64,000 nucleotides of DNA from an uncultured Candidatus Berkelbacteria bacterium (GTDB lineage: Bacteria; Patescibacteriota; UBA1384; UBA12157): assembly GCA_903877885.1 (NCBI GenBank), contig CAIRFN010000013.1, forward strand, positions 2,754 to 66,753, given 5' to 3'. Both the position numbers and the translations under genes were made by a program. This document shows positions 1-64,000 of the stretch, in pieces (positions within the stretch are counted from its first letter, which is position 1; the number at the start of each line of letters is the position of its first letter). Below the pieces are notes generated by a model. That model saw only the letters and a program-made list of their open reading frames with translations. It was not told where the DNA came from and searched no databases.

Positions 1-99
1 TATTAACTCAAACTTTTTTTGGTTTATTTCTATATTCATTGTCTCCTTAAATATTATAGTCTAATTAGAAACAAGCTTTGCTTATCTTTAGTTCCATAA

Positions 100-330
100 T
101 TATTTTGCCTCTGTTTGATTGTTTTTTGGTTGTTCTTGTTTTGGTTTAACCAAGAAAATCCAAATTGCAGCAATAGCCAAAAGACCAACACCAATCCAGG
201 TATACATCGATGTCGTTTGGCCTAAAAATGAGGTAGTATCAGCCGAAGCAGTCGAACGATCAATACCCAACACCGCAGTCCCTAAAATCGCCATAACTAG
301 TCCGACAGTTAAACTCGTTCGTTGATTCAT
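100..330 (-). CDS. small hypothetical membrane protein (2 predicted TM helices)
   Basis: ORF with hydrophobic stretches; no recognisable motif. Confidence 0.3.
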   Translation of the reverse strand: MNQRTSLTVGLVMAILGTAVLGIDRSTASADTTSFLGQTTSMYTWIGVGLLAIAAIWIFLVKPKQEQPKNNQTEAK

Positions 331-349
331 ATGCCTCCTTAAATATTAT

Positions 350-784
350 CTATTTGTGCGAATCTAAAAATGCTTTTAATTGTTCCTTAGTTTGAGCGCC
401 TTCCAGCCGATCACCATTAGCGGCAATAAAAGTTGGTGTACCAGAAACTTTGTATGTCGTCCAAATTGTTTGATCGGCGGCGGCATTCATTGGTTTGACT
501 CTGTAGCCTTCTTTGGCTAAATCAGTCAAAATCGGCGATTCGGTAATGCACCAACCGCAACTTGGTTGGTAAACTTCCATCACGGTAGCATTGGCGTCAA
601 AATAAGGTTCATTATCTTTAATCAAATTATCTTTGGTTGGAATTGTTTCCGTCATACCAACTGTCGTAGGTATAGCTTTCGTGATCACATTAGCATTATT
701 TTTATTTTTACCAAAACCCCAAGCAGCCAAGCCAACAATAATAATCAAAACTACCAAACCAACAACCCAGTTGTTCTTTTCCAT
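350..784 (-). CDS. membrane-anchored thioredoxin-fold thiol:disulfide oxidoreductase
   Basis: N-terminal TM helix; CGWC (CxxC) active-site motif; downstream GTPTF (cis-Pro region) typical of thioredoxin fold. Confidence 0.6.
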   Translation of the reverse strand: MEKNNWVVGLVVLIIIVGLAAWGFGKNKNNANVITKAIPTTVGMTETIPTKDNLIKDNEPYFDANATVMEVYQPSCGWCITESPILTDLAKEGYRVKPMNAAADQTIWTTYKVSGTPTFIAANGDRLEGAQTKEQLKAFLDSHK

Positions 785-796
785 AAATCCCTTTCT

Positions 797-1804
797 TTAC
801 TTAATTTTTGACTCTAAAAAGCGGCAGAATTCAGCAAGTCGGAATGAATAACCCATTTCGTTATCATACCAGGCTATCACCTTCACCAGATTACCACCGA
901 CGACTTGAGTTGACAAGAGGTCGACGATCGAACCATTCGGGTTCCCGCGAAAATCAACCGAGACAAGTGGTTCGTCGCAAACGGCTAAAGCGCCGTGCAT
1001 TTTTGGCTCTTCGGTCGCTTTAGTTAAAGCACCATTAACTTCTTCAATCGTCACATCTTTTTTAAGTAAAGCGACAAAATCTACCAGAGAAACTGTTGGT
1101 GTTGGCACGCGAAAGGAAACGCCGTCCATTTTGTCTTTAAGATCTGGAATAACTTGACATGTCGCTTTGGTTGCGCCAGTCGTGGTGGGAATAATTGATT
1201 GTAGAGCCGAACGCGCGCGGCGCGGATCTTTGTGCGGCGAATCTTGCAAAACCTGATCCATAGTAAAGGAGTGGATTGTACTCATCATCGCCTTTTCAAT
1301 ACCAAAAACATCGTTCAAAACTTTAGCCACTGGTGTTAAAGCATTGGTGGTGCAACTGGCCATCGACATAATATTGTCGGTTCCAGGATCGAAATTTTCT
1401 TCATTGACGCCCAAAACAAAAGTTTTAATTGCATCATCACCCTTGGCTGGCGCCGAAATTACCACATAGCGCGCTCCGGCTTCAAGATGCGCTGAAGCCT
1501 TTTCCTTTTCCGTAAAAACACCAGTTGATTCGATCACTAAATCCACATCTAAATCTTTCCATGGTAATTTAGTTGGATCTTTTTCCTGAAGAAATTTGAT
1601 CATTCGACCGTTAACCATTAAACCATCGTCAGTTGTTTCGATTTCACCATTAAATTCACCGTAAGTTGAATCATACTTGGCTAAATGAGCCAAAGTTTCC
1701 AGTTCGCCTAAATCGTTAATTGCTACGATTTCCAAGCGTGCTTGAGTCGCAGCCCTGAAAAAACACCGACCAATTCGACCAAAACCATTGATTGCAATCT
1801 TCAT
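797..1804 (-). CDS. gap: glyceraldehyde-3-phosphate dehydrogenase
   Basis: N-term INGFGRIGR Rossmann motif; catalytic SCTTN motif; full length 335 aa. Confidence 0.93.
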   Translation of the reverse strand: MKIAINGFGRIGRCFFRAATQARLEIVAINDLGELETLAHLAKYDSTYGEFNGEIETTDDGLMVNGRMIKFLQEKDPTKLPWKDLDVDLVIESTGVFTEKEKASAHLEAGARYVVISAPAKGDDAIKTFVLGVNEENFDPGTDNIMSMASCTTNALTPVAKVLNDVFGIEKAMMSTIHSFTMDQVLQDSPHKDPRRARSALQSIIPTTTGATKATCQVIPDLKDKMDGVSFRVPTPTVSLVDFVALLKKDVTIEEVNGALTKATEEPKMHGALAVCDEPLVSVDFRGNPNGSIVDLLSTQVVGGNLVKVIAWYDNEMGYSFRLAEFCRFLESKIK

Positions 1805-1824
1805 CTTGATACCTCCTGTTAATA

Positions 1825-2814
1825 TTAACTAAACTTCATACCGCTATCTGACCAGCGGTGCTCTTTTATTCTATGTTTAATTGTGGCTAAATTCAACAAG
1901 CCTTCCTGAGCGCCAACTTTTTCAATAACCGAAGCGGAATTAGTCACACCATATTGCAAGCAAGTTAGCAATTTTTCACCTTTAATATACGCGGCCATAA
2001 AAGCCGAAGTAAAAGCATCGCCCGCACCAGTTGATTCAACCCGATGGCCCGGATAAGGTCCGATTTTAATAAAATCGGTGGCCGTTGCGGCGTAGGCGCC
2101 TTCTTTACCATCAGTAATCACAATAATTTCCACGCCAGTTTTCTTCAAGACTTTGGCAATATCACGGACATTAGCAACCCCATGAAGACCGGCCAATTTC
2201 TGGCCTTCTTCTTTGTTAACAAATAAGATTTTAGCCACGCGCAAAAGTCCACCAAAAGCTAACATTCCGTCATGAATCTGAACCGAACCAGGATTAATAG
2301 CAATTTTAATATTTTTTTCGGCTGCCAGCGCTGTCATTCGACTGTAAAATGATTTGTAGCCTTCGCCCATGGGACCCAAAAATACCCAATCAGTGGCAAT
2401 ACTTCGAGTTAAAACTAATTCATCGGGATGAAAGCTATGAAAAACCAGAATCGACCGCTCGCCTTCATAAGAAATAATCACGGAAAAACTGGTTTTTTTA
2501 TCTTTTCGAATAATTAAATGCGACGTATCGACACGAGCTTTTTCCAAAGTTTTAATAATACCTTCACCTTCACTGTCATGACCAATCGCGCTAATAATAC
2601 TGGTTTTTAAACCTAATTTTGAAGATCCAATCGCCACATTGCCAGCCGTGCCGCCAATGTCATAATGAATATCAGAAATACTGATTTTGTCGCCATGTTC
2701 GAAAACTAAAAATTTCTCGCCATGACGATTCAGCGGTTTTTCCATTTCCGAAACCGAGGGAAAAACAAAAATATCTTTCATAATATCGCCAATTGTAACC
2801 AAATCGTATTTCAT
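1825..2814 (-). CDS. PfkB-family carbohydrate kinase (ribokinase-like)
   Basis: GGTAGNVA N-terminal motif and GAGDAF C-terminal PfkB signature. Confidence 0.8.
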   Translation of the reverse strand: MKYDLVTIGDIMKDIFVFPSVSEMEKPLNRHGEKFLVFEHGDKISISDIHYDIGGTAGNVAIGSSKLGLKTSIISAIGHDSEGEGIIKTLEKARVDTSHLIIRKDKKTSFSVIISYEGERSILVFHSFHPDELVLTRSIATDWVFLGPMGEGYKSFYSRMTALAAEKNIKIAINPGSVQIHDGMLAFGGLLRVAKILFVNKEEGQKLAGLHGVANVRDIAKVLKKTGVEIIVITDGKEGAYAATATDFIKIGPYPGHRVESTGAGDAFTSAFMAAYIKGEKLLTCLQYGVTNSASVIEKVGAQEGLLNLATIKHRIKEHRWSDSGMKFS

Positions 2815-2845
2815 ATCTTCTCCGACTAGGAATTTGGTGGTTAAG

Positions 2846-2914
2846 TTTTTGTGTGCCCGGTGACCCGAATGGCAATTCGAGTCTAGGCTGGCTAGGGCGG
2901 GCGTAACACAAAAA
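2846..2914. repeat. MITE-like repeat copy (TGTCATYC family internal core) bounded by inverted repeat tttttgtgtgcccg / cgggcgtaacacaaaaa
   Basis: Internal ccgaatggcaattcga matches the 58231-58323 copy (ccgaatggtaattcga in reverse complement); flanking 14-nt inverted repeat. Confidence 0.4.
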
Positions 2915-2934
2915 TTTAAGCACCAGATTCCGTT

Positions 2935-3759
2935 TTAACCTTTTCCATCACTGCCAAACAACTTAATTTTTTCTTCAACCACAGCTTGAATATCGGCCAT
3001 CACTTTAGCCATAATATCGCGCGGATCAGATAAATCGGCATATTTCTTGTTGATGCCGTGAATTGTTTCGGAAAAAGTGTGACGAATATCGGTATCAATA
3101 TTAACCTTGCAAATACCAGCGGCAACAGCTTTTCTAACTTCTTCATCAGGTACGCCGCTGGCGCCATGCAAAACCAAAGGCGTATTGGTTAATTTACGAA
3201 TTTTTTTAAGCAAATCAATGTTTAAAGCTTTGATTTTAGTCGCATGACGCGAGCCAATCGAAACAGCCAAGGAATCAACCTTGGTTTTTTTCAAATAATC
3301 TTTAACTAAACTCGGATCAGTAAAATCGGATTCATTTTTTGAGTTGCCAATTGTACCAAGTTCGCCTTCGCAAAAGATTTTCTTGCGATGTGCCATTTCT
3401 ACCGCTTTAGCAGTTAAAATTTCGTTTTCCGGCAAAGTAAGGTTACTGCCATCAAACATCACCGAGGTGAAACCTTCTTCCAGACATTCATGAACAAGTT
3501 TTAAGTTTCGGCCGTGATCCAAATGTAGTACAATCGGAACCTTGGCATGTTTAGCTTCATTTTTGACAATATCGGCCAGGTTTTCTAAACCGGCATAGGC
3601 AATCGCTTTTTCGGAAATTTGAATAATCGCCGGCGCGTTTAGTTTAACTGCCGCCGCAATTATCGCCCTGGTAATTTCTAGATCGGAAGTATTAAAAGCG
3701 CCGACCGCGTAATGACCCTTTTGAGCTTTTTCAAATAATTGTTTGCTAGTGGTAAGCAT
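2935..3759 (-). CDS. fba: class II fructose/tagatose-bisphosphate aldolase
   Basis: LHLDHG motif, GASG, class II aldolase length; adjacent to tpiA. Confidence 0.85.
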   Translation of the reverse strand: MLTTSKQLFEKAQKGHYAVGAFNTSDLEITRAIIAAAVKLNAPAIIQISEKAIAYAGLENLADIVKNEAKHAKVPIVLHLDHGRNLKLVHECLEEGFTSVMFDGSNLTLPENEILTAKAVEMAHRKKIFCEGELGTIGNSKNESDFTDPSLVKDYLKKTKVDSLAVSIGSRHATKIKALNIDLLKKIRKLTNTPLVLHGASGVPDEEVRKAVAAGICKVNIDTDIRHTFSETIHGINKKYADLSDPRDIMAKVMADIQAVVEEKIKLFGSDGKG

Positions 3760-4557
3760 TTATTCCCTTCCGACTGATTCTTGGCAGATTTTAATAAATT
3801 CCTTACTTTTCAAACTGGCGGCGCCGACTAAAACACCGTCGATTTCTGGTTGATAAATAAATTCGCGAATATTATCTTCATCGACTGACCCGCCATACAA
3901 AATTTTAACTCGTTCGGACATAAAACGATTATATTTATCAGCCAAGGTATTTCTTAGTTTTTCCACCATATAATTAGCATAAGCGCCATCGGCCGCTTCA
4001 CCGCCATGATTAGTGCTAATGGCCCAAACTGGTTCGTAAACAACAATCACTTTTTCGGCATCGTTTTCAGACACACCTTGTAGAACGCCGCGTAAAAGCT
4101 GACTGATATTCGAGTTAGCGTCAATTTTAGTTGGTCGGCCTTTTCCCCGCTCAATCGCCTGTTTTTTTAGTTCACCGATACAAATAACCGGAATCAAATT
4201 ATTGGCTAAGGCAGCCACAATTTTATCATTGATTAATTCCACAGATTCACCAAAGTTTTTACGGCGCTCGGAATGACCTAAAATCACGTATTTAGCCATA
4301 CCTTTAAGCATCAGTGGCGAAATTTCGCCAGTCATCGCCCCTTTAGGTGTAAACCACATATTTTGGGCGCCTAAATCAATGTTATCTGGCGATTTTTCCA
4401 AAACTTCGGCCATCGGGTAAAGCCAAACAAACGGCGGACACAAAACCACATCCACTGCCAAATTGGCTACTGCGTTTTTAATCGAGGTCGTTAAAATAAT
4501 CGCGTCTGTTAGCGAGGTGTTCATTTTCCAGTTAGCAATGACTAGAGGTCTACGCAT
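3760..4557 (-). CDS. tpiA: triosephosphate isomerase
   Basis: ANWKMN, GHSERR, YGGSV motifs. Confidence 0.93.
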   Translation of the reverse strand: MRRPLVIANWKMNTSLTDAIILTTSIKNAVANLAVDVVLCPPFVWLYPMAEVLEKSPDNIDLGAQNMWFTPKGAMTGEISPLMLKGMAKYVILGHSERRKNFGESVELINDKIVAALANNLIPVICIGELKKQAIERGKGRPTKIDANSNISQLLRGVLQGVSENDAEKVIVVYEPVWAISTNHGGEAADGAYANYMVEKLRNTLADKYNRFMSERVKILYGGSVDEDNIREFIYQPEIDGVLVGAASLKSKEFIKICQESVGRE

Positions 4558-4584
4558 ATCACTCCTTTTTAATATCTAATATTA

Positions 4585-4625
4585 ATATACCATTTTTCAA
4601 TTAAAAAACCACCTTTTAAGGGGTG
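4585..4625 (-). terminator. rho-independent terminator for the 4616-5587 gene
   Basis: hairpin ccaccaccccttaaaaggtggtt followed by T-run on minus strand; overlaps stop codon. Confidence 0.5.
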
Positions 4626-5587
4626 GTGGTGAGGTTTTTTTGACATCGTAGATGACGGTATTTTTTGATTCGTTCGCTAAATATTTTTCGGTTTTGCTGA
4701 TCAAGCAATTCAAGGTAAAGACTAAAATCGTGATGAATTTGAATCTGTTGTTTAGTGGGTTTTTCTGGTAACGGCGCTCGAAGTCGATTACCAATGGTGG
4801 TTTGGGTGCAGCCTAAAATATTGGCTAATTCGGCAATATTTAACAACTTTGTTTCTGAATTATTCTTTTTTAACATTAGTAGTTCGGAGACAATACTGTA
4901 AAGATCCAAAGTTAGATCCGGATAAGTGTTATTGTGACATCGACCATTTTGACTTTTTAAAATGACGCGACGCTCTTTAATAAACTCTGGCTCAAAGAAA
5001 ATCTTTAACCAATTTTGATATGAAGACATTTCAATTCCCAATTTATGAGAGATTTGATTATCAGAAGTTAACCTAAAATTCGAATCAGTCGTAAAACATT
5101 TAAATTCAAAATTTATTAAATTTACAAAAGCGCGAATTCGAAGACAATTCCCTCTAGATTGGTTGATGATCATAATCCGTCGTCGATGCATAAATTTCGA
5201 GTCTAGCTGGCTAAGTAAACCGTAAATTTGATCAATATCAAAACCAAATATTTCCACTAAAGTTTCTGCATCAGCTAAACGATCCAATTTTTCGGCCCAG
5301 AAAAGCTCCCATTCGATTTTTAGGAAACGCATGATTTCGACTTCTTGGACTTCTAAAATCTTGACTGTTGTCGGCATAGAATTTCGTTCAGTAATTTCAT
5401 CGGGAAACAAACTTTGATTGACTAATTGACGAACACATTCGCGAGAGACACCAAAATAATCACCGACTTCCTTATTATTCCAGATCCGTTGAATTTTACC
5501 ATCGCGAAAATCTTGCATCTGATTAAGAATAAATATAGCTAACAAACTTTCGTGCCTGATTTCCAGCGGAGTTGCCATTCGTCCCAT
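4616..5587 (-). CDS. hypothetical DNA-binding protein with two sigma70-region-4-like HTH motifs
   Basis: Segments EVGDYFGVSRECVRQLVNQ and NIAELANILGCTQTTIGNRL look like HTH; no other match. Confidence 0.45.
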   Translation of the reverse strand: MGRMATPLEIRHESLLAIFILNQMQDFRDGKIQRIWNNKEVGDYFGVSRECVRQLVNQSLFPDEITERNSMPTTVKILEVQEVEIMRFLKIEWELFWAEKLDRLADAETLVEIFGFDIDQIYGLLSQLDSKFMHRRRIMIINQSRGNCLRIRAFVNLINFEFKCFTTDSNFRLTSDNQISHKLGIEMSSYQNWLKIFFEPEFIKERRVILKSQNGRCHNNTYPDLTLDLYSIVSELLMLKKNNSETKLLNIAELANILGCTQTTIGNRLRAPLPEKPTKQQIQIHHDFSLYLELLDQQNRKIFSERIKKYRHLRCQKNLTTTP

Positions 5588-5680
5588 TTTCGTCTCCTTT
5601 ACTCAATTGTTAAGTGACAGTTACCAGGTTAAAATAACATTGATGAGTTGGTTTGTCAATAAAAAGAGATCTTTAAAATT

Positions 5681-6886
5681 TTACCGAAGTGATTTCCGAT
5701 GAAGCAAACGATAATATTCGATAGCAAAACGGTGGGCTTCATCACGAAGTTTAACGAGTAGTTTTTTATCAATTTCGATATTGTTCGGATTAATTAGATC
5801 ATTGCGGTCGCGCTTCGGACCTTTAGCCAGACCAACGACGGGGATATCAATTTTGCGTTCCAATAAAATTTCGCTGGCAACATTAACTTGGCCACGACCG
5901 CCATCAACTAAAATAAGTTCTGGGAGCGGCCATTCATTGTGGTTTAGTCGGCGAGAAATAACTTCTCTCATACTCGCAATATCATCGGCGCCATGACGTC
6001 CGTCAGCTGGCGGATTTATTTTGAATTTTCGATATTCATTTTTGTCAATTACGCCTTCGGTAAAAACAACCATTGAACCAACTGTAAAATCACCGCTAAT
6101 GTTGGAAATATCGTAAGCTTCAATTCGAGCCGGAATCGGTTTTAGACCATCTAAATCCTCATCGCGGATTAAGGCTACGTCTTGAATATGACGGAGCGCA
6201 AAAATCTGATCGCGCAACTTGGCCGCTTTTTCAAACTCTAAATTCTTGGCTTTTTCTTTCATTTCTGATTCTAAAGCCTTGATTGATTCTTTTTTCTTGC
6301 CGCGCAAAAAAAGTTTGATTTGTTTGATTGTCGCGTTATAATCTTCCCTATTTATTTTGCCAAAACAGACGCCGGGACACATGCCCATATGATATTCAAA
6401 ACAGGCTTTGCCAGATTCAGGAATACAAGAAACACGGAAAGGAAAAAGTTTGCGCAGAATTTGCAAAGTCATACCAACATCGCGACTTGAAGGAAATGGA
6501 CCGAAAAATTCACCGGCTTCCATTTTAGCATTTTTTCGCGCTGGTAAAACTCGCGGCCAATCTTCTTTGGTCACCAAAATTCCCAAATAAGTTTTGCCAT
6601 CTTTGAGCTTGATATTATATTTTGGATCGTATTGTTTGATTAAATTATTTTCCAAAAGCAAAGCTTCGACCACCGATTCGGTCCGCTGAATTTCAATTGT
6701 TGCCACTTGCGAAAGCATCAATTCAATTCGCGATTCTTGCGGTCGTTGGAAATATGACAAAACTCGATGTTTCAAGCTGGTTGCTTTACCAATATACAAA
6801 ATCGCCCGATTGACATCGCGCATGACATAGACTCCCGGCGTTTCCGGAAACTTTTTAATTCTTTCGATTAGTTTAAACTTTTCCAT
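5681..6886 (-). CDS. uvrC: excinuclease ABC subunit C, short form lacking C-terminal HhH domain
   Basis: GIY-YIG N-term (GVYVM...ILYIGKA), Cys-rich segment, UVR-like helix (AAKLRDQIFALRHIQ), C-terminal nuclease motif IEAYDISN; only 401 aa. Confidence 0.8.
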   Translation of the reverse strand: MEKFKLIERIKKFPETPGVYVMRDVNRAILYIGKATSLKHRVLSYFQRPQESRIELMLSQVATIEIQRTESVVEALLLENNLIKQYDPKYNIKLKDGKTYLGILVTKEDWPRVLPARKNAKMEAGEFFGPFPSSRDVGMTLQILRKLFPFRVSCIPESGKACFEYHMGMCPGVCFGKINREDYNATIKQIKLFLRGKKKESIKALESEMKEKAKNLEFEKAAKLRDQIFALRHIQDVALIRDEDLDGLKPIPARIEAYDISNISGDFTVGSMVVFTEGVIDKNEYRKFKINPPADGRHGADDIASMREVISRRLNHNEWPLPELILVDGGRGQVNVASEILLERKIDIPVVGLAKGPKRDRNDLINPNNIEIDKKLLVKLRDEAHRFAIEYYRLLHRKSLR

Positions 6887-6924
6887 TTTTGTTTGTTTAG
6901 ATTATACCAGATATCATTAGGTTT

Positions 6925-7676
6925 AACCAAATTACTGACTTCGTAGGTTAGTAATTTGGTTAAACAAATAAATGCTTTTTAATTATTGCTAAATCTTTTT
7001 GATCATTAATTCGACTACTAACAAATTTTTGATATTGTTTTGGTTGAATATCCATCAGACTATTAAAATCGCAAAATGATATAACGTCTTTTCCTAGATA
7101 CTCATCATATGAAGAAAAGCTCCAATCCTCCGGCTCTTTAACCAGTCCGGCTGTTACTGGATTAAGATGTTGATATCTCGTCAAATGCAGTAATTGTTCG
7201 TCACTTTCAACTAAAACATTTTTAAATCTTCCTTCCCATAACGGACCTTTGCGACAATGTTTAGTATTAAAGTATCGAGTATAGCCATTAAGGATATCGG
7301 CAACATATTTTGAAACACCATTTTCTTTTAGTTGTTTTAAAACTAAATGGATATGAGTCGGCATAATACAATAAGCAATTATATGTACTAACTTTTCACG
7401 ATCTTTTGAAATTGTAAATAAGGCATTATCAAAACCAAATTGACCGACTAATCTTGATCTCATAAAAGCCGACAAGCTCAAATCATTTTTAATCTGATAA
7501 TATCTAATAAGGTCGATCATCCGCACATATTCTTCATCATTATTAAAAATTTTGTAACCAGCGATGCTTTTCGTGCAAATATGATAGACTTGATCATTAA
7601 CCAAAAAATCTTTTCTCATATTTGAATTATATCATTACTAAACCCAAATTACTAACCTACGAAGTTAGTAATTTGG
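6925..7676 (-). mobile_element. REPtron-like unit: RAYT (IS200-like Y1 transposase) gene flanked by inverted REP hairpins
   Basis: Hairpins aaccaaattactgac-ttcgtagg-ttagtaatttggtt (6925-6961) and cccaaattactaac-ctacgaag-ttagtaatttgg (7643-7676) are inverted copies flanking the transposase ORF. Confidence 0.65.
6960..7619 (-). CDS. REP-associated tyrosine transposase (IS200/IS605 TnpA-like, Y1 HUH family), copy 1
   Basis: HUH motif HIHLVL; catalytic-Tyr region LTRYQHLNP; paralogous to 21600-22271 and 41462-42133. Confidence 0.8.
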   Translation of the reverse strand: MRKDFLVNDQVYHICTKSIAGYKIFNNDEEYVRMIDLIRYYQIKNDLSLSAFMRSRLVGQFGFDNALFTISKDREKLVHIIAYCIMPTHIHLVLKQLKENGVSKYVADILNGYTRYFNTKHCRKGPLWEGRFKNVLVESDEQLLHLTRYQHLNPVTAGLVKEPEDWSFSSYDEYLGKDVISFCDFNSLMDIQPKQYQKFVSSRINDQKDLAIIKKHLFV

Positions 7677-7685
7677 TTAATTGGC

Positions 7686-7714
7686 TTGACAAAAGCGATC
7701 AAAATACTTATAGT
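7686..7714 (+). promoter_or_regulatory. sigma70-type promoter TTGACA-17-TATAGT for the 7744 gene
   Basis: Perfect -35 (7686-7691) and near-perfect -10 (7709-7714) with 17-nt spacer; AGGAGG RBS at 7732-7737. Confidence 0.55.
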
Positions 7715-7743
7715 CTATCTATTACTTCTCTAGGAGGTGTACC

Positions 7744-8283
7744 TTGAGAGAACGGCCAAAATTTCTATCCCAAGGTCTTTGGGATATTCTCGAACCGCAA
7801 TGTCGATTTCCTGATGAACACTTACTAAAGCTGAAAGATCATTTTTTGCAACATGGTCTCGGACATTTGATAGATAAAATTATCCCTTATTATTACATTA
7901 CCGCCGAATCTGACATCTTTGGCGGTAAACAATTGGTTTTTATTTGCCGCTGGAATTTTCGAGATTTGAATTTCGCTACAATGGAGGCAATGATTGATAA
8001 ACCAAATTGCCCAGATTACGAAAATCTGGCTTTGGAATTTCTGAATCAAAATAATTTTAACCCAAAGATGGAAATTACACCACCAGATGAGATTGTGTGT
8101 ATTGATGATTTTACCGATACTCAATGCCTTAAAGATCATTTACCGCAAAGTTTCTATTGTTTACCAAATGAGCTAGCGAATTTGGAATCAGAAGCCATTC
8201 GAAAGAAGGTTGATAAGATCAAATCTAAATTTAAAGAAGCCGTAAAAACAAGACCAAACGAACCATTTTCGCTAGATATTTAA
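7744..8283 (+). CDS. hypothetical protein (TTG start)
   Basis: ORF with strong upstream promoter and RBS; no recognisable domain. Confidence 0.5.
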   Translation: MRERPKFLSQGLWDILEPQCRFPDEHLLKLKDHFLQHGLGHLIDKIIPYYYITAESDIFGGKQLVFICRWNFRDLNFATMEAMIDKPNCPDYENLALEFLNQNNFNPKMEITPPDEIVCIDDFTDTQCLKDHLPQSFYCLPNELANLESEAIRKKVDKIKSKFKEAVKTRPNEPFSLDI

Positions 8284-8307
8284 TGGTTTGATCAATAATC
8301 CCTATCA

Positions 8308-8329
8308 CCCGCTAACCGCGGGTTTTTTA
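8308..8329 (+). terminator. rho-independent terminator (cccgctaaccgcggg + T6)
   Basis: GC hairpin followed by T-run; overlaps uvrA stop codon. Confidence 0.6.
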
Positions 8330-11137
8330 TTTCAAAACTTCGGCGAGAAATTGGCCAGTGTATGATTTTTCTATTTTAGCGATTTCTTCGGGAGTGCCGG
8401 CGGCAATTAATTTTCCACCATTGTCCCCGCCTTCGGGACCCAAATCGATTAAATAATCAGCAGTTTTTATAACATCTAAATTATGTTCAATTACCACGAC
8501 TGAATTTCCGGCATCAACCAAACGATGCAACACTTCCAACAATTTTTTAATATCTTCAAAATGTAAACCTGTTGTTGGTTCGTCCAAAATATACATAGTC
8601 CGACCAGTGCCGCGTCGCGCCAGTTCTGTCGCCAACTTCACCCGCTGGGCTTCGCCGCCAGACAAAGTCGTAGCCGCTTGGCCCATTTTAATATAGCCCA
8701 AACCAACGTCAACCATGGTTTGCAAAATGTCGGCAATTTTCGGAATATCGGTAAAAAATTCGTGTGCCTCTTCGATTGTCATATCTAAAACATCGGCAAT
8801 ATTTTTATTTTTATATTTAACCGCCAATGTTTCACGATTAAAACGTTTGCCAGCGCAAACTTCACACGGGATGTAAACATCGGGCAAAAAATGCATTTCG
8901 ATTTTAATAATGCCATCGCCATCACAATTATCGCAGCGGCCGCCGGCCACGTTAAAACTAAATCGTCCTGGCATGTAGCCACGAAGCTTGGCGTCTTTAG
9001 TTTGCGCAAAGAGTTCCCGAATATGCGTAAAAACGCCGGTGTAAGTCGCCGGATTTGACCGCGGCGTCCGACCAATCGGACTTTGATCAATATCAATCAC
9101 TTTATTTAAATGTTCGACTCCTTCGATTCGCGCGTGTTTGCCGGGACGCTCTAATGAGCCTTGCAATTTTCGAGATAAAGATTTAAATAAAATTTCATTA
9201 ACCAAACTGGATTTTCCCGAGCCGGAGACGCCGGTCACACAAGTCAAAACGCCAAGTGGAAAATGCACGGTTAAATTTTTCAAATTGTTTTCGGTCGCAC
9301 CGATAATCGTTAAAAATTTCCCTTTGATTTTACGGCGAGTTTTGGGAATGGCAATTTTTCGCACACCGCTCAAATATTGGCCAGTAATCGATTTTTCCAC
9401 AGCAATAATATCTTCAACCGAGCCTTGAGCCACAATTTCACCGCCCAAACGACCAGCGCCGGGACCAACATCAATAATTTGATCAGCCTCGCGAATCGTT
9501 TCTTCGTCATGTTCAACCACTAAAACGGAATTACCTAGATCGCGCAAATGTTTAATTGTTTCTAAAAGTTTTGAATTATCGCGAGCATGAAGTCCAATCG
9601 ATGGCTCGTCCAAAATATACAAAACTCCCACCAAGCCAGAACCGATTTGAGAGGCCAAACGGATGCGTTGGGCTTCGCCGCCGGCGAGTGTATAGGCGGT
9701 GCGGTCGAGCGTTAAATAGCCTAAACCAACGTTGACTAAAAAGTTTAAACGATTTTTAATTTCCGTCAAAATTTTGTCAGCAATTAATTTTTCTTTAGTT
9801 GTTAAATCAATCGTTGCAAAAAATTCATGCGCGTTTTTAACCGACATGGCAGTCACATCAGCGATATTTAAATTATTAATTTTAATTAATAAAACTTCAG
9901 ACTTTAAGCGGCGTCCATCGCAAGAAGGACATGCCGAAATGCTCATATATTTTTCAATTTCTTTACGCACATTTTCACTTTCCGATTGACGGTAGCGTCG
10001 TTCCAAAAGCGGAATGACGCCTTCAAATTTGACATGAAAAACATTAGCCCGGCCGTGCGTAAAATATTTTACGCGCAAAACTTCCGGATTTTTTGTGCCA
10101 TACAAAAGTTCGTTTAAATATTCCGGCGCTAAATTGGAAATTGGCGCCAGTTCCGAAAAATTATATTTTTCCAACGCGGCTTTTAAAATCGAGCCATAAT
10201 AATTATTGGATTTATAATTTAGTGGCATAATCGCGCCAGCAGCTACAGACAAATTTTTATCTGGCACGACTAAATTGACGTCGATTTCTTTTTTAGTTCC
10301 CAATCCCCCGCAAGTGGCACAGGCGCCAAACGGCGAGTTAAAACTAAAAATGCGCGGTTCAATTTCGCCAAAATCGGTTTCATGATCGGGACAAGCTAAT
10401 TTTTGATTTAATAATAATTCGTTATCGCCATATAAAATTAAAAGTAAACCGTCGGCCAATTTCAGCGCCGTTTCAATACTTTCGGTCATGCGACCAATAT
10501 TGTCTGCAGAAATTATTAATTCATCAACAATAATTTCGATTGTATGATTTTTGTAACGCGCCAAAACAACTTGCGAATCTAAGTTCACAATCTTACCATT
10601 CACCCGCGCTTTAGAAAAACCTTTTTTGTAAAGATCATTTAATAATTGATGATATTCCCCTTTCCGACCACGAACAATCGGCGCCATAATTTTAATCGAA
10701 ATTCCCTCGCCCAAATCCAAAACTTTTTCCACCATTTGTTCAACTGATAATTTTTGAATTGGTTTACCGCAAACCGGACAATGTGGCACGCCAATGCGCG
10801 CAAATAAAACCCGCAAATAATCGTAAATTTCTGTCACTGTACCAACGGTTGAACGTGGGTTATGCGAAGCGGCTTTTTGATCAATGGAAATGGCCGGAGA
10901 GAGTCCTTCGATCGAATCGACATTTGGTTTTTCCATTTGACCCAAAAATTGGCGAGCATAAGATGAAAGTGATTCCAAATAGCGGCGTTGACCTTCGGCG
11001 TAAATTGTATCAAACGCCAAAGTAGACTTACCGGAGCCCGATAAGCCAGTCAAAACCACTAATTTGTTGCGCGGAATCGTGAGATCAACGTTTTTCAAGT
11101 TGTGCTCACGAGCCCCGCGAATAATAATTTCATCCAT
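8327..11137 (-). CDS. uvrA: excinuclease ABC subunit A
   Basis: 936 aa; two ABC ATPase modules ([18 protein letters not shown]); zinc-finger Cys clusters; UvrA N-terminus. Confidence 0.95.
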
Positions 11138-11326
11138 GCAGATATTTCCTATTATATTCTGACTTTTTATTTTATCACATTTTTACAATAAAATCCATTA
11201 ATATAGTTAAATTTTCCCCATATGACTACCCTGGAAGTTACCTTCTGGTTTAATCTTGATTTTTTTCAACATTTCTGCTATTCTAACCTTATCCACGGAT
11301 GGAAATTCTATCTGGAGGCGAAACTT

Positions 11327-11551
11327 ATGACAGAACCTTTTTCTTGTTTTTTATGTGGTAGCGAAAAATTAGCAAATGGCGATTGTGCCAGCGTTAATTG
11401 TAGTTCAAATAAAAATAAATTTTATATCGGTGTTAAATCAACTGGAGGAAAAGATATCTTCTCTCCACCACTTGAGCACAATCCTTATATCAACATATTA
11501 GGCCCATATAAAACCAAAGAAAAAGCGAAGAAGATGTTGGATAAGCTATGA
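11327..11551 (+). CDS. small zinc-ribbon protein (hypothetical)
   Basis: CFLCG...CASVNC Cys4 motif; GGAGG RBS 8 nt upstream of ATG at 11327; 3' end overlaps the convergent uvrB stop. Confidence 0.4.
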   Translation: MTEPFSCFLCGSEKLANGDCASVNCSSNKNKFYIGVKSTGGKDIFSPPLEHNPYINILGPYKTKEKAKKMLDKL

Positions 11552-13543
11552 GATTTTAATTTTCTTTAGTTGATTAATTTCATCTCTAATTATCGCCGCC
11601 TGTTCGAACTGCAAGTTCTGGGCGGCATTTTTCATTTCTTTTTCTTTAGCTTTAATGATTTTCGGTAGGTCTGATAGATCCTTCACTTCGTTCAGGATGA
11701 CAGAAAGGTCGGTTTGCGCTGCTTTTTCTGTCAGTTCATGATCGATAATTGATTCGATATTTTTTTGAATTGTTTGTGGCGTAATATTGTGATCTTTATT
11801 ATATTGAGTTTGAATTTTGCGACGACGTTCAGTTTCATCAATCGCCCTTTTCATCGACCCGGTAATGTTGTCAGCATACAAAATCACTTTGCCGGAAACA
11901 TTTCGGGCCGCCCGACCGATAGTTTGAATTAGAGAAACATCAGACCGCAAAAAACCTTCTTTGTCCGCATCTAAAATGGCAACCAGTGTAACTTCCGGTA
12001 AATCCAAACCTTCGCGAAGGAGGTTTACGCCAACCAAACAATCGAACTCACCACGACGTAAATTTTCCAAAATTCCGACACGGTCAAGTGTTTGAATATC
12101 GGAATGTAAATATTCGGCTTTAACATCGGCTTCTTTTAAGTATTCCGATAATTGTTCAGCCATTTTTTTAGTAATAGTGGTAACCAAAATTCGTTCATGA
12201 TTTTTGGCCCGAACTTTAATTTCTTCGATCAAATCTTGAATTTGATTTTCCGCTGGCCGAATTTCTAATTCCGGATCAATCAAACCAGTTGGACGAATAA
12301 TTTGTTCAACAATATTGTTTTTGGATTTTTCATGTTCGTATTTACCGGGCGTGGCCGAGGTGAAAATGACTTGCGGAATACGGGTCTCAAATTCGTCAAA
12401 TTTAAGCGGTCGATTATCAAAGGCACTCGGAAGTCTAAATCCGTTTTCGACTAATGATTCTTTGCGCGCTCGGTCGCCTGCATACATACCACCGATTTGC
12501 GGCACAGTCACATGCGATTCATCAATCACCATCAAAAAATCTGGCTTACCATTCGTATCAACTGGAAAATATTCCAAAAGCGTATACGGCGCTTCGCCAG
12601 GAGCACGGTCAGTCATGTAGCGCGAATAGTTTTCTATTCCCGAACAATAACCGATTTCTTTCATCATTTCTAAATCAAAACGAGTGCGGCGTCTTAAACG
12701 CTCGGCTTCCAAAATTTTTCCATCTTTGGCAAATTCGGCCAAACGAATTTCTAAATCCTTTTCAATATTTTTAAGCGCGTCTTGCATTTTTGGATCTTCA
12801 ACCACAAAATGCTTGGATGCAAAAATGGTTGTTTCTTCCGGTGTGCCAATTTTTTTCATCGAAACAGCTTCAAATACAGCAATATTTTCCAAAATATCAT
12901 TGGTAAATTCCAATCGAAAAATAATATCTTGATCGACCGGCATAATTTCTATGGTCTGACCATGAACGCGAAACTTGCCGCGTTCGAGAATTTCACTGCG
13001 TGTAAAATACAAATCAATCAGTTGTTTAATAATCTCATTGCGATTATATTTTTGACCACGCTTTAAAAAAAGATAATTTGCGCGATAAGTTTTTGGATCG
13101 CCTAACCCGTAAATGCAAGAAACAGAACAGACAATAATCACGTCTTGGCGGGTCAAAAGTGCTTGAGTGGCGGCGTGGCGAAGTCGCTCAATTTCCTTGT
13201 TGATGTCGGCTTCCTTTTCAATATAGGTGTCGCTGGCTGCCATGTAAGCTTCTGGTTGATAATAATCATAGTAACTGACGAAATATTCAACCGCATTGTT
13301 TGGGAAAAAGGTGCGAAACTCGGAGCAAAGTTGGGCGGCCAAAGTTTTGTTGTGAGCAATTACCAAAGTTGGTTTTTGGATTTTTTCAATCACATTGGCA
13401 ATAGTGAAAGTTTTTCCCGATCCGGTCACGCCCAAAAGAGTCTGAAATTTTTCTCCAGACTTAATACCTTTGATCAACTTCTCAATTGCTTGAGGTTGGT
13501 CGCCAGCGGGCGCATATTTTGAATTGATTTTAAATTCCATATA
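11546..13543 (-). CDS. uvrB: excinuclease ABC subunit B
   Basis: GVTGSGKT Walker A, helicase motifs, C-terminal UVR domain; start set at MEFKINSKY (13543) with AAAGGA RBS, not the upstream in-frame ATG. Confidence 0.92.
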   Translation of the reverse strand, partial: YMEFKINSKYAPAGDQPQAIEKLIKGIKSGEKFQTLLGVTGSGKTFTIANVIEKIQKPTLVIAHNKTLAAQLCSEFRTFFPNNAVEYFVSYYDYYQPEAYMAASDTYIEKEADINKEIERLRHAATQALLTRQDVIIVCSVSCIYGLGDPKTYRANYLFLKRGQKYNRNEIIKQLIDLYFTRSEILERGKFRVHGQTIEIMPVDQDIIFRLEFTNDILENIAVFEAVSMKKIGTPEETTIFASKHFVVEDPKMQDALKNIEKDLEIRLAEFAKDGKILEAERLRRRTRFDLEMMKEIGYCSGIENYSRYMTDRAPGEAPYTLLEYFPVDTNGKPDFLMVIDESHVTVPQIGGMYAGDRARKESLVENGFRLPSAFDNRPLKFDEFETRIPQVIFTSATPGKYEHEKSKNNIVEQIIRPTGLIDPELEIRPAENQIQDLIEEIKVRAKNHERILVTTITKKMAEQLSEYLKEADVKAEYLHSDIQTLDRVGILENLRRGEFDCLVGVNLLREGLDLPEVTLVAILDADKEGFLRSDVSLIQTIGRAARNVSGKVILYADNITGSMKRAIDETERRRKIQTQYNKDHNITPQTIQKNIESIIDHELTEKAAQTDLSVILNEVKDLSDLPKIIKAKEKEMKNAAQNLQFEQAAIIRDEINQLKKIKIS
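11672..11702. repeat. MITE-family segment embedded in frame in uvrB (encodes SVILNEVKDLSD)
   Basis: tgatagatccttcacttcgttcaggatgacag shares 27 of 33 nt with the iscS-embedded copy at 51215-51243 and ends in the family TIR gatgaca. Confidence 0.55.
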
Positions 13544-13553
13544 TCCTTTGTTA

Positions 13554-13584
13554 TTCCGGTCAGGTTGGCAACCTAGAACCGGAA
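13554..13584. promoter_or_regulatory. nested palindrome upstream of uvrB (ttccggtc-AGGTTGgcCAACCT-ag-aaccggaa), candidate operator
   Basis: 7-bp outer and 6-bp inner perfect inverted repeats located 11-40 nt upstream of the uvrB start. Confidence 0.35.
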
Positions 13585-13631
13585 TCCAGTTCCCTGTTAT
13601 TCTATCACAAATCCCCAAATTTATCCACATG

Positions 13632-13700
13632 TTGACATCAAGAGAGAGAGAGTAAATTTAAGGTGGAAGGGATCACCTTTCTAAAATTAAATAAGAGGAG
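13632..13700 (+). promoter_or_regulatory. promoter/leader of paralog A: TTGACA, (AG)6 repeat, TAAATT, conserved leader hairpin AAGGTGgaagggatCACCTT, AGAGGAGG RBS
   Basis: About 85% identical to 29609-29688 except for (AG)n repeat number. Confidence 0.5.
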
Positions 13701-13707
13701 GCAAACC

Positions 13708-14472
13708 ATGTCAGACGAAACTTTACAACCGGAAGATGTAGAAAATTTTGTAGCACAAACTAATAATGCGCAAGCAATAGAAACAACAGAGAAAGTTAGA
13801 ACTAGAGAATCAGAGATTCAAACCAATATTGATTTCTGGAAAAACTTGGCATTAGAAGGTATAGAAGTTAATGAAAATGAAATTCGAGCCGCTATTGAAG
13901 TCCTACCAGAAGTCGAAGGGTTTGACTGGTATATCGCCATTCCTGAAGGTGTCAAAACGTCCGAGGTTTGGCAAAAAGTAATCACGCGTTATCCCAACGA
14001 TCCGTCTTTAAATGAATTAAATGGTCTAAAATTGCCACGCGAAACCAAAGAAACCTTTGCTGTGGCTGCCAGGTACAGCAAAAAACCAGACGCTGTCCGC
14101 GAAGAAGGACTAGTCAAATCAGCCAAGGATTGGGAGCGATCAATGTCGGTCTATGAGTCTCCAAATTGGGAAATAGCTGAACACACCTACATGTCTCCCT
14201 TGGAAAGAGTAGTGGCAGAACTGCGCTGGAACGCTGAAAACGGCACTCATTTAGATGAAGGAGATGAGATCACTTTTTGTCCCGGGTCCCGGACAACTGA
14301 CGGTCGTGTCCTTGGCATGCACTTTAACACCTTATATAACAATTGCACCTTCAATAGTTATGATCCTTCCACTAAAAAATGGAATTTAAGAGTCCGCCAG
14401 GTCGTAACTAAAGACACTAAAGTTGAATCAAATACTAATTTCTTTGAACAACGGCCATATCCTACAAAATAG
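13708..14472 (+). CDS. hypothetical protein, paralog A of duplicated family (start MSDETLQPE)
   Basis: N-terminal ~60 aa nearly identical to the 29689 ORF; conserved motifs FDW.IAIP.G, AARYS, C.GSRT.DG, TKDTK; no known domain recognised. Confidence 0.6.
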   Translation: MSDETLQPEDVENFVAQTNNAQAIETTEKVRTRESEIQTNIDFWKNLALEGIEVNENEIRAAIEVLPEVEGFDWYIAIPEGVKTSEVWQKVITRYPNDPSLNELNGLKLPRETKETFAVAARYSKKPDAVREEGLVKSAKDWERSMSVYESPNWEIAEHTYMSPLERVVAELRWNAENGTHLDEGDEITFCPGSRTTDGRVLGMHFNTLYNNCTFNSYDPSTKKWNLRVRQVVTKDTKVESNTNFFEQRPYPTK

Positions 14473-14538
14473 TCATGTAGCCCTGAACTTAACAAAAATG
14501 ACGCTATTACGTCTGAAACCCCGACTCAATAAATTTTA

Positions 14539-14580
14539 CCCGCAAAGCAATTCGAAAGAAACGCAATGCGGGTTTTTAAA
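14539..14580 (+). terminator. rho-independent terminator of paralog A
   Basis: cccgca...tgcggg hairpin + TTTTT; homologous terminator follows paralog B. Confidence 0.6.
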
Positions 14581-14657
14581 TTGAAATGATTTTATAGATT
14601 GCCACGCTTCCCGCCCGCCGGCGGATCGCTCGCAATGACAAAAAAATTATTTTTCTA

Positions 14658-14742
14658 ACCTGTCACAGCCCACTTCGGAAGTGGGCTATATGGTTAAAGT
14701 TTAGTCCGTTACCACCTGGGAGGTGGCAACATATGGTTAGAG
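14658..14742. repeat. REP doublet (agcccacttcggaagtgggct-atatggtta ; ccacctgggaggtgg-caacatatggtta)
   Basis: Two GC-rich hairpins each followed by ATATGGTTA; whole ~85-nt unit repeated at 30566-30651. Confidence 0.65.
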
Positions 14743-14744
14743 AA

Positions 14745-14779
14745 AAAATCTAATCAAAAAGGCTACCCAAGGGCAGCCC
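14745..14779 (-). terminator. terminator of small acidic-protein gene
   Basis: gggctgcccttgggtagcc hairpin followed by T-run on minus strand. Confidence 0.5.
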
Positions 14780-14804
14780 ATTTGATTTTTGTCTTCGATT
14801 TTAA

Positions 14805-14942
14805 CTATTCTGGCATGTCTTCTTCATCGGCTTCTTCTTCTGCGCCTTCGTCTTCTTCCGCGTCTTCTTCACCAGCAACTTCATCTTCTTCAGTTTCTTC
14901 TACTTCTTCTTCATCAACTTGTGGGGTCATATCATCTGTCAT
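14805..14942 (-). CDS. small highly acidic protein (45 aa, Glu/Asp-rich)
   Basis: ATG preceded by GGAGGT RBS at 5-nt spacing; MTDDMTPQVDEEEVEETEEDE...; followed by terminator; the plus-strand Ser-rich ORF 14782-14988 is its antisense artefact. Confidence 0.45.
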   Translation of the reverse strand: MTDDMTPQVDEEEVEETEEDEVAGEEDAEEDEGAEEEADEEDMPE

Positions 14943-15041
14943 GATACCTCCTGTTCGCCCTTTTCGTCAGACGAAAATCGGGCCTTAATCTTTATTTGAG
15001 CTTATTATCTCGAATTAGAATTAGCTTGTCAATAACCAATT

Positions 15042-16259
15042 TTACAGGTCAATTTCCGAAATTTTAACGATTTTTGTACCATCTACATCGGCGATTTCCA
15101 CGCCACCTTGCTCTAACGATTTTTTAGAAATAATGATGCGAGTTGGCGCGCCAACTAAGTCGGCTTCGGCAAACTTTTCACCAGCAGATGTGTCGCGATC
15201 GTCAAACAAAACGTCGAAACCTTTTTTAGTTAGATCGTCATAAATTTTTTCCGCTTCAGTATTTTCGCCTAAAGAAATTAGGTGTACATCAAACGGCGCC
15301 ACTTCTTTTGGCCAAACCATTTTATTTTTAGCCGAATCATAATAAACTTCGACAATTGTGGCCATCGATCGAGTCAGCCCAATACCATAACAGCCCATGA
15401 TAAAGATTTGCTCTTTACCATCCTTATCGGTAAATGTGGCATTCATCGGCGCCGACCATTTTGTTTTTAACGGAAAGATATTACCAACCTCCACTCCGCG
15501 GCTGACCAAAATTTTTCCGCCACAATCTGGACAATTATCACCTTCTTTAACTTCGGCAATTTCTTTATTGACTGCAAAATCACATTTATCACAATGATAA
15601 ATTGTGTCTTCGCCAACTTCGGTTAAAACTTGGAATTCATGCGAATACTTGGAAAAAATTCCTCCCGATGCCGCCACCAATTTGGCGTCCAGCCCTAAAC
15701 GCTTGAAAACATTGAAATAAGCTTGCTTAGATTTTTCATAAAAAACATTCAAATCTTCTTCCGAAGCATGAAAGCTATACATATCCTTCATGACAAATTC
15801 AATTCCTCGCAAAAGCCCAGATTTAGCCCTTGGCTCATTGCGAAATTTAGTTTGAATTTGATAAAGCGCCAACGGCAAATCTCGATATGATTTTATATGA
15901 TGTCTGACAATATCGATAATCTGCTCTTCATGTGTTGGCGCCAATAACATTTCTTTTTTACTACTATCGGTCAGTTTGAAAAATATATCAATTGCCGATT
16001 CCCACCGACCGGTTTCAACCCAAAGTTCTTTCGGTTGCAAGACATTCATTAATAATTCTTGACCGCCAAGCGCGTTCATTTCTTCTCGAACAATTTTTTC
16101 AATTTTTTTGTAAACCTTAAACCCAAGCGGCAATAAAGCATATGCTCCGGACATTTGTTTTTGCGCAAAACAAGCTCGGACAAAATAAGAAGCATTAATC
16201 GAGTCGGCGTCAGCCGGCGTTTCTTTCAGGGTTTTAAGAAATAATTTTGATTGAAGCAT
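15042..16259 (-). CDS. proS: prolyl-tRNA synthetase, compact form without INS editing domain
   Basis: Class II motifs; QIQTKFRNEPRAKSGLLRGIEFVMKDMYSFH matches ProRS motif 2 region; Cys4 segment HCDKCD...CPDCGG where the editing domain usually sits. Confidence 0.85.
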   Translation of the reverse strand: MLQSKLFLKTLKETPADADSINASYFVRACFAQKQMSGAYALLPLGFKVYKKIEKIVREEMNALGGQELLMNVLQPKELWVETGRWESAIDIFFKLTDSSKKEMLLAPTHEEQIIDIVRHHIKSYRDLPLALYQIQTKFRNEPRAKSGLLRGIEFVMKDMYSFHASEEDLNVFYEKSKQAYFNVFKRLGLDAKLVAASGGIFSKYSHEFQVLTEVGEDTIYHCDKCDFAVNKEIAEVKEGDNCPDCGGKILVSRGVEVGNIFPLKTKWSAPMNATFTDKDGKEQIFIMGCYGIGLTRSMATIVEVYYDSAKNKMVWPKEVAPFDVHLISLGENTEAEKIYDDLTKKGFDVLFDDRDTSAGEKFAEADLVGAPTRIIISKKSLEQGGVEIADVDGTKIVKISEIDL

Positions 16260-16268
16260 GATTTCTCC

Positions 16269-17327
16269 TTAGAAAAAGTTTTTTACATCTTTAAAAGTAA
16301 TGGCAATGAAAAGTAGAATCAGCAAGGCGAAACCGATTAAATGAATAATATTTTCGATTTCGGCTCGAACAACCTTGCGACGAAAGGTGCCTTCCAAAGC
16401 GAGAAATAAAATTTTGCCACCATCAAGCGCCGGAAATGGTAAAATATTCACAATTCCAAGGTTGATCGAAAGCAAAATTACTAATTGCAAAACATAAATC
16501 CAGCCAATTTTGATTGCTTGAGCGGTAAAGTTAAAAAGTCCAACCGGACCAACTACACCTTCGGCAGCCGCGCCAGCATGACCAGTGGTAAAAAAGCTTT
16601 TGATGATATTACCTAAAAAGCTAAACAAAGCACCGATGGCCAAACCAGTTTCCTTAATACTGGAAATAAAAGCTTGTCCAACCGGTTGTTTAACCTTGGT
16701 TATCGGCACGATACCGACGCCCAAGGGCGAATTAATATCGTTAGATAATTTGATTTTTAAATCTTTATTTTTACCATCGGCTTGAAGCGAAACCGTCACT
16801 TCTTGACCAAGATGCGAATGGGTAAATTGTTGCAAATCTGTGGTCGAGGAAAAGCCGTTGATAATGTTGTTTTCGCTAATTCCAGCCTGCGCCGCGGGCG
16901 AATTTGGATAAACATAAGTCACCATCACTTTTGATTCTTTAGTGCCAACCATATTTGCCGGGTCGGAAACAAGCGGCGTCATGCCAATAGAAAAACCAAT
17001 GGTCATTAAAACAATGGCCAAAATAAAGTTCATTATAACACCAGCCACCACCACTGCAATTCGCACCCGAACTTTTTTATGGTTGAATGAATCTGGACTT
17101 TTTGAATCTTCTTCCTCGCCCAAAAGTTTAACATAACCACCGAGCGGAATGGCGTTGATCGCATAAACCGTACCTTTTTTCTTCCAAGAAATTAATCGTG
17201 GCGGAAAACCAAAAGCGAACTCTTCCACTTTAATACCAAAAAGTTTGGCAACGATAAAATGACCAAACTCATGAACAAAAACGAGTACACCCAAGATTAC
17301 AATAAAAGTAATAATAGTTAAAAACAT
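16269..17327 (-). CDS. rseP: RIP metalloprotease RseP (site-2 protease, M50)
   Basis: HEFGHF zinc motif in TM1, PDZ-like middle region, LDGG motif. Confidence 0.85.
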   Translation of the reverse strand: MFLTIITFIVILGVLVFVHEFGHFIVAKLFGIKVEEFAFGFPPRLISWKKKGTVYAINAIPLGGYVKLLGEEEDSKSPDSFNHKKVRVRIAVVVAGVIMNFILAIVLMTIGFSIGMTPLVSDPANMVGTKESKVMVTYVYPNSPAAQAGISENNIINGFSSTTDLQQFTHSHLGQEVTVSLQADGKNKDLKIKLSNDINSPLGVGIVPITKVKQPVGQAFISSIKETGLAIGALFSFLGNIIKSFFTTGHAGAAAEGVVGPVGLFNFTAQAIKIGWIYVLQLVILLSINLGIVNILPFPALDGGKILFLALEGTFRRKVVRAEIENIIHLIGFALLILLFIAITFKDVKNFF

Positions 17328-17335
17328 AATTGTTT

Positions 17336-17893
17336 TTACATTGTCATTAATTCTTTTTCTTTGGCTTCGGCTAATTCCAGAATTTTTTTATTAAAATCAG
17401 CGATTTCTTTATTCAACATTTCTTCACCGCGATAGCGATCGTCTTCAGTTAAAACGCTTTCTTTAACCAAGCCCAAGATTTCTTTCCACGCTTCTTCGCG
17501 CAAATTTCTAAGCACAATGCGGCTAGCTTCCGCTTTTTGGTTAACAATTTTGACAAATTCTTTGCGACGTTCCTCGGTCATTGGCGGCAAAGAAATTCTA
17601 ACCACCCGACCATCGTTGGTCACGCCAACACCCAAATTAGCATTGCGAAGTGCGGTTTCAATATCGCCAAGAGAATTAACATCCCAAGGTTGAATCACAA
17701 TCAAAGTTGCCTCTGGCGTATTTACATTAGCCATATTTTTAAGCGGCGTTTGCGCGCCATAATAAGAAACCATAATATTATCAACCAGACCGGAACTAGC
17801 TTTGCCAGTCCGAATCGTTGAGAGTTCTTCTTTCATTTTACCGACAACTTCGTCCATTTTTGGTCGAAGTTTATTGATAATTGGTTGTAACAT
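17336..17893 (-). CDS. frr: ribosome recycling factor
   Basis: 185 aa, conserved Frr N-terminus and VRISLPPMTEERR segment. Confidence 0.93.
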   Translation of the reverse strand: MLQPIINKLRPKMDEVVGKMKEELSTIRTGKASSGLVDNIMVSYYGAQTPLKNMANVNTPEATLIVIQPWDVNSLGDIETALRNANLGVGVTNDGRVVRISLPPMTEERRKEFVKIVNQKAEASRIVLRNLREEAWKEILGLVKESVLTEDDRYRGEEMLNKEIADFNKKILELAEAKEKELMTM

Positions 17894-17912
17894 GGAACCT
17901 CCCTAAATTGAT

Positions 17913-18371
17913 CTATTTTTCTTCGCCTAATTCAAATCGCACAAAACGAGTCACTTGAATATTTTCGCGGATTTTACCAATCAAAGATTTGATGTAATCA
18001 TCAATTTTCATTGAGGAATCTAAAATATAATCTTGGCTTAAAAGTTCTTCAACATCTTTTGGGCTCATCGAAGCAATTTGCATCGCCAAGTTATGAGCCA
18101 TCGCTTTAAAATCAGCATTTTTAGCCACAAAATCGGATTCGCATTTGACTTCAATCAAAACGCCAATCTTGCCAGCATGAACATAACCTTCAACAATTCC
18201 TTCAGCGGTCGCCCGTTCGGCTTTCTTTTTAGCAATTGTACCGGCATTGGTAGCTAAAATCGCTTTGGCTTTATTAAAATCGTTCCCCGCTTCTTCGAGT
18301 GCTTTTTTACAATCCATAACGCCAGCGCCGGTTTCCTCGCGGAGTTTAGCAATATCTTCTGAAAGACTCAT
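17913..18371 (-). CDS. tsf: elongation factor Ts (short form)
   Basis: N-terminal UBA-like IAKLREETGAGVMDCKKAL; start set at MSLSED (18371), 1 nt after the rpsB stop; tsf follows rpsB as usual. Confidence 0.8.
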   Translation of the reverse strand: MSLSEDIAKLREETGAGVMDCKKALEEAGNDFNKAKAILATNAGTIAKKKAERATAEGIVEGYVHAGKIGVLIEVKCESDFVAKNADFKAMAHNLAMQIASMSPKDVEELLSQDYILDSSMKIDDYIKSLIGKIRENIQVTRFVRFELGEEK

Positions 18372-18372
18372 T

Positions 18373-19107
18373 TTATTTATTCTCCTTTTGTCCTTTTTCT
18401 TCAGTCTTTTTTTCTTTGATTTCTTCTTTTGGAGCCTGTTTTTTAACCCCAACAACAGTGCTGACTTCCTTCATAATTAGTTCAATTGATTTAACCGCTT
18501 CGTCATTAGCTGGAATCAAATAATCAATGCCGATTGGGTTAGCATCAGTATCAGCCAAAGCAATAACTGGAATATTCATTCTGTTAGCTTCATCAATGGC
18601 CAATTTTTCACGGTGCGCATCAACCACAAACAATAAATCTGGCAATTTCTTCATTTCTTTAACGCCGCCAAAAACACTGTGCAGTTTTTCCAAACGGTCA
18701 TTAACCAATTTTCGTTCTTTCTTGGTAATGGCATTGAATTTTGGCGATAAAATTTGGGCTTCTAAAGTTTCCATTTCGGTAATGCTTTTGCGCAAAGTTT
18801 CGTAATTGGTCAAAGTACCACCAAGCCAGCGATGAGTTACATATGGCATACCAGCAAGTTCGGCAATTTTTTGAACCTGATCTTTTGCTTGGCGTTTTGT
18901 ACCAACAAATAAAACGGTTTTACCGAGTTCAATTTCTTTTTTAAGATAATCAACAGCTGATTTTAACAACTCTTGAGTTTTATCGAGATCAATAATAAAG
19001 ACCCCTTCGCGTAAACCAAAAGTGTAATCTTTCATTTTTGGGTGACTGCGTTCTTTTTTGTGACCAAAATGCACACCCGCATCCAGTAAATCTAATAATT
19101 TCGGCAT
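18373..19107 (-). CDS. rpsB: 30S ribosomal protein S2
   Basis: LLDAGVHFGH, universal S2 motifs; start set at MPKLL (19107) by alignment to the S2 N-terminus; the ORF stays open upstream to 19296. Confidence 0.88.
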   Translation of the reverse strand: MPKLLDLLDAGVHFGHKKERSHPKMKDYTFGLREGVFIIDLDKTQELLKSAVDYLKKEIELGKTVLFVGTKRQAKDQVQKIAELAGMPYVTHRWLGGTLTNYETLRKSITEMETLEAQILSPKFNAITKKERKLVNDRLEKLHSVFGGVKEMKKLPDLLFVVDAHREKLAIDEANRMNIPVIALADTDANPIGIDYLIPANDEAVKSIELIMKEVSTVVGVKKQAPKEEIKEKKTEEKGQKENK

Positions 19108-19234
19108 AGTTTTGTGAAACCTTTCTTCTACGGATACTTTCATATCCCTGAAATATTTTTTGTTAGCTAAATCATACCATAGCTGTAAAGATTTGACAAG
19201 AGTATGTTTATTGTTCGCTAAAATGATTCTATGG

Positions 19235-19263
19235 TTGCAATATAACCTGATTTGTGTTAAGAT
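19235..19263 (+). promoter_or_regulatory. sigma70-type promoter TTGCAA-17-TAAGAT upstream of rpmE
   Basis: Spacing and hexamers in the divergent rpsB/rpmE intergenic region. Confidence 0.4.
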
Positions 19264-19281
19264 ATTTTTACAAGGAAAAAA

Positions 19282-19512
19282 ATGCAAAACATTCATCCAA
19301 AATACAATTCAAATGTCAAAGTAACCTGTTCTTGTGGCAACACTTTTGAAACCGGTTCAACTGTCGACTCAATTCATGTCGAAGTTTGTTCAGCGTGTCA
19401 TCCGTTTTACACTGGCACTCAAAAGTTTATTGACACTGCTGGCCGCGTTGACAAATTCAAGGCTAAAATGGAAAAAGCCAAAGAATTTGCTGCCAAATCA
19501 AAGAAAAAATAA
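19282..19512 (+). CDS. rpmE: 50S ribosomal protein L31 (zinc-binding type)
   Basis: CSCGN...[10 protein letters not shown] Cys4 motif and L31 signature. Confidence 0.9.
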
Positions 19513-19590
19513 CAAGTTAGATATTAAAAAACGATTTACTCTATTTTAGTGAGTCGTTTTTTAGTATGATGAAAATAAAGAAGGATTAAT

Positions 19591-20670
19591 ATGAATCAAG
19601 ATCGTTTGGAAAAAATTATTGAAAAATATCGTGAACTCGAGCAAAAATCGCTCGACCCGGCTTTGATGAGCAATCAAAATGAGTTTTTAAAACTGTTGAA
19701 AGAAAAAAATGAGATTGAGCCAGCCGCCAAAACGGCCGAACGATATTTGAATTTAACTAAAAATTTAGCCGAAGCCGAAGAAATTTCTCTTGATGAAACA
19801 GCGGACGAGGAAATGAAAGAAATGGCTTTGAGTGAGATGGAAACGATCAAAAATGAATTGGTTGAAGCCGAAAATGAATTAAAGGTGGCGCTTTTACCAA
19901 CCGATCCGAATGACAAGAAAAACGTTATCATTGAGATTCGGCCAGCCGCCGGCGGCGATGAGGCCGAGCTTTTTGCCCAAGAACTTTTTCGGATGTATTC
20001 AAGATACGCCGAAGCTATGGGCTGGCGCGTCGAAGTAATGGATTCGCAAACCAGCGCTCTTGGTGGCATCAAAAGCTTAACTTTTCGCATTATTGGTAAC
20101 GATGTTTACGGCAAAATGAAATATGAATCTGGCGTTCACCGTGTTCAACGGGTTCCAGAAACCGAAAAAGCCGGTCGCATTCACACTTCGACTGTGACCG
20201 TGGCAGTTTTAGCTGAAGCCGAAGAAGCCGACGTCGAAGTTAAAAATGAAGATTTGCGAATCGATACTTTTTGTTCCGGCGGCGCCGGCGGTCAGTCGGT
20301 TAATACGACTTATTCGGCCGTTCGAATTACTCATATTCCGACCGGATTGGTTGTCAGCTGCCAAGATGAACGTTCGCAACTTAAAAATCGCCTGAAAGCG
20401 ATGAGTATTTTACGTAGCCGACTCTTAGCCGCGCGTGAAGAAAAATTGGCTCAAGAGCGCGGCGATGTTCGTCGCGATCAAATCGGCACAGGAGACAGAT
20501 CGGAAAAAATTCGAACCTACAACTTTCCACAAGACAGGATTACCGACCATCGCATCAACCAATCTTGGCATAATATTTATAATATTTTGGAAGGCAATTT
20601 AAATCCGGTGATCTCTGCTTTAACTCAAGAAGATCAAGCTCGAAAATTAGCCACTGAAACAGAAGCATGA
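19591..20670 (+). CDS. prfA: peptide chain release factor 1
   Basis: GGQ motif ([12 protein letters not shown]), RF1-type PxT tripeptide (PET), followed by prmC. Confidence 0.93.
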
Positions 20671-21551
20671 AGCAGGAATTAAAAATCAAGGATTTATATC
20701 GCGAGATAGTATCCGAACTAAAATCAAAGGAGATTAGTACTCCAGAACTCGATGCTCGAGTTATAATTTGCTATGCGCTGAAAATGACAGACGCGGATTT
20801 TTTTAAAACAGATAACGATCTAATTTCAAATTATCAGGCTGACAAGATTATAAAACTGGTTAGGGAGCGAGTAAAAAATATTCCCGTGGCCTATATTTTA
20901 GGTCAAAAAGAATTTTATGGCCTTAATTTTTATGTTAATAAAAATGTTTTAATCCCCCGCCCAGAGTCGGAATGGTTGGTTGAAGAAGCAGTAAAATATA
21001 TTAAAACCCAAAAAAGAAAAATCGCGATTTTGGATCTGGGAACCGGTAGCGGCAATATCATTATTTCGATTTACAAAAGTTTAATGATTGGCAATTGGCA
21101 ATTTGGCGTTAAGTTTCATGCTTCGGATATTAGTTCAAAAGCTTTATTTATAGCTAAAAAGAATGCGAAAAAATATAAGCTTGATAAAAAAATCAAATTA
21201 TTTCATTCCGATCTGTTTTCTAACTGGCGATTGCAGAAAAAATTTGATTTAATCGTGGCCAATTTGCCGTACGTACCGAAAAACAATGAACCGTTAACTG
21301 TTTACCGTTCACCGATCTCATTTGAGCCACAAAATGCCATTTTTGCATCAGATAACGGCGCGGAAATTATTAAAAAGTTCTTGGTTCAAGCCAAAAATTA
21401 TTTAAATAACAATGGTTTAATTTTAATCGAACTCGATCCGCGAAACGCGGCTGATCTTAAGGAATTTACTCAATCGAACTTCCCTAACACCAAAATCCAG
21501 CTCGAAAAAGATTTAGCTGGATTTGAACGCTACCTTATAATTAGAATCTAA
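20667..21551 (+). CDS. prmC: release factor glutamine N5-methyltransferase PrmC/HemK
   Basis: SAM-binding LDLGTGSG; substrate motif reads NLPY instead of the usual NPPY; 4-nt overlap with prfA. Confidence 0.85.
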
Positions 21552-22343
21552 CACTGTACGGCGACCTCGGAGGTAGGCGAACGGTGTTAGACAAATATTT
21601 TAACCCGAATAGTTATCTATCATCATATTCTTTATAACAGAGATTTGTTTCTGATAAGATTTACGATCATTAACAAATTTTCGATATTGTTCAGAAGTAA
21701 AATCAAATAAGCCGTCGAATTGACATAAATTAGCACTATCAATTTTCAAATATTCCAGATAGGAAGAATGGAGCCAATCCTCTGGCTTCTGAACTAAACC
21801 AGCCGAAGAAGCATTAAGATGAAAATATCGTGTTAAATGCAATAACTGATTATCTGTTGAAACTTCCACATCTTTAAATTTACTCTCCCATAGAGGCCCG
21901 GACCGATGATGCTTGGAATTGAAATATCTTGTATAACTATTTAAAACTCTGGACATGAACTTAGAAATTCCTTGGTCGGCGACTTGTTTCAATATTAAAT
22001 GAATGTGAGTTGGCATAATTGTATATGCGATAATTTCAACTAGAACTTGGCTGTTTAATTGAACATTCTGGATTATTTTTTGTTGCAAAAAGGGATTTAG
22101 ATCAGAAAATTTAGAATAACAATAATTGAAATCTATGTATCGATAAAGCTTTAATAGTTCCTTTATTCTTGAAAAATCTTGCGGATCATTAAAAATAGTA
22201 TACTTTGCAATACTACGACTAAAAACATGATAATAATGTCCATTTGCTAATGGATATTTTCGTATATTCATTTATTTAATCATACCATAAGATAATAAAA
22301 TTAACACTGTACGCCTACCTCGGAGGTCGTCGTATAGTGTTAG
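21550..22343 (-). mobile_element. REPtron-like unit 2: RAYT gene flanked by REP hairpins aacactgtacg...tcggagg...cgaacggtgtta
   Basis: Imperfect palindromes at 21550-21589 and 22301-22343 with TCGGAGG loops flank the ORF. Confidence 0.6.
21600..22271 (-). CDS. REP-associated tyrosine transposase (IS200-like Y1), copy 2
   Basis: HIHLIL HUH motif; LTRYFHLN Tyr motif; N-term MNIRKYPLANGHYYHVFSRS like copy 3. Confidence 0.8.
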   Translation of the reverse strand: MNIRKYPLANGHYYHVFSRSIAKYTIFNDPQDFSRIKELLKLYRYIDFNYCYSKFSDLNPFLQQKIIQNVQLNSQVLVEIIAYTIMPTHIHLILKQVADQGISKFMSRVLNSYTRYFNSKHHRSGPLWESKFKDVEVSTDNQLLHLTRYFHLNASSAGLVQKPEDWLHSSYLEYLKIDSANLCQFDGLFDFTSEQYRKFVNDRKSYQKQISVIKNMMIDNYSG

Positions 22344-22365
22344 CATAAATATATATAATTAAATT

Positions 22366-22428
22366 ACCAAAATCCAGCTCGAAAAAGATTTAGCTGGGCT
22401 TGAACGATATTTGATAATTAAGAACTAG
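22366..22428 (+). repeat. divergent duplicate of the last 63 nt of prmC (orphan 3' gene end)
   Basis: First 32 nt identical to 21489-21520, remainder ~65% identical; still encodes ...LEKDLAGLERYLIIKN* in frame. Confidence 0.6.
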
Positions 22429-23345
22429 TTCAGAATTTGCTTTAAAGAAACATCATCAACGTAGACTGAACCAGCCGAATTAGGTGAGAAGAAATGAAAA
22501 TTTACCAACGTTGTAGTAGAAGAAGTTGTAAATGGGAAACTAACTAATGTATAAGTTGTACCTGCAACGTTAGTACTTGTTCGATCTAAAGAAGGTGGAA
22601 TATTAGTTCCCGAACCAATTGTATTGTCTGAAACTTGATAATAACCATTCTTACTACCATCTCCTCGTGTCCAAAAAGTTAAAAGATATTTTGTGCTCGG
22701 TGAAACAGTTATTCTTGGCGAAATATCAACATATGATTGACCAGATGTATAGGTTAATTTAGCGGCATTTACACCACTATGAACCGGCGATGTTATATTT
22801 TCGATCAATCCAGAGCCTTTTTGTTCCGACCAATTATTAGCCCAAACATCATCCCCACCTGCGCCTAAAGTTTCAAAGCTTGGATTTGGAATTAATTCTG
22901 GGCCATAAATTGGCACTTGAGCGATCAAGGATACTGTCCCATTAGAATCAAATACAAAACTTTGCGGATTACTGGTACCAATAGTGGTTGGTAGATCAGC
23001 CAAAACTTGGTAAGTCCCGTCAGTTTGAACCGAAATCACCAAAGCGCTACCTTGATTTTTGATATCAGAAGCAATTGATTGGATTTTAGTAATATCGTCA
23101 GAACCAGAGGGATTGGGCAAAGACTCGCATGAACCAGCACAGTTTAAAACTAATGGATTAATTCCGTTATCCAAGGCAATCTGAACCTCATTTCTTGCTT
23201 GGCCTAAATCGCTTTGGACTCGAGCATCTTTGGCTTTAGCCCGTGCGGAATTTAAGGCTACCAAAACCATAGCCGCTAAAATGCCAATAATAGCGATAAC
23301 GACTAATAGTTCGATTAAAGTGAAGGCTGAAAGTTTTTTATTCAT
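22425..23345 (-). CDS. type IV pilin-like protein with C-terminal carbohydrate-binding-like beta domain
   Basis: Prepilin N-terminus FTLIELLVVIAIIGILAAMVL; paralogous to 55752-56675 in the pilin domain. Confidence 0.6.
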   Translation of the reverse strand: MNKKLSAFTLIELLVVIAIIGILAAMVLVALNSARAKAKDARVQSDLGQARNEVQIALDNGINPLVLNCAGSCESLPNPSGSDDITKIQSIASDIKNQGSALVISVQTDGTYQVLADLPTTIGTSNPQSFVFDSNGTVSLIAQVPIYGPELIPNPSFETLGAGGDDVWANNWSEQKGSGLIENITSPVHSGVNAAKLTYTSGQSYVDISPRITVSPSTKYLLTFWTRGDGSKNGYYQVSDNTIGSGTNIPPSLDRTSTNVAGTTYTLVSFPFTTSSTTTLVNFHFFSPNSAGSVYVDDVSLKQILN

Positions 23346-23391
23346 CGGACTTCCTTGTTAACAGGCTAAAGCCTGAGCTACGAGTAAAGAA

Positions 23392-23907
23392 TTATTCGCT
23401 ACAACTTAAAGATTTAATCGTTGCGATATCCGGACCACCCCATATTCCATCTGATCCATTAGCGAAATGTCCATAATTTGTCACATCAGAAAAAATCGGG
23501 AAATAACCCACAGGTAGATATGTATCTGAAAATCTTAATGTTACGCGACGAGTAACATTAGTATGATCGTTGCAAGAAGGAACTCCACTAGCACACCAGT
23601 TATCCCAATCATAAACCATATTGGCACAAGGTGGAGTTGGTAATGTAGTTGAAATAGGTAAAGAACCTCGAAAATTTTGCGATCGTAATTCATGAGGCAT
23701 AACCCCCGGATTAGTGTCATCAGGCCAGACATCTTTTTCCGCCTGATAATTACTGGCCGCCGCCGCGATCGTTTGCATATCAACCAAGGCTTTACTGTAC
23801 CGCGCGCGATCTTTGGCTGAATTAAGAGCAACTAAAACCACACCAATCAAAATACCGATGATAGCGATAGCCACCAAGAGCTCAATAATAGTAAATGCTT
23901 TTTTCAT
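23392..23907 (-). CDS. prepilin-type N-terminal cleavage/methylation domain protein
   Basis: KKAFTIIELLVAIAIIGIL N-terminus. Confidence 0.6.
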   Translation of the reverse strand: MKKAFTIIELLVAIAIIGILIGVVLVALNSAKDRARYSKALVDMQTIAAAASNYQAEKDVWPDDTNPGVMPHELRSQNFRGSLPISTTLPTPPCANMVYDWDNWCASGVPSCNDHTNVTRRVTLRFSDTYLPVGYFPIFSDVTNYGHFANGSDGIWGGPDIATIKSLSCSE

Positions 23908-23925
23908 ATGCCCTCCTTATTTAAT

Positions 23926-25110
23926 TTACTCGGTTGAGCCAAGTTTCAATTTCACCGTATTTTCGACTGTGCCGCGAAGATATTTAATCGTGACTTCGTC
24001 GTTTGGTTGATATTCGGCAATTCTAGCCGCCAGAGGATGGGCTTCATCAATTCGTTCGCCGTTTATTTCTAACAAAATATCATTAGCTTTTAAGCCTGCT
24101 TGACCTGCAGAACTATCGGCCACTACCGCGGTTTGACCAGTTGGTGCCAAAACCACCGCACCATAATTAACCGTTAGTTTAAGTTGATTAACCACTTCAG
24201 GCGTAACCGTGACATAACGCACGCCTAATTGCGGTTTGATAATTTTACCGTTTTTCTTGTAGGAATCGATTGCCTGTTTAGCCTGATTAATCGGAATAGC
24301 AAAACCAATTCCTTGAGCATTACCAGCCACGGCCGTATCGATACCGATCACTTGACCAGCCAAGTTAACCAATGGACCACCGGAATTACCCGGGTTAATC
24401 GAAGCATCGGTTTGGAGTAAGTTATTCAATTGTTCCGAACTAGTCCCGTCGCCAGCGGTTAACTGACGTTCGCGAGCCGAAACCACACCGACTGTGACGG
24501 TATTTTGCAGTTCCCCGAGAGCATTTCCCACAGCAATCACCCATTGGCCAATCTGCAAAGCATCAGAATCACCCAATTGAACCACCGGTAAACCAGTCGC
24601 CTCGATTTTTAAAATCGCCAAATCGTTTGTCGGATCAAGCGCCGCCACTTTAGCCGGATAGGTTTTACCGTCGGAAGTCAAAACCGATAAGGTATCACCG
24701 GCTTGAGCCACATGTTTATTGGTTAAAATCAAACCATCATTAGTAATAATAAAACCAGTCCCGCCGCCTTGCTCTTGGCCGACTTGGCCCCAGAAATCCA
24801 TCACATTCTTACTAGTGGTAATGGAAACGACCGCTGGTGTCACACTTTTAGCCGAATCAATCACCTTGCTCGACTCTTCTAAAACAATTTTTTGGTTAGT
24901 CGTTTGACTAATATTTAAATTTTGCAGATTAATTCCCAATTTTTCTTTAAGATATTTATTGTTTGACAAAAGCACCAAAGACCCAGCGCCGCCGATAATT
25001 CCCATTAGCAAAGCCACCACAACCAAAATAATCCAAAATTCTTTCGCTTTGGCTGGTTTAGCAAAATGACCAGGGATTGGTTCTTCGTCAAGATAAGTAA
25101 TTTTTGGCAT
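23926..25110 (-). CDS. htrA: HtrA/DegP-family serine protease with PDZ domain
   Basis: TNKHV (His), D, GNSGGPLVN (Ser) catalytic triad context; C-terminal PDZ. Confidence 0.88.
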   Translation of the reverse strand: MPKITYLDEEPIPGHFAKPAKAKEFWIILVVVALLMGIIGGAGSLVLLSNNKYLKEKLGINLQNLNISQTTNQKIVLEESSKVIDSAKSVTPAVVSITTSKNVMDFWGQVGQEQGGGTGFIITNDGLILTNKHVAQAGDTLSVLTSDGKTYPAKVAALDPTNDLAILKIEATGLPVVQLGDSDALQIGQWVIAVGNALGELQNTVTVGVVSARERQLTAGDGTSSEQLNNLLQTDASINPGNSGGPLVNLAGQVIGIDTAVAGNAQGIGFAIPINQAKQAIDSYKKNGKIIKPQLGVRYVTVTPEVVNQLKLTVNYGAVVLAPTGQTAVVADSSAGQAGLKANDILLEINGERIDEAHPLAARIAEYQPNDEVTIKYLRGTVENTVKLKLGSTE

Positions 25111-25123
25111 ATTTTACTCCTTT

Positions 25124-25378
25124 TTACTCTGTTTGATCGTTAGCGGCATCTTGCGCCATTTTGCCAAGCAAGTAAGTTACTGTAACCGCTATCGTTGTCA
25201 CTATTATAGCATAAATAAACTGCGATTTGAGTCCCGAACCAGGTTCAATGAAACGTTGAATCAAATTTTGGATAAAACTATTCCAAGCTAAAGCTGCCAC
25301 CAACCCAAAACCAGCCGTCGCGAGTTGCGTCATGGTTTTTAAAAATTCTTCCTTCAATATTTTTTTCTTGTTAGCCAT
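25124..25378 (-). CDS. small hypothetical membrane protein
   Basis: 84 aa with two hydrophobic helices. Confidence 0.4.
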   Translation of the reverse strand: MANKKKILKEEFLKTMTQLATAGFGLVAALAWNSFIQNLIQRFIEPGSGLKSQFIYAIIVTTIAVTVTYLLGKMAQDAANDQTE

Positions 25379-25387
25379 AAATCCTCC

Positions 25388-26779
25388 TTAAATTTTTTCG
25401 TTGATTATTTTGTTAACCATCGCCGGGTTAGCCTGGCCTTTAGTTTCCTTCATAACTTGGCCAACCAAAAAGCCAATGGCAGAGGTTTTACCAGCTTTAA
25501 TACTAGAAACAATTTCTGAATTTTCGCTGATAATTTTATCAACAATTTTAGCAATTTCTTCTTCACTGCCGATCTGTTTTAGACCTTTTTCGGCAATGAT
25601 GTCGGTAGCGGATTTACCGGTTTCCAGCATTTGAGGTAAAACATCTTTGGCAATCTTACCGGAAATTTCATTCGAATCGATTAATTTTAATAATTCGGCC
25701 AAATCTTCTGGTTTGATTTTTACTAAGCCATCGATTTTTAGTTCGTTAATAATCCAGTTGGCGGCCAATTTGGGACTAACAATTTCGGCTGTTTTTTCAA
25801 AATAATTAGCCATTTCTTGATCAATGGCGATTACTTCGGCGTCCTGAAGAGATAAACCCATTTCAGATTGATACCGTTTTCTTTTTTCGGCTGGTAATTC
25901 TGGAATTTCAGCTTTTAATTTAGCTAAATCAAACATTTTTGTTGGTTCAAATGGCGGCAAATCCGGTTCGGGAAAATAGCGGTAGTCTTGAGCGAATTCC
26001 TTCGACCGTTGCGAGTAGGTGATGCCTTTGGCGTCGTCCCAACCGCGCGTTTCTTTGGCGATCTTGTCGCCAGCATCCAACACTTCGCGCTGTCTTTTTT
26101 CTTCATATAACAAAGCTTTTTCCACCATCTTAAACGAGTTCATATTCTTGATTTCGACTGGTACACCCAATTTTTCGTCAGCTGAAACGCTAATATTAGC
26201 ATCAGCCCGAAGGTGACCTTTTTCCATATCAGCACTCGAAACGCCTAAATAGCGCATAATTGAACGCAGTTCCTGCAAGAAAATTTTGGCCGAAAGAGGG
26301 GAGTCAATACAGGGTTCGGTCACGATTTCCATCAGCGGCGTGCCGGCGCGATTTAAATCGACTAAACTATCAGTACCGGCGTGGACCAGTTTGCCAGCAT
26401 CCTCTTCCAAGTGAATTCGAGTCAATTCGATAATTTTTTTATCCCCTGCTACCTCGATTTCAACCTGACCACCAATTAAAAATGGCAAATCGTATTGCGA
26501 AATCTGATAACCTTTTGGTAAATCTGGATAAAAATAGTGCTTGCGATCAAATTTAGAATGTTCAGCAATTTTTGAGTTTAAGGCTAAACCGGTTTTAAGC
26601 GTCCACCCAATCGCCTGTTTATTGGCAACCGGTAAAACTCCAGGTAAACCTAAACAAACCGGGCAAACCAAAGTATTCGGCTGGACACCTTCGGCATTAT
26701 TATCGCAACCGCAAAACATTTTTGACTTTGTCTTGAGCTGAACATGAATTTCTAAACCAATTGTTGTTTTATATGTCAT
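25388..26779 (-). CDS. gatB: Asp/Glu-tRNA amidotransferase subunit B
   Basis: N-term TIGLEIHVQL...FCGC; full-length GatB. Confidence 0.93.
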   Translation of the reverse strand: MTYKTTIGLEIHVQLKTKSKMFCGCDNNAEGVQPNTLVCPVCLGLPGVLPVANKQAIGWTLKTGLALNSKIAEHSKFDRKHYFYPDLPKGYQISQYDLPFLIGGQVEIEVAGDKKIIELTRIHLEEDAGKLVHAGTDSLVDLNRAGTPLMEIVTEPCIDSPLSAKIFLQELRSIMRYLGVSSADMEKGHLRADANISVSADEKLGVPVEIKNMNSFKMVEKALLYEEKRQREVLDAGDKIAKETRGWDDAKGITYSQRSKEFAQDYRYFPEPDLPPFEPTKMFDLAKLKAEIPELPAEKRKRYQSEMGLSLQDAEVIAIDQEMANYFEKTAEIVSPKLAANWIINELKIDGLVKIKPEDLAELLKLIDSNEISGKIAKDVLPQMLETGKSATDIIAEKGLKQIGSEEEIAKIVDKIISENSEIVSSIKAGKTSAIGFLVGQVMKETKGQANPAMVNKIINEKI

Positions 26780-27267
26780 ACTAATTCCTCGATTGCTTTT
26801 TTGAAATTTTCGATAGCCGCTTTGGCAACAAAATCAGTGATTTGATATTCAGTGTTGTGGGCAATTTCATTTCTGACTTTGTGGCCATTCCAAGCCGCGT
26901 TATAGGCGTCTTTAGAGAATCTATGTTCTGATGATTTTAAGCGATCACCCATAGTTAAACCTGGCGCGCGATAACCCTTAAGTAAATGATCCAATAATTT
27001 GTCGGCTTCCAAGACTGCTCTTTGATAATTCGAAGGTTGTCCTAATTGGATTAATTGTTCGATTTCTTGCCATTTACTCAAGACAAACTGACGATCAATA
27101 CTGATATTTTCCTGATGCTGATTTTGGCCTGGATTTCGTTTTTTTATAATCAATTTAAACGGCGTTGAAATTAGCCACCACAAACCCTTCAAGATAGTTT
27201 CGATCATCTGTTGCTCTGTCGATTGACGATGTTTATATTTTTTAACTTGATAAGACATTATTTTCAA
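26776..27267 (-). CDS. hypothetical protein, possible HEPN-like domain (R-x4-H motif RNEIAH near C-terminus)
   Basis: Sits between gatA and gatB; stop overlaps the gatB start (ATGA); start uncertain (TTG at 27267, or ATG at 27258 or 27207). Confidence 0.4.
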   Translation of the reverse strand: MKIMSYQVKKYKHRQSTEQQMIETILKGLWWLISTPFKLIIKKRNPGQNQHQENISIDRQFVLSKWQEIEQLIQLGQPSNYQRAVLEADKLLDHLLKGYRAPGLTMGDRLKSSEHRFSKDAYNAAWNGHKVRNEIAHNTEYQITDFVAKAAIENFKKAIEELV

Positions 27268-28669
27268 ACTCTTGGGCGATTTTTAAAATTTTACTATCTG
27301 ACAATTGTGGACCAATAAGATGTAAACCGACTGGTAGACCATCGATATTTCCGGCTGGCACGCTCATCGCTGGCAGTCCAGCCAGGTTAACGGAAATTGT
27401 ATAAATATCTGATAGATACATTTTGAGCGGATCATCGGATTTTTCGCCGATTTTGAAAGCCGTGGTTGGCATAACCGGGCCTAAAATCAAATCGACTTTA
27501 GAAAAAGCCTCTTCAAAATCTTGTTTAACCAAGGCTCGCACCTTTTGGGCTTGATTATAATATTGGTCAATATAGCCAGCGCTCGAGGTATAGGTACCTA
27601 AAATAATGCGGCGTTTGACTTCCGCGCCCAATCCTTCGGAGCGGGAATTAATATATTTTTCCAACAAATTATCGCCTTCGGCTGAAAAACCGTACTTAAT
27701 GCCATCGTAACGCCCCATATTAGAAGCAACTTCCACCGGAACGATAATATAGTAACAGCTCAAAGCATATTTGGCATTTGGTAGTTCAATGTCGATAATT
27801 TCGGCGCCCATGGCTTTGAATTTACCAATCGCCGCTTCAATTACTTTTTTGACTTCAGAATCTAGTCCTTCGGCAAAATATTCGCGCGGGATGCCAATCT
27901 TAAGATTTCTAGATTCCAGATCCTGCGCCCCGCCGGTCTGGAATGACAACGAAGTCGAGTCTTTTTCATCATAACCTTTGATAAGATCAAACAAAATTTC
28001 GGCATCTTCGGCGGTTTTAGTCATTGGCCCAATCTGATCAAGCGATGATGCCATGGCCATTAATCCGTAACGACTGACTGCGCCATAGGTTGGCTTAAAG
28101 CCAGTTATACCACAAAAACTAGCAGGCTGACGAATTGAACCACCGGTATCGGAACCAAGCGCCGCGATACACATGTTGGCGGCGACGGCGGCAGCCGAGC
28201 CGCCTGATGATCCACCAGGAACGCGATCTAAATCATGAGGATTGCGGGTAACGCCATAGGCCGAGTTTTCGGTTGAAGAACCCATAGCAAATTCGTCAAG
28301 ATTGGTTTTGCCGATAATGACCGCGCCAGCAGATTTAAGTTTCGATATTACAGTCGCATCATATGGCGCCACAAAATTTTCCAAAATTTTGCTACCAGCC
28401 GTTGTTTTCGTATCCAGCATACACATATTGTCTTTGATAGCGACTGGAATACCATCGATTTGGGATAACGGTTGATTATTTCGATATCGTTCGTCTGATT
28501 CCTTAGCCGATTTTATCGCTTCATCTTTTAGTACCAATAAAAAAGCATGGATATCTTTATCTTTATGCTCGATTTCATCTAAACAGGCTTGTGTTAACTC
28601 TTGCGATGTGATTTCGCCTGATTTCAACTTTTCGCTTGCTTCTTTGATTGTTAGTTCATTTAGTTTCAT
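27242..28669 (-). CDS. gatA: Asp/Glu-tRNA amidotransferase subunit A (amidase)
   Basis: Amidase signature GGSSGGSAAAVAA; conserved catalytic-Lys region. Confidence 0.93.
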   Translation of the reverse strand: MKLNELTIKEASEKLKSGEITSQELTQACLDEIEHKDKDIHAFLLVLKDEAIKSAKESDERYRNNQPLSQIDGIPVAIKDNMCMLDTKTTAGSKILENFVAPYDATVISKLKSAGAVIIGKTNLDEFAMGSSTENSAYGVTRNPHDLDRVPGGSSGGSAAAVAANMCIAALGSDTGGSIRQPASFCGITGFKPTYGAVSRYGLMAMASSLDQIGPMTKTAEDAEILFDLIKGYDEKDSTSLSFQTGGAQDLESRNLKIGIPREYFAEGLDSEVKKVIEAAIGKFKAMGAEIIDIELPNAKYALSCYYIIVPVEVASNMGRYDGIKYGFSAEGDNLLEKYINSRSEGLGAEVKRRIILGTYTSSAGYIDQYYNQAQKVRALVKQDFEEAFSKVDLILGPVMPTTAFKIGEKSDDPLKMYLSDIYTISVNLAGLPAMSVPAGNIDGLPVGLHLIGPQLSDSKILKIAQEFENNVLSS

Positions 28670-28956
28670 TCGAACACCTGCTTTACTTTGATATAACCTT
28701 TTTCTTGTGAGGGCGCATTGGTCAGTAGTTTTTCGCGATTATTTTCATTGGTAATTTTATCTTCTCGAACAATATTTTCCAGTCCGGAAATTTGCGAAAC
28801 TGATTTGATTTTAGTCAAGTCAAGTTCATTTAATTCATCAATATAATTTAAAATCTCGCCGAGTTCTTGAGTAAACTTTTCTTCTTCAATTTTAGTTAAA
28901 TTCAAACGGGCCAATTGAGCCACGTGTTCAACATCAGTTTTTGATATCTGTGCCAT
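28666..28956 (-). CDS. gatC: Asp/Glu-tRNA amidotransferase subunit C
   Basis: 96 aa; conserved N-term DVEHVAQLARL; overlaps gatA start. Confidence 0.85.
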   Translation of the reverse strand: MAQISKTDVEHVAQLARLNLTKIEEEKFTQELGEILNYIDELNELDLTKIKSVSQISGLENIVREDKITNENNREKLLTNAPSQEKGYIKVKQVFE

Positions 28957-29004
28957 ATGTTTCCTTTATATATATTCTACCCTGAAAAACAAAATTAGTA
29001 AATA

Positions 29005-29040
29005 TTAAAAAAGGCTAGGTCAATCCTAGCCGGAGTTTTT
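29005..29040 (-). terminator. terminator of 29053-29502 gene (ggctaggtcaatcctagcc hairpin + T-run)
   Basis: Perfect 7-bp stem, T-run on minus strand. Confidence 0.55.
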
Positions 29041-29052
29041 GATAGTTATTCT

Positions 29053-29502
29053 TTAATTATCTTTTTTGCCAAAAACCACGGTGGCAACCAATTCAATTCT
29101 GGATTCGATAACCATTTTCAGATGGCCATCTAAATGCTGAATTGGATTAGCGAAGATTAAGATACATTTGAGTTGGACTGTTTTATTATGACTGATATGG
29201 GTTTCAATCAGATTGGTATAGATTTTCCGAATTGCATCCAGCGCCTCATACAAATCCGCGATTCGATCAATATTCGCCGGCACACCGGAAGCAACCACTT
29301 CAATCCCCCAATTTTCGTCAGAAGCCGGAACAATCATCCGCGCTTCCTGAATGAAATAATCGGCTGGACCAATTGTGCTTGGATTAACATTTAAACAGTG
29401 GGCCACGACTCGACGTTGAAAAGCGTCCGCAGTCCTTGGACTGTTAAGCGCTGCCAGTAGTTCGGGCGGCAATGTCCGAGTTGCCGAAACATCAAGTTTC
29501 AT
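29053..29502 (-). CDS. hypothetical protein with atypical, GC-richer composition
   Basis: 149-aa ORF, Ala/Arg-rich, noticeably higher GC than neighbours; divergent from paralog B. Confidence 0.45.
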   Translation of the reverse strand: MKLDVSATRTLPPELLAALNSPRTADAFQRRVVAHCLNVNPSTIGPADYFIQEARMIVPASDENWGIEVVASGVPANIDRIADLYEALDAIRKIYTNLIETHISHNKTVQLKCILIFANPIQHLDGHLKMVIESRIELVATVVFGKKDN

Positions 29503-29608
29503 CTTTCCCCCTCCATCAATTCAAGGTACAGCCCATCGACTGATCGATAGACCAATTAGTTCAGACATTACCTGGATTATGTTCGATAGTCAAGGCCTTG
29601 ACAGAACC

Positions 29609-29688
29609 TTGATTTCGAGAGAGAGAGAGAGAGAGTAAATTTAAAGTGGAAGGGATCACCTTTCTAAAATTAAATAAGGAGGCAAATC
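29609..29688 (+). promoter_or_regulatory. promoter/leader of paralog B: TTGATT, (AG)9 repeat, TAAATT, conserved leader hairpin, AAGGAGG RBS
   Basis: Homologous to 13632-13700 but with 3 more AG units; an extra TTGACA lies at 29598. Confidence 0.5.
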
Positions 29689-30501
29689 ATGTCAGATGAA
29701 ACTTTACAACCAGAAGCTGCTGAAGATTTTGTGGCAACGATTAATAATGTGCAAGATGTAGAAACAACAGAGAAAGTTAGAACCAAGGAATCAGAAATTC
29801 AAGCCAATATTGATTTTTGGAAAATTAATGGTAAAAAATATTTTGGTATTGAGATTGATGAACAGGAAATAAGAAATGCAATTGAATCATTGCCAGAAAA
29901 AGAAGGTTTTGATTGGTTAATTGCTATACCTAAAGGGTTAAAATTATCTGATGTATCTATGAATAAATGGTCGCACGATTATACTATTTACGATCCAATC
30001 AATGACGCAAATCCAGAAAAAAGGCAAGCCCACAGGGATTTAATTGATGCTATTCAAATGCCACGCAATGCACAGGAAACTTATGCCATCGCCGCTCGTT
30101 ATAGTGCCGAACCAGATGATGGAAGCTATGAACATGATTATATGGGCAAAAATCATAAAAGCAGTTTAGAATGGGAACAGACAGGTAAAGCATTTATGTC
30201 TCCTATGGAATGGATAATTGCTGATATGCGCTTTAATGTCAATACTGATATGCGTTTTGATCTTAAGACCGATAACCACCTAGATACTGCTCACAGACTT
30301 CCTCTTGTTGTTCACAATAGTACACTTTGTGCTGGTTCAAGAACACCTGATGGCAAAGTACCTTATGTGAGTTGGAGCCAGTTAGGTGCCGGAGGACTTA
30401 GCTTTAATACTCTAAAACCAGAAAATAAGATTTTTTCAGATATTGGTGTTCGCGAAGTAATAACTAAAGATACTAAAACTGAAGCAGAACAAACTGAATA
30501 A
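29689..30501 (+). CDS. hypothetical protein, paralog B of duplicated family
   Basis: N-terminus and several internal motifs shared with the 13708-14472 ORF. Confidence 0.6.
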   Translation: MSDETLQPEAAEDFVATINNVQDVETTEKVRTKESEIQANIDFWKINGKKYFGIEIDEQEIRNAIESLPEKEGFDWLIAIPKGLKLSDVSMNKWSHDYTIYDPINDANPEKRQAHRDLIDAIQMPRNAQETYAIAARYSAEPDDGSYEHDYMGKNHKSSLEWEQTGKAFMSPMEWIIADMRFNVNTDMRFDLKTDNHLDTAHRLPLVVHNSTLCAGSRTPDGKVPYVSWSQLGAGGLSFNTLKPENKIFSDIGVREVITKDTKTEAEQTE

Positions 30502-30519
30502 TAGTTTTTTTAAATTCAA

Positions 30520-30558
30520 CCCGCAGAACAAATCGAAAGATTAATCTGCGGGTTTTTT
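30520..30558 (+). terminator. rho-independent terminator of paralog B
   Basis: cccgcag...ctgcggg hairpin + T6. Confidence 0.6.
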
Positions 30559-30565
30559 AATCCCA

Positions 30566-30651
30566 AACCTGTCACGGCCCACTTCCAGGGTGGGATATAT
30601 GGTTAAAATTTACCAAGTTACCACCTTGGAGGTGGTAACATATGGTTAGAA
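30566..30651. repeat. REP doublet (cccacttccagggtggg-atatatggtta ; gttaccaccttggaggtggtaac-atatggtta)
   Basis: Homologous to 14658-14742; the second hairpin is identical to the one inside mnmA. Confidence 0.65.
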
Positions 30652-30701
30652 AACAAGCTAAACCCGCCTGCCGGTAGACAGGACTTGATCTACGGAAAAT
30701 T

Positions 30702-31493
30702 TTAGTAAAGATCATTTCTTTTGGGTAAACGGCCGTGGATAATTGTGTTGGTAACCAAACGCACACCTTTGGGAATGAAAAAATATAAGTATTTCAAAAG
30801 CGCCATGATTGTCCAGTGAGGATGCATCGCTTGAGTTTGGCGATTCAAAAGTTCGCGTTTAAAATCATTAGTGGTTTGCCCTTGAAACAAAGTATAGGCG
30901 CGACCAACCGCTTCTTTAATATGCGCGTCAGACGAACCAGTTTCAGCTAAACCCAAAATAGTTCCATTCAAAAGCGCGGCGCGGAAATTTTGACTAGCCA
31001 AAGTTGGTGTGCCATTAACCACTTCCACACCGTCAAAATGATGTCGTTCTTTAATTAAGGTGATGGCGCCAACGCCGTCCATAGTAATCAGATTGGGATT
31101 TTTAAGCCGAGAGTGCTCAAACGGATGTGAAGCAATCGCAATTCCGCCTTGAGCGTGGATTTCTTTCAAAACCTGATGCGCCGAAAGACCGGCCGGAATG
31201 GTGTGAGTTAAAAACAAACCTAAAATATGACCTTCCAGAGAAGTAACTTCTTCGCCGATGATGACTTCAAAACGATATTCCTTTTCCTTAGTCATTTGAT
31301 GAGCTAATTTTGCACCAGCTACTGTATCATGATCAGTAATAGCAATCACAGCCAAATCAGTTTCAGCTTCAATATAAGCCAAAAGTTCTTCGACCGTCGG
31401 CTCGCCGTCAGAATAATTAGTATGAATATGAATATCAGCCTTGGATAGCTTGATTATTTCTTCAATTTTTTGCAAACCTTGTTTTTGTTTCAT
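30702..31493 (-). CDS. PHP-domain metal-dependent phosphoesterase
   Basis: HIHTNYSDG...ITDHD PHP motifs. Confidence 0.75.
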   Translation of the reverse strand: MKQKQGLQKIEEIIKLSKADIHIHTNYSDGEPTVEELLAYIEAETDLAVIAITDHDTVAGAKLAHQMTKEKEYRFEVIIGEEVTSLEGHILGLFLTHTIPAGLSAHQVLKEIHAQGGIAIASHPFEHSRLKNPNLITMDGVGAITLIKERHHFDGVEVVNGTPTLASQNFRAALLNGTILGLAETGSSDAHIKEAVGRAYTLFQGQTTNDFKRELLNRQTQAMHPHWTIMALLKYLYFFIPKGVRLVTNTIIHGRLPKRNDLY

Positions 31494-33496
31494 TTGATTA
31501 GTTTTAAAAATTCTGTTTCGTTAATCACTTTTACCCCAAGCTTTTCCGCTTTAGCTAATTTTGAACCAGGTTCAGCGCCGACAACTAAATAATTTGTTTT
31601 GCTTGTCACGGCTGTACCGATTTTGCCGCCTAATTCGACGATTTTTTTATGAGCATCGTCGCGAGTTAAACTTTCCAAAGATCCAGTCACTACAAAAATT
31701 TGACCATCAAGTTTATTGACTTTGACCGGCGAGTGATATGTTCCAATTTTTACACCCAGATCAATCAGTTCTTGAATAAATTTTTTGTTTTGAGCCGATG
31801 TAAAATAACTTTTCAAAGATTCAGCGACTTTTTGACCAATGCCATAAATCTGGTTAAAATCTTCGGTAGTGGCGTTTAATAATTTGTCGATATTGCCAAA
31901 CTTGCGAGCAATATCAATTGCGGTTTGTGTGCCAGAAAGCGGAATTCCCAAGGCATAAATAAATCGATCAAGAGCAATGGTTTTACTATTTTCAATACTG
32001 TCGATCGTGTTTTGAGCCGATTTTTCAGCAAAACGTTCCAATGGCTCCAAATCCCCGACCTTAAGTTTAAACAAATCTGCCGCGTTTTTAATTAATCCGG
32101 TATTCATCAGTTGTTCGATGATCTTTGTACCCAGTCCATCAATATCAAAAGCAGCTTTGCTCACAAAATGTTCAATCGCTCTTTTTTCGACAATAAAACA
32201 ATTTTTGTTAGCGCATTTATAGGCCACTTCACCAGGAATTTGAACCACTTTACCGCCGCAAATCGGACAAGTTTTTGGCATTTGAAAAACTTTTTCGCGG
32301 CCGGTGCGAAGCTCTTTAATCACTTTGACTACTTCGGGAATAACATCGCCGGCTTTGCGAATTACGACTGTGTCGCCGATTCGAATATCTTTAGCTTTGA
32401 TTTGATCTTCATTGTGTAAAGTAGCTCTGGAAACTGTCGAGCCTGCCACCTCCACCGGTCGCAAGACAGCCACCGGCGTCAATGTTCCCGTTCGTCCGAT
32501 TTGGACGATAATGTCTTCCAAAACGGTTGTCACCTCTTCGGCCGGCCATTTGAAAGCAACCGCCGCACGCGGAGATTTTCCAACAATGCCTAATTTGGCA
32601 TAAAGTTTTTCATCGTTTAAATTTACGACCATGCCATCGATTTGATAAGGTAGTTTTGCCCGAATTTTTGTCCAGTCGTGCCATAGAGAAATTACCTGGT
32701 CGATATTTTTGCAAAATTTATTATATTTATTGGTTGGAAAACCCAAGTCTTTGGCAATTATATGCTCTTCTTCGTGAGTTTCGGTGGCAATACCAATCAA
32801 AGCATAGGCCAAAAAATCCAGGTTTCGGGAAGCCGTGATTTTAGAATCGAGTTGTCTTAAAGATCCGGCCGCCGCATTGCGCGGATTAGCAAAGGAAACT
32901 TCGTTGTTTTTAGCTCGATCAAGGTTTAGTTGTTGAAATGATTTAAGCGGCATGTAAACTTCACCACGAATTTCGACTCGCTTGTCGGTATAATATTTTG
33001 ATTCTTTTCGGAGCTTTAAGGGAATGGCCCGAACAGTTTTTAAGTTTTCGGTAATGACTTCGCCGACTTGACCGTCGCCGCGAGTGGCACCATATTGGAG
33101 TTCACCATTTTCGTAGACAAGCGATACTGCCAACCCATCCATTTTTATTTCAGCGTAATATCCGGATTTTTGAACTTCTAAACCAGCCATGCGTTCGATT
33201 TTGGAAGCCCAGTCACGAAATTCGGTTTCATTAAAAACATCGTTTAAGGAAATCATTCTGTTTTGATGGGTCACGGTTTGAAATTTTTCCAAAGGCTTGC
33301 CACCGACTTTTTGACTTGGCGAAGTTGATAATCTTAAATCCGGATATTCAGTTTCCAAACCAACTAATTCGTGCATCAAAGAATCATAATCAGCGTCAGT
33401 CACAGTTGGATCGTCAAGTACATGATAGCGGTAGCGCAAATCATCGATTACTTTGGAAAGTTTTTCAATTCTAAGTTTGGCATCAGTTTTGTTCAT
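31490..33496 (-). CDS. ligA: NAD-dependent DNA ligase
   Basis: KxDG adenylation motif (EIKMDGLAV), Zn-finger Cys4, HhH and C-terminal BRCT. Confidence 0.95.
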   Translation of the reverse strand: MNKTDAKLRIEKLSKVIDDLRYRYHVLDDPTVTDADYDSLMHELVGLETEYPDLRLSTSPSQKVGGKPLEKFQTVTHQNRMISLNDVFNETEFRDWASKIERMAGLEVQKSGYYAEIKMDGLAVSLVYENGELQYGATRGDGQVGEVITENLKTVRAIPLKLRKESKYYTDKRVEIRGEVYMPLKSFQQLNLDRAKNNEVSFANPRNAAAGSLRQLDSKITASRNLDFLAYALIGIATETHEEEHIIAKDLGFPTNKYNKFCKNIDQVISLWHDWTKIRAKLPYQIDGMVVNLNDEKLYAKLGIVGKSPRAAVAFKWPAEEVTTVLEDIIVQIGRTGTLTPVAVLRPVEVAGSTVSRATLHNEDQIKAKDIRIGDTVVIRKAGDVIPEVVKVIKELRTGREKVFQMPKTCPICGGKVVQIPGEVAYKCANKNCFIVEKRAIEHFVSKAAFDIDGLGTKIIEQLMNTGLIKNAADLFKLKVGDLEPLERFAEKSAQNTIDSIENSKTIALDRFIYALGIPLSGTQTAIDIARKFGNIDKLLNATTEDFNQIYGIGQKVAESLKSYFTSAQNKKFIQELIDLGVKIGTYHSPVKVNKLDGQIFVVTGSLESLTRDDAHKKIVELGGKIGTAVTSKTNYLVVGAEPGSKLAKAEKLGVKVINETEFLKLIK

Positions 33497-33506
33497 ATAT
33501 ATTTCC

Positions 33507-33598
33507 TGGATCCCAGATCAAGGATTCCATCCTGTCTGGGATGACATTAATAATACCCCTTAATGTCATTTTACCTTTTAAGGTATTGACATTCAAGC
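33507..33598 (-). promoter_or_regulatory. ligA promoter (TTGAAT-17-TAAAAT) with two hairpins / a 10-bp perfect inverted repeat just downstream of -10
   Basis: On minus strand: -35 ttgaat, 17-nt spacer, -10 taaaat; then atgacattaa-N9-ttaatgtcat and atcccag-N17-ctgggat palindromes before the start codon. Confidence 0.4.
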
Positions 33599-33638
33599 GG
33601 TTTTTGAAGGGCGCCTTTCTCATATCAAAAAAACCGCC

Positions 33639-34103
33639 TCATTTAAGACGGTTGGAAATTGATTGACGTAAATTAGCTTGAAGATATTTGAAACCATCGA
33701 TTTCAAATTCTTCCTTTAGGAATTGGGCCAGCCGGCAACGAAAATTATTTATCTTGATTGAAACAAACGCATTAGCATTAATTCTTAAATAACCTCGAAT
33801 ATTGTTCTCGATATATTTATCGATATTATCATTAGCCACAATCAATCTGGCTCGATCCATTGTCGCTTTAAAACCTAAAAACGTTTCCCCGTATAACGTA
33901 ATCACGAAATAGTTCTTTAAGTTATCAATGTATTCAAATTCAATTTTTATTTTTCTTCGTTCATTGCGCTCAATTTTATAATCTCGCTCTTCTTCTTTGA
34001 CCTGCCAAACAAATCGTCTCCTCTCTATTTGTTTGACAACTTGGGTGTCAGTGTAGATTACATCTCCCGGTAAGAGAAAAATAAAACGTTTGTAGCGATC
34101 CAT
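33639..34103 (-). CDS. hypothetical protein
   Basis: Start set at MDRYKRF (34103) with GGGGGTG RBS; no recognisable domain. Confidence 0.45.
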   Translation of the reverse strand: MDRYKRFIFLLPGDVIYTDTQVVKQIERRRFVWQVKEEERDYKIERNERRKIKIEFEYIDNLKNYFVITLYGETFLGFKATMDRARLIVANDNIDKYIENNIRGYLRINANAFVSIKINNFRCRLAQFLKEEFEIDGFKYLQANLRQSISNRLK

Positions 34104-34183
34104 TGGCTTCACCCCCTGTTTTTCGCTCCAATAAGATTGTAACTTAAAATTTAAAAAAATCAAACCTTTTCTGGTTTGATTTT

Positions 34184-35092
34184 TTAGACCATGGCACGGA
34201 GTTTTTTAATTCGCTCGACAATCGGCGGATGAGTGTCAAACATTCCCGCAAACCAACTTTTGCCGCCGCCATCTTCTTTATCTTTAAACGGACTGGCAAT
34301 ATACAAATGGGCCGTGGCTTTGTTAGCCACTTCCAGTGGTTCTTTATCATTAGAAATTTTTTCCAAAGCTGAAGCTAAACCTTCAGGATAACGGGTTAAA
34401 AGCGCACCAGTGGCATCAGCCAAATATTCTCGTTTCCTGGAAATCGATAACTGAATTAGAGTAGCGATAATTGGCGACAAAATCACCAAAACTAAACCAA
34501 TAATCATTAAAATCGCTTGAATTTGGCCGCCACCTTCAGAATCATTACTGCGACGTCCACCAAACCAAGTCCAACGTAAAAAGAAATCAGCCATCAAGGA
34601 AACAACGCCGACTAAAACCACAATCACCATCATTAGACGAATATCGTAATTACCGATATGACTCATTTCGTGCGCAATCACGCCTTGAAGTTCAACATTA
34701 TTGAGTTTCTGTAGTAATCCGGATGTCACCGCAATCGAGGCGTGTTGAGGATCGCGTCCGGTGGCAAAAGCGTTTGGCGCCGAATCGTTAATAACGTAAA
34801 TTTTTGGTTTGGGAATGCCTGCCGTAATCGCCAAATTTTCCACCGTTCGATGTAAACTTAAATATGGTTCGGCGCGTGGTACTTCTTTGGCAGCCGAAAT
34901 AGCCAAAGTGATCGAATCAGAATAATAATAGGAAACTAAAGTTTGAACCACAGCGATGATTAAGGCAATAATCAAAATTGCTGGATTATTAAAATACCAG
35001 CTTAAAAAATAACCTAGCCCGCTGACAAACAGCAAGAAAATCGTCATAATGACAACGGTTTTAATTTTATTAGAATCTATCTCTTTGTACAT
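34184..35092 (-). CDS. htpX: HtpX-family M48 zinc metalloprotease
   Basis: HEMSHI zinc motif, TM helices. Confidence 0.88.
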   Translation of the reverse strand: MYKEIDSNKIKTVVIMTIFLLFVSGLGYFLSWYFNNPAILIIALIIAVVQTLVSYYYSDSITLAISAAKEVPRAEPYLSLHRTVENLAITAGIPKPKIYVINDSAPNAFATGRDPQHASIAVTSGLLQKLNNVELQGVIAHEMSHIGNYDIRLMMVIVVLVGVVSLMADFFLRWTWFGGRRSNDSEGGGQIQAILMIIGLVLVILSPIIATLIQLSISRKREYLADATGALLTRYPEGLASALEKISNDKEPLEVANKATAHLYIASPFKDKEDGGGKSWFAGMFDTHPPIVERIKKLRAMV

Positions 35093-35106
35093 ATTAAAAA
35101 AGTAGT

Positions 35107-35391
35107 CTAAACTCGTGTTTTCTCTAATTTACTAATTCTGATTTCATGATTATCAACTCGATTTAACTCTGATCGTTGCAAGGTTTCGATTCGATTGGTA
35201 GTTAATTGCAAATCATGAACATCTTCTTTTAATTCATTAACATCATTTTTTAATTCTCTAACATCTTCTGCTAGCTCATCCTGTTTTTCCAAAATCCGGT
35301 CTAAAACCGGCATCATCACGGTTGTCATTACGTCGACAACCGTTTCTTTGACGATCTCTTTAACTCTAATTTCATCTTGAGTATCTAACAT
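35107..35391 (-). CDS. hypothetical coiled-coil protein
   Basis: 94 aa, Glu/Leu-rich heptad-like. Confidence 0.4.
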   Translation of the reverse strand: MLDTQDEIRVKEIVKETVVDVMTTVMMPVLDRILEKQDELAEDVRELKNDVNELKEDVHDLQLTTNRIETLQRSELNRVDNHEIRISKLEKTRV

Positions 35392-35409
35392 TTTTTCTCC
35401 TTTATAAAT

Positions 35410-36024
35410 CTATTTCGTAAACTGAAAAGTCTGGGCGATTTGAGTGTAAACATCTGCCTCTGGCACGTCGGTTGGTACAAAAACAATTTGAACAACTTGT
35501 TTATCTTTAGCTAAATAAATATTTTCATCACCACAACGCGGTCCGTCACAAGAAAAAATAATATTCGATTTCAGGGCATCTTGACCGTTAATTTTGACTA
35601 CTTCGTGTTTATAACGAATATCTTCGGCATTTTTTTCCGCGGCAGTGGCAAAAGCGTCAAGCGCTAAATTTTTCGGATTATCCAAGACTAAAACCATTAC
35701 ACCGGAAGCATTTTGGCATAACATATTGGCCGCATGAGTCGTATTTTTATTAATACAAAGACTGCTGTCGGAATTAGCCGCGTTATTTTCGACAATATAG
35801 TCTTGGGGAATTTTGATTGAAAAATTATATTTAGAATTAGTATATGGTTTCCAACTGGCAGTAGAAATTGGCGATGATGTCGTCGATGGCGACGGCGTTG
35901 GAATCGGATTTGGCCGATTTGGCGTTAGTATTTTCCAACTGAAATAGCCGACAACAATTATTATAATGATAATTGGCCCAAGCCAAAGCCATTTTGACGG
36001 TTTTTGTGGTGGAAATTGATACAT
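35410..36024 (-). CDS. membrane-anchored exported protein, paralog family B (copy 1)
   Basis: N-terminal TM helix, Pro/Thr-rich linker, domain starting W.xY.N...F(S)xKxP and ending FQFTK; paralogs at 40759-41367 and 58326-58913. Confidence 0.5.
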   Translation of the reverse strand: MYQFPPQKPSKWLWLGPIIIIIIVVGYFSWKILTPNRPNPIPTPSPSTTSSPISTASWKPYTNSKYNFSIKIPQDYIVENNAANSDSSLCINKNTTHAANMLCQNASGVMVLVLDNPKNLALDAFATAAEKNAEDIRYKHEVVKINGQDALKSNIIFSCDGPRCGDENIYLAKDKQVVQIVFVPTDVPEADVYTQIAQTFQFTK

Positions 36025-36034
36025 TTTAATCCTT

Positions 36035-36586
36035 TTAGAATTTTACTTCCGGAGTGGCTTTTTCACCTTCAGCGGCTTCGAAAAGTTCAAACGGTTTGGC
36101 GGCAATCATACCAGCAGCAATAGAATTTGGAAAAGTTTGGATTTTAATATTGAAATCGCGAACATTGCCATTGTAGAAACGGCGGCTGGCTTCGATTTTA
36201 TTTTCTGTATCAGTTAATTCATCTTGGAGTTTTTGAAAATTTTCAGAAGCTTTTAATTCTGGATAAGCTTCGGCCACGGCGAAAACCGATTTTAAAGCGC
36301 CAGTTAAAACATTTTCTTTATCTGAAATATCAGCCGGAGATTTAGCGGAAATCGCATCAGCGCGAGCCTCGGTTACTTTTTCAAAAACACTAGATTCGTG
36401 TGTAGCATAACCCTTAACAGTTTCGACTAAATTAGGGATTAAATCATGGCGACGTTTTAATTGCACATCGATATCCGACCAAGCCTCTTGGGTTCGATTT
36501 CGAAGAACGACGATCCCATTAAAGACACCGACAAACCAAAGTACTAACAAGACAATGATCCCAAGGATGGTCCAGGTAACAATCAT
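36035..36586 (-). CDS. lemA: LemA family protein
   Basis: N-terminal TM helix plus LemA-like helical segment (VLRNRTQEAWSDIDVQLKRRHDLIPNLVETVKGYA); sits beside htpX as is common. Confidence 0.85.
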   Translation of the reverse strand: MIVTWTILGIIVLLVLWFVGVFNGIVVLRNRTQEAWSDIDVQLKRRHDLIPNLVETVKGYATHESSVFEKVTEARADAISAKSPADISDKENVLTGALKSVFAVAEAYPELKASENFQKLQDELTDTENKIEASRRFYNGNVRDFNIKIQTFPNSIAAGMIAAKPFELFEAAEGEKATPEVKF

Positions 36587-36622
36587 TTTAACTCCTTTAG
36601 ATAAATTAATATTTTTATTTTT

Positions 36623-37573
36623 TTACAAACCTGAAGTGGCGCTAGCCGAAGCACTGGCATTTGTTCCTGAAGTCGAAGTATTCGAGCTACTACTCGACAT
36701 AATACTCGGCGTTGGGCCAGTTAAAGGAATAGTTGATGGTGTTACTATTGGAGTGAAAATTGGCGATGGATTACTGGTATTTGGTGTTTCAGCTGAAGAT
36801 TCAGTTACAGTATAAATAAAGTAATTTCCGATAATTACACCGGCAGGATCAGTTCGATCTTCCAATATTGAGGTTAATTGGAAAGTCTTACCGTCTGATT
36901 TATAACTGTAATAATTATTTGGTGACAAAGGATCGAGCGGTAAACTAGAAACGTAAGTTGGAACCAAAACCTTCAGAGCCGTATCTGGATCAGATGTTTT
37001 AGTTGAAGTCGTTGCCACTGGATATGACTGTTTGTCATTATAATATCTTTGCAGAGCGGTTTTTAAATTTGCCAAATCAGTTTTGCGTTGAGCGTCGTTT
37101 TGATTCACCACTGGTTCGGGTGTAATCACGACCGATGGAGTTGGCGTCGGTTTTTTAATCCCCAATATTGCTCCCAGATCAATTAGATGGAACCAAGAAG
37201 CGGCAAAAATTGCGCCGCCAATGACTAAAACTGCTAAAACAAGATAAAGCACAACGTTGCTTTTTTTGCCAGCTGGTTCCATCATTACTGGCGAAGAACT
37301 GGATCCAGCCGGCGCGCTAGATGGACCGGTTAGATCAGGGATTGGCGAGCTACCAAAAGAAGAGGTCGAGGTAACTGTTGGTGTAGCTGGCGGAACAGTT
37401 GGTGGAGTTTGAGCCGGCGTCCAGCTGGAGGTTGGCGGTATTGATGATGTTGATGAGCCAAAACTACTGGCTGGAGTTGGTGCTGGAAATGGTTGAGCTG
37501 GTGGCATCGTCGATGGTGCTGGCGCCATCGGATTTGTTGGTTGTTGGTTACTACCAAATGGTTGTTGATTCAT
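36623..37573 (-). CDS. Pro/Ser/Thr-rich membrane protein with C-terminal pseudopilin (GspG-like) domain
   Basis: ~120-aa low-complexity P/S/T region, one TM helix, then DAQRKTDLANLKTALQRYYNDKQSYP pilin-fold signature. Confidence 0.5.
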   Translation of the reverse strand: MNQQPFGSNQQPTNPMAPAPSTMPPAQPFPAPTPASSFGSSTSSIPPTSSWTPAQTPPTVPPATPTVTSTSSFGSSPIPDLTGPSSAPAGSSSSPVMMEPAGKKSNVVLYLVLAVLVIGGAIFAASWFHLIDLGAILGIKKPTPTPSVVITPEPVVNQNDAQRKTDLANLKTALQRYYNDKQSYPVATTSTKTSDPDTALKVLVPTYVSSLPLDPLSPNNYYSYKSDGKTFQLTSILEDRTDPAGVIIGNYFIYTVTESSAETPNTSNPSPIFTPIVTPSTIPLTGPTPSIMSSSSSNTSTSGTNASASASATSGL

Positions 37574-37624
37574 GTTATCCCCTCCAAAATATTCATCGTT
37601 TTTTTACTATACATTTTTATTTTA

Positions 37625-38050
37625 CTACTTTTCTTTTTCAACTACAATTTTAATTTGGGCATTTAAATTTTGACCAAAGCTAATTGAAAGAGGATACTCC
37701 CCGATTTTTTTAAATTGCTCCTTAATCATTTTTGCATCCACCCCAATTTTTTCCGCCAATTCTTTTGCGCCTAAGGCACCATACAAGTGACCATCTTTAT
37801 CGGCCTTACGCGCAAAGACAAAAGTTTGGCCGTCTAGTTCTTTAATTCTTTCTTCCAAGGCTTGACGATGTTTTTTAGTTTCAGCCTGATGAATTTTTTG
37901 TTCAGCCATAATCTCGTGAGTTTGATTATCACTCGGCAAAGTGGCTAGGTGTTTGGCAAATAAAAAATTCCTGGCATAGCCATCGTTTACTTCTTTAATT
38001 TCCCCTTTTTTTCCTAAATTTTTAACATCTTGGATTAAAAATACTTTCAT
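37625..38050 (-). CDS. rplI: 50S ribosomal protein L9
   Basis: [22 protein letters not shown]-terminus. Confidence 0.9.
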
Positions 38051-39267
38051 TGATTTGCTAACTCCATAGCTTTAGTTAGTTGCGGATCGCGATTATTTTT
38101 AGTATCATCTTCAGTTAAACTTACTTTTACATCTGGGTCAATCCCCTTGTGACTAATCTGACGATCTTTTGGCGTCAGCCATTCAGCAATCGTTAATTTT
38201 AGACTAGCACCTGAACCCAAATCTAACATTTCTTGGACTGAACCTTTACCAAAAGAAATAGCTCCAACCAAAGTTGCCCGATTATTGTCTTGCAACGCGC
38301 CAGCGACAATTTCCGCCGCCGAAGCCGAACCTTCGTCGATTAGAACAACCAACTTGGTTTTGGCGAGAATCGGTTTATCAACTGTTTTTTCGATTTGAAC
38401 TTTGCCATCTTTATCTTTTTCTTTAACTACAACTGTTCCTGGATCACTAAACATTCCAACCATATCGACTGCTGATTGTAAATAGCCACCCGGATTATGA
38501 CGTAGATCCAAGACAATTGCTTTAGGATTTTTGGCTGCCAATTCAGTTGTCGCCCGCTGCATCAGATTGGTCGTGTCATCGCCAAATTGGCTCACTTTAA
38601 TATAGCCAATGTTATTATCCTTCATACTCCACTCAACAGATTTGACGGTAATTTTATCGCGACGAATTTCAATTACTTGCGGCTCGGTCCAACCGTCACG
38701 ACCGACGGTTAGTTTTACCGTTGTGCCCGCTTTACCCCGAATATTGTTTATGGCATCATTTAAAGTCAAATTTTCCACAGCCACATCATCAATTTTTAAA
38801 ATTTGATCATTCGGTTTTAATCCGGCCTTTTCCGCCGGCGAGCCAGCTAGTGGTGTCACCACAATTAACTTTCCATCTTTAACCGAAAGTTCGGCGCCAA
38901 TGCCTTCTATTTCACCAGATAAATCATCGCGAAAAGTTTTGTTATCACTTGGCTCCATAAAAACCGAATATGGGTCGCCAAGTCCAGACATCATCCCGGA
39001 AATCGCACCATAAACCATTTTTTGTGGATCAAGTTTGTTGATCGATTTTTCAGCCACCAAATTCCAAGCCTTCCAAAACATCGAAAAATCAACGGTTTTT
39101 GGCTTAAAAAGTTCCTGATTAACCACTTTTGGCACAAAGTTTTTTTCAAAAACTAGATTCTTATGACCAACCACGAATCCGGCGAAATAAAAAATGAGAG
39201 CAAAAAGAATTAAAGCAATGACTTTACTAAGTTTTGAAAGTTTCGATAATTTTTTCAGTTTATTCAA
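38047..39267 (-). CDS. ctpA: carboxy-terminal processing protease (S41) with PDZ domain
   Basis: PDZ, S41 catalytic Ser region (GSASAAE) and LDLRHNPGG; start set at TTG 39267 with AGGAGAG RBS because the upstream ORF extension covers a repeat region. Confidence 0.8.
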
Positions 39268-39282
39268 GACTCTCCTTTGTGA

Positions 39283-39345
39283 AAATGGATTATGAATTAT
39301 GAAGCATGAAGAATGGTTTTTCCATGATCCATAATCCATGATCCA
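39283..39345. repeat. AT-rich tandem/palindromic repeats (attatgaattatgaa; ccatgatccataat x2)
   Basis: 14-nt tandem direct repeat and related GAATTATGAA units also seen at 43955-43985. Confidence 0.45.
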
Positions 39346-39350
39346 TAATT

Positions 39351-40541
39351 CTATTTAATAATTCCTCCACCCAGAACCTCTTCTTTGTAATAGAAGACGA
39401 CTGATTGACCAGGCGTAATTGCTCGTTGCGGTTTCTTAAATATTACTCTAACTTCTTCATCATTAATATGTGTAATCTGACAAGGTTCGATTGGATGACC
39501 ATGACGGATTCTGGCACTTATATTATTTGTTTTTGGTTTATTAATCCAGTTTAAATTTGTGGCCACCAGTTCTTTTTGGAATAAATCTTCATCTTGACCG
39601 ACAATTAATTCATTGGTTTTACTCTTCAATTTTATCACATAATAAGCGTTCGGACCACCCAAACCCAAACCTTCGCGCTGACCGATTGTGTAATTTATTA
39701 AACCGTCATGCGTGCCGATTTGGGTTTTGGTTTTGATGTCAATAATCGGACCAGGCTCGGTTAGATTTTGAGCGTAGCGGCGTAAAAAGCCGCCAACATT
39801 TCTGTCCGGAATAAAACAAATGCCTTGGGACTCACGGCGCGTCGCGGTCGGAAGTTGCATCTCGAGAGCCAGTTGGCGAATTTGCGGTTTAGTATAATCG
39901 CCACAAGGAAATAAAACGTGGGCTAATTTTTCTTGTGTTAGCGTCCACAAAAAATAAGTTTGATCTTTAACTTTGTCTTTCGGTTGCAAAAAATGATATC
40001 CGGTTTTGTCTTTTTTGATTCTGGCGTAGTGACCAGTCGCTAAATATTCGGCATCTAACTCAAAGGCTTTTTGCATCAAAAGTTCGCCTTTAATATCACG
40101 ATTACAAATCACGCACGGATTTGGCGTGCGACCCGATTCATATTCTTCAATATAATAATCCACCACTAATTTTTTAAATTCTTTTTCAAAATTAACAACA
40201 TAAAAAGGAATGCCCAGCTTTTTGGCCACCGCGCGAGCGGCAGTCGAGGCGTCCACCGAGCAACAGATATTTTCGCGCAAACCAGATGTTACCACCTTGG
40301 AGGTGGTAACTTGAGGTTCAGCCCAAAGCTTCACGGAGTCTGAATCTTTGTCGCCGGAATCGCTCCAAAGCTTCATAAAAATTCCCACGACGTCAAAGCC
40401 CTGTTTTTTTAGTAGCGCGGCGGCAACCGATGAGTCCACTCCGCCAGACATTGCGCACACTACTCGTGGTTTCTTTCTGTCATTGCGAGCCGCCGCAGCG
40501 GCGTGGCAATCTTTCTTTAAATTGTCATTTTCTTTTTTCAT
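39351..40541 (-). CDS. mnmA: tRNA-specific 2-thiouridylase MnmA, carrying in-frame repeat insertions
   Basis: SGGVDSS PP-loop, catalytic Cys residues, C-terminal barrel; extra ~25 aa after FMKLW and a GC-rich N-terminal extension. Confidence 0.9.
   Translation of the reverse strand: MKKENDNLKKDCHAAAAARNDRKKPRVVCAMSGGVDSSVAAALLKKQGFDVVGIFMKLWSDSGDKDSDSVKLWAEPQVTTSKVVTSGLRENICCSVDASTAARAVAKKLGIPFYVVNFEKEFKKLVVDYYIEEYESGRTPNPCVICNRDIKGELLMQKAFELDAEYLATGHYARIKKDKTGYHFLQPKDKVKDQTYFLWTLTQEKLAHVLFPCGDYTKPQIRQLALEMQLPTATRRESQGICFIPDRNVGGFLRRYAQNLTEPGPIIDIKTKTQIGTHDGLINYTIGQREGLGLGGPNAYYVIKLKSKTNELIVGQDEDLFQKELVATNLNWINKPKTNNISARIRHGHPIEPCQITHINDEEVRVIFKKPQRAITPGQSVVFYYKEEVLGGGIIK
40283..40375. repeat. 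REP hairpin (gttaccaccttggaggtggtaac + ttgaggttcagcc) inside the mnmA reading frame, with 11-nt direct repeats ccaaagcttca
   Basis: 23-nt hairpin identical to 30617-30639; encodes AEPQVTTSKVVTSG, absent from E. coli MnmA. Confidence 0.7.
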
Positions 40542-40586
40542 CAGGTCTATTTTACCATATTTTTCAAAATTTTACCACCTTTACCA

Positions 40587-40620
40587 CCGCCACTTCGGAA
40601 GTGGCGGTGAGGTTTAATTG
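40587..40620. repeat. REP hairpin ccgccacttcggaagtggcgg + tgaggtttaattg
   Basis: Same TTCGGAAG loop and GAGGTTT tail as other REPs. Confidence 0.6.
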
Positions 40621-40693
40621 AATAGTATTTAAATTAATTCTACTACCTAAAAAACCGCCTGGACTAACCAAAGCGGTTTTTTGATATTTTCTT

Positions 40694-40765
40694 TGTCATT
40701 CCGGACTTGATCCGAAATCTAGTTTATTTAGCCCGCCCCGTGATGAACGAAGTGAATTTTACGGG
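40694..40765. repeat. MITE-family copy (tgtcattccgga ... gatgaacgaagtgaa ... acgggg)
   Basis: Carries the TGTCATTC TIR and the gaacgaagtgaa core shared with the uvrB/iscS-embedded copies; overlaps the stop of the 40759 gene. Confidence 0.5.
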
Positions 40766-41367
40766 GTGAATCGGAAACTAGCAAGAATCGCTTTTTGAGT
40801 CTCGGATAAATTAGCTTTATTTTCAGCTGATGCGTCGAAATTAAAGAAGTTGCCACTGTTTTTTACAATAACCTCGTACTGAGTTTTAATTCCCGTAGCC
40901 ATATCTTCGTAGGCCGGCAGATTAGCAAACGTTATTTTCTTCGGCTCAAAAATATTGCCAGTTTCAGCTAACTTCGTAACCAAACCATCTAAATCTAAAC
41001 TCGAAAGCTGAATTTTTTTACCCGTCGCACTATAAGTAAATTCATGATTAATATAAATTGTTAGATCACTAGCACTATCCTGATTATTAATCATAATTTG
41101 ACCCGAGCTATCATTAATATCAACGATATAATTTTTTGGATATTTAAAACTAAATCCCAAATCCTTATTTTCATACGTTTTCCAGTCAGCGGTGGAAATA
41201 ACTGATGATGTTGGAACAGGCGGTTTTGGTGTAACGATTGGTTTAGTCATTAACCAATATCGCCAGCCGAAAAAGAAAGCGACGATGACGATGACGCCGA
41301 TTAAAATTCCGAGTAACCATTTTGTTGATGTGTGCATTTCTCTCCTTTGATTTGTTATAATTATCAT
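40759..41367 (-). CDS. membrane-anchored exported protein, paralog family B (copy 2)
   Basis: Same architecture as 35410-36024; ends FRFTP. Confidence 0.5.
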   Translation of the reverse strand: MIIITNQRREMHTSTKWLLGILIGVIVIVAFFFGWRYWLMTKPIVTPKPPVPTSSVISTADWKTYENKDLGFSFKYPKNYIVDINDSSGQIMINNQDSASDLTIYINHEFTYSATGKKIQLSSLDLDGLVTKLAETGNIFEPKKITFANLPAYEDMATGIKTQYEVIVKNSGNFFNFDASAENKANLSETQKAILASFRFTP

Positions 41368-41423
41368 CTCATCATTTTAAACAAAAAGAAATATCACACG
41401 CTAGCGCCACAAAGAAATTTTCT

Positions 41424-42182
41424 AACCATATAGCGTACACCCTGGAAGTGTACATTGAGGTTTAGCCGGAGTAATTATCAATCAAAATATTTTTGATTAG
41501 CGCCAAATCGCGTTGATATGATTTTTGGTCAAGAACAAACTTCTTGTATCTTTTTGGCGACATATCAATGATTTCTTTAAATAAGCAAATCGGATTATTC
41601 ACTTCCTCGCAAAATTCTTTTAGAGAAGAAAAAGGCCAATCAAACGGATTATCAACCAAACCAGCTGAACTCGGATTTAGGTGCACATAGCGTGTTGAGT
41701 GTAATAATTGATTATCATTTTCAATTAAAACATTCCTGAAATGTCCTTCCCATAATGGACCGTTTCGATGATGTTTTAAGTTAAAATATCTAGTATAACT
41801 ATTTAAAATTTTACCGATATATTTTGAAATTCCATCATCTTTTTTCTGCTTTAAAATAAGATGAAAATGCGTCGGCATAATACAATAAGCCACAATTTCG
41901 ACCAAAACATCGTTATTCTTTTTTAGGCTATTTAAAATAGCCGTTTGAGCCATCATCTCCAGTTCTTTAAACCTTGAGTACTTATGATTAAATTCCGCAA
42001 AACGGTACATATCCAAGAGTTCTAAAATCCTATAATAATCATCGTCATCATTAAAAATCTGATATTTAGCGATACTCCGACTAAAGATATGATAATATTG
42101 GTCGGTTGCTAAAGGCGTTTTTCTAATATTCATAAGTCGATTATACCACAATGTACACCCCGGGGGTGTACATTGGTTTAAC
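41424..42182 (-). mobile_element. REPtron-like unit 3: RAYT gene flanked by inverted REPs (aaccatatagc-gtacaccctggaagtgtac-attgaggttt / aatgtacaccccgggggtgtacatt-ggtttaac)
   Basis: GTACAC/GTGTAC stems in inverted orientation on both sides of the ORF. Confidence 0.65.
41462..42133 (-). CDS. REP-associated tyrosine transposase (IS200-like Y1), copy 3
   Basis: HFHLIL HUH motif, STRYVHLNP Tyr motif; start set at MNIRKTPLA (42133) because the upstream ORF extension is encoded by the REP hairpin. Confidence 0.8.
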   Translation of the reverse strand: MNIRKTPLATDQYYHIFSRSIAKYQIFNDDDDYYRILELLDMYRFAEFNHKYSRFKELEMMAQTAILNSLKKNNDVLVEIVAYCIMPTHFHLILKQKKDDGISKYIGKILNSYTRYFNLKHHRNGPLWEGHFRNVLIENDNQLLHSTRYVHLNPSSAGLVDNPFDWPFSSLKEFCEEVNNPICLFKEIIDMSPKRYKKFVLDQKSYQRDLALIKNILIDNYSG

Positions 42183-42200
42183 AATCATTAAATCTCCAAC

Positions 42201-42632
42201 CTATTGAACTGGAGCGGGTTGGATATTGATGTTTGTAGCGGTAACTGAACCGTCGGAATTGGCCGTGCCGACAACCATGACTTGGGTACCAGTGGCTAAA
42301 TCGGTTTTAGTACCAGCGGTTGATTTGGCAATTGCTGTTGAGTTACCAAACAAAACGATTTTCGAACTACCATCTTTCATTTTAACTGTCACGCTTTTAT
42401 CATCAGAACTGATAATTTGACCTGTCACCGGTCTGGCGCCATTCGCGCCTTGGCCACCGCGCGCAAATTGTCCGGCCACCGCGCCATTTCTCATCATACT
42501 ATTACCACTCCCAAAAGCCGCTCGAACCTTAGAGGTTGTTGATTTTTGATACACCGTTCCACCGTAGAATGCGCCGCCGGCGATTACAATCATAATGCCG
42601 ATAGCTAGAATTAGATTGATTTTTGTCTTCAT
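42201..42632 (-). CDS. hypothetical secreted/membrane-anchored Gly/Ala/Thr-rich protein
   Basis: Start set at MKTKINLIL (42632) with AAAGGAAC RBS; N-terminal TM; beta-rich repeats. Confidence 0.45.
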   Translation of the reverse strand: MKTKINLILAIGIMIVIAGGAFYGGTVYQKSTTSKVRAAFGSGNSMMRNGAVAGQFARGGQGANGARPVTGQIISSDDKSVTVKMKDGSSKIVLFGNSTAIAKSTAGTKTDLATGTQVMVVGTANSDGSVTATNINIQPAPVQ

Positions 42633-42678
42633 CTTGTTCCTTTCATTTATTATTTTTTTATGATATGGAAATATCTTC

Positions 42679-43902
42679 TTATTCATATCTTAAGGCTTCG
42701 ATTGGTGATAATTTACTGGCGCGTTGGGCCGGATACCAACCAAAAACAATTCCAATCACTGCCGAAACACCAATGGCTAAAAAGACCGAACTTAACGATA
42801 TTGTAAATGGTAATTTCATAAAGTAATCGACAATATAAGATAAAACCACACCAACAACCATACCGATTAGACCGCCGACCAAAGTCAAAACCGTCGCCTC
42901 GGTCAAGAACTGCAAAATAATAACTTTACTCTCTGCACCAAGCGCTTTTCGTAAACCGATTTCACGAGTGCGTTCGGTTACAGTCACAAACATAATATTC
43001 ATAATCCCAATCCCACCGACCAACAAAGATATGGCGGCGATACCGGCCAATAAAGTTGTCAAAGTGGTTGTCACCGAGGAAGCCGCGCCAGCCACATCAT
43101 TTTGAGAAATAATCGTAAAATCGGCTTGAGCCGGATTTGCAATTTTATGGCGCGCCAGCAAAAAATAGCCAACTTGATCTTGAGCGACCACAATTTGATC
43201 TTTGCTTTTGGCTTCCAAAGAAATGGCGGTTAGATAATTAATTCCAAACAAAGATTTTTGAGCGGTAGTTAGCGGTACATAAATCATATCATCTTGATTT
43301 TGAAAACCAGTCCCACCTTTACTGGCAGTCACGCCAACCACTCGAAAAGCGATTCGATTAATCCGAATCGTCTGACCAACCACATTAGTATTGGTGCCAA
43401 ACAAATCGGAAACCACTTGCGGGCCAATCACTGCAACTTTAGTTTGACTATTGACATCGTTTTGAGAAATAAAAGTGCCGGTTGATAAATTAATATTATG
43501 AACGCTCGGATAAGTCGATGTCGCGCCCACGATTTGAGTGTTGGTATTTTTGCTGCCAGTTGTAACTTGACCACGACGGGAAACTTCCGGCGAAACCTGA
43601 CTGATCGTATTAATTGTAGCTGATGTTTGAATCGCTGTGCCATCTTCATTGGTTAAAGTGGTAGCTGCATTAGCCGACCTTACACCAGCAGACGATTGTA
43701 GACTGGGAGAAATTGTCAGTAAGTTTGAACCCAAAGTAGCAATTTGGTTTTCCACCGCCATTTTAGCTGATTGGCCGATGCTAACTAAAGCAATCACGGC
43801 CGTAATGCCGATGACAATACCTAAAGCAGCCAAAGCCGTCCGGGTTTTTTGTAATCCCAAGGCCTCGATGGCTGATGCTAAAATTTCACTAAAATCTGAC
43901 AT
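42679..43902 (-). CDS. ABC transporter permease, MacB/FtsX-like
   Basis: N-terminal TM, large periplasmic domain, C-terminal FtsX 3-TM bundle. Confidence 0.8.
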   Translation of the reverse strand: MSDFSEILASAIEALGLQKTRTALAALGIVIGITAVIALVSIGQSAKMAVENQIATLGSNLLTISPSLQSSAGVRSANAATTLTNEDGTAIQTSATINTISQVSPEVSRRGQVTTGSKNTNTQIVGATSTYPSVHNINLSTGTFISQNDVNSQTKVAVIGPQVVSDLFGTNTNVVGQTIRINRIAFRVVGVTASKGGTGFQNQDDMIYVPLTTAQKSLFGINYLTAISLEAKSKDQIVVAQDQVGYFLLARHKIANPAQADFTIISQNDVAGAASSVTTTLTTLLAGIAAISLLVGGIGIMNIMFVTVTERTREIGLRKALGAESKVIILQFLTEATVLTLVGGLIGMVVGVVLSYIVDYFMKLPFTISLSSVFLAIGVSAVIGIVFGWYPAQRASKLSPIEALRYE

Positions 43903-43917
43903 AAATACTTAAATCCT

Positions 43918-43985
43918 AATTAATTAATGCAGAATGCAGAATTGAATAATTTTTTTTAATTCTGAATTATGAATTCTGAATTATC
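43918..43985. repeat. AT-rich repeat block: aattaattaatgcagaatgcagaattgaataa (inverted copy at 58130-58161) plus tandem aattctgaattatg x2
   Basis: ~30 of 32 nt reverse-complement identity with 58130-58161; 14-nt tandem repeat. Confidence 0.5.
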
Positions 43986-44659
43986 TAATTTTTTTGGTCA
44001 CTCACAATATTACCATCTTTAATCGTGATCACTCTGTGAGCAAAAGCGGCCACGGTCGGTTCATGGGTAATCATCACAATGGTTTTGCCTTCCTCGTTTA
44101 ATTTGGTAAAAATTTGCATAATTTCTTCGCTTTGATGAGTCGCCAAATTTCCGGTTGGTTCATCGGCTAAAATCATCGCTGGATCATTAGCTAAACTTCG
44201 CGCAATCGCTACTCGCTGTTGTTGGCCACCGGAAAGTTGCGCTGGTGTGTGTTCCAGCCTATCGCCCAAATCCACCATTTCCAGTAATTTTTGGGCTTTC
44301 ATTGGCCGCTCAATCTTAGGAACGCCACCATACATCATTGGTAACATCACGTTTTTTAAAGCTGAAGTTCTAGCTAACAAATTAAACGATTGAAAAACAA
44401 AGCCAATTTTTTGATTACGGACTCGAGCCAACTCATTTTCCGACAAGTCACTTACCTCCTTACTATCAAGTTTGTAATTTCCAGTCGTCGGTTTATCGAG
44501 TAATCCTAAAATATGCATCAAAGTCGATTTTCCTGATCCTGATGGACCAACAATGGCCACAAACTCGCCATCGGTAATTTCCAGATCGATTTTTTCCAAA
44601 GCGATTGTTTCGACATCACCGGTCGTATAAATTTTCGAAATATTTGTTAGTTGAATCAT
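43985..44659 (-). CDS. ABC transporter ATP-binding protein (MacB/LolD-type)
   Basis: Walker [13 protein letters not shown] signature LSGGQQQRV, Walker B ILADEPTG. Confidence 0.88.
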
Positions 44660-44680
44660 ATAGTATTTTTGATTTAGTGT

Positions 44681-46048
44681 TTAGCCGCCGGTTCGAGTCC
44701 GCGTCGCGCTACCCGATCCACCAAGACTAGCGCCACTAAAACCACCGCCGCCAGTCGTTCTAAGTCCGCCAAAAACCGAAGTTGTACTTGATGCTGTAGT
44801 AGTAGTTTTACTAACCGTACCAGTTACCACTGTATCGCCTTCATTAACGCCGCTCACAATTTCAATATCCGAATCGGAACTAATCCCAGTTTGAACGGTT
44901 TTAATTTGCGGCGCATTATTAACCATCACTTGAACCGTAGTATCGCCGTTTGTTGAAGTGGAAACCGCCGCGGCCGGCACAGTTAAAACATCAACTTTTG
45001 TGTCCAAAATAATATTGGCTGTAGCACTCATATTTGGTAAAATATCGCTGGCCTGATCATCAAACTGAATCGTAATCGGATAATTAGTCACCCCGGAACT
45101 AACCGTGCCGGTTTTGTTTATACCAATTACTTTACCAGTAAAAGTTTTGTCGGAAATGGCATCAACCGTAATGGTCGCTTTTTGATCGGTTTTGATTTTA
45201 TTAATATCGCTTTCGGAAACATCGGCGCTCATCACCGGATTAGATTGGTTGAAAATAGCCAAGAGCTGACCGCTAGTACTTTTCGCATTAGAATTACTCG
45301 ATGAAGTTGTTTGCGTAATCGACATACCAACATAACAACTCATACCACTAACTGTGCCATCAATCGGCGAAGTAACCGTCGCTTGAGTCTGTTGATAAGC
45401 GATATAAGCCGCTTTCAAATTAATTTGGGCCTGGCTGATACTATTACCGGAATCATCAAGTTCGGCTTGAGCCACTTGCGCATCAGTATTGGCGTTATAT
45501 TGTTGTTCGGCAAAACTCAAAGCATCTTGAGCCTGTTTTAGGGCTAGTTTTTTCTGAACTCTAGCAGCCGAACCAGTCGCATTATTTAAATCGATTTCTG
45601 CTTGTTTGACGGCCATTTTAGCTGAAGTTAAATTTTTGCCACGATTAAAATTAGCTTGATCAACTGATTGTTGAGCAGTCAGTTGATTATTTTGAGCGGT
45701 TTGGAGTGAGCTTTGAGCCGCTAAATAAGCTGAATAGGCTTTGGCTTGCGCCTGTTGGCCATCCTGATCGAGTGAAATTTGTAGGAGTTTTTGCCCAGCG
45801 TAAACTTTATCGCCGTCTTTAACATAAACGGAGCTAACCAAACCGCTGGCACCGGTGGTAATACTATAATAATTTGAGCTCAAAATTGAACCAGAAGCGG
45901 CAATCGAAGAAACAATCGTCCCCTTTTGGACTTGGCTAGTTGTATATTGCATGGCCAAACTGCCGGCTTTAACCTTTTGATAAATTAAAATTCCGGCCAC
46001 GATTAAAATAATTACTCCACCAATAATCCACCACTTTTTGTTTTTCAT
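44681..46048 (-). CDS. HlyD/MacA-type periplasmic adaptor subunit
   Basis: N-terminal TM, long coiled-coil Q/A-rich region, beta-barrel C-terminus; sits next to the ABC pair. Confidence 0.7.
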   Translation of the reverse strand: MKNKKWWIIGGVIILIVAGILIYQKVKAGSLAMQYTTSQVQKGTIVSSIAASGSILSSNYYSITTGASGLVSSVYVKDGDKVYAGQKLLQISLDQDGQQAQAKAYSAYLAAQSSLQTAQNNQLTAQQSVDQANFNRGKNLTSAKMAVKQAEIDLNNATGSAARVQKKLALKQAQDALSFAEQQYNANTDAQVAQAELDDSGNSISQAQINLKAAYIAYQQTQATVTSPIDGTVSGMSCYVGMSITQTTSSSNSNAKSTSGQLLAIFNQSNPVMSADVSESDINKIKTDQKATITVDAISDKTFTGKVIGINKTGTVSSGVTNYPITIQFDDQASDILPNMSATANIILDTKVDVLTVPAAAVSTSTNGDTTVQVMVNNAPQIKTVQTGISSDSDIEIVSGVNEGDTVVTGTVSKTTTTASSTTSVFGGLRTTGGGGFSGASLGGSGSATRTRTGG

Positions 46049-46113
46049 AAAATTTCCCCGATTAATTAGATATTTTAATATTATAAATAAAAGCTGAAGA
46101 ATTGCTTAATCTT

Positions 46114-47142
46114 TTAACTAAGCGGCAAAGAAACCGTAAAAGTCGTGCCAAGATTCGGCTGACTTTTTACTTCAATAGTTCCATTATGAAGCTTAACAAT
46201 TTGCTTGGCAATTGCTAAACCGAGGCCGTAGCCAGCATAATCTTCTTTAGAGCGCGACTGATCGGCGCGATAAAACCGGTCAAAAATATGCGGCAAATCT
46301 TGCGCACTAATACCGATACCTTGATCTTGAATTTTGATTAACAAATGATTTTTTTGCAAGTTAGTTTCAATTTGAACAATCGTTTTAGGTTTGCTATATT
46401 TAATTGCATTATCAACCAAAATAGTGATTAGTTTGGCGATTTGCGTTTCATTGCCAATGATTTTTAAATTAGATATTTTGGTTTTAATTTTAACGTTTTT
46501 AACGGCGGCAATTTTAGTAAATTTTTGTACGATTGACACAATTAAATCTTTGATTTTGATTTTGTCGCTCGATAAATCTTGGTTTTTATTTTGACCAATT
46601 TCATATTGAGCTAGTTCTAACAAACCATTGGCTAAGTTTTCCAACTTGGCCATTTCTTCCAAATTACTTTGGAGCATGGCTTTGGCTTCCAGCAATTTTA
46701 GATTCTTACTTCGTAAAGCCACTTCTGTTTCCAACTTCATTGCCGCCAAAGGCGTGCGCAATTCGTGGGAAGCATCAGCTGTAAACTGATTTTGCAATTC
46801 CACCATTTCTTGAATCGGTTCTAAAGTTTTCTTGGCAAAAAAGTAACTAGCGAGTCCGGCCAAAAGCCAAATTGCCAAATTAGTCATTAATAAATTTCGA
46901 ATCATCCGATCTTTTAGCTGATCGAGTTGTTGCTGACGCAAAGTTTCGAAAGCATCAATATCGAAATTAGTTTGTAGTTGCCGCGGCGGCGGCATTCGAA
47001 GAACAACCGATTGATTATGATTAAAAATTCCAATTTCATGAAAAGACACCAAGTAAACCAAACCACTAAACATGGTACTAATAATCATCACAATTAAAAT
47101 ATACCAAAGGGTCAGTTTTAGTTGAGCGCTTTTAAACGGCAT
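46114..47142 (-). CDS. sensor histidine kinase
   Basis: HisKA H-box ADASHELRTPL, HATPase N/G boxes; start set at MPFKS (47142), overlapping the response-regulator stop by 11 nt. Confidence 0.8.
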   Translation of the reverse strand: MPFKSAQLKLTLWYILIVMIISTMFSGLVYLVSFHEIGIFNHNQSVVLRMPPPRQLQTNFDIDAFETLRQQQLDQLKDRMIRNLLMTNLAIWLLAGLASYFFAKKTLEPIQEMVELQNQFTADASHELRTPLAAMKLETEVALRSKNLKLLEAKAMLQSNLEEMAKLENLANGLLELAQYEIGQNKNQDLSSDKIKIKDLIVSIVQKFTKIAAVKNVKIKTKISNLKIIGNETQIAKLITILVDNAIKYSKPKTIVQIETNLQKNHLLIKIQDQGIGISAQDLPHIFDRFYRADQSRSKEDYAGYGLGLAIAKQIVKLHNGTIEVKSQPNLGTTFTVSLPLS

Positions 47143-47821
47143 CGCTGCCTCCAATTCGGTAGCCAAAACCATGAATAGTTTCAAGCAAATTTTTAGCTTC
47201 GACAAAAGGCTTGTCGATTTTTTTTCGCAAATAACCGATATAAACTTCAACTGTGTTTGGCAAAATATCGGCATCAAAATCCCAGACATGATTAATAATC
47301 ATATCTTTGGAAATAATTCGCTTGGGATTTCTCATTAAATATTCCAAGAGCGCAAATTCCTTGCGACTTAATTTAATAGTTTTATCAAAACGTTTAACAA
47401 CAAATTTTTCCGAATCCAAAATCAAATCATTAATTTGTAAAACTTGATTAAGCGATTTGGCTGGCCGTCGTAACAGGGCTTTAACTCGAGCCAAGAATTC
47501 TTCAAAGGCGAAGGGTTTAACTAAATAATCATCGGCGCCCATATTCAAGCCTTCGACTTTGTCGCGAGTTTTGTCCTTAGCAGTAAGAATTAAAATTGGC
47601 GTATGAATTTCTGATTCGCGCAATTTTTTACAAATCAAAAGTCCATCGACTTTTCCCGGCAACATCCGATCGAGCACAATTAAATCATATTTAATCGTCA
47701 TAGCCGAACCCAAACCATCTTCACCATTAAAAGAAAGATCGACTGCAAACGATTCCTGTTCCAAACCCTTTTTTAAGGCCGTGGCAATTTTATGATCATC
47801 TTCAACAATTAATATACGCAT
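47132..47821 (-). CDS. OmpR-family response regulator
   Basis: Receiver domain MRILIVEDD...D, winged-helix C-terminus. Confidence 0.88.
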   Translation of the reverse strand: MRILIVEDDHKIATALKKGLEQESFAVDLSFNGEDGLGSAMTIKYDLIVLDRMLPGKVDGLLICKKLRESEIHTPILILTAKDKTRDKVEGLNMGADDYLVKPFAFEEFLARVKALLRRPAKSLNQVLQINDLILDSEKFVVKRFDKTIKLSRKEFALLEYLMRNPKRIISKDMIINHVWDFDADILPNTVEVYIGYLRKKIDKPFVEAKNLLETIHGFGYRIGGSDAV

Positions 47822-47899
47822 ATATTTATCCTAATTTCTAATCCTGAAAAATTACTGAGAGAATATCGTATCAAGAATTAAATTAGATTACAAATATCT

Positions 47900-47940
47900 T
47901 TAACCATTTCTATCACCTACGAGGTGTTAAGAATGGTTAA
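47900..47940. repeat. REP hairpin ttaaccatttctatcacc-tacgagg-tgttaagaatggttaa
   Basis: Loop TACGAGG and GGTTAA ends resemble the RAYT1-flanking REPs. Confidence 0.5.
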
Positions 47941-47954
47941 TTAGAGCTCTTTCC

Positions 47955-48779
47955 CTACAGCTGATTTTTCTCTGCCGCTTCGACCACGTTTTTCAAAAGT
48001 TTCATCACTGTAATCGGACCAACACCGCCGGGAACCGGCGAGTAACTGGCAACTTTAGTATAAACTTCGGGATCAATATCGCCAACGGTTTGACCGCTAC
48101 TTTCGGCTGTGCCGGCGTCGATAATAATCGCACCTGATTTTACCATATCCGCTTTAATTAGGCCGGGTTTTCCGACGCCGGAAATAATAATATCAGCGGT
48201 TTTTGTAATCGAGTTTAAATCAGCCGTTTTAGAATCACAAACGATTAAATCAATATTTTTTTCTGATAGGATTTTTTCCAACGGCTGGCCGACCAACTTT
48301 CCATGACCAACTAAAACTACTTTTTTCTGCGCTAAGTCAATTTTATGAAAATCTAAAAGTTCCAAAATCGCCCCGGCGGTAGTTGGCGCGTACCTGCCTG
48401 CCGGCAAGGCAGGTCCACAATTTAGACCGTCAACATCCTTTTTTGGATCAATGTTGGCCAAAATTTTAGCTGTATCAAAGTTTTCTGGTAGCGGTAATTG
48501 AACAATAATGCCTGAAACATTTTTATTCAAATTCAAGTCATTAATTATAGTAATAATATTTTCTTCAGCAATGTCATCAGGAAATTTGTAAAGTCGATAA
48601 CCGATACCCAAACTTTCTGCTTTTTTTTGTTTCATTTGGGTATATAAAACACTAGCCGGATCATCGCCAACTAAAATCACCGCTAAAAATGGCAAAATAT
48701 TTTTCGCTTTTAAAACTTTTATTTTTTGTTTTAATTCTTCTTCGATAGCTTGAGCTACTGGTTTACCATATAGAATCAT
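47955..48779 (-). CDS. folD: bifunctional methylenetetrahydrofolate dehydrogenase/cyclohydrolase
   Basis: YTQMKQK, NADP-binding GxGxxVG, DVDG motifs. Confidence 0.88.
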   Translation of the reverse strand: MILYGKPVAQAIEEELKQKIKVLKAKNILPFLAVILVGDDPASVLYTQMKQKKAESLGIGYRLYKFPDDIAEENIITIINDLNLNKNVSGIIVQLPLPENFDTAKILANIDPKKDVDGLNCGPALPAGRYAPTTAGAILELLDFHKIDLAQKKVVLVGHGKLVGQPLEKILSEKNIDLIVCDSKTADLNSITKTADIIISGVGKPGLIKADMVKSGAIIIDAGTAESSGQTVGDIDPEVYTKVASYSPVPGGVGPITVMKLLKNVVEAAEKNQL

Positions 48780-48809
48780 GAGTCATAGTTCCTTATTTAA
48801 AATTAATAT

Positions 48810-48906
48810 TGTCATTCCAGACTGGCTGGCAGCAAGATCTGGAATCTGTCTAATCTAAATAATCTGGATTCCCGATGTCGGATTGCCATCTGGCTCGAGA
48901 ATGACA
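48810..48906. repeat. complete MITE-like element with TIRs tgtcattccagac / gctcgagaatgaca
   Basis: 97-bp intergenic element; internal ggaatctgtctaatctaaataatctggattcc palindrome; TIR shared with copies at 2846, 40694, 51189, 58231. Confidence 0.55.
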
Positions 48907-48931
48907 AATAAATATGATAGACCTTGCCAGA

Positions 48932-49876
48932 TCAATTTGCGAAATCTTCTGTTACCATTAAACCATATTGACCGGCATTTTCTACACCGAGACCAATTCT
49001 GGTAAAATTCGGATTTAAAATATTCGCTTTATGTTTTGGACTATTCATCAGTCCAGTATGAATTGCGTCAGCAGTCGGCGCCAGAGCAATATTTTCCGCC
49101 GCTTCCTGAAAACTTACATTAGCACGAACGAGCCGATCAAACAAGGTTTGACCGTCATTACCGGTATGTGAAAAATAACCGTTAACCAGCATGTCGCGTG
49201 AGTGAGAGCGAGCCACGTTACGGATTAAATTATCAGCGACTAACTCTGGCGCGCCAACTTTTTTTCTTTCCAGATTAATTTTATTTAAAATTGTATTTTC
49301 AGCTTGCTCGTCAACCGTCATATTGGTGGTTTTAAACTTTAACAAAATTGTTTCTTCGGTTTCATTTTGAATCACGATTTTCCCAAGATCATTCCCAAAA
49401 ATCTTTTGTAAATCATTTTCCACATTCATCGAATATTTACTGGTTATACCAACCACAAATGATTGATTTAAAACTTTTTGTTGTGAGGCTGACAAAGGCA
49501 AAGCTAAAATTAAAATAATCGTAATTACAATAAAAGCTAGAGCTTTCAAAGTTGCCGGAATATAAGCCAAAATTAAATTAGCTTTTGACTCTTTGATGTG
49601 AATCGAGGTGTAGTAAGAAATAATTTTGCTGATACCAAAAAAGATAAGTTGCAAGATTAGCCAAACCAACAAAAAACTCATTGTATTGGCAGTCGAATCA
49701 TTTAAAGCAAATTTCTGGGCCAACAATCCACCTAAAGGTAGATAGAAAATCAGCGCGCCGGCAAAAGCCACCACCAGGCCGATTAGGTCGGCGCAAAGTC
49801 GCAAAAAACCGCGACGAGAATCTTCAATCACAAAAAAGAGAAAAATAAGAATAAAAACGACATCAATCCAATTCAT
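48932..49876 (-). CDS. CvpA-family membrane protein fused to C-terminal CAP/SCP (PR-1-like) domain
   Basis: N-terminal CvpA-like TM helices; C-terminal YFSHTG...HTGLMNSPKHKANIL CAP signature. Confidence 0.65.
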   Translation of the reverse strand: MNWIDVVFILIFLFFVIEDSRRGFLRLCADLIGLVVAFAGALIFYLPLGGLLAQKFALNDSTANTMSFLLVWLILQLIFFGISKIISYYTSIHIKESKANLILAYIPATLKALAFIVITIILILALPLSASQQKVLNQSFVVGITSKYSMNVENDLQKIFGNDLGKIVIQNETEETILLKFKTTNMTVDEQAENTILNKINLERKKVGAPELVADNLIRNVARSHSRDMLVNGYFSHTGNDGQTLFDRLVRANVSFQEAAENIALAPTADAIHTGLMNSPKHKANILNPNFTRIGLGVENAGQYGLMVTEDFAN

Positions 49877-49888
49877 GTCTTTATTATA

Positions 49889-50272
49889 TCACTTTTTGTT
49901 TTGGAAATCTGCGATTGCTTTTTGGAGTGCTTCCTCGGCCAAAACTGAACAATGACGTTTGACTGGCGGTAAACCGTTTAAAGCTTCAACCACTGCATTA
50001 TTGGTCACTTTTAGAGCTTCTTCAATAGTTTTACCAATCACTAAATCGGTTAAAATCGAGGAAGTGGCGATGGCGGCCGTGCAACCAAAAGTCTGAAATT
50101 TGGCATCAGTAATAATATTATTTTCAACTTTGATTTGCAGTTCCATTAAATCGCCACAAACCGGATTGCCGACCCGACCGACGCCGGACGGATTATCTAA
50201 CTCTCCCATATTGTGCGGGTTTTTAAAATGTTCCATCACTTTATCCGAATAAAGATTTGAGATATTGCTCAT
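49889..50272 (-). CDS. iscU: Fe-S cluster assembly scaffold (IscU/NifU-like)
   Basis: GNPVCGD, FGC, conserved Cys triad. Confidence 0.88.
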   Translation of the reverse strand: MSNISNLYSDKVMEHFKNPHNMGELDNPSGVGRVGNPVCGDLMELQIKVENNIITDAKFQTFGCTAAIATSSILTDLVIGKTIEEALKVTNNAVVEALNGLPPVKRHCSVLAEEALQKAIADFQNKK

Positions 50273-51495
50273 TTGTATTCCTTTGGACTTAAGGGACTTA
50301 TTTTTCTTAATTTGGCGATAATTTCTTTTAAATTTTCGATTGTATAATCGATTTCTTCTTTGGTTGAATTTTGACCCAAGGTAAAACGAATTGAACCGTG
50401 AGCCCGTTCGGCATCACTGTAAACCGCCATTATGACGTGCGATGGTTGAAGCGACAACGATGTGCAAGCCGATCCCGAGGAGGCAGCAATCCCGACTAAA
50501 TCTAAATTCATTAAAATTGATTCGCCTTCGACATATTTAAAATAAACATTGACATTATTTGGGCTACGAAATTCCTTACCACCATTTAATTCTGTTTCTG
50601 GAATTTCTTTTAGAATTCGGCCGATGAAATAGTCTCTGATATTCTTTATCTCATTTCTTATTTCTAATTTCTCGTTTCTTAATTCTTCGACGGCTTTTCC
50701 AATTGCCACAATTGACGCCACATTTTCTGTGCCAGCGCGACGGCCGAACTCTTGCTCGCCACCATGCATCATTGGCATAATATTCACGCCTTTTTTGACA
50801 AACAAAACGCCAACGCCTTTGGGCGCGCCGATTTTATGACCGGAAATAGTCAATAAATCAACATGTAAATAATCGACATCCATATTTTGATATTCAGCCG
50901 CCTGAACCGCGTCGGTGTGAAATAATATTTTGAGTTCGCGAGCGTCATTTTCTTTTTCGATCATTTTTCCAATGGCACGGATCGGATTAACTGAACCAAT
51001 TTCATTATTAACATACATAATAGAAACTAAAACAGTATTTTCTTTAATCGCCGCTTTAACCGCATCAACTTCGATTATGCCGTCTGTATTTGGTTTTAAG
51101 TAAGTTACTTCCACACCGCTTTTTTCCAATGTTTTACAGGAATTCAAAATCGCATGATGTTCTATTTGGGAAGTAATGACATGGAATTTGTCATCCTGAG
51201 GCTTAGCCGAAGGATCTAGATTCTTCACTTCGTTCAGAATGACGCTATTAACCATTCCTTTAATCGCCAAATTATCAGATTCGGTGCCGCCAGAAGTAAA
51301 AATAATTTCCGCCGGATCGGCATTTAAAAACTTAGCGATCTTAATTCTTGATTCATCAACCGCAATCCGAGCGGCACGGCCCCATTCGTGCATACTCGAA
51401 GGATTACCGTAATCCGTTGTCAGATATGGCATCATTTCAGTTAAAACTTCGGCTTTTATTGGCCCAGTCGCCGCATAATCAAGATAAACCTTCAT
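50269..51495 (-). CDS. iscS: cysteine desulfurase (IscS/NifS), carrying an in-frame repeat insertion
   Basis: PLP-lysine region ISGHKIGAPKG, SSGSACTS active Cys; extra ~14 aa (SVILNEVKNLDPSAKPQDD) after DNLAIKG. Confidence 0.9.
   Translation of the reverse strand: MKVYLDYAATGPIKAEVLTEMMPYLTTDYGNPSSMHEWGRAARIAVDESRIKIAKFLNADPAEIIFTSGGTESDNLAIKGMVNSVILNEVKNLDPSAKPQDDKFHVITSQIEHHAILNSCKTLEKSGVEVTYLKPNTDGIIEVDAVKAAIKENTVLVSIMYVNNEIGSVNPIRAIGKMIEKENDARELKILFHTDAVQAAEYQNMDVDYLHVDLLTISGHKIGAPKGVGVLFVKKGVNIMPMMHGGEQEFGRRAGTENVASIVAIGKAVEELRNEKLEIRNEIKNIRDYFIGRILKEIPETELNGGKEFRSPNNVNVYFKYVEGESILMNLDLVGIAASSGSACTSLSLQPSHVIMAVYSDAERAHGSIRFTLGQNSTKEEIDYTIENLKEIIAKLRKISPLSPKEYK
51189..51243. repeat. MITE-family element embedded in frame in iscS (TIRs tgtcatcctgag / ttcagaatgaca)
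   Basis: Short (~55 nt, count approximate) element with inverted ends; shares tcttcacttcgttcagRatgac with the uvrB copy. Confidence 0.6.
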
Positions 51496-51704
51496 TATTT
51501 ATCCTCGTTCTTAACTAGTTTTCGTAAGTCTTCGATACAACGTTTGCATTCGCCTTTTAAAGTTAGATATTTTTTGTACGACACAACCACCGCAATCGGT
51601 TCAGAATAGCGCATCACTTCATATGCAGTGTCATCTTGAACATCTTTCAAAATACTGGAAATTTGCGCCTGAAGTTCGTTAACATTAATTGTTTTTGTTT
51701 TCAT
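51495..51704 (-). CDS. small Phd/YefM-antitoxin-like protein, translationally coupled to iscS
   Basis: 69 aa; the N-terminal ~50 aa fits the Phd/YefM pattern (MKT..., ...EPIAVVVSYKKY); stop overlaps iscS ATG by 1 nt; no toxin gene adjacent. Confidence 0.4.
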   Translation of the reverse strand: MKTKTINVNELQAQISSILKDVQDDTAYEVMRYSEPIAVVVSYKKYLTLKGECKRCIEDLRKLVKNEDK

Positions 51705-51786
51705 TTTTACCTCATATATATAATTCTATATACAAATAAAATATATATGAATATATATAACTTGTCAACCCCTATTGATATATTAT

Positions 51787-51975
51787 TTAATTAGAGCTCA
51801 TCGCTTGTTTAATTGATTGAATCGAATCGAAAGTAAATGTCCTGGCTTGCCAATAGCCATAAAATAGTCCGGCTAAAATTAAGAAAAATATAATTAGAAA
51901 AATTACACAACACGTTTTTCGGCGCTTTTTGGCTTTCGGCGATTGTTGATAAATAATTTTTACTTCCTCTTCCAT
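51787..51975 (-). CDS. small hypothetical membrane protein
   Basis: 62 aa with one TM helix. Confidence 0.3.
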   Translation of the reverse strand: MEEEVKIIYQQSPKAKKRRKTCCVIFLIIFFLILAGLFYGYWQARTFTFDSIQSIKQAMSSN

Positions 51976-52007
51976 TAATTTATTATACCAAATAAATATT
52001 AACCCTC

Positions 52008-52040
52008 AAAGTACACCCCGGGGGTGTACTTTGGTTTAAA
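52008..52040. repeat. REP hairpin aaagtacaccccgggggtgtacttt-ggtttaa
   Basis: Same family as the right REP of RAYT3 (42150-42182). Confidence 0.6.
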
Positions 52041-52066
52041 AAGATATTTTGTGCTAGAATAATTGT

Positions 52067-52978
52067 ATGAGAATTTCCTATTCGGCGTTTGATACCTACA
52101 CCAAATGCCCGCTCAAATACAAATTTCAGTACATCGACTATATTAAAGTACCGGAAAAACCGGAATTCTTTTTTGGTTCTTTGATTCATTTGGTTGTTCA
52201 AATGGCCTTGCGACGCGATCCAATTATTCCGCCGATTAGTGATTTAATTAAGTTTTATGAAAGTAAATGGCGCGAAGATATTTTCCCCGACAAACTCACT
52301 GCCGATCAATACTTAGATTCGGGCCGTCAGATGATTACCAAATTTCATGAGGATTATAAACCCGGGCTTCGTAAAGTCATAGCTAGCGAAAAACGCTTTC
52401 AAATTCCGCTCGAAAATCATATTTTAAGCGGCGTGATCGATCGAGTTGATAAATTACCTTTTGGCGCCTATGAAATTGTTGATTATAAAACCAGCAAAAG
52501 TTTACCGTCGCAAGAAGATGTTGATAATGATAAGCAATTGGCCACATACGCCATTGCCGTGCAAACTCTTTGGCCGGAAGCGCGTGACGTACGACTGACT
52601 TTACACTACCTAAAACATGGCCAACTGTTAACAACTTCTCGCACGTCAGAACAAATCGAACAAATGAAATTTGCACTGGTTGAAACCGCCAACAAAATTC
52701 AAACTGCCAAGAATTTTAGGCCTCGTGAAAATCAATTTTGCGACTGGTGCGATTATAAACATCTGTGCCCCAAAAAAATGAATAATGTATCTGAAAGTAT
52801 GAATATTGAAACTAAGGAAATTGATATTTTAGTAAAAGATTATATTTCATGCTATAAAAAAATTGCAGATATCACGCCGCAACTTCAAACACATTTTGAT
52901 CAAGAAAAAATTGATAAATTCGAAACCAAACTCGGCACAATTACTCGCGACCACCAGCGAAATTTTTGGGTTGAGTGA
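52067..52978 (+). CDS. PD-(D/E)xK nuclease, Cas4/RecB-like with 4-Cys cluster
   Basis: N-terminal Cys (TKCP), D...EIVDYK motif, C-terminal CDWCDYKHLC cluster. Confidence 0.6.
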   Translation: MRISYSAFDTYTKCPLKYKFQYIDYIKVPEKPEFFFGSLIHLVVQMALRRDPIIPPISDLIKFYESKWREDIFPDKLTADQYLDSGRQMITKFHEDYKPGLRKVIASEKRFQIPLENHILSGVIDRVDKLPFGAYEIVDYKTSKSLPSQEDVDNDKQLATYAIAVQTLWPEARDVRLTLHYLKHGQLLTTSRTSEQIEQMKFALVETANKIQTAKNFRPRENQFCDWCDYKHLCPKKMNNVSESMNIETKEIDILVKDYISCYKKIADITPQLQTHFDQEKIDKFETKLGTITRDHQRNFWVE

Positions 52979-54140
52979 TTAAAACAAAAAATAAAACTAG
53001 AAGTAACGCGTTGCGGAAAGTTAAGGCATAAATTCCACCAGCGGAAAAAGATAATAAACCGCCGGAAATATAATAATAAGGATACATCAGACTGGTTAGA
53101 AAAGTTGCGAGAATAAAAATTATTGTTGAGATAATAATTACATTTTTATTTTTAATTTCAATAAAAATTAATGGAAAAAGCATAATCAGCCAGGCCAAAT
53201 ATTGCGGTGAAAAAACTCGGTTGGTTAAAATAAAAAGTAAAATGGCTAAAAATGAAATCGTCAAAAGTTGGCGATTTTTAAAGTATAAATAAACTAAAAA
53301 TAAATAGCCGATGATCAAGAAAATAAAAGAAAGTGGCACAAAATAATGCGGAAATGGCACCACGCCGATGGCGCCAGCTTCGGAAATTAATTCAATTGGC
53401 TTAGCAAAAAATTGATGATTTAATAACAATAGATTTGACCACAAACTTTCGATTTGGACGCCACGATTGGTTTGATATTTAATAAAAACATCCAGACTTT
53501 TTAAACAATTAAGCCACGGCAAAATTGCCAGAAAAATGCTTAAGAAAAATATTATAATATTGCGAATTAAAATTTTAATATTTTTAATATCATCAATTAG
53601 AAAAAACGGTACTAATAAAATTGGATAAAGCTTAGTTGCTATTGCTAGCCCCAAAACAAACCAAGCCCAGCCCGACTTATTATTTTTCTTTAGCCATAGA
53701 GCAATCAAAACTAAAATTCCCGGAATTAAATCAAACCGAAATAAAGCGATCGGACCTAAAATTGGTAAAAGAAAAATATAGAGCAAAATAACAAAATATT
53801 TTTTTGTTATTGATAATTTTTCGGTTAAATCAATCGTAATCCAAAGGCCAAATAATCCTAAAAGACAGAGTATAATCCAAAATAGAATTTGGTAAATTGC
53901 AAAATTAAAAGTGAAGAATCTGGGAATGATCATAAACAGAATGGCAAGCGGCGGATATTCAAACAAAAAATCGCGGTACGGTAAAAGATGACCAAAAACA
54001 AGATTAGAATAATAAAAAAATAAACTGGTGCCTGGATCATTGGAAGTTAAAAACCACTGACTTAAAAATATTAGTACACAAATAAAAACGAGAATATAGA
54101 TTGTTGAAAAAACAATTTTAGTTTTAACTTTAGTTTTCAT
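52941..54140 (-). CDS. polytopic membrane protein (possible GT-C-like glycosyltransferase / DUF2029-like)
   Basis: ~10 predicted TM helices, aromatic-rich loops. Confidence 0.45.
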   Translation of the reverse strand: MKTKVKTKIVFSTIYILVFICVLIFLSQWFLTSNDPGTSLFFYYSNLVFGHLLPYRDFLFEYPPLAILFMIIPRFFTFNFAIYQILFWIILCLLGLFGLWITIDLTEKLSITKKYFVILLYIFLLPILGPIALFRFDLIPGILVLIALWLKKNNKSGWAWFVLGLAIATKLYPILLVPFFLIDDIKNIKILIRNIIIFFLSIFLAILPWLNCLKSLDVFIKYQTNRGVQIESLWSNLLLLNHQFFAKPIELISEAGAIGVVPFPHYFVPLSFIFLIIGYLFLVYLYFKNRQLLTISFLAILLFILTNRVFSPQYLAWLIMLFPLIFIEIKNKNVIIISTIIFILATFLTSLMYPYYYISGGLLSFSAGGIYALTFRNALLLVLFFVLITQPKNFAGGRE

Positions 54141-54903
54141 TCGAACTCAATTTAAATAATTTAATCGCATTTTTAGTTGTTTGCGCTTCGACTTCCGAAA
54201 GCGGAATTTTTTTAATTTGGGCGATTTTTTTGGCTATTTCCACCACATAGGCCGGTTCGTTTTGCACACCGCGATAGTTTTCCGGCGCCAAATACGGACT
54301 ATCAGTTTCAATCATAATTCGCTCAAGCGGCGTATTTTCCACCACTTTGGCCAATTCCGGACTTTTACTAAAAGTAATAATCCCGGTAAAAGATAAATAT
54401 AAACCCATATCTAAAAACATTTGCGCATGCAACCAGTCGCCAACATAGCAATGAACCACGCCAGTCGGCAATTGGCCAAAACTCATTAATTCGGTCATTA
54501 AATCATCGTAGGCCTCGCGACAATGTAAAATAATCGGTTTGGAAACAATTTGCGCAATTTTTAAGTGTTTAACTAATATTTCTTTTTGCAAATCAGCGGT
54601 ATTTTTATCATGAAAAAGATCTATTCCGCATTCGCCAATCGCCACCACTTTGGCATTTTTAGCTAATTCTAAAAATTTAGTTTCATCAAATTTTTCTTTT
54701 TCAATATGAATCGGATGAAAACCAACCGCGGCAAAACAATTCGGATATTTATTCGCAATTTCAATCGCCTTTTTGGAGTTTTCCAAATTCGAGCCAGGAA
54801 TAATGATTTTTTCTACACCAGCAGTTTCAGCTCGGCTAATGGCGCCGGCAATATCATCGTTAAAAGCATTAAAATTTAGATGCGAATGTGTATCAATAAA
54901 AAT
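54130..54903 (-). CDS. tatD: TatD-family metal-dependent hydrolase
   Basis: FIDTHSHL N-terminal motif lies upstream of the tracked ORF in the same frame; HCRE and ETDSPY motifs; no in-frame ATG/GTG/TTG for the full domain (possible ATT start after AGGAGA RBS). Confidence 0.7.
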   Translation of the reverse strand: MFIDTHSHLNFNAFNDDIAGAISRAETAGVEKIIIPGSNLENSKKAIEIANKYPNCFAAVGFHPIHIEKEKFDETKFLELAKNAKVVAIGECGIDLFHDKNTADLQKEILVKHLKIAQIVSKPIILHCREAYDDLMTELMSFGQLPTGVVHCYVGDWLHAQMFLDMGLYLSFTGIITFSKSPELAKVVENTPLERIMIETDSPYLAPENYRGVQNEPAYVVEIAKKIAQIKKIPLSEVEAQTTKNAIKLFKLSSNEN

Positions 54904-54912
54904 AGTAGTCTC

Positions 54913-55749
54913 CTATCTGATGAATGTGGCGTAAACAACGCAAAGAAAAATAATAATAGTAGCGGCAGTCAAGCGAAATTTAATTCGTTCGTGCAACCAA
55001 ATTGTGGAAATAATATAAACTAAAATTGGCGCCAACATTAAAACTAAAGAAGTATAAACAATACCTAAAGTTTCAAAACCATAATATTTACTAACCATTT
55101 GAACTGTGCCAAAAACGCAAGTTAATAAAACCAGCCAAGCATTAGTAGTGGAAACTTTGGTTAATTGTGGGCGGTAATAAAAATAGAAAAATACAAACAT
55201 AATAATCGTTCGGAAAAAATAAAATGCTACTGGTGAGAAAACAGTTAATAATGGTTTGGTTAAAATCAATTCCACGCTCATTAAAACGACGGCAATCAAA
55301 AGATAAATTGAACCTTGTCCAAATTCAAAATGTTTTTTCTCGGCTCGCGAGTAAATAAGCGCCACGGCGGCAACTACAGCAGCGATTAAAACGTGGATAT
55401 TTCGTTCACTACCAAAAACCAAGGCAGCCAAAGCCACAGTCAAAAGCGGTTGAAACATAATAATTGATTCATATTCATGAACTTTTTCCGCTTGAACACC
55501 TTTGTAATAAAAAATATTCCAGACAATCGCTGTCACAATCATGGCAACGAATAATAAAATTTCGTTTAAATTAAATAAATCTAATTTAACCGTACCTAAA
55601 AATGGAAATAAAATCGCGCTCAATAAAAACAAAAACATAAAAACCAATGGAATGAAAACATGAATTTCCATTTGGCGGCGTGTTAAAACAATTTTGTCGA
55701 TGATGATGCCACCAGTTTGACTAATCGCGGCTAAGAATGCTTGAATCAA
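54913..55749 (-). CDS. polytopic membrane protein (possible DMT/EamA-like)
   Basis: 8-10 TM helices, internal two-fold appearance. Confidence 0.4.
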   Translation of the reverse strand: MIQAFLAAISQTGGIIIDKIVLTRRQMEIHVFIPLVFMFLFLLSAILFPFLGTVKLDLFNLNEILLFVAMIVTAIVWNIFYYKGVQAEKVHEYESIIMFQPLLTVALAALVFGSERNIHVLIAAVVAAVALIYSRAEKKHFEFGQGSIYLLIAVVLMSVELILTKPLLTVFSPVAFYFFRTIIMFVFFYFYYRPQLTKVSTTNAWLVLLTCVFGTVQMVSKYYGFETLGIVYTSLVLMLAPILVYIISTIWLHERIKFRLTAATIIIFLCVVYATFIR

Positions 55750-55751
55750 AT

Positions 55752-56675
55752 TTATCCTCCAGAAGCTAGGGTTTTAATTTCTTCATCAGTTAAAACTCGA
55801 TTATAGACTCGAACGTCGTCAACTGTGCCAGTAAAACTTCCACTATCTTTAACAATCGAAAAAACACCAGCTAAATTAGCTGTAAAATTAGCGCTTGTTT
55901 TACTAATAAAATTTCCATCAAGATACAAACTAATGTTATTACCATTTTTAATCCCGACTACGCAGTGCCAGTTTCCGTCAGTATATGAAGTTGAAGTTTC
56001 CACGGTTGCACTAGCCGTGCCGAATTTATCGCGGACAAAATAAGAAACTTTACCATTATCTAACGAAATTTGATCAGCTGTACTATCGGAATTTAATCCA
56101 TTTAAACCAAATAAAATCAGAGAACTGTTACTTTGACTAGTTTTAAACCGACCGGAAATAGTTAGCGGTTCGGCCGCTACATTTTCAGAACCAATAATAT
56201 TAATTAGTTTGTTATTATCTATTTTCCACCAAGAAATCAGGCCAGCATATAAAGTCGTGGTAAAACTAGTACCGTCCGACTTTACTACAAAAGATTGAGT
56301 ATTATTTGTTGACGGCAACGTCGTATACGCCTGATAAGTGCCATCAGAATTAGTCATAATAGTCAAATCACTACCTTGAGCTTTGATGTCCGCGGCTACA
56401 AGGTTCAATTTAACCAAAACATCGGTTGAGTTTGAAAAATTATCGCAGTGGATTGATATGATTGGCGAACAATTTAAATTACTAGCAGGATTAGCATCTA
56501 AATAAGTTTTGACTAAATTTTTTATCTGACTTAGATCATTTTTAATTCGGGCGTCTTTGGCTTTAGTTTTACTAGAATTTATAAACACTAAAACCATCAC
56601 CGCCAAAATGCCGATGATAGCTATAGCAACCAAGAGTTCAATCAGTGTGAAACCGTGATTAGATTTTTTAAACAT
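55752..56675 (-). CDS. type IV pilin-like protein with C-terminal concanavalin-A-like (LamG) domain
   Basis: GFTLIELLVAIAIIGILA prepilin N-terminus; C-terminal ...GNWHCVVG...LYLDG...DDVRVYNRVLTDEEI LamG-like. Confidence 0.6.
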   Translation of the reverse strand: MFKKSNHGFTLIELLVAIAIIGILAVMVLVFINSSKTKAKDARIKNDLSQIKNLVKTYLDANPASNLNCSPIISIHCDNFSNSTDVLVKLNLVAADIKAQGSDLTIMTNSDGTYQAYTTLPSTNNTQSFVVKSDGTSFTTTLYAGLISWWKIDNNKLINIIGSENVAAEPLTISGRFKTSQSNSSLILFGLNGLNSDSTADQISLDNGKVSYFVRDKFGTASATVETSTSYTDGNWHCVVGIKNGNNISLYLDGNFISKTSANFTANLAGVFSIVKDSGSFTGTVDDVRVYNRVLTDEEIKTLASGG

Positions 56676-56693
56676 TTTCCCCTCACTTAATTA

Positions 56694-58088
56694 TTACTTC
56701 TTGCGTGGAAAGAGTGGTTCTTGTTTGCCGGTTCGAAGTTGCTCAATCATTTTGTGCGATGTTTCCGGCATGAACGGTTCCAAAAGTCCGGCAATATCAG
56801 ATAAAGTATCTAATAAATTTTGTAATAATTTTTCGTTTTTTTCCGGGTCAACTTTGGCTAATTCCCACGGTTTTTCCGCATCGATTCTAACATTGGCTTC
56901 GGAAATCATCTTCCAGACAAAATTCAAAGCTTCGGAAAATTTGAGTTCTTCCATCGCTTGATCGAACTCCGGATACTTTTTGGTCATTGGTTCATATTCC
57001 CAATGAACTTTGGCATTTTTAGCCATCACAATAACGCGTTGGAGTAAATTTCCCAAATCATTGGCTAAATCAGCACGATAGCGTTGGTCAAATCGGTCAA
57101 GCGAAAAATCGCCATCAGCGCCAAACGGCACTTCGGCCATCACAAAATAGCGAAGCGCATCAACGCCGTAAACTTTGGAAATTTCTACTGGGTCAACCAC
57201 ATTACCTAAAGATTTACTCATTTTTTGACCATTGATTGTAAAATAGCCATGAATAAATAATTTTTCCGGCAGTTCATAACCAGTCGCTAAAAGCATAGCT
57301 GGCCAAATAATGGCATGAAAACGGAAAATATCTTTAGCAATGATTTGCAATTGTGGCGGCCAGAAACCTTTGCTCCCAGAAATATAGTTTAATAAAGCAT
57401 CAACCCAAACATAAATCGTCTGATTTTTATCCCAAGGAATTGGAATGCCCCACTCGACTTTACTCCGAGAAATCGCCAAATCGCGGAGTGGCTCTTTGGC
57501 AATGAATTTAAAAATTTCATTGCGGCGCGCTTCCGGCTCAATTAAAAACTTTTTGCTTTGAATCGCTTCGATAATCTTGTCTTGATATTTGCTAAGTTTG
57601 AAAAAATAAATATTTTCTTCAACTTTTTCGCAGGGTTTTTTGTGCAAAGAACAAATATTTCCAGGCTCAAGTTCATCTTCTTTTTTATATTCTTCGCAAC
57701 CAACACAATACAAACCTTCATATTTATCTTGATAAATATCGCCATTGTCATGAAGTTTTTGCACAAAATCTTGAACAAATTTTTCATGCTCCGGATCAGT
57801 CGTACGAATAAAATTGCTGTATTTTAAGTTGAGCGCTTGCCAGACTTCTTTGTATTTATCAGTGACTTTATCAACAAATTCTTTCGGCGATTGGCCGGCA
57901 GCTAGTGCCGAACGAGCGATTTTCATGCCGTGTTCGTCAGCGCCAGTCAAAAAATATGTTTGGGCGCCGCGGCCTTGCCAATAACGCGCCAAAATATCGG
58001 CCGCAATAGTCGAATAAGCATGCCCGATATGCGGGTTGTCGTTTACATAATAAATTGGGGTAGTGACAAAAAATCGTCCGTAATCCAT
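56694..58088 (-). CDS. metG: methionyl-tRNA synthetase (short form)
   Basis: HIGH (NPHIGHAYS), KMSKS motif, Zn knuckle. Confidence 0.93.
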   Translation of the reverse strand: MDYGRFFVTTPIYYVNDNPHIGHAYSTIAADILARYWQGRGAQTYFLTGADEHGMKIARSALAAGQSPKEFVDKVTDKYKEVWQALNLKYSNFIRTTDPEHEKFVQDFVQKLHDNGDIYQDKYEGLYCVGCEEYKKEDELEPGNICSLHKKPCEKVEENIYFFKLSKYQDKIIEAIQSKKFLIEPEARRNEIFKFIAKEPLRDLAISRSKVEWGIPIPWDKNQTIYVWVDALLNYISGSKGFWPPQLQIIAKDIFRFHAIIWPAMLLATGYELPEKLFIHGYFTINGQKMSKSLGNVVDPVEISKVYGVDALRYFVMAEVPFGADGDFSLDRFDQRYRADLANDLGNLLQRVIVMAKNAKVHWEYEPMTKKYPEFDQAMEELKFSEALNFVWKMISEANVRIDAEKPWELAKVDPEKNEKLLQNLLDTLSDIAGLLEPFMPETSHKMIEQLRTGKQEPLFPRKK

Positions 58089-58129
58089 ATGGCTCCTTAA
58101 TTTAATAATTCAGAATTTTTTAAATTATT

Positions 58130-58161
58130 TTATTTAATTCTGCATTCTGCATTAATTAATT
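58130..58161. repeat. AT-rich repeat ttatttaattctgcattctgcattaattaatt (inverted copy of 43918-43949)
   Basis: Reverse-complement near-identity over ~32 nt. Confidence 0.5.
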
Positions 58162-58190
58162 CTATTATACCTTAAAATTTTCTAAAATAC

Positions 58191-58221
58191 AAAAACAGAC
58201 TTGGGCTACAAGTCTGTTTTT
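58191..58221. terminator. bidirectional rho-independent terminator (12-bp stem aaaacagacttg/caagtctgtttt)
   Basis: Perfect hairpin flanked by A-run and T-run. Confidence 0.65.
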
Positions 58222-58230
58222 GTCCCTCTT

Positions 58231-58323
58231 TGTCATTCCCGACCGGATGGCGTCCGGATCGAGAATCTAGATCCCCGATATCGAATTACCATTCGGTTCG
58301 CCTTTAGGTAAATTGGATGACAT
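58231..58323. repeat. MITE-like element with TIRs tgtcattc / ggatgaca
   Basis: Internal gaatctagatcc and ccgaatggtaattcga shared with other copies; right TIR abuts the stop of the 58326 gene. Confidence 0.5.
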
Positions 58324-58325
58324 TT

Positions 58326-58913
58326 TTATTTAGTGAATTGGAAAGTGGAAACAATTTGATCTGCAGTTGGTTTAAGATTGTCGTCACCATTACTAAATTC
58401 AATAGAAACAACATAATATTTATTATTTTCCTGAATTTGATATTCATAGCCATTAGCATAAGTATATTTGGTTGCTTGTTTGCCAGCGAAAGTAGTAGCT
58501 GTCCCTTCACTTCCTTCTTGGATCGTTTTACCATATTGACTAGCATTATCGACATTAACTGTCACAGTCCAATTAGCCGAAGTCGATGGCGGCTCAAAAC
58601 CATAGGTATCTGCTACACCAAAGGTCGTATGCATATCTTTAGCTGTCCAATCGGACGGATATTTAATCGAATAACCATAAGTTGTATTTGTATACGTTTT
58701 CCAGTCAACCATAGAAATTGGTGATGCAGAAACTGAAGGCGAGACTGACGGTTCGATGGTTGGTAACTCGTTGACGGAAACTGGAGTAACGATCGGTGTA
58801 GCCACTGGTTTATTTTGATTCATTAAAACCCAAGTCCAAAAACCGGCGCCGATTAAGATGACGATGATAAGAATAACCCAGAGCCACTTGTTCGATGATT
58901 GATCTTGTTCCAT
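58326..58913 (-). CDS. membrane-anchored exported protein, paralog family B (copy 3)
   Basis: Start set at MEQDQ (58913) with GGAG RBS; TM, linker, W.TYTN...YSIKYP domain ending FQFTK. Confidence 0.5.
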   Translation of the reverse strand: MEQDQSSNKWLWVILIIVILIGAGFWTWVLMNQNKPVATPIVTPVSVNELPTIEPSVSPSVSASPISMVDWKTYTNTTYGYSIKYPSDWTAKDMHTTFGVADTYGFEPPSTSANWTVTVNVDNASQYGKTIQEGSEGTATTFAGKQATKYTYANGYEYQIQENNKYYVVSIEFSNGDDNLKPTADQIVSTFQFTK

Positions 58914-58940
58914 TTTTCTCCTTTTTTTAATTAATATTTT

Positions 58941-58985
58941 AACCTTATAATGTACACCCTGGAAGTGTACGTTGGTTTTAATTAC
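58941..58985. repeat. REP hairpin aaccttataa-tgtacaccctggaagtgtac-gttggttttaa
   Basis: Near-identical to the left REP of RAYT3 (41424-41467). Confidence 0.6.
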
Positions 58986-60409
58986 GTAAATAATGAGTAA
59001 ATTGTGGCGATGCCGGCGATAATCATGACGGCCGTACCGAGCCAGCCAAAGAATTTTGATAGTCCGCCACTTTGCCACTGCCCCATCACATTTTTATTGC
59101 TGGCTAACAAAACAATCAAAACCATCACCACTGGCGCAACTAAACCATTGCCGACTGCCGAATAAATTAGAGCTTTGATTGGATCAAGCCCGACAAAGTT
59201 GATAATCAAACCAACAACCATGGACAAAATAATCACACCATAGAAAGCGCTAGCTTGAGCAAAGCGGCGATACAAACCTTCTTTCCAACCAAACGCTTCT
59301 GAAATAGCATAAGCGGCGGAGCCGGCTAAAACCGGGATACCGAGCAAACCAGTACCTAAAATCCCGATAGTAAATAATAACGAGGCGTATTTTCCGGCCA
59401 ATGGTTCCAAGGCCTTAGCCGCGTCAGCGGCGGTGGCAATATTGGTAATCCCACCTTTATACAAAGTCGCCGCACAAACAGCAATGATAAAGAAAGTAAC
59501 GATATTAGAAAAAACCATGCCAGACCAGTTGTCCAAGCGCATTTTGCGCATTTCGTTTTTGGTTGTACCTTGACGCGAGGCCAAAGTCGTATCGCCACCC
59601 AAGATTTCTTCTTCCACTTCTTGAGAAGTTTGCCAGAAAAATAAATATGGGGAAATTGTTGTACCCAAAATGCCGCAGATTAAAATAATCTGTTCCTTGG
59701 AAAAATCTAAATGCGGAATGACTGAACTTTTTAACGCTTCAGCCCAAGGAAAACCCTTGATTACAAAAGCAGTGATAATATAAACAACCAAAGTTATGGC
59801 TAAATATTTTAAAACGCCGGCGTATTTTTTGTAAGAAACAAAAATCTGCATCAGTAAACTCAAAGCCGTGAAGCCGAAAATCAAAACCCAAAACGGCACG
59901 GTCGGTGTCATTAATCGCGTCGCCGCCGCCAACGCACCTAAATCCGCACCAATATTAAAAATATTGGCCAGTAAAAGCAAAGTAGCCGTGATAAGTAAAA
60001 CCCAGCGCGGAAAATATTTTTTAATATTAGCGGCCAAACCGCGGCCGGTCACTAAACCAATTCTGGCGCACATTTCTTGAATCGCGCCCATCAAAGGCAA
60101 AGTTAATGGCGCAAACCACAACAGTTTAAAACCATATTGGGCGCCGGTTTGCGAGTAAGTTGCCACACCAGATGGATCATCATCGGCCGCGCCGGTGACC
60201 AAACCTGGACCTAAAATCTGCCAAAATTTCCGAGATTTTTTGACCGTTTTTTGAGCCGCTTCCCCTGTGGCATCAACCGTATCTTTAACTGTTTCAGCGC
60301 CGACCTCAACCATATGTCGACCTAAATCCAAAACACCTTCCGGTTCCTTAGATGATGAGGATATTTTCTCATCGTTTTGATTTTGAATGTTATTGTCTTG
60401 TGTATTCAT
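58982..60409 (-). CDS. mntH: Nramp-family divalent metal (Mn2+/Fe2+) transporter
   Basis: GPG...DDDPSGV Nramp N-terminal motif, ~11 TM helices. Confidence 0.85.
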   Translation of the reverse strand: MNTQDNNIQNQNDEKISSSSKEPEGVLDLGRHMVEVGAETVKDTVDATGEAAQKTVKKSRKFWQILGPGLVTGAADDDPSGVATYSQTGAQYGFKLLWFAPLTLPLMGAIQEMCARIGLVTGRGLAANIKKYFPRWVLLITATLLLLANIFNIGADLGALAAATRLMTPTVPFWVLIFGFTALSLLMQIFVSYKKYAGVLKYLAITLVVYIITAFVIKGFPWAEALKSSVIPHLDFSKEQIILICGILGTTISPYLFFWQTSQEVEEEILGGDTTLASRQGTTKNEMRKMRLDNWSGMVFSNIVTFFIIAVCAATLYKGGITNIATAADAAKALEPLAGKYASLLFTIGILGTGLLGIPVLAGSAAYAISEAFGWKEGLYRRFAQASAFYGVIILSMVVGLIINFVGLDPIKALIYSAVGNGLVAPVVMVLIVLLASNKNVMGQWQSGGLSKFFGWLGTAVMIIAGIATIYSLFT

Positions 60410-60465
60410 TAATTTTATTATACAATACGACTATCCGAAACGCTACTTTCGAAGGAGATGTTGCC

Positions 60466-60828
60466 ATGCCTGACCGCAGTTTCGAAGCTGTTCGTAGTTT
60501 AAAAATTCGCTCTACTGATCGCGAAAAATTAGATAGTTTAGAATTATCCGAAAACCAACGTAAATATGCTGAGGCATGGATAATTTTAGGCATAATCATT
60601 ATCGATGAAATCACTGCTGGTGAATCTGAAAACCTCAGTAAAGAAGAAATCGATTTTAATGTTTGGCGAAAAATGCATGACGAATTTACTTTGGTCACAC
60701 AAGTTTATCTGGATGTTAGTTTAACTCTAGATGAAAATGAAGCCGAAACATTTCGCACAAAAATAAGAGAGAATTTCTCTTACTTTAAACCAAAAATCAT
60801 GAGTATGTTATTGAAAAATTTAGTCTGA
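60466..60828 (+). CDS. hypothetical acidic protein
   Basis: Start set at MPDRS (60466) with GAAGGAGA RBS; no recognisable domain. Confidence 0.4.
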   Translation: MPDRSFEAVRSLKIRSTDREKLDSLELSENQRKYAEAWIILGIIIIDEITAGESENLSKEEIDFNVWRKMHDEFTLVTQVYLDVSLTLDENEAETFRTKIRENFSYFKPKIMSMLLKNLV

Positions 60829-60836
60829 ATTGGTAC

Positions 60837-61610
60837 TTAATGTTGATAAACCTTCGTCAATCTTTCCCAATCTTCCAAGCTCAAATCTTCGGCCCTTAAG
60901 GTCGGCGCGATTTGAGCTTTTTTTAATAGATCTAAAACTTCGTCTTTTGTTAGTCGCAATGTACCAGCCAAGGAATTGTGAATTTGCTGGCGCTTGGAGC
61001 TAAATCCGGCTTTAACCATTTTGAAAAATAAAGCCGGTTCAATATTTAATAATTGCTTTTTTGGTGTGATTTTAATTACCGCGCTATCGACTTGTGGCAC
61101 CGGGTAAAATTCTTTTTTATTAACTTGGAATAGAATTTCAGCCTCAGCGTAAAATTCGACGATAATAGTTAAAAGTCCGCGGCTGGAATCCCCTGGCTTA
61201 GCACAAATCCGCTCGGCCACTTCTTTTTGAACCATCAAAATTAAAAGTTCCGGACGAGGTTCGTTCTCGATGAATTTGCGAATCAAAGGCGACGTAATAT
61301 TATAAGGAATATTAGCCACGACTTTGTATTTGGATAAGGAGAAAAGGTCGAACCACAAAGCATCTTGATGAATAATTTTGATATTTTTTGTGCTTTTGTA
61401 ACGATTTAGTAATTTTGTCACCAAATCAAAATCTTTTTCCACAGCCAAAACCTGACCAGCAGCTTTAACTAATCTTTCAGTTAAAATACCAGTGCCGGGA
61501 CCGATTTCCAAAACCGTATCGTCGGTCGTCAAATTGCTCGCTTTGATAATATCATCAGCGATTTTTTCATTAATTAAGAAATTTTGGCCTAAAGATTTTT
61601 TTGGAATCAT
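60837..61610 (-). CDS. rsmA: 16S rRNA (adenine1518/1519-N6)-dimethyltransferase
   Basis: LGQNFL, LEIGPGTG SAM motif, NIPYNI; start set at MIPKKSLGQNFL (61610). Confidence 0.88.
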   Translation of the reverse strand: MIPKKSLGQNFLINEKIADDIIKASNLTTDDTVLEIGPGTGILTERLVKAAGQVLAVEKDFDLVTKLLNRYKSTKNIKIIHQDALWFDLFSLSKYKVVANIPYNITSPLIRKFIENEPRPELLILMVQKEVAERICAKPGDSSRGLLTIIVEFYAEAEILFQVNKKEFYPVPQVDSAVIKITPKKQLLNIEPALFFKMVKAGFSSKRQQIHNSLAGTLRLTKDEVLDLLKKAQIAPTLRAEDLSLEDWERLTKVYQH

Positions 61611-61620
61611 ATATTTGAAT

Positions 61621-62649
61621 TTATTTATTTGCACATGAAGTGTAGCCAGTTCTTGGACAACCTTTGGCAAAGGGTGGCCAACGGCGACTTTGACCGATGG
61701 ATATTAATCGAGCGGTGGTAAAAATTTGGGCTTTGGCGTCAGTCCACAAAGCGTTAGTAAAGCCAGCGGCCATTGAAGCTGGTCCCCAAAAACCAGGATC
61801 GTATTGGAATAAACCAATGTAACCGGCAGCCGCTTGCGAATCGGTATGGCCATTGGATTCGCACAACATTAGACATTGCAGAGCGGTGGCATTAACATCG
61901 TATTTTTTGGCCGCCGCGTTTAACAAATCCATAAAAGGATCGGAATGAACCAGTTTCGGTCCAGTACCCACAATCAAAATTTCGGTCACTGGTTGGGTTA
62001 AAATATTAGTATTGGTAACCTTACGCGAAGTCTCGGTACCATCAACTCGTTTGATGTGGTAGGTGACCTCTTTTTGACCTTTAGCACCTGAAACTTCGAC
62101 AGTGCTTTGACCACGTTCCATATCGTGATTATTTTTCTTAATAATCGGAAAATCAATATCTTCATTTTGAGTTAAATCAAATTCGGCGATTCGAGTGATT
62201 TTTATTTTCAGATCTGAAGATATCGGTATCGAAGCTGTCGGATCAACCGTATCTTGAGCGATTAATTCAATCTTCTGCTCGGTTAATAATTCGCCAATGG
62301 TCTTGGCCCAAGTTCGATAGGTTTTTTTAACCTTAGCGTCGGTTACTTCGACAGGTGTAGCCCGAACAATCGTAATGCGACTGCCTAAACCCATATCCGG
62401 CGGCGGGAAAGCCGTTACTTTATCTTCCGGATAAACTTGAACTTTTAAATCGGTAATCATCGCATCGAGGGTTTTAAATTCATCACTGGCTAAATAAACT
62501 TCGGTTGGATGATTCGGATCGTTGACGGCTTCAGCAGCCAAAACTTTTTTCTCATTCTGATGTTTTGGCCACAAAAAAAATGCTCCTAAAATTAAAATAG
62601 CGATAAGAGAAACGACGACAATTTTTATTTGCCGAGACATATTATGCAT
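61621..62649 (-). CDS. RpfB-like protein: TM anchor, DUF348-like and G5 domains, C-terminal transglycosylase-like (Rpf) domain
   Basis: G5-like beta region; C-terminal LQCLMLCESNGH...GYIGLFQYDPGFW resembles the Rpf lysozyme-like catalytic motif. Confidence 0.55.
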   Translation of the reverse strand: MHNMSRQIKIVVVSLIAILILGAFFLWPKHQNEKKVLAAEAVNDPNHPTEVYLASDEFKTLDAMITDLKVQVYPEDKVTAFPPPDMGLGSRITIVRATPVEVTDAKVKKTYRTWAKTIGELLTEQKIELIAQDTVDPTASIPISSDLKIKITRIAEFDLTQNEDIDFPIIKKNNHDMERGQSTVEVSGAKGQKEVTYHIKRVDGTETSRKVTNTNILTQPVTEILIVGTGPKLVHSDPFMDLLNAAAKKYDVNATALQCLMLCESNGHTDSQAAAGYIGLFQYDPGFWGPASMAAGFTNALWTDAKAQIFTTARLISIGQSRRWPPFAKGCPRTGYTSCANK

Positions 62650-62694
62650 TTGTATCTAGTTTACCCTTTTATGACACAAGGGTCAAGAGAGAAT

Positions 62695-63123
62695 CTACGG
62701 GCAGGAAGTTTGAGTCGACGAAACAGAATTGACTTCTTCTCCAGAACCGTTATAATCAGCGCAAAAAACTTTTTTAGTATCTGGTAAAGTCGCATAAATT
62801 ACGTATGTAGTATCGGTTGTATTTTCATTTATTTTTGAACCGGATTTTTGAACATCGCTTAAAATAGTTTTAGCAGTGGGATCAGTTTCAAAACCTTTAT
62901 ATGTTGAATGCTGACTATTATAATTCTCGGCTACATTCCGCATTTGGCTCACATCGCTCATGATGCGAGCGTCAGTGGCTTTACCGCGAGCGGAGCTCAA
63001 AGATACTAAAACCATAGCCGCTATAATACCAATTGGCACAATCATGACTAAAAGTACAACAATAACGATAAGCCACCAAGGAATTTTTGATTTTGGTTTA
63101 GCTTGAACTGGCTGTGGCTCCAT
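62695..63123 (-). CDS. pilin-like protein (N-terminal hydrophobic helix + pilin helix, no canonical G-F/TLIE cleavage motif)
   Basis: IAAMVLVSLSSARGKATDARIMSDVSQMR resembles the conserved pilin alpha1 region of the other pilin-like genes. Confidence 0.45.
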   Translation of the reverse strand: MEPQPVQAKPKSKIPWWLIVIVVLLVMIVPIGIIAAMVLVSLSSARGKATDARIMSDVSQMRNVAENYNSQHSTYKGFETDPTAKTILSDVQKSGSKINENTTDTTYVIYATLPDTKKVFCADYNGSGEEVNSVSSTQTSCP

Positions 63124-63206
63124 CGATTGAATCGGTTGTGATTCCGATTGTTGATTTTAATCGTTCATTTTTTTCTCCTATTCTTTTTTATTCAAAGGCC
63201 ATTGAT

Positions 63207-63398
63207 TTAATTTTCTAATTCCTTTTTAATTGGTTCTGTAGCATTCGGCTCAAATTTCTTCTTGATCAACCACCAGCCCTCCGCGATAGTACCTTTACCA
63301 CCAAATTCCCACAACCGCATTTCTTTATTTTTGCGGCCTTCTTGCCAAACCAGATTTGGATTATTTGAATCATTCGGTTGATTTTTAATTTGATTCAT
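63207..63398 (-). CDS. small hypothetical protein
   Basis: 63-aa ORF, Trp-rich; weak support. Confidence 0.25.
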   Translation of the reverse strand: MNQIKNQPNDSNNPNLVWQEGRKNKEMRLWEFGGKGTIAEGWWLIKKKFEPNATEPIKKELEN

Positions 63399-63430
63399 GA
63401 TGACCTCGATTTTCCAGCATTAATCTATTT

Positions 63431-63880
63431 TTATTCACTTTTAGTAAATTCTTTTCTCTCCAACCAGAGGTAAGTAAAAATAACAATTTCAACCAAAATA
63501 AAAAGTATGACAAAAATTGTAATACCAGATCTTGAAAACCAATATCCACCAGTATCAAGAATAGATAAATAATCTTGAAAGCCTTTTGAAAAATAAGCTA
63601 AAACAAGAAAAATGAACTCACTTATGAGAAAAAATAAATATAAAAATAAACCTAAAATTTTACGCCTAATCATCACGATAATTGAAATGATAAGTAGAAT
63701 TTGAATCAATACAAAAGGCAATAGCCAAGTAATTGTTAAATAGCCTACAAACAATAGACCTAAAGATACGAATGCAATTATGCCTAATAAGAAAAAACGT
63801 CCGCTAAGACATGAAGCAAGTAAAGTTGAAATCTTTCGCCAATCGCCAGATAGATTATTATTCTTTCCTGGATTATCCAT
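63431..63880 (-). CDS. hypothetical membrane protein (4 TM helices)
   Basis: Hydrophobic helices, Ile/Phe-rich. Confidence 0.4.
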   Translation of the reverse strand: MDNPGKNNNLSGDWRKISTLLASCLSGRFFLLGIIAFVSLGLLFVGYLTITWLLPFVLIQILLIISIIVMIRRKILGLFLYLFFLISEFIFLVLAYFSKGFQDYLSILDTGGYWFSRSGITIFVILFILVEIVIFTYLWLERKEFTKSE

Positions 63881-64000
63881 TATCCTCCTTTTTCTTTTAT
63901 TATATCATTTTTTAAACTCTATCAACTAAATATCCGGGGATTTCGTTGATAAAGCGCGAGGGCTGATTGTACTGCAAGCCGCCGTACAAAAGTCGGCATT

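Follow-up and report, generated by a model that had tools for sequence, protein, structure and literature searches.

Three probable RAYT/REP units and dispersed hairpin families in 64 kb of a Candidatus Berkelbacteria genome

A 64,000-nucleotide stretch from an uncultured Candidatus Berkelbacteria bacterium, referred to below as the window, probably (at about 80% by our estimate) holds three REPtrons, each consisting of a RAYT gene for a Y1 HUH protein and two hairpins of its own, together with dispersed hairpins of at least seven stem families. An initial annotation had read the genes and hairpins as a RAYT/REP system. That reading is supported by the nearest solved relative of the proteins, which by profile and by fold is E. 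coli TnpA_REP (PDB 4ER8), by the bracketing of homologous genes throughout the family, and by the presence of hairpins away from the genes.

RAYT proteins and their flanking hairpins

The three genes lie on the minus strand at 6960-7619 (RAYT1, 219 aa), 21600-22271 (RAYT2, 223 aa) and 41462-42133 (RAYT3, 223 aa if translation begins at the ATG, or 17 aa more from a TTG at 42184). All are intact, and their products are pairwise 46-57% identical. Their description as paralogs with HUH and catalytic-Tyr motifs is borne out, in that HIHLVL, HIHLIL and HFHLIL as well as TRY.HLN fall in invariant columns of the alignment of the three window proteins (for example, RAYT1 has H-I-H as its HUH and its catalytic Tyr within TRYQHLNP), and H89, H91, Y149 and N153 are invariant across the 102 sequences of the homologue alignment. 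The HuH context in the window proteins is T-H-u-H. The Tyr motifs read RYQHLNP, RYFHLNA and RYVHLNP, which we count as the Y-x3-N-P signature of class-2 TnpA-Y1 proteins, as distinct from the Y-x3-Q of IS200 (PMC6006769).

All three proteins pass the gathering score of Pfam Y1_Tnp (27.6-33.7 bits vs 23). The RAYT equivalog NF047646 is by far the top NCBIfam model for them, with scores (68.1, 60.6 and 70.9 bits) that all fall below its cut-off of 80. In profile comparison the nearest solved relative is 4ER8 (E 4e-7, vs 2e-3 for ISDra2 TnpA), and an AF2 model (pLDDT 90.7) likewise has 4ER8 as its first-ranked Foldseek match among PDB structures (E 1.7e-7). The predicted fold ends in a two-helix C-terminal tail, for which searches against Pfam up to E 10 returned noise and no detectable domain. 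The reading of the family as a plasmid-borne transposase of cultured bacteria was rejected, since tblastn against PLSDB plasmids gave 13 weak partial matches and none of full length. The neighbours of the three genes include uvrC, prmC, a pilin-like gene and other host genes.

Palindromic hairpins stand on both sides of each gene where the initial annotation had placed them, and comparison of the stems confirms that their sequences differ among the three copies. RAYT1 is flanked on its 3' side by hairpin A1 (6921-6965, plus strand; E 1e-3; z -7.8; apex CTT-CGT-AGG), whose TAACC foot provides the stop codon of the gene, and on its 5' side by A2 (7638-7682, minus strand; E 3e-7), which is inverted relative to A1. 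The 3' hairpin of RAYT2, B1 (21547-21591, plus strand; E 0.011; z -7.3), is an imperfect palindrome with two internal mismatches and overlaps the prmC stop codon; the asymmetry of its stem is inverted in the 5' hairpin B2 (22300-22344, plus strand; E 0.0075). RAYT3 has a degenerate 3' hairpin with a 6-bp stem, C1 (41422-41466, plus strand; E 2), and a 5' hairpin of the same polarity, C2 (42140-42184, plus strand; E 1.4e-9). When folded as single-stranded DNA, all of these hairpins are far more stable than shuffled sequences (z -4 to -7.8), with the sole exception of C1 (z -0.7). The flanks had been described as inverted throughout. Alignment scores favour this for copy 1 (32 inverted vs 23 direct) and copy 2 (30 vs 26), but for copy 3 the direct orientation is slightly better (18 vs 15), and all four hairpins of family C have one polarity on the plus strand.

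Homologous loci and hairpin design

Related hairpins occur on both flanks at about 59 of 84 homologue loci, and the same layout is found in Patescibacteria, Omnitrophota, WOR-3, Thermodesulfobacteria and others. At the median the upstream hairpin ends 23 nt before the ATG and the downstream one begins 4 nt past the stop. The flanks are clearly in direct orientation at about 19 loci. Four loci (L018, L058, L031 and L033) contain one to four extra cognate hairpins each, and metagenome contigs contain 135 occurrences of a 19-mer, GTACACCTACGAGGTGTAC, of which 24 are beside a homologue and 49 are solo (62 are not classifiable).

The hairpins are near-perfect long stems closed by a triloop and follow one design, in which the apex CACCT-NGN-AGGTG is conserved, the middle of the stem varies and the feet are AACC/GGTT. 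Among 137 flank hairpins, 65% have AACC at the left and 48% have GGTT at the right (background 6-7%), and not one has the GT[AG]G foot that canonical REPs possess; GTAG is present solely within the apex of the subset with a CGT triloop. The ends that the initial annotation had seen recurring (ATATGGTTA, GGTTTAA and GAGGTTT) do recur, and are the 3' foot GGTT of this superfamily-wide AACC...GGTT frame. Triloops show a polarity bias (Fisher p 1e-4), those upstream tending to be CGT/CGG and those downstream ACG/CCG. The stems covary strongly: both sides change in 14 of 14 pairs, and the covariation score is 0.67 vs 0.12-0.20 with the pairing slid, for hairpins that had been chosen by a palindrome finder. 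A covariance model (R1), built from hairpins flanking homologues in other genomes with the window sequence excluded, recovers 13 window sites at E < 0.02. The window contains 29 hairpins vs about 9 in Markov simulations, or 13 vs about 1.3 at a higher score.

Five paralogues, namely the three in the window and two on other contigs from the same samples, are 46-64% identical, with none near-identical and the nearest pair at 64%. Shared samples and matching hairpins suggest that the window, L004 and L084 may derive from one genome. Copy 1 has a counterpart in L019, where the gene order uvrB-uvrA-RAYT-uvrC is also found. The neighbourhood of RAYT3 is common to homologues in L009, L028 and L032, and its GTACAC stem is present in L028 and L032 as well. 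Copy 2 is without a syntenic counterpart, and prmC adjoins none of the homologues in 79 loci. Old paralogues (46-64% identical), two of them in conserved neighbourhoods, are what is expected of domesticated RAYTs and not of insertion sequences. More than one copy per genome is common in this clade. The initial annotation had called the density high, which is a fair description given three genes in 64 kb, plus the two sample paralogues, against published means of 1.2-1.9 RAYT copies per genome for most classes (PMC6006769, Table 1; PMC5581495).

Dispersed hairpins and competing explanations

Beyond the gene flanks, about nine further hairpins lie between neighbouring genes in the window and, once, inside a gene. 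Seven solo or doublet sites had been attributed to the families of the three genes. This is correct for 52008-52040 and 58941-58985, which are the family-C hairpins C3 (51998-52042, plus strand; E 1e-10; between divergent genes) and C4 (58939-58983, plus strand; E 0.011; between convergent genes). The other five belong elsewhere: 14658-14742 and 30566-30651 are copies of a two-hairpin D+E unit, 40288-40324 is a family-E hairpin (40277-40321; E 6.5e-5), 40587-40620 is F1 (40575-40619, plus strand; E 4e-7) and 47900-47940 is G1 (47898-47942, minus strand; E 6e-5; apex CACCT-ACG-AGGTG). Solo hairpins in the 64 kb number two sites for family C, seven for families D-G and none for A and B, and the term "repetitive" is unproven for families A and B, which have no solo copy within this length. 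Hairpins matching two of the four further families (D-G) surround RAYT paralogues on other contigs from the same metagenome samples; for instance, the F1 core is one base off the hairpins flanking paralogue P0086. Families E and G remain orphans, with no cognate gene among the homologue loci examined and, for the exact family-E core, 0 matches in the metagenome collection.

Three footprints of insertion or duplication are present in the window. The family-E hairpin sits in frame within mnmA (39351-40541, minus strand) and encodes part of a 17-19 aa insertion that is absent from orthologues 72-77% identical. The 86-nt doublet D1+E1 (14655-14741, plus strand, between convergent genes) has a second copy, D2+E2 (30563-30650, plus strand), that is 84% identical; the boundaries are sharp, with homology running from AACC to GGTTAGA. 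The 23-nt core at 30617-30639 recurs without change at 40288-40310. Finally, a 62-nt direct repeat brackets the RAYT2 cassette exactly, one copy (21489-21550, plus strand) being the functional 3' end of prmC and the other (22366-22427, plus strand; 85% identical) a non-coding relic of that 3' end beyond the far side of the cassette.

This last footprint would suit autonomous IS200-like insertion sequences, with one hairpin at each end and the hairpin-gene-hairpin cassette moving as a unit, except that IS200/IS605 transposition makes no target duplication. The lack of prmC adjacency elsewhere also makes copy 2 look like an arrival, but copies 1 and 3 have conserved synteny. Hairpins on the same strand, at about 19 loci and at copy 3, are as at IS200/IS605 ends, and the multiple copies per genome that are common in this clade also count in favour, yet none of the copies are near-identical, solo hairpins outnumber those beside genes, and housekeeping ORFs adjoin the three genes, with no tnpB-like gene beside them. 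The Tyr motif is not that of IS200, and the NCBIfam IS200 model NF033573 scores 17.5 bits for copy 2, against a cut-off of 55, and does not match the other copies. We consider such elements unlikely. Against the REPtron reading itself count the missed NCBIfam cut-off (61-71 bits), the absence of a GT[AG]G foot, and the direct flanks at about 19 loci and probably at copy 3.

It is less credible still that the hairpins merely serve ordinary gene expression, as terminators, RNA stabilisers or operators, and lie near the genes by coincidence. T-runs are absent after the stems on both strands, and terminators were rejected as the main explanation on that ground. Most hairpins are intergenic and several are between convergent genes, as such signals would be, but others separate divergent genes or precede a gene, and one is within mnmA. 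The same architecture brackets homologues in many phyla, and 24 of the 73 classifiable metagenome copies of one hairpin type abut a homologue. Scanning the window with Rfam at gathering thresholds and for tRNAs gave no match, and known RNA families and tRNA-derived hairpins were rejected accordingly. The constant distances of the hairpins from the start and stop of the RAYT genes would nevertheless suit regulation, possibly besides mobility. Just as improbable is a relic state, with the proteins domesticated for another single-stranded DNA task and the hairpins left as immobile fossils. Intact ORFs with invariant catalytic residues, the identical 23-nt cores and closest mnmA orthologues without the insertion all speak against it, even though families have few copies in the window, C1 and D2 are degenerate, and the strain variants L002, L003, L085 and L086 from the same population show no hairpin polymorphism over the 6.8 kb and 21.7 kb compared, stretches that are 99.95-100% identical.

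Under the preferred REPtron reading, the 35-45-nt palindromes would fold into long triloop-capped stems as replication or transcription exposes single strands, and the folded hairpin would be bound by the RAYT protein. Cutting may take place near the AACC/GGTT foot, where the Tyr of RY.HLNP would cleave while both histidines of T-H-u-H coordinate the metal, and the freed end would be joined to another single-stranded site. Hairpin singlets and doublets could in this way spread to intergenic DNA and occasionally to a tolerant loop of a gene, with the RAYT gene presumably staying mostly stationary and being vertically inherited. Each paralogue may serve solely its own stem family. Protein and stem similarity are significantly but weakly related (Mantel r 0.17), and on account of this low value we do not claim a stem specificity code or paralogue-specific recognition.

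Relation to known systems

The E. coli TnpA_REP (YafM) REPtron, which represents RAYT subclass 2.2 (Quentin et al. 2018) or Group 2 (Bertels et al. 2017), shares with the window genes a Y1 HUH fold that is their best match in structure and sequence, the Y-x3-N-P motif, a W..SS motif past the catalytic helix, cognate palindromes that bracket the gene and also lie dispersed (in the 64 kb, those of family C), and diverged paralogues at low copy. The window proteins differ in being about 55 aa longer, with the two-helix tail, in having T-H-u-H rather than [DN]-H-u-H, and in reaching just 15% identity to 4ER8 in structural alignment; their hairpins, unlike E. coli REPs, lack a GTAG guide in the foot and form near-perfect long stems with a triloop. 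IS200/IS605 TnpA proteins (IS608, ISDra2) form the second tier of structural matches, and by analogy the HUH/Tyr chemistry and the recognition of a folded single-stranded hairpin would be alike. These elements, however, encode proteins of about 130-150 aa with Y-x3-Q. They exist as many identical copies, often accompany a tnpB gene and carry the hairpins of both ends on the same strand.

In protein motifs the window genes resemble TnpA-Y1 subclass 2.1 (Bertels Group 1, or the "TIRYT" of Di Nocera et al. 2013), which has Y[IV]HLNP, W[EQ], an SS motif in the tail and a median length of 238 aa (PMC6006769, Table 1), a likeness established by comparison with the table and not with the authors' HMMs. 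A broad taxonomic range and often more than one copy per genome are likewise shared. Subclass 2.1, however, has N-H-u-H as its HuH and a DnaA_C or HTH-like C-terminal domain in place of a tail without a Pfam domain, and it was reported without REPs and with GGGGWSAS terminal inverted repeats, whereas the window genes have hairpins, and GGGGWSAS is absent up to about 200 nt from each of the three. The hairpins resemble the "double-foot" REPs of subclass 2.4 in Cyanobacteria and Bacteroidetes (PMC6006769), where a 5' tetranucleotide is matched by its 3' reverse complement and in-frame insertions into genes are known, but there the foot is GT[AG]G...C[TC]AC instead of AACC...GGTT, and the protein motifs YIxNNP and WQ are unlike those of the window proteins.

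The genes may represent an undescribed RAYT subclass with its own hairpin recognition and with co-resident orthogonal pairs that are still moving, a joint reading that we offer tentatively, as possible rather than probable. Such a subclass would have proteins of about 220 aa with T-H-u-H and the two-helix tail, in at least 826 clusters at 50% identity, and would span Patescibacteria, Omnitrophota, WOR-3, Elusimicrobia and Thermodesulfobacteria. Recognition would depend across phyla on the conserved apex CACCT-NGN-AGGTG and the AACC/GGTT feet, without a GTAG guide. Orthogonal gene-hairpin pairs differing just in mid-stem would coexist in genomes of about 1 Mb, in which hairpins would make up about one-tenth of the intergenic DNA and would still be moving, and a whole REPtron would occasionally relocate.

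The system is of a known kind (RAYT/REP) in an undescribed variant, although our literature coverage is incomplete and does not by itself prove novelty; within that coverage, we found no paper linking REPs, REPINs or RAYTs to CPR phyla, apart from one KEGG annotation of an archaeal gene. To our knowledge, nearly all work on RAYT/REP systems concerns Proteobacteria, where a GTAG guide in the foot of the hairpin is decisive for recognition. The present case extends this gene-hairpin partnership to ultra-small, streamlined genomes whose hairpins follow a different grammar. Proteins of the type in the window are annotated merely as "transposase", and their hairpins are invisible to GTAG-based REP finders. 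How TnpA_REP distinguishes its own REP from others has been posed as a question for just three pairs (PMC8266576), and at least five diverged gene-hairpin pairs in one population, being natural and co-resident, offer a direct handle on it. They also indicate that non-coding, self-propagating DNA persists under extreme genome reduction.

Three RAYT proteins and the layout of their loci

Three paralogous open reading frames lie where the initial annotation had placed them, all on the minus strand: RAYT copy 1 at 6960-7619 (219 aa), copy 2 at 21600-22271 (223 aa) and copy 3 at 41462-42133 (223 aa counted from the ATG). Aligned over their full length they share 46-57% identity, the HuH (H-I/F-H) and RY.HLN motifs attributed to them both fall in columns invariant among the three copies, and all three pass the gathering score of Pfam Y1_Tnp. 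Their sole substantial NCBIfam match is the RAYT equivalog NF047646 (61-71 bits, below the cut-off of 80); the NCBIfam IS200 model gives 17.5 bits for copy 2 against a cut-off of 55 and does not match copies 1 and 3. A PDB search with a 24-member family profile ranks E. coli TnpA_REP (4ER8) first (E 4e-7), with ISDra2 TnpA at 2e-3. Likewise, an AlphaFold model built from 102 input sequences (pLDDT 90.7) has 4ER8 as its top Foldseek match (E 1.7e-7), ahead of the transposases of ISDra2 and IS608. Compared with 4ER8, the window proteins carry an additional C-terminal two-helix tail, which has no match in Pfam.

A word-index search with the RAYT family returned 960 matches, mostly metagenome proteins, some of them labelled Berkelbacteria or Woykebacteria, and a full profile search gave at least 826 clusters (50% identity) at E <= 1e-30. 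Homologue loci were fetched from species-representative genomes (79 loci; Berkelbacteria and other Patescibacteria, Omnitrophota, WOR-3, Elusimicrobia, Endomicrobiales, Thermodesulfobacterium and Planctomycetes bins). With two contigs from the same samples and the three genes of the window, the set comes to 84 loci, of which about 59 have related hairpins on both flanks. Hairpin position in these loci is tightly fixed: a median of 23 nt separates the upstream hairpin from the start codon, and the downstream hairpin follows the stop codon at a median distance of 4 nt, frequently overlapping it. Some relatives have a hairpin pair on each side of the gene, 62 nt apart with the same polarity in L125 (2994-3859) and 45 nt apart with opposite polarity in L026 (2691-3550), so the family includes REPtrons (RAYT genes bracketed by cognate palindromic hairpins) whose flanks are doublets. 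The flank stems of another locus, L012, are unlike each other (GTACAC upstream at 9940-9984, ATCCAAC downstream at 10667-10711), as if two hairpin families had met at one gene.

Window hairpins as a single superfamily

Palindromes were found near both ends of all three RAYT genes, as had been claimed. Folded as single-stranded DNA, the flanks are far more stable than shuffled sequences (z -4 to -7.8), except for the hairpin downstream of copy 3 (z -0.7). In the window, strong hairpins outnumber those of Markov simulations about threefold, and about tenfold at the higher score. Pairwise comparison sorts 15 window elements, totalling 667 nt as compared with about 6.2 kb of intergenic DNA, into seven stem families. 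Families A and B are the flanks of copies 1 and 2, respectively, and family C comprises both copy-3 flanks and solos at 51998 and 58939. Families D and E form a two-hairpin unit at 14655-14741 and 30563-30650, with an additional family-E solo at 40277; family F lies at 40575 and family G at 47898. Within the 64 kb, the readable part of the genome, families A and B occur only at their own genes; with coverage limited to this stretch, per-family copy numbers are lower bounds. The flanks are inverted, as proposed, at copies 1 and 2; those of copy 3 are not demonstrably so, because all four family-C elements have one polarity. The D+E unit (86 nt, two unlike hairpins, same polarity, sharp boundaries) resembles a REPIN-like doublet but is direct rather than inverted.

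A covariance model (R1) was trained on 120 flank hairpins, none of them from the window or the same-sample contigs. With filters off and a threshold of E < 0.02, it returns 13 sites in the window, among them 12 of the 13 hairpin positions of the initial annotation and the 14655 doublet's second hairpin; two degenerate elements, 41422 and 30566, score weakly or are missed. Given this recovery, the three hairpin families of the initial annotation are branches of a single hairpin superfamily tied to this RAYT protein family. When centred on the loop, the 120 hairpins align without gaps. Most have a CGT/ACG or CGG/CCG triloop, the apex C-A-C-C-T / A-G-G-T-G is nearly invariant (A-T and C-G pairs in 115/120), and the middle stem covaries freely, although it should be noted that the hairpins were selected by a palindrome finder, making their pairing partly one of construction. 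The feet are AACC on the left in 65% and GGTT on the right in 48%, against 6-7% at random positions. Triloop polarity is biased (CGT/CGG upstream, ACG/CCG downstream; Fisher p 1e-4), despite which about 19 homologue loci have clearly direct flanks.

A T-run was found 3' of none of the hairpin elements. Strong palindromes with A- or T-rich flanking runs, which look like bidirectional terminators, occur at 19521-19567, 34147-34192 and 58182-58230; lacking the conserved apex, they were not counted as REP-like, and the two of these generic palindromes that R1 also returns, at 34147 and 58182, score weakly. AT-rich stretches at gene ends (39285-39346 and 43926-43975) form long imperfect palindromes from short repeated words (ATGAA/TCCAT; AATGCAGA/TCTGAAT). 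Across the whole window, 10 of 12 hairpins of decidable polarity score higher on the plus strand with R1, GC skew is negative, and nearly all genes are on the minus strand; the strand preference, which is based on small numbers, may point to an orientation bias with respect to replication.

Relationship to known RAYT/REP systems

In predicted function and in layout, the system matches RAYT/REP REPtrons (PMC6006769, PMC5581495, PMC8266576). Subclass 2.1 is nearest by the motif table of PMC6006769 (Y[IV]HLNP, W[EQ], SS tail, about 238 aa). Members of 2.1 are reported to lack REPs and to carry an HTH tail and terminal repeats of the GGGGWSAS type (PMC6006769); in the window, neither such repeats within about 200 nt of the genes nor an HTH tail were found, and hairpins are present instead. 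The residue ahead of HuH is Thr, invariant in the 102-sequence family alignment, and not Asn or Asp. Double-foot hairpins, and REPs inserted in frame into genes, are known from subclass 2.4, there with a GT[AG]G foot (PMC6006769); the window system shares the double-foot form and an in-frame insertion, but its foot is AACC/GGTT. A GT[AG]G foot, the defining mark of canonical REPs (PMC6006769), was found in none of the flank hairpins. The system is therefore filed as a variant that would work like RAYT/REP rather than as a canonical member, since two defining features were tested and not found: a score above the cut-off of the curated model, and the GTAG guide.

Movement, dispersal and co-resident pairs

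The three copies seem to differ in history. Copy 1 stands in the order uvrB-uvrA-RAYT-uvrC, exactly that of L019, and copy 3 has neighbour genes in common with the homologues of L009, L028 and L032, and its GTACAC stem recurs in the last two. Copy 2 adjoins prmC, and no prmC-adjacent homologue was found among the 79 loci. On these grounds copies 1 and 3 look long established, and copy 2 looks like a newcomer. RAYT homologues beside uvrA, uvrB and uvrC occur in several relatives (window region 5681-13630); the gene sits between uvrA and uvrC in the window and L019, and just upstream of uvrB in L055, L060, L065 and L069. The whole hairpin-RAYT2-hairpin cassette is bracketed by a 62-nt direct repeat (85% identical), of which the copy at 21489-21550 is the functional prmC 3' end and that at 22366-22427 a non-coding relic past the far hairpin. 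The arrangement resembles the scar of an insertion that duplicated a long target, and Y1 transposition is not known to produce such duplications.

Together with this repeat, a hairpin within mnmA and the doubled D+E unit are signs of movement. The mnmA reading frame (39351-40541, minus strand) aligns to solved MnmA structures as two blocks around an in-frame extra stretch of 17-19 aa (KLWAEPQVTTSKVVTSG) that the closest orthologues (72-77% identical) lack. These residues, at window 40272-40349 in an MnmA loop, are encoded by a family-E hairpin from AACC foot to GGTT foot, with a 23-nt core identical to that at 30617. The two D+E units are 84% identical, their homology starting exactly at AACC and stopping at GGTTAGA. 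The mnmA insert starts with a repeat of the upstream KLW(S/A)(D/E) motif. An MnmA homologue from another metagenome (P0128) has a different insertion at the same position, duplicating MKLWAE (MKLWAERSDDTASGSMKLWAEK; alignment A4 columns 85-100), which could have been left there by an insertion or excision that happened independently.

Hairpins are also dispersed in relatives, where surplus cognate copies occupy adjacent intergenic regions (four within 7 kb in L018; one or two each in L058, L031 and L033). The 19-mer GTACACCTACGAGGTGTAC occurs 135 times on 114 metagenome contigs. For 24 of these occurrences a homologue lies no more than 120 nt away; another 49 are solo, with 900 nt or more of sequence on either side, and the other 62 are undecidable. 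Each RAYT paralogue may be specific for its own stem family; the correlation between protein similarity and stem similarity is only weak. Two further paralogues, P0066 and P0086, were found in the window's own ENA samples and probably come from the same genome as the window. The P0066 flanks carry ...GCCCAC...GTGGGC... hairpins similar to window family D, and the P0086 flank hairpins have a core one base off that of the window solo at 40575..40619. At least five gene-hairpin pairs are therefore present in the population, and the solo hairpins of the window would include some that belong to genes located elsewhere.

Follow-up and report, generated by a model that had tools for sequence, protein, structure and literature searches.

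In-frame copies of a TGTC-headed hairpin repeat in housekeeping genes of a Candidatus Berkelbacteria genome, and the small GIY-YIG nuclease gene found beside related units

How do uvrB and iscS, two housekeeping genes on one Candidatus Berkelbacteria contig, come to share a stretch of nucleotides that both read in the same frame? A sequence-only reading of the window (the whole stretch of DNA analysed, 64,000 nucleotides) had drawn attention to this stretch and ascribed it to a small MITE-like element. Self-comparison recovered it: positions 11675-11701 and 51217-51243 are identical at 25 of 27 nt (blastn-short against the window, E 1.6e-5; also retrieved by the repeat-family search, as family D17), and both copies, on the minus strand, are read in one frame, so that the UvrB ORF (11546..13630) encodes SVILNEVKDL and the ORF of the cysteine desulfurase (50269..51495) SVILNEVKNL. 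When the window was searched with a 26-nt degenerate pattern, only these two sites matched, against an expectation of 0 from shuffled sequence; the terminus motif TGTCATYCYNRR occurs eight times against 0.3 expected, 100 shuffles having given at most two. Five independent assemblies of one strain show no difference in the elements, which are therefore not artefacts of assembly. A chance or convergent likeness between two native coding segments is already refuted by the extent of the identity, by a palindromic partner that adjoins the iscS copy, by the closest orthologues, which lack the segment, and by the occurrence of the same 25-mer in at least 120 unrelated genomes; we assign it a negligible probability. 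One native look-alike does exist, the TpiA motif VILGHSERR at 4235-4277, which was rejected as a further coding copy because it imitates the head of the repeat by chance.

The shared segment belongs to a family whose small elements are bounded by inverted termini (TGTCATYC...GRATGACA), and its members lie both between genes and in frame within housekeeping genes, as had been proposed (Table 1). The unit, ~25-45 nt long, is a hairpin preceded by the head TGTC and followed by C. The hairpin comprises an outer stem of 5 bp (A-T-Y-C-T with A-G-R-A-T), tandem G.A mismatches, an inner stem of 2 bp and, at the apex, either a GNA triloop or an inner hairpin of greater length. Units are usually arranged as inverted doublets with a variable spacer and TGTCAT...ATGACA ends, 55-99 nt long in the window. 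What had been called complete elements are such doublets; the basic module is the single hairpin unit, which is the form found in uvrB and gatA. T precedes GTC in 126 of 134 units and, by eye, A commonly follows GAC in the units listed; these flanking bases may belong to the element or may represent a split TA target.

Table 1. Members of the hairpin-repeat family in the window.
Feature	Position	Strand	Description
Doubtful relic	2846..2914	.	No TGTCAT termini; linked to 58281-58296 only by 16-nt core CCGAATGGCAATTCGA
uvrB unit	11676..11702	-	Single hairpin unit TGTCATCCTGAACGAAGTGAAGGATCT, in frame, SVILNEVKDL
uvrB upstream unit	13549..13587	+	Degenerate unit of long-loop type, TGTTATTCCGGTC...ACCGGAATCC, shortly before likely true uvrB start
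Intergenic unit	14597..14641	-	ATTGC/GCAAT stem, TTGTCATTGCGAGCG...GTGGCAATC
gatA unit	27912..27949	-	Single long-loop unit TTGTCATTCCAGACCGGCGGGGCGCAGGATCTGGAATC, in frame, reads LSFQTGGAQDLES
Intergenic single unit	33509..33546	-	TGTCATCCCAGAC...GATCTGGGATC
mnmA unit	40478..40511	+	Unit TGTCATTGCGAGCCGCCGCAGCGGCGTGGCAATC in 5' end of mnmA ORF 39351..40541 (-), reads DCHAAAAARNDR
Intergenic composite	40693..40790	+	Unit TTGTCATTCCGGACTTGATCCGAAATC, then second hairpin with GAACGAAGTGAA core
Intergenic inverted doublet	48809..48907	.	Left unit 48809-48846 (+), right unit 48866-48907 (-)
iscS doublet	51189..51243	-	In frame in iscS/nifS-type cysteine desulfurase; VILNEVKNLDPSAKPQDD within 24-aa loop
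Intergenic inverted doublet	58230..58322	.	Left unit 58230-58267 (+), right unit 58270-58322 (-); centre GAATCTAGATCC

Among the intergenic copies listed previously, those starting at 40693 and spanning 48809-48907 and 58230-58322 are true members, whereas the one at 2846-2914 is doubtful (its core agrees with 58281-58296 at 15 of 16 nt, E 0.2-0.3). That list was also incomplete, as additional copies are present in gatA, at the 5' end of mnmA, and at 33509-33546, 14597-14641 and 13549-13587. What joins the long-loop units of the window, in gatA and between genes, to the 25-nt type is a shared head, tail, centre and architecture, and not an alignment of statistical strength. The intergenic copies of the window sit between co-directional genes, and the far edge of the composite overlaps the stop codon of ORF 40759..41367 (-). 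Spacers and positions of the copies are not conserved, and either orientation relative to the neighbouring genes is found.

In iscS, the segment was confirmed as a short element with inverted ends, an inverted doublet of the predicted ~55 nt in which unit 51219-51243 (-) is separated from unit 51189-51216 (+) by the spacer TA. It had been said to replace a short loop with a 24-aa stretch, and the closest relatives (72-73% identical by BLASTP, 77-79% when the loop is left out) indeed have a loop of 13 aa there, which is also the median in 119 homologues, among which loop length varies; PDB entry 9wep shows a 14-aa gap opposite the insert. Of the six reading frames of the doublet, five are closed, and the open one is the one in use. 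In an AlphaFold2 model the fold of IscS is kept (mean pLDDT 91.7), and the insert forms a helix extension and a low-confidence loop (pLDDT 56 at residues 91-100), so that, as modelled, it occupies a surface segment compatible with the fold. Two further IscS homologues, P0021 and P0119, have doublets at the codon where the query has its own; an element at exactly one codon in three carriers calls for target specificity, shared descent or gene conversion. An example of a peptide that runs across an insert junction is GMVNSVILNEVK.

In uvrB, the unit falls within an inter-domain linker, with the UvrB domain (PF12344, aa 584-625) on one side and the UVR motif (aa 657-690) on the other. Here, too, comparison shows the peptide to be an insert, as it is absent from 117 of the 120 UvrB homologues compared, the closest orthologues included. 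A landing that leaves the frame unbroken had been envisaged, and the frame is kept in these genes. In uvrB, as in gatA, the element is not cleanly added but mostly takes the place of the native loop, with net changes of +5 and +2 aa, respectively. The UvrB homologues P0126 and P0135 have the unit, at the DNA level, in the corresponding loop, and the three carriers have the non-element flanking residues AAQ/KTDLS in common. These shared flanks and the loop replacement agree as well with a single origin, followed by spread through recombination or by repeated loss, as they do with repeated insertion. The uvrB ORF, at 694 aa, is longer than its homologues (about 652 aa), and the true start is likely the ATG at 13540 (MEFKINSKY).

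In-frame copies are not confined to these two genes. The gatA unit agrees with 48809-48847 at 87% over 39 nt (E 1e-5) and has a predicted hairpin of -10.5 kcal/mol (z -4.5), and the GatA orthologues P0248 and P0263 contain full in-frame doublets of the 48809-48907 type. At the 5' end of mnmA, there is no in-frame ATG between the unit and the conserved AMSGGVDSS motif, and the unit is probably translated as an N-terminal extension, or else forms part of the 5'-UTR. Essential genes of the window thus hold at least three, and probably four, in-frame copies. The additional IscS, GatA and UvrB carriers belong to distant hosts, in which the element is recognisable at the DNA level. The closest relatives of every IscS, GatA and UvrB carrier are non-carriers, and the copies are patchy among close relatives at all sites examined.

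An exact-pattern scan for the 25-nt unit returned at least 120 stretches from genome contigs of many bacterial phyla, two cultured isolates included, and the same scan of viral contigs found units at 120 loci or more. The 25-nt repeat is not lineage-specific. In-frame copies also occur outside this lineage: both inter-domain linkers of a Bacteroidales sigma-54 regulator hold units, and an NlpC/P60-like ORF of Parcubacteria has a doublet. Six long ORFs overlapping units, all in high-GC genomes, were discounted as probably spurious; two had no Pfam domain, and four were judged from their low-complexity translations only.

The wide sample also bears on whether the hairpin matters. The 25-nt unit has two covarying stem segments: in 151 units from the 120 genomes listed, positions 6/22 are CG in 81, TA in 66 and another combination in 4, and positions 11/17 are GC in 115, AT in 29 and another combination in 7, with the middle base of the triloop free. 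A loop-anchored recount of pair 6-22 (134 units) gave three Watson-Crick pair types. Even within uvrB the changes are compensatory, as the units of the query and P0126 differ by exactly four bases, those of the two covarying pairs, three of the four changes being non-synonymous. The nearest-neighbour energy of the 25-nt uvrB unit is only -1.6 kcal/mol (z 0), so that the case for its hairpin rests on covariation and not on predicted energy. Judged from these substitution patterns, the unit hairpin is under constraint.

Such constraint could mean that the hairpin serves the host as a conserved DNA or RNA signal (a terminator, an RNA-stability element or a protein-binding site), the coding copies having been recruited to regulate translation or to provide useful peptide loops. 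Conservation of the unit across phyla and the placement of intergenic copies between co-directional genes agree with this idea. Covariation, however, is equally expected if a nuclease or a mobility mechanism needs the hairpin, and the patchy distribution among close relatives, the unconserved spacers and positions, and the indifference to the orientation of neighbouring genes all argue against a host signal. Rfam had no family for the units, either in the window at gathering thresholds or in four GIY-YIG loci at E-value thresholds. We consider a host function very improbable.

The neighbourhood of the units suggests a different explanation. When ORFs within 400 nt of units were clustered without bias across the 120 genome loci (8-kb stretches), a ~90-aa GIY-YIG protein of the UPF0213 type was the sole family that was always adjacent, and there was no recurrent transposase. 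Only 4 of the 120 genome loci listed contain a GIY-YIG ORF, and all four abut units; no such gene was next to units in the 120 viral loci listed (1.06 Mb) or anywhere in this window. In 80 metagenomic loci, 78 of the GIY-YIG genes have units within 250 nt, an association that holds for this GIY-YIG subfamily only, since the loci were picked by similarity to proteins first found beside units. Unit heads are almost absent more than 300 nt from these genes, around which arrays of gene-less doublets are common. The flanking units are oriented forward-reverse at 33 of the 80 loci, reverse-forward at 12, reverse-reverse at 10 and forward-forward at 8; forward-gene-reverse is thus the commonest arrangement, yet it accounts for only 41% of the genes.

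The proteins themselves are small nucleases. Four unit-associated proteins match the GIY-YIG family PF01541 (E 5e-17 to 1.5e-8), and they comprise the catalytic domain only, with no separate DNA-binding domain. A profile built from the unit-associated proteins matches PDB entries 1ZG2 (BH0048; E 1.3e-9) and 1YWL (EF2693; E 8e-6), both small proteins of UPF0213 / COG2827 deposited under the name 'hypothetical UPF0213 protein'; in the literature searched, we found no paper linking these proteins to repeats. Neither PADLOC nor a single-sequence search of the PDB gave a match, NCBIfam gave none above its cut-off, and the N-terminus has a weak, sub-threshold resemblance to TIGR01453, a model of group I intron endonucleases. 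One copy of the gene comes from Hymenobacter glaciei. GIY-YIG enzymes are not known to work as transposases.

We therefore propose, with a probability of roughly 70%, that uvrB and iscS each hold a copy of a selfish repeat, small and structured, a non-autonomous hairpin that a GIY-YIG nuclease would mobilise. The GIY-YIG gene embedded among units in other genomes, in the commonest layout with a forward unit before it and a reverse unit after it, would represent the autonomous form, and the gene-less doublets and singlets of the window would be its passengers. In a compact candidate-phyla-radiation genome, new copies would often fall within genes; those still visible would be the ones that landed in length-tolerant surface loops or inter-domain linkers, in a stop-free orientation and frame, and they would be translated as additional loop residues, as with Rickettsia palindromic elements. 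Movement of the repeat by the nuclease is inferred, and so is the neutrality of the coding copies, taken here as passengers that add no function. Contigs encoding the exact protein beside the 48809-48907 doublet yielded no pair of filled and empty sites (five assemblies, at least 99.9% identical, all carriers), so that among these near-identical genomes transposition itself is not directly seen.

The same neighbourhood could be read in the opposite direction, with the units as landing or recognition sites of a free-standing GIY-YIG homing endonuclease gene rather than as transposon ends. The gene would then move among existing units by cleavage and repair, and the units would spread otherwise, by recombination, replication slippage or an unseen enzyme. 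The occurrence of the gene among units in all four orientation combinations, the flanking arrays of gene-less doublets, the many units with no GIY-YIG gene nearby, the GIY-YIG catalytic domain and the faint N-terminal likeness to TIGR01453 can all be accommodated in this way. However, a protein of this size with no domain for DNA binding and arms of homology of 25 nt, which are short for homing, speak against it, and the origin and cross-phylum spread of the units would be left unexplained; we regard it as unlikely.

Mobilisation by an enzyme encoded elsewhere in the genome is less likely still. REP/REPIN elements, which depend on a RAYT (HUH Y1) transposase, have much the same architecture, a short hairpin whose 5' head is conserved, a frequent pairing of units as inverted doublets, many dispersed copies and a putative enzyme gene flanked by units, and the association with GIY-YIG genes would then be secondary. 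In the present case, the neighbouring enzyme is a GIY-YIG nuclease and not an HUH Y1 transposase, and although a distant RAYT gene could lie outside the 8-kb stretches, those stretches had no recurrent transposase near units. REP families are generally species-specific and extragenic, whereas the unit described here is common to many phyla and, with three to four in-frame copies in the window, is not confined to extragenic DNA. We accordingly give this alternative little weight.

Returning to the proposed nuclease-mobilised selfish repeat, its relation to MITEs is partial. Like ERIC, Correia/NEMIS and Nezha (PMC10969869), the present elements are small (<300 bp) and non-coding, have terminal inverted repeats, can fold into long hairpins and occasionally occur in frame, and to that extent the original MITE-like label was apt. 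It does not extend to a local family, given the exact 25-nt pattern in many phyla and in viral contigs, nor to a parent insertion sequence encoding a DDE transposase, none having been found near the units of the 120 genome loci; a single unit, half of such an element, is also often met as a form of its own. From the filled sites compared, no target-site duplication could be delimited.

The closest precedent is that of the Rickettsia palindromic elements (RPEs; Ogata et al. 2000 Science, 2002 Genome Res, both as reviewed in PMC10969869), the only one found in our searches of the literature on palindromic repeats, on the unit sequences and peptides, and on GIY-YIG genes with repeats. RPEs are likewise short palindromes found between genes and in frame in unrelated housekeeping genes, where they are translated, compatible with the fold, and hit the same loops repeatedly. 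The likeness drawn here is one of description. RPEs belong to Rickettsia and measure ~100-150 bp, whereas the present repeat occurs in Patescibacteria and many other phyla as smaller elements (27-nt singlets and 55-97-nt doublets), is built from a defined 25-nt hairpin conserved across phyla, and is linked to a GIY-YIG gene, a link not made for RPEs in PMC10969869.

In-frame selfish palindromes, regarded as a peculiarity of Rickettsia, are now found in UvrB, IscS, GatA and probably MnmA of a candidate-phyla-radiation bacterium, and the same protein loops are repeatedly hit in related lineages. Loop insertions in the proteins of these small genomes can thus derive from repeats and not from adaptation. 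The repeat also explains a large class of recurrent peptide motifs that pollute predicted proteomes, such as VILSEAKNL, HSERSEES, RFAQND and ASLRMT, and annotation and alignment pipelines will take such repeat DNA for protein sequence. The tight clustering of hairpins around a GIY-YIG gene of unknown function points to a testable role for UPF0213 and possibly to a new kind of mobile DNA. Tentatively, and with less than even confidence, we suggest that TGTC-hairpin units and the ~90-aa UPF0213-type GIY-YIG gene could together constitute an as yet undescribed class of bacterial mobile element that spans phyla and extends to phages. In this class a minimal structure-specific GIY-YIG nuclease would drive the spread, in place of a DDE, HUH or serine/tyrosine enzyme, and the repeats would repeatedly remodel surface loops of essential proteins, most visibly in the compact genomes of the candidate phyla radiation.

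In this window (G+C 38.6%), whose proteins find their closest matches in Patescibacteria and their nearest named relatives in Berkelbacteria, uvrB and the cysteine desulfurase gene iscS, which adjoins a NifU_N gene, share a 27-nt stretch with 25 identical positions (E 1.6e-5 by blastn-short; also repeat family D17), read in the same frame, as SVILNEVKDL in UvrB and SVILNEVKNL in IscS. A 26-nt degenerate form of this stretch matches only these two genes in the window, where shuffles expect no match, the head motif TGTCATYCYNRR is present 8 times where 0.3 would be expected, and resemblance by chance is refuted. The iscS copy consists of two inverted units around a spacer (GTCATTCTGAACGAAGTGAAGAATC, then TA, then GATCCTTCGGCTAAGCCTCAGGATGACA). 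The excess of head motifs, the shared in-frame stretch and the inverted pair therefore confirm the sequence-only observation of one segment lying in frame in both genes, with inverted ends in iscS. Its view of the segment as an insertion is likewise borne out by alignment, since the nearest IscS and UvrB relatives lack it.

The finding is real, and larger than first described, with coding copies also in gatA and mnmA. The gatA copy, found by a motif scan, resembles the left arm of the 48809 intergenic element, with 87% identity over 39 nt (E 1e-5); the fourth copy, in mnmA, is probably translated, because the ORF has no other in-frame ATG ahead of the AMSGGVDSS motif conserved in MnmA. Sequence comparison identifies all four segments as members of a hairpin repeat family and the inserts as absent from the nearest orthologues. 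In IscS, the loop that follows DNLAIKG measures 24 aa in the query, against a median of 13 aa (range 6-56) in 119 homologues; it is short in the closest relatives without the insert (77-79% identity when the loop is left out), and the solved homologue 9wep shows a 14-residue gap opposite the insert in the alignment. Two homologues from other lineages, P0021 (66% identity) and P0119 (57%), carry like doublets (two units inverted around a spacer) at the same codon, four residues past KG, and the P0119 element is nearly identical in DNA to that of the query, TA spacer included, in host genes that are far apart. The iscS doublet has stops in five of its six frames and the sixth is the frame used, making a frame filter visible. 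In an AlphaFold2 model (mean pLDDT 91.7, pTM 0.90) the fold is kept, the first half of the insert extending helix 70-91 and the second forming a low-confidence loop; on this prediction, the IscS fold visibly tolerates the insert.

In UvrB, 117 of 120 homologues have the consensus ELKPE-VTxEFIEIENLEDLP and no unit, and the carriers (the query, P0126 and P0135) have (T/A)A(Q/K)TDLSVIL(N/S)E(V/A/M)K(D/N)L, which lengthens the linker from the UvrB domain to the UVR motif by a net 5 aa. The query and P0126 units differ at exactly four bases, which form two covarying pairs, and three of these changes alter the protein; either the hairpin is being preserved within uvrB, or the site was entered or converted by different master copies. 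Among GatA homologues, P0248 and P0263 bear complete ~90-nt doublets of the type of the intergenic elements at 48809 and 58230, P0278 has two copies, and P0281 reads a uvrB/iscS-type unit in another frame (SHPEQSEGS); the query gatA retains only the first half of the doublet.

For every carrier in IscS, UvrB and GatA, the closest sequences, judged without the loop, are non-carriers; P0127, the nearest relative of the UvrB carrier P0126 (88% identity), has no unit. Such patchiness fits repeated gain. The three UvrB carriers have the non-element flank AAQ/KTDLS in common and the insertion codon is identical in the three IscS carriers; therefore, common descent with loss, spread by recombination or target specificity must also be considered. 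In many IscS and GatA relatives these loops, aligned to window positions 51180-51260 and 27900-27960, hold low-complexity inserts of other, unrelated kinds (IscS: P0006, P0013, P0016, P0030, P0032, P0068, P0075, P0081, P0085, P0093, P0100, P0106, P0111; GatA: P0246, P0258, P0261, P0290, P0312, P0333), for example SKFLISKQIPNSKSQNQ, NFQFSIFNKFSNDK, SEIRNPKQIQNS, AQGRPASGW and QNRLSISPARKSQPTRSASALDHA. By their look, such inserts are in-frame copies of additional repeat families, and the two loops are general sinks for extra sequence.

Repeat units and other features in the window
Feature	Position (nt)	Strand	Remarks
uvrB ORF	11546..13630	minus	Pfam: ResIII, UvrB_inter, Helicase_C, UvrB, UVR
Cysteine desulfurase (iscS) ORF	50269..51495	minus	class-V aminotransferase; best PDB matches are cysteine desulfurases
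Shared uvrB/iscS stretch	11675-11701; 51217-51243
gatA unit	27912-27949		TTGTCATTCCAGACCGGCGGGGCGCAGGATCTGGAATC, in frame as LSFQTGGAQDLES
mnmA unit	40478-40511		5' end of ORF; reads DCHAAAAARNDR
Intergenic unit	13549-13587		just upstream of likely true uvrB start
Intergenic unit	14597-14641
Intergenic unit	33509-33546
Intergenic element	40693-40790		composite
Intergenic element	48809-48907
Intergenic element	58230-58322
ORF ending in composite element	40759..41367	minus	last residues SFRFTP
Rejected candidate	4235-4277	minus	triosephosphate isomerase motif
Direct repeat, ~200 nt	13641-13843; 29624-29824		98%/85% identical
Direct repeat, ~90 nt	14657-14747; 30566-30656		84% identical
Paralogous ~270-aa ORFs	13663..14472; 29689..30501
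Two other hairpin families	41416-41457, 42134-42184, 51998-42, 58933-83; also 14708-14738, 30617-30647, 40288-40318
42-nt inverted repeat	43918-43959; 58120-58161		88% complementary

The intergenic copies proposed earlier at 40693, 48809 and 58230 stand; the one at 2846-2914 is doubtful, being linked to the family by a 16-nt core only. Five assemblies made independently from the same strain agree exactly on all window elements, which are therefore not an assembly artefact. The composite element may supply the C-terminus and stop of the neighbouring ORF, whose last residues and stop lie inside its far edge (40759-40790). One candidate was rejected, the native motif VILGHSERR (GGTCATTCCGAGCGCCGT), which resembles the unit head by chance and is a caution for pattern-based unit censuses. 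Among other repeats in the window, two direct repeats bracket two paralogous ORFs, a gene cassette that has been duplicated and whose upstream and downstream regions are conserved. Two further small hairpin families with conserved flanks (GTACACCCnGGnGGTGTAC; GTTACCACCTnGGAGGTGGTAAC then ATATGGTT) lie at gene ends and look like terminators. The 42-nt inverted repeat (AATTAATTAATGCAGAATGCAGAATTGAATAA...), another dispersed repeat, occupies two distant intergenic sites, one ~70 nt from the 58230 doublet.

A pattern scan for GTCATYCTGARCGNAGYGAAGRATC in bacterial and archaeal genomes, with each species represented once, gave at least 120 stretches, and the matches listed include Nitrospirota, Chloroflexota, Acidobacteriota, Bacteroidota, Clostridia, Planctomycetota, Omnitrophota, Gemmatimonadota, Verrucomicrobiota, Proteobacteria, Saccharibacteria, Gracilibacteria and others, with two cultured isolates (Mucilaginibacter sp. 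L196 and Hymenobacter glaciei JCM 17225). Predicted viral contigs (IMG/VR; at least 120 listed) also commonly contain the 25-nt unit, and phages may help carry units between phyla. Every window unit folds as a hairpin beginning directly after TGTC. Among 151 units in the matches listed, positions 6/22 are C-G in 81, T-A in 66 and mispaired in 4, positions 11/17 are G-C in 115, A-T in 29 and other in 7, and any base may stand in the middle of the triloop; a loop-anchored recount of 134 units around GIY-YIG genes finds T-A, C-G and G-C at pair 6-22, and T ahead of GTC in 126. The unit is thus TGTC followed by a 9-position hairpin whose 5-bp stem leads through tandem G.A mismatches into a 2-bp inner stem closed by a GNA loop. 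The pairing counts indicate that this hairpin is under constraint, and the ACGAAGT form in uvrB and iscS is the compensated variant; a rival explanation makes the units host-functional hairpins. GCGAAGC is a classic, very stable DNA mini-hairpin, a lead only. Among the matches listed, units in genome loci are mostly inverted pairs with variable spacers of ~10-60 nt. Complete units are often preceded, at a distance of 8-10 nt, by a truncated head, GTCATCCTGAGC, so that the left stem is present as a short direct repeat (loci L007, L018, L037, L039, L041, L043, L054, L072, L082, L083, L101, L111, L120).

In-frame copies also occur outside the lineage. A Bacteroidales sigma-54 response regulator (L061 MAG, ORF containing 2764-2788) has units in both inter-domain linkers, as PPERSEES between receiver and AAA+ and VILSEAKNL...LRMTG between AAA lid and HTH, and a Parcubacteria NlpC/P60-like ORF carries a doublet. 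Units confirmed inside recognisable proteins number 2 of 151 in this broad sample of matches listed, against 3-4 of ~14 (~11 sites) in the window, a small sample; the higher coding share would be in keeping with a compact genome, in which new copies find little non-coding space to land in.

Units are clustered around the gene of a small nuclease. Seeded with a Saccharibacteria-contig ORF starting 6 nt past a unit, a search of the 120 genome loci among the matches listed found four small ORFs, each abutting units and all four GIY-YIG by Pfam; in L002, L012 and L027 the gene lies between a forward and a reverse unit. Reciprocally, a profile of three unit-adjacent proteins was run against metagenome contigs; the best 80 of 589 relatives were kept, and since they were chosen by similarity to unit-associated proteins, the association holds for this subfamily. 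In these 80, unit heads are concentrated in the 300 nt next to the gene and almost none lie farther away, 78 genes have a unit within 250 nt, and the nearest units are arranged forward-gene-reverse in 33 loci vs 12, 10 and 8 for the other arrangements. The gene is intact in 76 of the 80, with 54-73% identity to the query protein. Four unit-flanked metagenomic copies (L145, L150, L158, L199) and that of L012 have an internal stop or frameshift, as expected of a decaying selfish gene; an alternative genetic code is also possible. The proteins match the UPF0213 structures 1ZG2 and 1YWL in profile searches, and no curated NCBIfam or PADLOC family. Most units in the genome and viral loci listed are without a nearby GIY-YIG gene; the subfamily is absent from 1.06 Mb of IMG/VR viral loci listed, and no GIY-YIG gene lies within the 64-kb window.

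When all ORFs of the 120 genome loci listed were clustered in an unbiased way, GIY-YIG was the sole family always beside units, and neither a recurrent transposase family nor the defining RAYT gene of REP/REPIN was found near units; one rival explanation has a distant RAYT enzyme moving them. We infer that the gene-bearing form is autonomous, its nuclease recognising the hairpin or a cruciform and promoting the copying of units and doublets, and that new copies in genes would be lost unless they fall in tolerant loops and in a stop-free frame. Alternatively, the units would be homing targets and not transposon ends.

The doublets agree with a MITE, as the sequence-only reading had it, in size and terminal inverted repeats; no parent insertion sequence was found near units in the genome loci listed. 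The T that mostly stands ahead of GTC may belong to the element or to a split TA target. REP/REPIN elements, which are extragenic, have their architecture in common with the units. The closest precedent is the Rickettsia palindromic elements, found in frame in many unrelated genes at fold-compatible positions (PMC10969869); the likeness is one of behaviour, with differences in host, size, module and associated gene. Our literature search, which was incomplete, found no description of the units, their peptides or the GIY-YIG link, although an earlier one is possible. An in-frame palindromic repeat as such is already known in kind; a cross-phylum hairpin with a GIY-YIG partner could be new.

Follow-up and report, generated by a model that had tools for sequence, protein, structure and literature searches.

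Candidate (AG)n contingency promoters on an ancient pair of paralogs with a predicted C-type-lectin/FGE-like fold in a Candidatus Berkelbacteria bacterium

Two homologous one-gene modules, A (positions 13621-14747) and B (29598-30656), lie in the 64-kb window analyzed here, that is, the whole 64,000-nt stretch of Candidatus Berkelbacteria DNA. On balance, we favor the interpretation that a contingency promoter with an (AG)n repeat in its spacer drives each copy of an ancient pair of lectin-fold paralogs, that the pair belongs to a family that includes DGR targets, and that the 5' ends of the two copies have been homogenized. The features of the two modules are as follows.

13621-13629, + strand: TTATCCACA, a candidate DnaA box identical to the consensus, 2 nt upstream of the -35-like hexamer of A
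13632-13637, + strand: -35-like hexamer TTGACA of A, read from the sequence
13641-13652, + strand: (AG)6 in the promoter spacer of A, within the arrangement TTGACA-15 nt-TAAATT
13653-13658, + strand: -10-like hexamer TAAATT of A, read from the sequence
13656-13692, + strand: leader hairpin of A from RNA folding, with inner stem UGGAAGGG/CCUUUCUA and outer stem AUUUAA/UUAAAU
13693-13701, + strand: Shine-Dalgarno sequence AAGAGGAGG of A, 6 nt before the ATG
13708-14472, + strand: coding sequence of A (protein P0001), 254 aa, acidic and soluble, with a predicted C-type-lectin/FGE-like fold
14278-14418, + strand: VR-equivalent segment of A (residues 191-237), mapped from the VRs of loci L017, L023, and L035
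14538-14578, + strand: predicted intrinsic terminator of A, a 7-bp GC stem, an inner stem with a GAAA loop, and a U-run (fold -15.7 kcal/mol, z = -3.6)
14657-14747, + strand: hairpin ("REP") doublet of A, family D3 (fold z = -2.7)
29598-29614, + strand: -35 candidates of B, TTGACA (29598-29603) and TTGATT (29609-29614), not homologous to that of A
29617-29635, + strand: (GA)9G, that is, (AG)9, of B, length polymorphic
29636-29641, + strand: -10-like hexamer TAAATT of B, read from the sequence
29639-29682, + strand: leader hairpin of B and its Shine-Dalgarno sequence AAGGAGG (29676-29682)
29689-30501, + strand: coding sequence of B (protein P0004), 270 aa, paralog of A
30328-30474, + strand: residues 214-262 of B, the segment equivalent to the VR
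30518-30560, + strand: predicted intrinsic terminator of B (fold -19.6 kcal/mol, z = -7.2)
30566-30656, + strand: hairpin ("REP") doublet of B, family D3 (fold z = -4.6)

In both modules, the (AG)n tract is followed by a leader, a coding sequence, a terminator, and a 91-nt hairpin doublet. A preliminary description of this DNA had placed structural twins at these two sites and had proposed that gene, leader, terminator, and doublet were duplicated together, which homology across the whole unit bears out. The two proteins align end to end (42% identity, E = 6e-62), which excludes a similarity limited to the first ~60 codons, and both contain the motifs FDW.IAIP.G, ET.A.AARYS, MSP.E, C.GSRT.DG, and TKDTK listed in that description. 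At the DNA level, the 55 nt of tract and leader are 98% identical, positions 13641-13957 and 29624-29943 share 78.6% identity (E = 6e-72), and the final 39 nt of the coding sequences are 77% identical. This similarity is well above chance expectation; the 64-kb window contains exactly two copies of a 39-nt leader motif, and shuffled sequences contain none. Several details of the preliminary description needed correction: the leaders, put at ~85% identity, are ~98% identical, with 85% the value for the first 148 nt of the coding sequence; the N-terminal ~60 residues, called near-identical, are 76% identical over codons 1 to 46; and B, said to start at 29609, has a TTGACA at 29598, while the sequence shared with A begins only at the repeat tract (29617/29624) and not at the -35.

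Flanked by housekeeping operons and oriented opposite to nearly all neighboring genes, A and B are each a self-contained unit in which a predicted sigma-70-type promoter, a 5' hairpin leader, a strong Shine-Dalgarno sequence, the coding sequence, an intrinsic terminator, and the hairpin doublet follow one another. No gene neighborhood is conserved around the family, as unrelated housekeeping genes adjoin its members at every locus examined. The homology of terminators and doublets, intervening spacer included, had been described correctly (77% and 84% identity, respectively). Both terminators carry U5-U6 after a GC-rich hairpin just 3' of the stop codon and were missed by a simple terminator scan because their loops are long. 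Each doublet consists of two members of a TAACC...stem-loop...GGTTA hairpin family that is common between genes in the window (at least 10 intergenic copies). These hairpins resemble REP/BIME palindromes in being short, imperfect, GC-rich, multicopy, intergenic, often located after terminators, and sometimes paired; they differ in their TAACC...GGTTA consensus with variable inner stems and in the homology of the A and B doublets to each other, spacer included. A third "REP" match at 40279-40318 was rejected as a module, since it lies within a coding sequence and comprises a single arm only.

The proteins belong to a large family in Patescibacteria, with 846 representatives at 50% identity in an exhaustive search, by which the five proteins returned by a word-index protein search are seen to be a sensitivity artifact. 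It is not the well-known housekeeping family that the preliminary description had allowed for. An AlphaFold2 model built from 70 sequences (pLDDT 85.7, pTM 0.82) predicts a C-type-lectin/FGE-like fold, and a first, weaker structure model gave the same picture. Sequence comparison finds no catalogued counterpart: A and B have no meaningful match in Pfam, NCBIfam, PHROGs, or PADLOC, and none of the 70 family members matches the Pfam entries FGE-sulfatase, DUF1566, or Lectin_C at E values up to 0.01. The preliminary description had recognized no domain, which holds for sequence families but not for the predicted structure. A profile search of PDB sequences with the family returned nothing better than E = 0.25. 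It was right that the protein lacks a signal peptide, and no transmembrane segment is found in either protein (maximum Kyte-Doolittle 19-residue mean, 0.74). The missing signal peptide weighs against the favored reading, being unusual for classical phase-variable genes. It is likewise unusual for most cellular DGR targets (PMC8144416). A phage tail-fiber origin is unsupported, as Foldseek found no match among viral structures (BFVD) at E values up to 0.001; a scan of viral contigs for family relatives also returned none.

The candidate promoters of A and B share a repeat placed just 5' of TAAATT. In B, the spacer to TAAATT measures 32 nt from TTGACA and 21 nt from TTGATT. The -35 and -10 assignments are candidate consensus matches, and TAAATT would be a weak -10; a consensus promoter scan called neither promoter because the spacers fall outside 16 to 18 nt. 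Within the window, intergenic DNA is ~4.5-fold richer in TTGACA than coding DNA is. The tracts of A and B are the only (AG)n repeats of at least 4 units in the 64 kb. Across 170 kb (the window plus distinct loci), nine dinucleotide repeats of at least 6 units are present, all AG/CT; eight lie in promoters of family genes, and the ninth is an (AG)14 inside the reverse transcriptase gene of L023, which adjoins a family gene.

The B tract varies in length. Its 9 units in the window compare with 10 in two other assemblies (L030 and L031), one of which (L031) shows no other difference from the window across 2,096 nt; the gene spacing at B is also 2 nt longer in ERZ1426629. At A, no repeat variation was seen among four assemblies (L008-L011), all with n = 6. 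Four contigs (L001, L014, L032, and L038) break within the tract. The tract differs again between two homologous promoters, with 7 units in L018 and 9 in L037.

The layout recurs at 8 of the 17 family loci with readable upstream sequence, none of the 8 being DGR linked; counted by class, promoter repeats occur at 0 of 4 DGR-linked and 8 of 13 other loci (Fisher P = 0.08). T(T)AAAT comes after the repeat in A, B, L001, L018, L028, L036, and L037; in A, L018, L028, L036, and L037, it adjoins the repeat directly, with TTGACA or a near variant directly on the 5' side. L018 and L028 read TTGACA-17-TTAAAT, and L036 has a degenerate tract that is no longer repetitive and is exactly 17 nt long. Canonical TTGACA-17-TATAAT promoters precede other family members (L019 and L023/L025). 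The exact TTATCCACA upstream of A is unique in the 64-kb window, both strands considered; among 42 fetched loci, independent exact copies occur only in L018 and L037, where they too precede family genes at the corresponding position (the matches in L008-L011 are assemblies of A itself), and L036 has the near match TTATCCACt.

From these observations, we infer that repeat length affects expression of A and B. Slipped-strand gain or loss of AG units would alter the -35/-10 spacing and thereby switch each copy heritably and reversibly between high and low transcription. The protein would bind a variable ligand (host cell, phage, or other partner); lineages without an adjacent DGR would vary its expression, while DGR-linked lineages would vary its sequence. 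Counted against such a switch, a one-step change cannot bring several spacers to 17 nt (B, 21/23 or 32/34; L029, ~30; L040, 10), the tract of A stays at n = 6 in four assemblies, and neutral drift could account for a single unit gained or lost between assemblies. The tract could instead be a fixed functional element, either a regulator site or a supercoiling-sensing homopurine-homopyrimidine H-DNA tract, whose length differences are tolerated noise. Such an element would account for the constant promoter position of the tract among proteins that share just 30 to 47% identity, for spacers of 10 to 32 nt with no obvious optimum, for the invariance of A in four assemblies, and, through protein-mediated regulation, for the conserved TTATCCACA just upstream. 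We nevertheless regard it as rather unlikely: a sequence-specific site has no need of a perfect uninterrupted repeat, unit number varies between homologous promoters with conserved flanks (7 versus 9 and 9 versus 10), the degenerate tract of L036 keeps exactly 17 nt, and the tract of L040 reads (CT)6 on the coding strand.

The contingency promoters would drive genes that diverged long ago. dS between A and B is 0.54 over codons 1 to 46 and saturated from codon 47 on (80% of the coding sequence). Over residues 47 to 190, A is closer to P0002, a protein from another metagenome (70% and 51% identity), than to B (54% and 33%), while over residues 1 to 30 the order is reversed, with 73% identity between A and B versus 39% between A and P0002. 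From the saturated dS and the protein comparison, the duplication is old and the 5' control region was homogenized later. By this comparison, A and B are two ancient paralogs of a Patescibacteria-specific gene and form a mosaic in which the promoter, the leader, and the first ~46 codons alone were homogenized after duplication, probably by gene conversion.

The leader and first 46 codons could also have been kept alike by purifying selection, acting either on an RNA element or on a peptide at the N terminus, and in favor of this the Shine-Dalgarno sequence and start codon fall within the conserved region, and L001 retains a leader hairpin at the same place with altered stem bases (AGAAGGA/UCCUUCU). 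We consider this explanation improbable, since residues 1 to 30, the least conserved portion of the family, have a disorder prediction, the excess of A-B over A-P0002 similarity at the 5' end reverses downstream, and leader folds have weak z scores of -1.4 to -1.9 (the hairpin of A, at -13.4 kcal/mol, reaches only -1.4). In addition, the B variant L015 differs from the window over 1,001 nt solely by an extra AG in the Shine-Dalgarno region, which gives it the form AAGAGGAGG found in A.

The preliminary description had further suggested that gene, leader, and REPs moved or were duplicated as one cassette. In favor of a mobile or recently duplicated cassette, homology runs from tract to hairpin doublet, both copies occupy the minority strand amid housekeeping operons, and the noncoding ends are more conserved than the synonymous sites of the coding sequence. 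We judge it very unlikely, given a dS saturated across 80% of the coding sequence and a protein body of A nearer to that of P0002 than to that of B; in addition, the module boundaries show no transposase, integrase, terminal inverted repeat, or target-site duplication, and the hairpin family is present throughout the window independently of the two genes.

Four relatives of these ancient paralogs are textbook DGR targets that adjoin an Avd gene and a reverse transcriptase gene. VR/TR mismatches fall at template adenines in 10 of 10 cases for L017, 18 of 19 for L023, and 17 of 17 for L024; the DGR-linked reverse transcriptase carries IGNLTSQ and YCDD motifs, with the Avd gene also present, and L035 has bAvd and RVT_1. 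A is 40% identical to the DGR target P0155 (E = 4e-51) and B is 34% identical to the DGR target P0022 (E = 5e-34), with both alignments extending through the VR. Within the window, however, a DGR was rejected: blastn (word size 7) found no second copy of 14200-14480 or 30230-30510 that could serve as a TR, and tblastn with the L017 reverse transcriptase and Avd found no credible homolog (best E = 0.015, to an open reading frame for class-II FBP aldolase). Contigs from several samples encode identical copies of each protein, 11 contigs for P0001 and 13 to 15 for P0004, and each protein forms a one-member cluster at 90% identity. Thus, neither A nor B shows VR-confined heterogeneity between populations, the proteins being invariant across assemblies.

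Active targeting of A and/or B by a trans-acting DGR, with TR and reverse transcriptase elsewhere in the genome, is suggested by the four DGR targets in the family, by the existence of DGRs with remote targets (PMC5758913), and by a GC-rich, VR-end-like GTCCGCCAGGTCGTAAC retained in A (GTCCGCCGGGTAGTTTC in L023) and followed by a GC-rich inverted repeat, but we hold it to be highly improbable, because blastn at word size 7 finds no TR in the window and neither a reverse transcriptase nor an Avd gene is present there, because the VR equivalents of A and B are unalignable as DNA so that a single TR could not serve both, and because the proteins are identical across 11 and 13 to 15 contigs, unlike those of L023 and L025, whose differences are nearly confined to the VR.

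Known DGR variable proteins with a C-type-lectin/FGE fold include Treponema TvpA, Bordetella phage Mtd, Thermus TaqVP, and the CPR targets, largely unclassified (PMC5758913, PMC8144416). Unlike these, A and B have no TR or reverse transcriptase within 64 kb, no between-sample sequence variation, and no signal peptide, membrane anchor, or Pfam FGE-sulfatase or DUF1566 signature.

Repeats in promoter spacers are familiar from the (TA)n of Haemophilus influenzae hifA/hifB, the poly-C of Neisseria meningitidis opc, and the poly-A of Mycoplasma hyorhinis vlp. N. meningitidis porA undergoes phase variation through a poly-G promoter spacer (PMC3639595). The candidate promoters described here resemble such systems in their perfect short repeat between -35-like and -10-like hexamers, in the length difference of B between otherwise identical assemblies, and in being the sole repeat of their kind in the region. 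They differ in the AG unit, in the uncultivated patescibacterial source, and in a product that is not evidently a surface protein. Unlike strain-specific promoter repeats, the (AG)n design is inherited across deeply diverged homologs.

Most Patescibacteria are episymbionts with very small genomes that have escaped cultivation, and their means of recognizing partners and adapting to them are largely obscure. To our knowledge, DGRs are the one known diversification device of this group. The targets of these DGRs are mostly unclassified (PMC5758913). One such target family now has a predicted fold and, at 846 representatives, a large size, and its members without a DGR are tied to a second, cheaper candidate mechanism of variation that is unreported for Patescibacteria in the literature searched. 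If the contingency promoter is real, ON/OFF states could be tracked in natural populations from metagenomic reads alone, and the family would be a prime candidate for studies of host or phage interaction in cultivable Saccharibacteria. If the repeat is not a switch, a clean annotation remains, that of an old paralog pair with a gene-converted 5' end.

More tentatively, an ancestral contingency promoter composed of a DnaA-box-like site, a -35, (AG)n, and a -10 might have stood on this lectin-fold family in Patescibacteria, with DGR mutagenesis of the binding site or on/off switching by repeat slippage as alternative hypermutation devices across lineages. AG repeats may also switch the DGR reverse transcriptase itself, as the (AG)14 in that gene of L023 hints. 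On this reading, the candidate phyla radiation would gain its first described case of repeat-based phase variation, and the family would stand out as a key interface with hosts or phages. Rfam contained no credible family, either for the whole window at the gathering threshold or for module A at an E-value threshold. The 3' arm of the leader hairpin resembles the 3' end of 16S rRNA.

Modules A (13621-14747) and B (29598-30656) were presented in the preliminary description as structural twins, and the comparison bears this out with small corrections to the percentages. The encoded proteins (P0001 and P0004) align end to end with 42% identity (E 6e-62), every motif listed earlier is found in the alignment, and DNA homology begins with the (AG)n tract and ends just past a 91-nt hairpin pair. 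Identity reaches 98% over 55 nt of tract and leader, 78.6% between 13641-13957 and 29624-29943, 77% over the final 39 nt of the coding sequence, 77% in the terminators, and 84% in the hairpin doublets; mid-CDS, no DNA-level alignment is possible. Two copies of the leader motif are present in the window versus none in shuffles. The twin observation holds and is not a trivial one. Of greatest interest are the promoter repeat and the family's connection to diversity-generating retroelements (DGRs), and this interest hinges on the repeat truly switching expression.

Features of the two modules
13621-13629, +: TTATCCACA of A, exact match to the DnaA-box consensus
13632-13637, +: -35-like TTGACA of A
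13641-13652, +: (AG)6 of A, after TCA
13653-13658, +: -10-like TAAATT of A, spacer 15 nt
13708-14472, +: coding sequence A, 254 aa
14278-14418, +: equivalent of the DGR variable region in A
29598, +: TTGACA of B, followed by TTGATT (29609), (GA)9G (29617-29635), and TAAATT
29689-30501, +: coding sequence B, 270 aa
30328-30474, +: equivalent of the DGR variable region in B

A and B are two of five plus-strand genes in the window (G+C, 38.6%), in which the minus strand carries almost all genes. Across 1-64000, about 58 of 63 ORFs of at least 110 aa lie on the minus strand, an extreme bias, and housekeeping operons flank both A (uvrB/proS) and B (gatCAB/PHP-ligA), each gene converging on one neighbor and diverging from the other.

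Both proteins are acidic, lack a hydrophobic segment, and have no match among the models of Pfam, NCBIfam, PHROG, and PADLOC. A word-index search returned only 5 family proteins, and an exhaustive profile search returned 846 representatives at E ≤1e-3 (50 at E ≤1e-30), with source MAGs from Patescibacteria and Saccharibacteria; members are named only "hypothetical protein" in their sources (Patescibacteria and Berkelbacteria). P0001 is invariant in 11 public contigs and P0004 in 13 to 15.

Because several fold matches of the A/B protein are DGR variable proteins, family members elsewhere (loci with L-numbers, fetched from public assemblies) were examined for DGRs. In L017, L023, and L024, the final ~130 nt of the family gene recurs 300 to 450 nt downstream with 84 to 92% identity, and 10/10, 18/19, and 17/17 mismatches, respectively, are located where that second copy has an adenine. 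Further on, L017 encodes a four-helix protein resembling Avd, together with a reverse transcriptase (RT) of 333 aa bearing IGNLTSQ and YCDD motifs; the layout of L035 is the same, and bAvd and RVT_1 hits are precomputed for it. Differences between the L023 and L025 proteins are almost confined to the variable region, through which the alignment of A with the L035 target also runs (40% identity, E 4e-51); B matches the L017 target with 34% identity (E 5e-34). Since neither a template repeat nor a DGR RT or Avd was found within the 64-kb window, and both proteins are invariant across contigs, A and B are members of a DGR-target family and only candidates as targets themselves. A distant DGR, located in another part of the genome, may serve them, with low probability. 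DGRs and lectin-fold targets are known in CPR bacteria, where most such targets lack a classification (PMC5758913, PMC8144416).

In the Patescibacteria DGR cassettes of L017 (3974-4339), L023 (6018-6368), and L035 (4269-4544), target gene and RT share a strand and the Avd gene occupies the other one; in L017 it overlaps the template repeat end and the RT start. The family member at L028:1057-2082 has a C-terminal coiled-coil segment (...LNQDYKRLL...FRREQLGM...) resembling the N-terminal extension of the DGR-linked L017, L023-L025, and L035 members.

The A and B tracts are the only (AG)n repeats of at least four units in the window, where every other dinucleotide repeat has four units or fewer. 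In the 170 kb made up of the window and 19 distinct loci, nine dinucleotide repeats reach six units or more, and every one is AG/CT; eight lie immediately 5' of a family gene, and one is inside the DGR RT of L023.

Promoters of family genes at other loci
L018: TTGACA-cgc-(AG)7-TTAAAT, spacer 17 nt; TTATCCACA at 224-232
L028: TTGACA-aatcc-(AG)6-TTAAAT, spacer 17 nt
L037: TTGCAA-agc-(AG)9-TTAAAT, visibly homologous to L018 with two more AG units; TTATCCACA at 1077-1085
L029: TTGACA-attaga-(AG)10
L001: (AG) repeated 8 or more times, followed by TAAATTT
L040: TTGACT(CT)n-TATAAT
L036: degenerate tract AGAGAGGGAGAAAG, exactly 17 nt from TTGACA to TTAAAT

Family genes in L019 and L023/L025 have plain TTGACA-17-TATAAT or TATTAT promoters, and TTGACA is ~4.5-fold enriched in the window's intergenic DNA; together, these make promoters of the sigma-70 type plausible for these organisms. 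Promoter repeats occur in 0/4 DGR-linked loci versus 8/13 others (Fisher p = 0.08; p = 0.03 once L036 is counted). In the literature searched, we found no description of a family DGR-diversified in some lineages and repeat-promoted in others.

In the L023 RT ORF, the (AG)14 tract (6905-6932; ...SERERERERERVKRGLP) lies between RT motifs, and the contig stops 19 nt past it. One unit gained or lost would frameshift the RT, so this retroelement may itself be phase-variable.

Repeat length varies between assemblies. Relative to the window, the tract of B is longer by one AG unit in L030 and L031, and 2,096 nt of L031 are otherwise identical; in a further assembly, gene spacing at B is also 2 nt longer. 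With the divergent L030 contig end (28544-28646) set aside, two AG-unit indels, in promoter and leader, are the sole differences seen in ~2 kb around B across several samples. Contigs of four assemblies (L001, L014, L032, and L038) begin or end within the tract; the shorter tract of A shows no length change in four assemblies. The pattern at B is the behavior expected of a hypermutable repeat.

We propose that AG units gained or lost by strand slippage would alter -35/-10 spacing and hence promoter strength, giving heritable, reversible high or low expression of each paralogue. With seven units, the spacer would be 17 nt long, counted from TTGACA in A and from TTGATT in B. As assembled, A (15 nt) and B (21 or 23 nt) would be in low-expression states, and L018, L028, and the "locked" L036 in high-expression states. 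The transcript would start at a hairpin followed by a strong Shine-Dalgarno sequence (SD) and end at a good intrinsic terminator (z -3.6 in A, -7.2 in B); L001 retains a hairpin at the leader position with a different stem, though z-scores of the leader folds are weak. Phase variation through promoter-spacer repeats is classical in pathogens, e.g., porA (PMC3639595); in the literature searched, we found no description of repeat-based phase variation in Patescibacteria. That AG-unit changes alter expression through spacing is what we infer; the -10 is a weak one, several spacer lengths differ greatly from 17 nt (in B, 32 nt from TTGACA and 21 nt from TTGATT), and a consensus promoter scan made no call at A or B. 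As the main rival explanation, the tract may bind a regulator or form a structure.

In the leader hairpin (13664-13683 and 29647-29666), the 3' arm, GGGAUCACCUUUCUAA, pairs with an SD-like purine arm and looks similar to the 3' terminus of bacterial 16S rRNA; L001 has a similar SD-like/anti-SD-like hairpin.

In A, L018, and L037, TTATCCACA lies 0 to 2 nt 5' of the -35 (TTATCCACt in L036). The exact sequence occurs once in the window and, among the 42 loci, only at these promoters besides A's own assemblies (L008-L011). This shows that box, -35, repeat, and -10 were inherited as one promoter design with the gene across deep divergence, the box being a putative DnaA site. The copy at A sits in the divergent intergenic region common to A and uvrB.

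The preliminary description suggested that the unit moved or duplicated as a cassette; old paralogues with a probably gene-converted control region largely replace this account. Nei-Gojobori dS between A and B is 0.54 over codons 1-46, saturated over 47-200 (>3 or undefined), and still high (1.25) over 201-254. A is closer to P0002 (L001), the nearest protein from another metagenome, than to B over residues 47-100 (70% versus 54%) and 101-190 (51% versus 33%), and this order is reversed over residues 1-30 (39% versus 73%). The duplication is thus older than the split from the P0002 lineage, and a ~200-bp block, made up of the tract, the leader, and the first ~46 codons, was homogenised between A and B later, most simply by gene conversion. 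At B, L015 (ERR4195020) has an additional AG in the SD (29676-29682; AAGAGGAGG instead of AAGGAGG) as its sole difference from the window over 1,001 nt, and this gives it the version of A. All this argues against a recent cassette move.

Both "REP doublets" belong to a ~40-nt intergenic hairpin family with conserved TAACC...GGTTA ends and variable inner stems whose pairing is preserved.

TAACC...GGTTA hairpins in the window
6923-6963
7644-7680
21549-21590
22302-22343
40576-40612
41416-41457
42140-42184
47900-47940
51998-52042
58933-58983

A second short repeat, TTGCCACGC-(GC-rich)-GCTCGCAATGACA, occurs at 14601-14643, 40474-40510 (inverted), and L029:~1905-1945, the last also 3' of a family gene; it explains the A-specific 53-nt insert between terminator and hairpin doublet. 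A terminator-like hairpin lies at 14760-14779, and a hyper-acidic 45-aa ORF (14805-14942, minus strand; E and D runs), called in public assemblies, lies just downstream of proS. A 112-nt direct repeat (69 to 72% identity; 23199-23310, 56526-56637, and 62944-63055) falls within three minus-strand ORFs (22425-23345, 55752-56675, and 62695-63123) that are probably paralogous genes.

Follow-up and report, generated by a model that had tools for sequence, protein, structure and literature searches.

Contingency loci that depend on slippage are considered typical of bacteria adapted to a host, pathogens and commensals alike, among them Haemophilus, Neisseria, Campylobacter, Helicobacter and Mycoplasma. 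In the promoters of Neisseria porA, opc and fetA and of Mycoplasma hyorhinis vlp, a homopolymer lies in the spacer, whose length switches expression or sets its level; the vlp genes are a paralog family with a conserved 5′ region in common, the promoter and its repeat included. In a second arrangement, the repeats lie upstream of the −35 element, as (GAA)n in Mycoplasma gallisepticum vlhA and (TAAA)n in Neisseria nadA. Vmm, a surface lipoprotein, is associated with a (TA)n tract. The promoter of vmm in Mycoplasma mycoides subsp. mycoides SC carries a dinucleotide repeat (Persson et al. 2002, summarised in PMC2628566), and the fimbrial promoters of Haemophilus influenzae hifA/hifB carry (TA)9–11 between −35 and −10 (van Ham et al. 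1993, summarised in PMC2651432). Repeats of the AG/CT type have been described within genes, namely (AG)12 in the type III mod gene of M. mycoides capri (PMC3498834) and CT repeats in Helicobacter pylori oipA (PMC10564699).

Here, we compare with these systems two (AG)n tracts in a 64,000-nt stretch of DNA (the window), a bacterial chromosome segment with 38.6% G+C that carries uvrA, uvrB, proS, rseP, frr, tsf, gatCA and ligA. Gene A (254 aa, P0002; 13708–14472, plus strand) and its paralog gene B (270 aa, P0001; 29689–30501, plus strand; 42% identity) belong to an orphan Patescibacteria family and are isolated plus-strand genes flanked by minus-strand housekeeping genes. Upstream of gene A, the perfect −35 consensus TTGACA (13632–13637) is separated by a 15-nt spacer, tca followed by (AG)6 (13638–13652, tract 13641–13652), from the −10 hexamer TAAATT (13653–13658), in which positions −11 and −7 are A and T. 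Upstream of gene B, the −35-like hexamer TTGATT (29609–29614; 4/6 consensus match) is followed by a 21-nt spacer, tcg plus (AG)9 (29615–29635, tract 29618–29635), and again by TAAATT (29636–29641); all these elements are on the plus strand. Reading both sequences bears out the initial annotation, which had placed (AG)6 and (AG)9 between a TTGA-type hexamer and TAAATT and had given spacers of 15 nt for A, at identical coordinates, and 21 nt for B. Anchored at the left edge of the tract, the upstream sequences of A and B share TTGAnnTCr over 9 nt.

The two tracts are far beyond chance. A search for (AG)6 with at most one mismatch returned two places in the window, the tracts of A and B, and none in 100 dinucleotide-preserving shuffles of the window. 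A repeat scan of the 64 kb found no dinucleotide repeats of at least five units other than these two; what remained were some homopolymers of 8 nt and two tetranucleotide repeats of three units each. Both tracts are non-coding and lie in divergent intergenic regions, between uvrB and gene A and between a 149-aa gene and gene B, with 55 nt (A) and 53 nt (B) from tract to ATG.

Set against the known systems, neither tract lies within a reading frame, as it would in intragenic phase variation by simple sequence repeats. The mod and oipA repeats have the AG/CT unit and mutability by slippage in common with A and B, and, according to the cited papers, act by frameshift within the ORF, whereas the tracts described here precede the start codon and are outside every ORF. 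Nor do the tracts lie upstream of the −35 element as in vlhA and nadA: the only conserved −35-like hexamer precedes the tract, which thus lies downstream of TTGACA and abuts the −10 hexamer. The vlhA repeat is nonetheless similar in being purine-rich (GAA) and in controlling transcription of a multigene family. The porA, opc, fetA and vlp tracts are mononucleotide repeats that change in 1-bp steps, in contrast to the dinucleotide tracts of A and B. What was found here is a pure, slippable tandem repeat, (AG)6 or (AG)9 in the window; by sequence, (AG)n lies between −35 and −10 in 6/6 loci with an upstream flank (including the related loci described below).

The closest counterparts are therefore hifA/hifB and vmm, as far as their summaries describe them. 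The hifA/hifB promoters resemble those of A and B in having a dinucleotide spacer repeat, 2-bp slippage steps and a divergent intergenic location; they differ in the unit (TA versus AG) and in that the tract at A or B serves one promoter only, with divergent neighbours that differ between the two loci. They also belong to a host-adapted pathogen, whereas A and B come from an environmental, probably Patescibacteria bacterium, encode no known surface structure, and have a switching behaviour predicted from sequence. The summarised vmm system shares with A and B a dinucleotide repeat in the promoter, a reduced genome, and a small lineage-specific protein without known function. The mechanism proposed here is best read as matching that of hifA/hifB and vmm, and as differing in the repeat unit, in organism and habitat, in a product that does not resemble a surface protein, and in the recurrence of a single module in several lineages and in front of several genes.

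Related DNA extends the comparison to eight loci. A module in which TTGACA is followed by 3–6 nt, (AG)n, (T)TAAAT(T) and, after a further 6 nt or so, by a 5′ hairpin and a Shine–Dalgarno sequence was found upstream of six further genes in metagenomes from lake, groundwater and other sources. Two of these tracts have n = 6, one has n = 8 and one n = 10, and two are cut by a contig start at n ≥ 8 and n ≥ 9; the six genes comprise distant family members and at least one clearly unrelated gene. In Hainich groundwater (contigs L022, L025 and L026; GCA_964361715.1), the promoter reads TTGACA-aatcc-(AG)6-TTAAAT, with a 17-nt spacer. The promoter of L031 (SRR13554777) is TTGACA-aatcg-(AG)8-TTAAAT (21 nt) and that of L030 (SRR13554778) is TTGACA-tgc-(AG)6-TTAAAT (15 nt). 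In L024 (Ga0209429), TTGACA-att-AGA(AG)10AAG-ATAAAAAT gives a spacer of ~30 nt. The upstream flank is missing from two contigs, which start within (AG)8 followed by TAAATTT (L008, the contig of P0003) and within (AG)9 followed by TTAAAT (L028; SRR13727527). The initial annotation had taken the flanking hexamers to be promoter elements, and this is supported by their conservation: a perfect TTGACA stands 3–6 nt 5′ of the tract in 5/6 loci with a flank (TTGATT in the sixth, B), and TAAAT directly follows the tract in 7/8 loci (A, B, L008, L022, L028, L030 and L031). Upstream of the tract, the −35 hexamer is the only conserved sequence. The tracts are pure at all eight loci despite divergence of the leaders, with AG on the coding strand throughout, and every dinucleotide repeat of at least five units in the 153 kb of related DNA that we fetched is a module promoter tract. 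A search of viral contigs for (AG)6TAAATTT gave no match.

The genes behind the module are not always family members. Contig L028 (1–700) has a leader nearly identical to that of L030, yet an unrelated 207-aa gene follows it (hhalign probability 0.7%). The first gene behind the L031 promoter (800–1200) is a 92-aa ORF that has only a 13-residue N-terminal motif (with PEDFVAPETG) in common with the family, and the family member P0024 lies 26 nt downstream of it. Between the 207-aa gene of L028 and the family member P0036, a 3′ fragment of uvrA (700–1010) suggests insertion or rearrangement at a uvrA-adjacent site; gene A of the window likewise lies in a uvrA–uvrB neighbourhood. In other lineages, family genes adjoin HicA/HicB toxin–antitoxin pairs and four-helix-bundle genes of the bAvd/23S_rRNA_IVP type, a variable, island-like neighbourhood (L008 974–1523; L025 2212–2660 and 423–734; L017 3974–4339).

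The spacers of the tract-bearing promoters measure 15, 15, 17, 21, 21/23 and ~30 nt. Promoters that lack the tract are more uniform. The window's other intergenic and correctly oriented perfect TTGACA hexamers (5659, minus strand; 7686, plus strand; 15032, minus strand) all have a TAnnnT-type hexamer at 17 nt, indicating that the organism uses canonical sigma-70 geometry and that gene A, at 15 nt, is the exception. The tract-less homologs show the same spacing, with TTGACA-17-AATTAT in L029 and TTGACT-17-TAATTT in L018 and L019; the homologous sequence in L017 is TGATATAAT. The initial annotation had given 17 nt as the optimal spacer, and this agrees with the spacing in this genome's other promoters and in the tract-less homologs. 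Moreover, the distance from TTGACA to a shared GGATGGC hairpin is 27 nt in L030 versus 29 nt in the tract-less L029, which places L030 exactly one AG unit short of a working arrangement.

As a −10 element, TAAATT matches the consensus at 4/6 positions; TTAAAT is without the A at −11, and reading TAAATG instead loses the T at −7. In the TAAATG register, the spacer is 18 nt in L022 and 16 nt in L030, so that all n=6 alleles fall within the workable range of 15–18 nt and all longer alleles outside it. Two other candidate elements were rejected. The TTGACA at 29598 would be a perfect −35 for copy B and is 32 nt from TAAATT; TAAAAT at 13683 has no −35 as a −10 element, and its start would fall inside the Shine–Dalgarno sequence. 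CCTTGA occurs twice upstream of copy B, 11 nt apart (ccTTGACAgaaccTTGATTtcg; window 29596–29617), and its distal copy forms the perfect TTGACA. On the other strand, this distal copy overlaps CTGTCA, a −35 candidate of the divergent 149-aa gene.

Based on these data, we propose that (AG)n is probably a slippage-driven spacer switch or volume control of a sigma-70-type promoter, that is, a heritable, reversible and stochastic contingency locus. This supports the interpretation in the initial annotation, whose predictions, as far as sequence can address them, were borne out. One such promoter would drive each of the two paralogous genes and would consist of the −35 hexamer (TTGACA or TTGATT), a 3-nt prefix, (AG)n and the −10 hexamer TAAATT, with the transcript expected to start about 6 nt further on, at the 5′ hairpin. 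Replication slippage would add or remove AG units and thereby shift the distance between −35 and −10 by 2 bp per step. The canonical 17 bp would be reached at n=7 after a 3-nt prefix and, in L022, where the prefix has 5 nt, at n=6. Being one unit short, copy A (15 bp at n=6) is predicted to be weak or OFF, and copy B (n=9 or 10; 21 or 23 bp) to be OFF. Elsewhere, L022 would be ON, L030 weak or OFF, and L031 and L024 OFF. In either −10 register, a short tract would be active and a long one silent. Inferred here from promoter architecture are the start of transcription, the influence of tract length on expression, the reversibility of the switch and any selective benefit.

If this proposal is true, reduced-genome, uncultivated bacteria of lakes and groundwater also hedge their bets on particular genes, and the orphan family is singled out as a likely player in interactions with hosts, phages or neighbours. 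A switch known from pathogens would then apparently operate in free-living ultra-small bacteria. The full-text literature yielded no paper linking phase variation or contingency loci to Patescibacteria/CPR; the proposed switch, which would work by a mechanism already known, would be new for Patescibacteria in that no earlier report was found.

The initial annotation had suggested comparing repeat lengths between strains, and the comparison supports slippage for copy B and finds copy A invariant. With n read from assembly consensus sequences of few independent strains, copy B has (AG)9 in the window versus (AG)10, and hence a 23-nt spacer, in two assemblies, ERZ18625109 (L001) and ERZ27313079 (L010). 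The extra AG is the sole difference from the window in 4.85 kb of L001, a divergent contig end aside, and the sole difference in 2398 nt of L010. By contrast, copy A has (AG)6 in 5/5 assemblies, and the L022 lineage has (AG)6 in 3/3. The homologous promoters of L022 (n=6) and L031 (n=8) differ mainly by two AG units.

Assembly breaks provide further information on the long tracts. Contigs of five assemblies stop within tracts of n ≥ 8 (L002, L008, L011, L012 and L028), and all n=6 tracts were assembled through, in keeping with a slippage rate that usually rises with the number of repeat units. The first bases of L002 are exactly G(AG)9, which is where a graph would be expected to branch if n=9 and n=10 alleles were mixed. 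L011 and L012, Logan contigs from different runs, stop at the same base in the copy-B tract, c(GA)9 (29617–29634), one base short of the k=31 graph break expected for such a mixture. These breaks suggest length heterogeneity within samples.

The same observations bear on a simpler reading, in which the tract is a neutral hypermutable repeat in a promoter without adaptive switching, and long alleles either mark decaying, silenced genes or are tolerated by the promoter. Several features fit it: the short tracts are invariant, most spacers are off-optimum (all but the 17-nt one), the assemblies compared contain no allele of the predicted optimum (n=7 in the case of A, B and L030), and the ~30-nt spacer of L024 is many slippage steps from any working length. 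The sole observed polymorphism, 9 versus 10, joins two lengths that are both predicted to be OFF. However, a pure repeat is held at one promoter position in eight loci whose leaders have diverged and whose proteins are down to 31–47% identity. Neutral repeats should become interrupted or lost, and the rest of these genomes is free of such repeats. Furthermore, the ORFs downstream of the tracts are all intact, and the fold of the family is predicted with confidence (see below). We consider neutrality unlikely on balance.

The proteins give no immediate clue to what a switch would serve. Named relatives of A and B come from Patescibacteria MAGs only. A word-indexed search of 5.8 billion proteins returned only A, B and P0003; searched with a profile among 1.84 billion representatives, the family comprises 428 members at E ≤ 1e-3, 37 of them at E ≤ 1e-30. 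Members have 210–340 aa and the common motifs ERTRESEIKANVEFW, LPEVEGFDWY, SYAVAxRYxQEPDxDSLG and GVRRVITK; those driven by the module are 31–47% identical to B. Searches of Pfam, NCBIfam, PADLOC, PHROG and PDB sequences with the family gave no match. AlphaFold produced a poor model from three sequences (pLDDT 57) and a confident one from a 20-sequence alignment (pLDDT 82.7, pTM 0.80), for which Foldseek found no match in the PDB and BFVD. An acidic stretch of 30 residues at the N-terminus is predicted to be disordered and, in contrast to the Vmm lipoprotein, proteins of the A/B type have no recognisable signal peptide or lipobox. Given the absence of a signal peptide and of a known function, it is not evident why these proteins should be phase-variable.

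The nucleotide similarity of A and B starts exactly at the tract and extends over 203 nt (87.7%) through the leader into the coding sequence. Third-codon-position identity is 75–80% in the first ~40 codons and 20–50% beyond, and identical residues use the same codon in 29/35 cases within the first 50 codons versus 35/82 in the remainder. Tract, leader and N-terminal codons were thus homogenised recently between A and B, presumably by gene conversion. Because the likeness of their leaders stems from this recent event, the two copies do not count as separate witnesses to the tract. At the uvrB-adjacent locus in other samples (L014 1–200, minus strand, and P0152; compare window 13632–13735), TTGACA-tca-(AG)6-TAAATT is kept, and the leader and first eight codons (MSDETLQP) are as in gene A, followed by a different coding sequence. 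In L014 it reads on as ..TPEGAEEFVAMETGEAKEHSSYFENSRNFQE; the 37-aa ORF P0152 diverges a second time past residue 25, and both contigs end soon after the module. This divergence suggests that coding sequences have been swapped behind a conserved 5′ module. An extra AG in the Shine–Dalgarno region of L003, considered as a copy-B variant or conversion tract, was withdrawn given L014, a third leader type with 35 nt in common with B, a stretch long enough to produce a chimera in a k=31 graph.

Several of the proteins encoded behind the module have near their N-terminus the same short acidic motif, PE[DE]FVAxETG, which could be a targeting signal. A more far-reaching possibility, which we advance tentatively and consider rather doubtful, is that the (AG)n promoter, the leader and the acidic N-terminal segment (MSDETLQP.., ..PE[DE]FVAxETG) form a portable 5′ module common to different Patescibacteria lineages, behind which recombination swaps coding sequences (gene A, the L014/P0152 type, and the unrelated genes of L028 and L031), with each copy switched independently by AG slippage. 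If so, this would be a combined phase- and cassette-variation system, like the variable gene families of mycoplasmas, used by ultra-small episymbionts toward hosts or phages.

The same exact boundary, the same drop in third-position identity and the exchanged coding sequence next to uvrB could also mean that the tract mainly delimits, on the 5′ side, a unit of promoter, leader and first codons that recombines, so that gene conversion and cassette swaps among paralogs would be bounded by the tract or concentrated there, with length variation as a by-product. As a full explanation, this is very unlikely: it leaves the flanking −35 and −10 hexamers unexplained, and the tract also occurs in single-copy contexts of distant lineages. 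As a correlate, the boundary is real, and it is compatible with the promoter switch, rather than an alternative to it.

The 3′ flanks of A and B were considered as a cassette-specific site as well, and this was rejected, REP-like palindromes occurring elsewhere too; the similarity of these flanks is due to the terminator and to such generic palindromes. The palindromes consist of TAACC, a few nt, a GC-rich hairpin (for example GCCCACTTCGGAAGTGGGC), a few nt and GGTTA. Two tandem copies lie past the terminators of gene A (14650–14760) and gene B (30559–30660), a further intergenic copy is at ~41431, and similar ones are found in the Patescibacteria contigs L021 and L030.

Downstream of the promoter elements, a 5′-terminal mRNA hairpin is predicted in copy A (UGGAAGGG-AUCA-CCUUUCUA; 13664–13683, plus strand), beginning 6 nt past the −10, and in copy B with the same sequence (29647–29666, plus strand). 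Shine–Dalgarno sequences were read as AGAGGAGG for gene A (13694–13701, plus strand) and AAGGAGG for gene B (29676–29682, plus strand). The predicted hairpin begins 5–7 nt past the −10 in A, B, L008, L028, L029 and L030, and its stems vary by lineage (GGAAGG/CCUUUC versus GGAUGGC/GCCAUC); among the changes is an A-U pair replaced by U-A. Its onset coincides with the expected 5′ end of the transcript, which is consistent with the proposed −10; as individual z-scores are modest (−1 to −3.5), we take the hairpin as supporting evidence only. The whole window gave no match to any Rfam family at the gathering score, positions 13500–15100 gave only far-sub-threshold noise at E ≤ 1, and a search for tRNAs found none in the window. 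A sequence in the leader, GGATCACCT..TTCTAA, resembles what we take to be the 16S rRNA 3′ end; its reading as a mimic of the anti-Shine–Dalgarno sequence was dropped, the sequence not being kept in other leaders.

The leader also raises the question of whether the tract might be transcribed from a promoter further upstream, with (AG)n as a purine-rich 5′-UTR element that tunes mRNA structure, stability or translation, one possibility being competition with the arms of the leader hairpin (GGAAGG/CCUUUCU). These arms do resemble Shine–Dalgarno and anti-Shine–Dalgarno sequences, and an SSR-dependent 5′-UTR mechanism in H. influenzae (PMC12721329) provides a precedent. Nevertheless, upstream of the tract nothing is conserved but the TTGACA hexamer, and with this as −35 the −10 would fall inside GAGAGA if the spacer were 17 nt; homology begins at the tract, as do contigs; and TAAAT is immediately 3′ of it, at 7/8 loci. 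We regard such a transcribed element as highly improbable. Least probable of all is that (AG)n·(CT)n acts through occupancy or supercoiling rather than spacing, as structural or protein-binding DNA (triplex/H-DNA or the site of a GAGA-type protein), since, although the tract is a homopurine/homopyrimidine mirror repeat of strict orientation (8/8) and the long purine run of L024 would fit a length-tolerant element, 12 bp (n=6) is short for H-DNA, no candidate binding protein was identified, and the tract-less homologs, which keep the same promoter with a 17-nt spacer, indicate that the tract is not required.

Two observations concern the surroundings of gene A. Gene A and proS are 570 nt apart, and between them lies a 45-aa, extremely acidic ORF (MTDDMTPQVDEEEVEETEEDEVAGEEDAEEDEGAEEEADEEDMPE; 14810–14947, minus strand) with a good Shine–Dalgarno sequence and a canonical TTGACA-17-GATAAT promoter (15032–15004), which is called as a gene in another assembly. 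On the other side, 2 nt separate the start of the uvrB ORF of public assemblies (694 aa) from gene A's TTGACA; this ORF has an N-terminal extension (13541–13630, minus strand) relative to the conserved UvrB sequence, which starts MEFKINS.. (ATG at 13540). A minus-strand TGGATA-17-TAGAAT promoter (13627–13599) lies inside this extension and, together with the conserved start at 13540, indicates that the annotated uvrB start is probably too far upstream.
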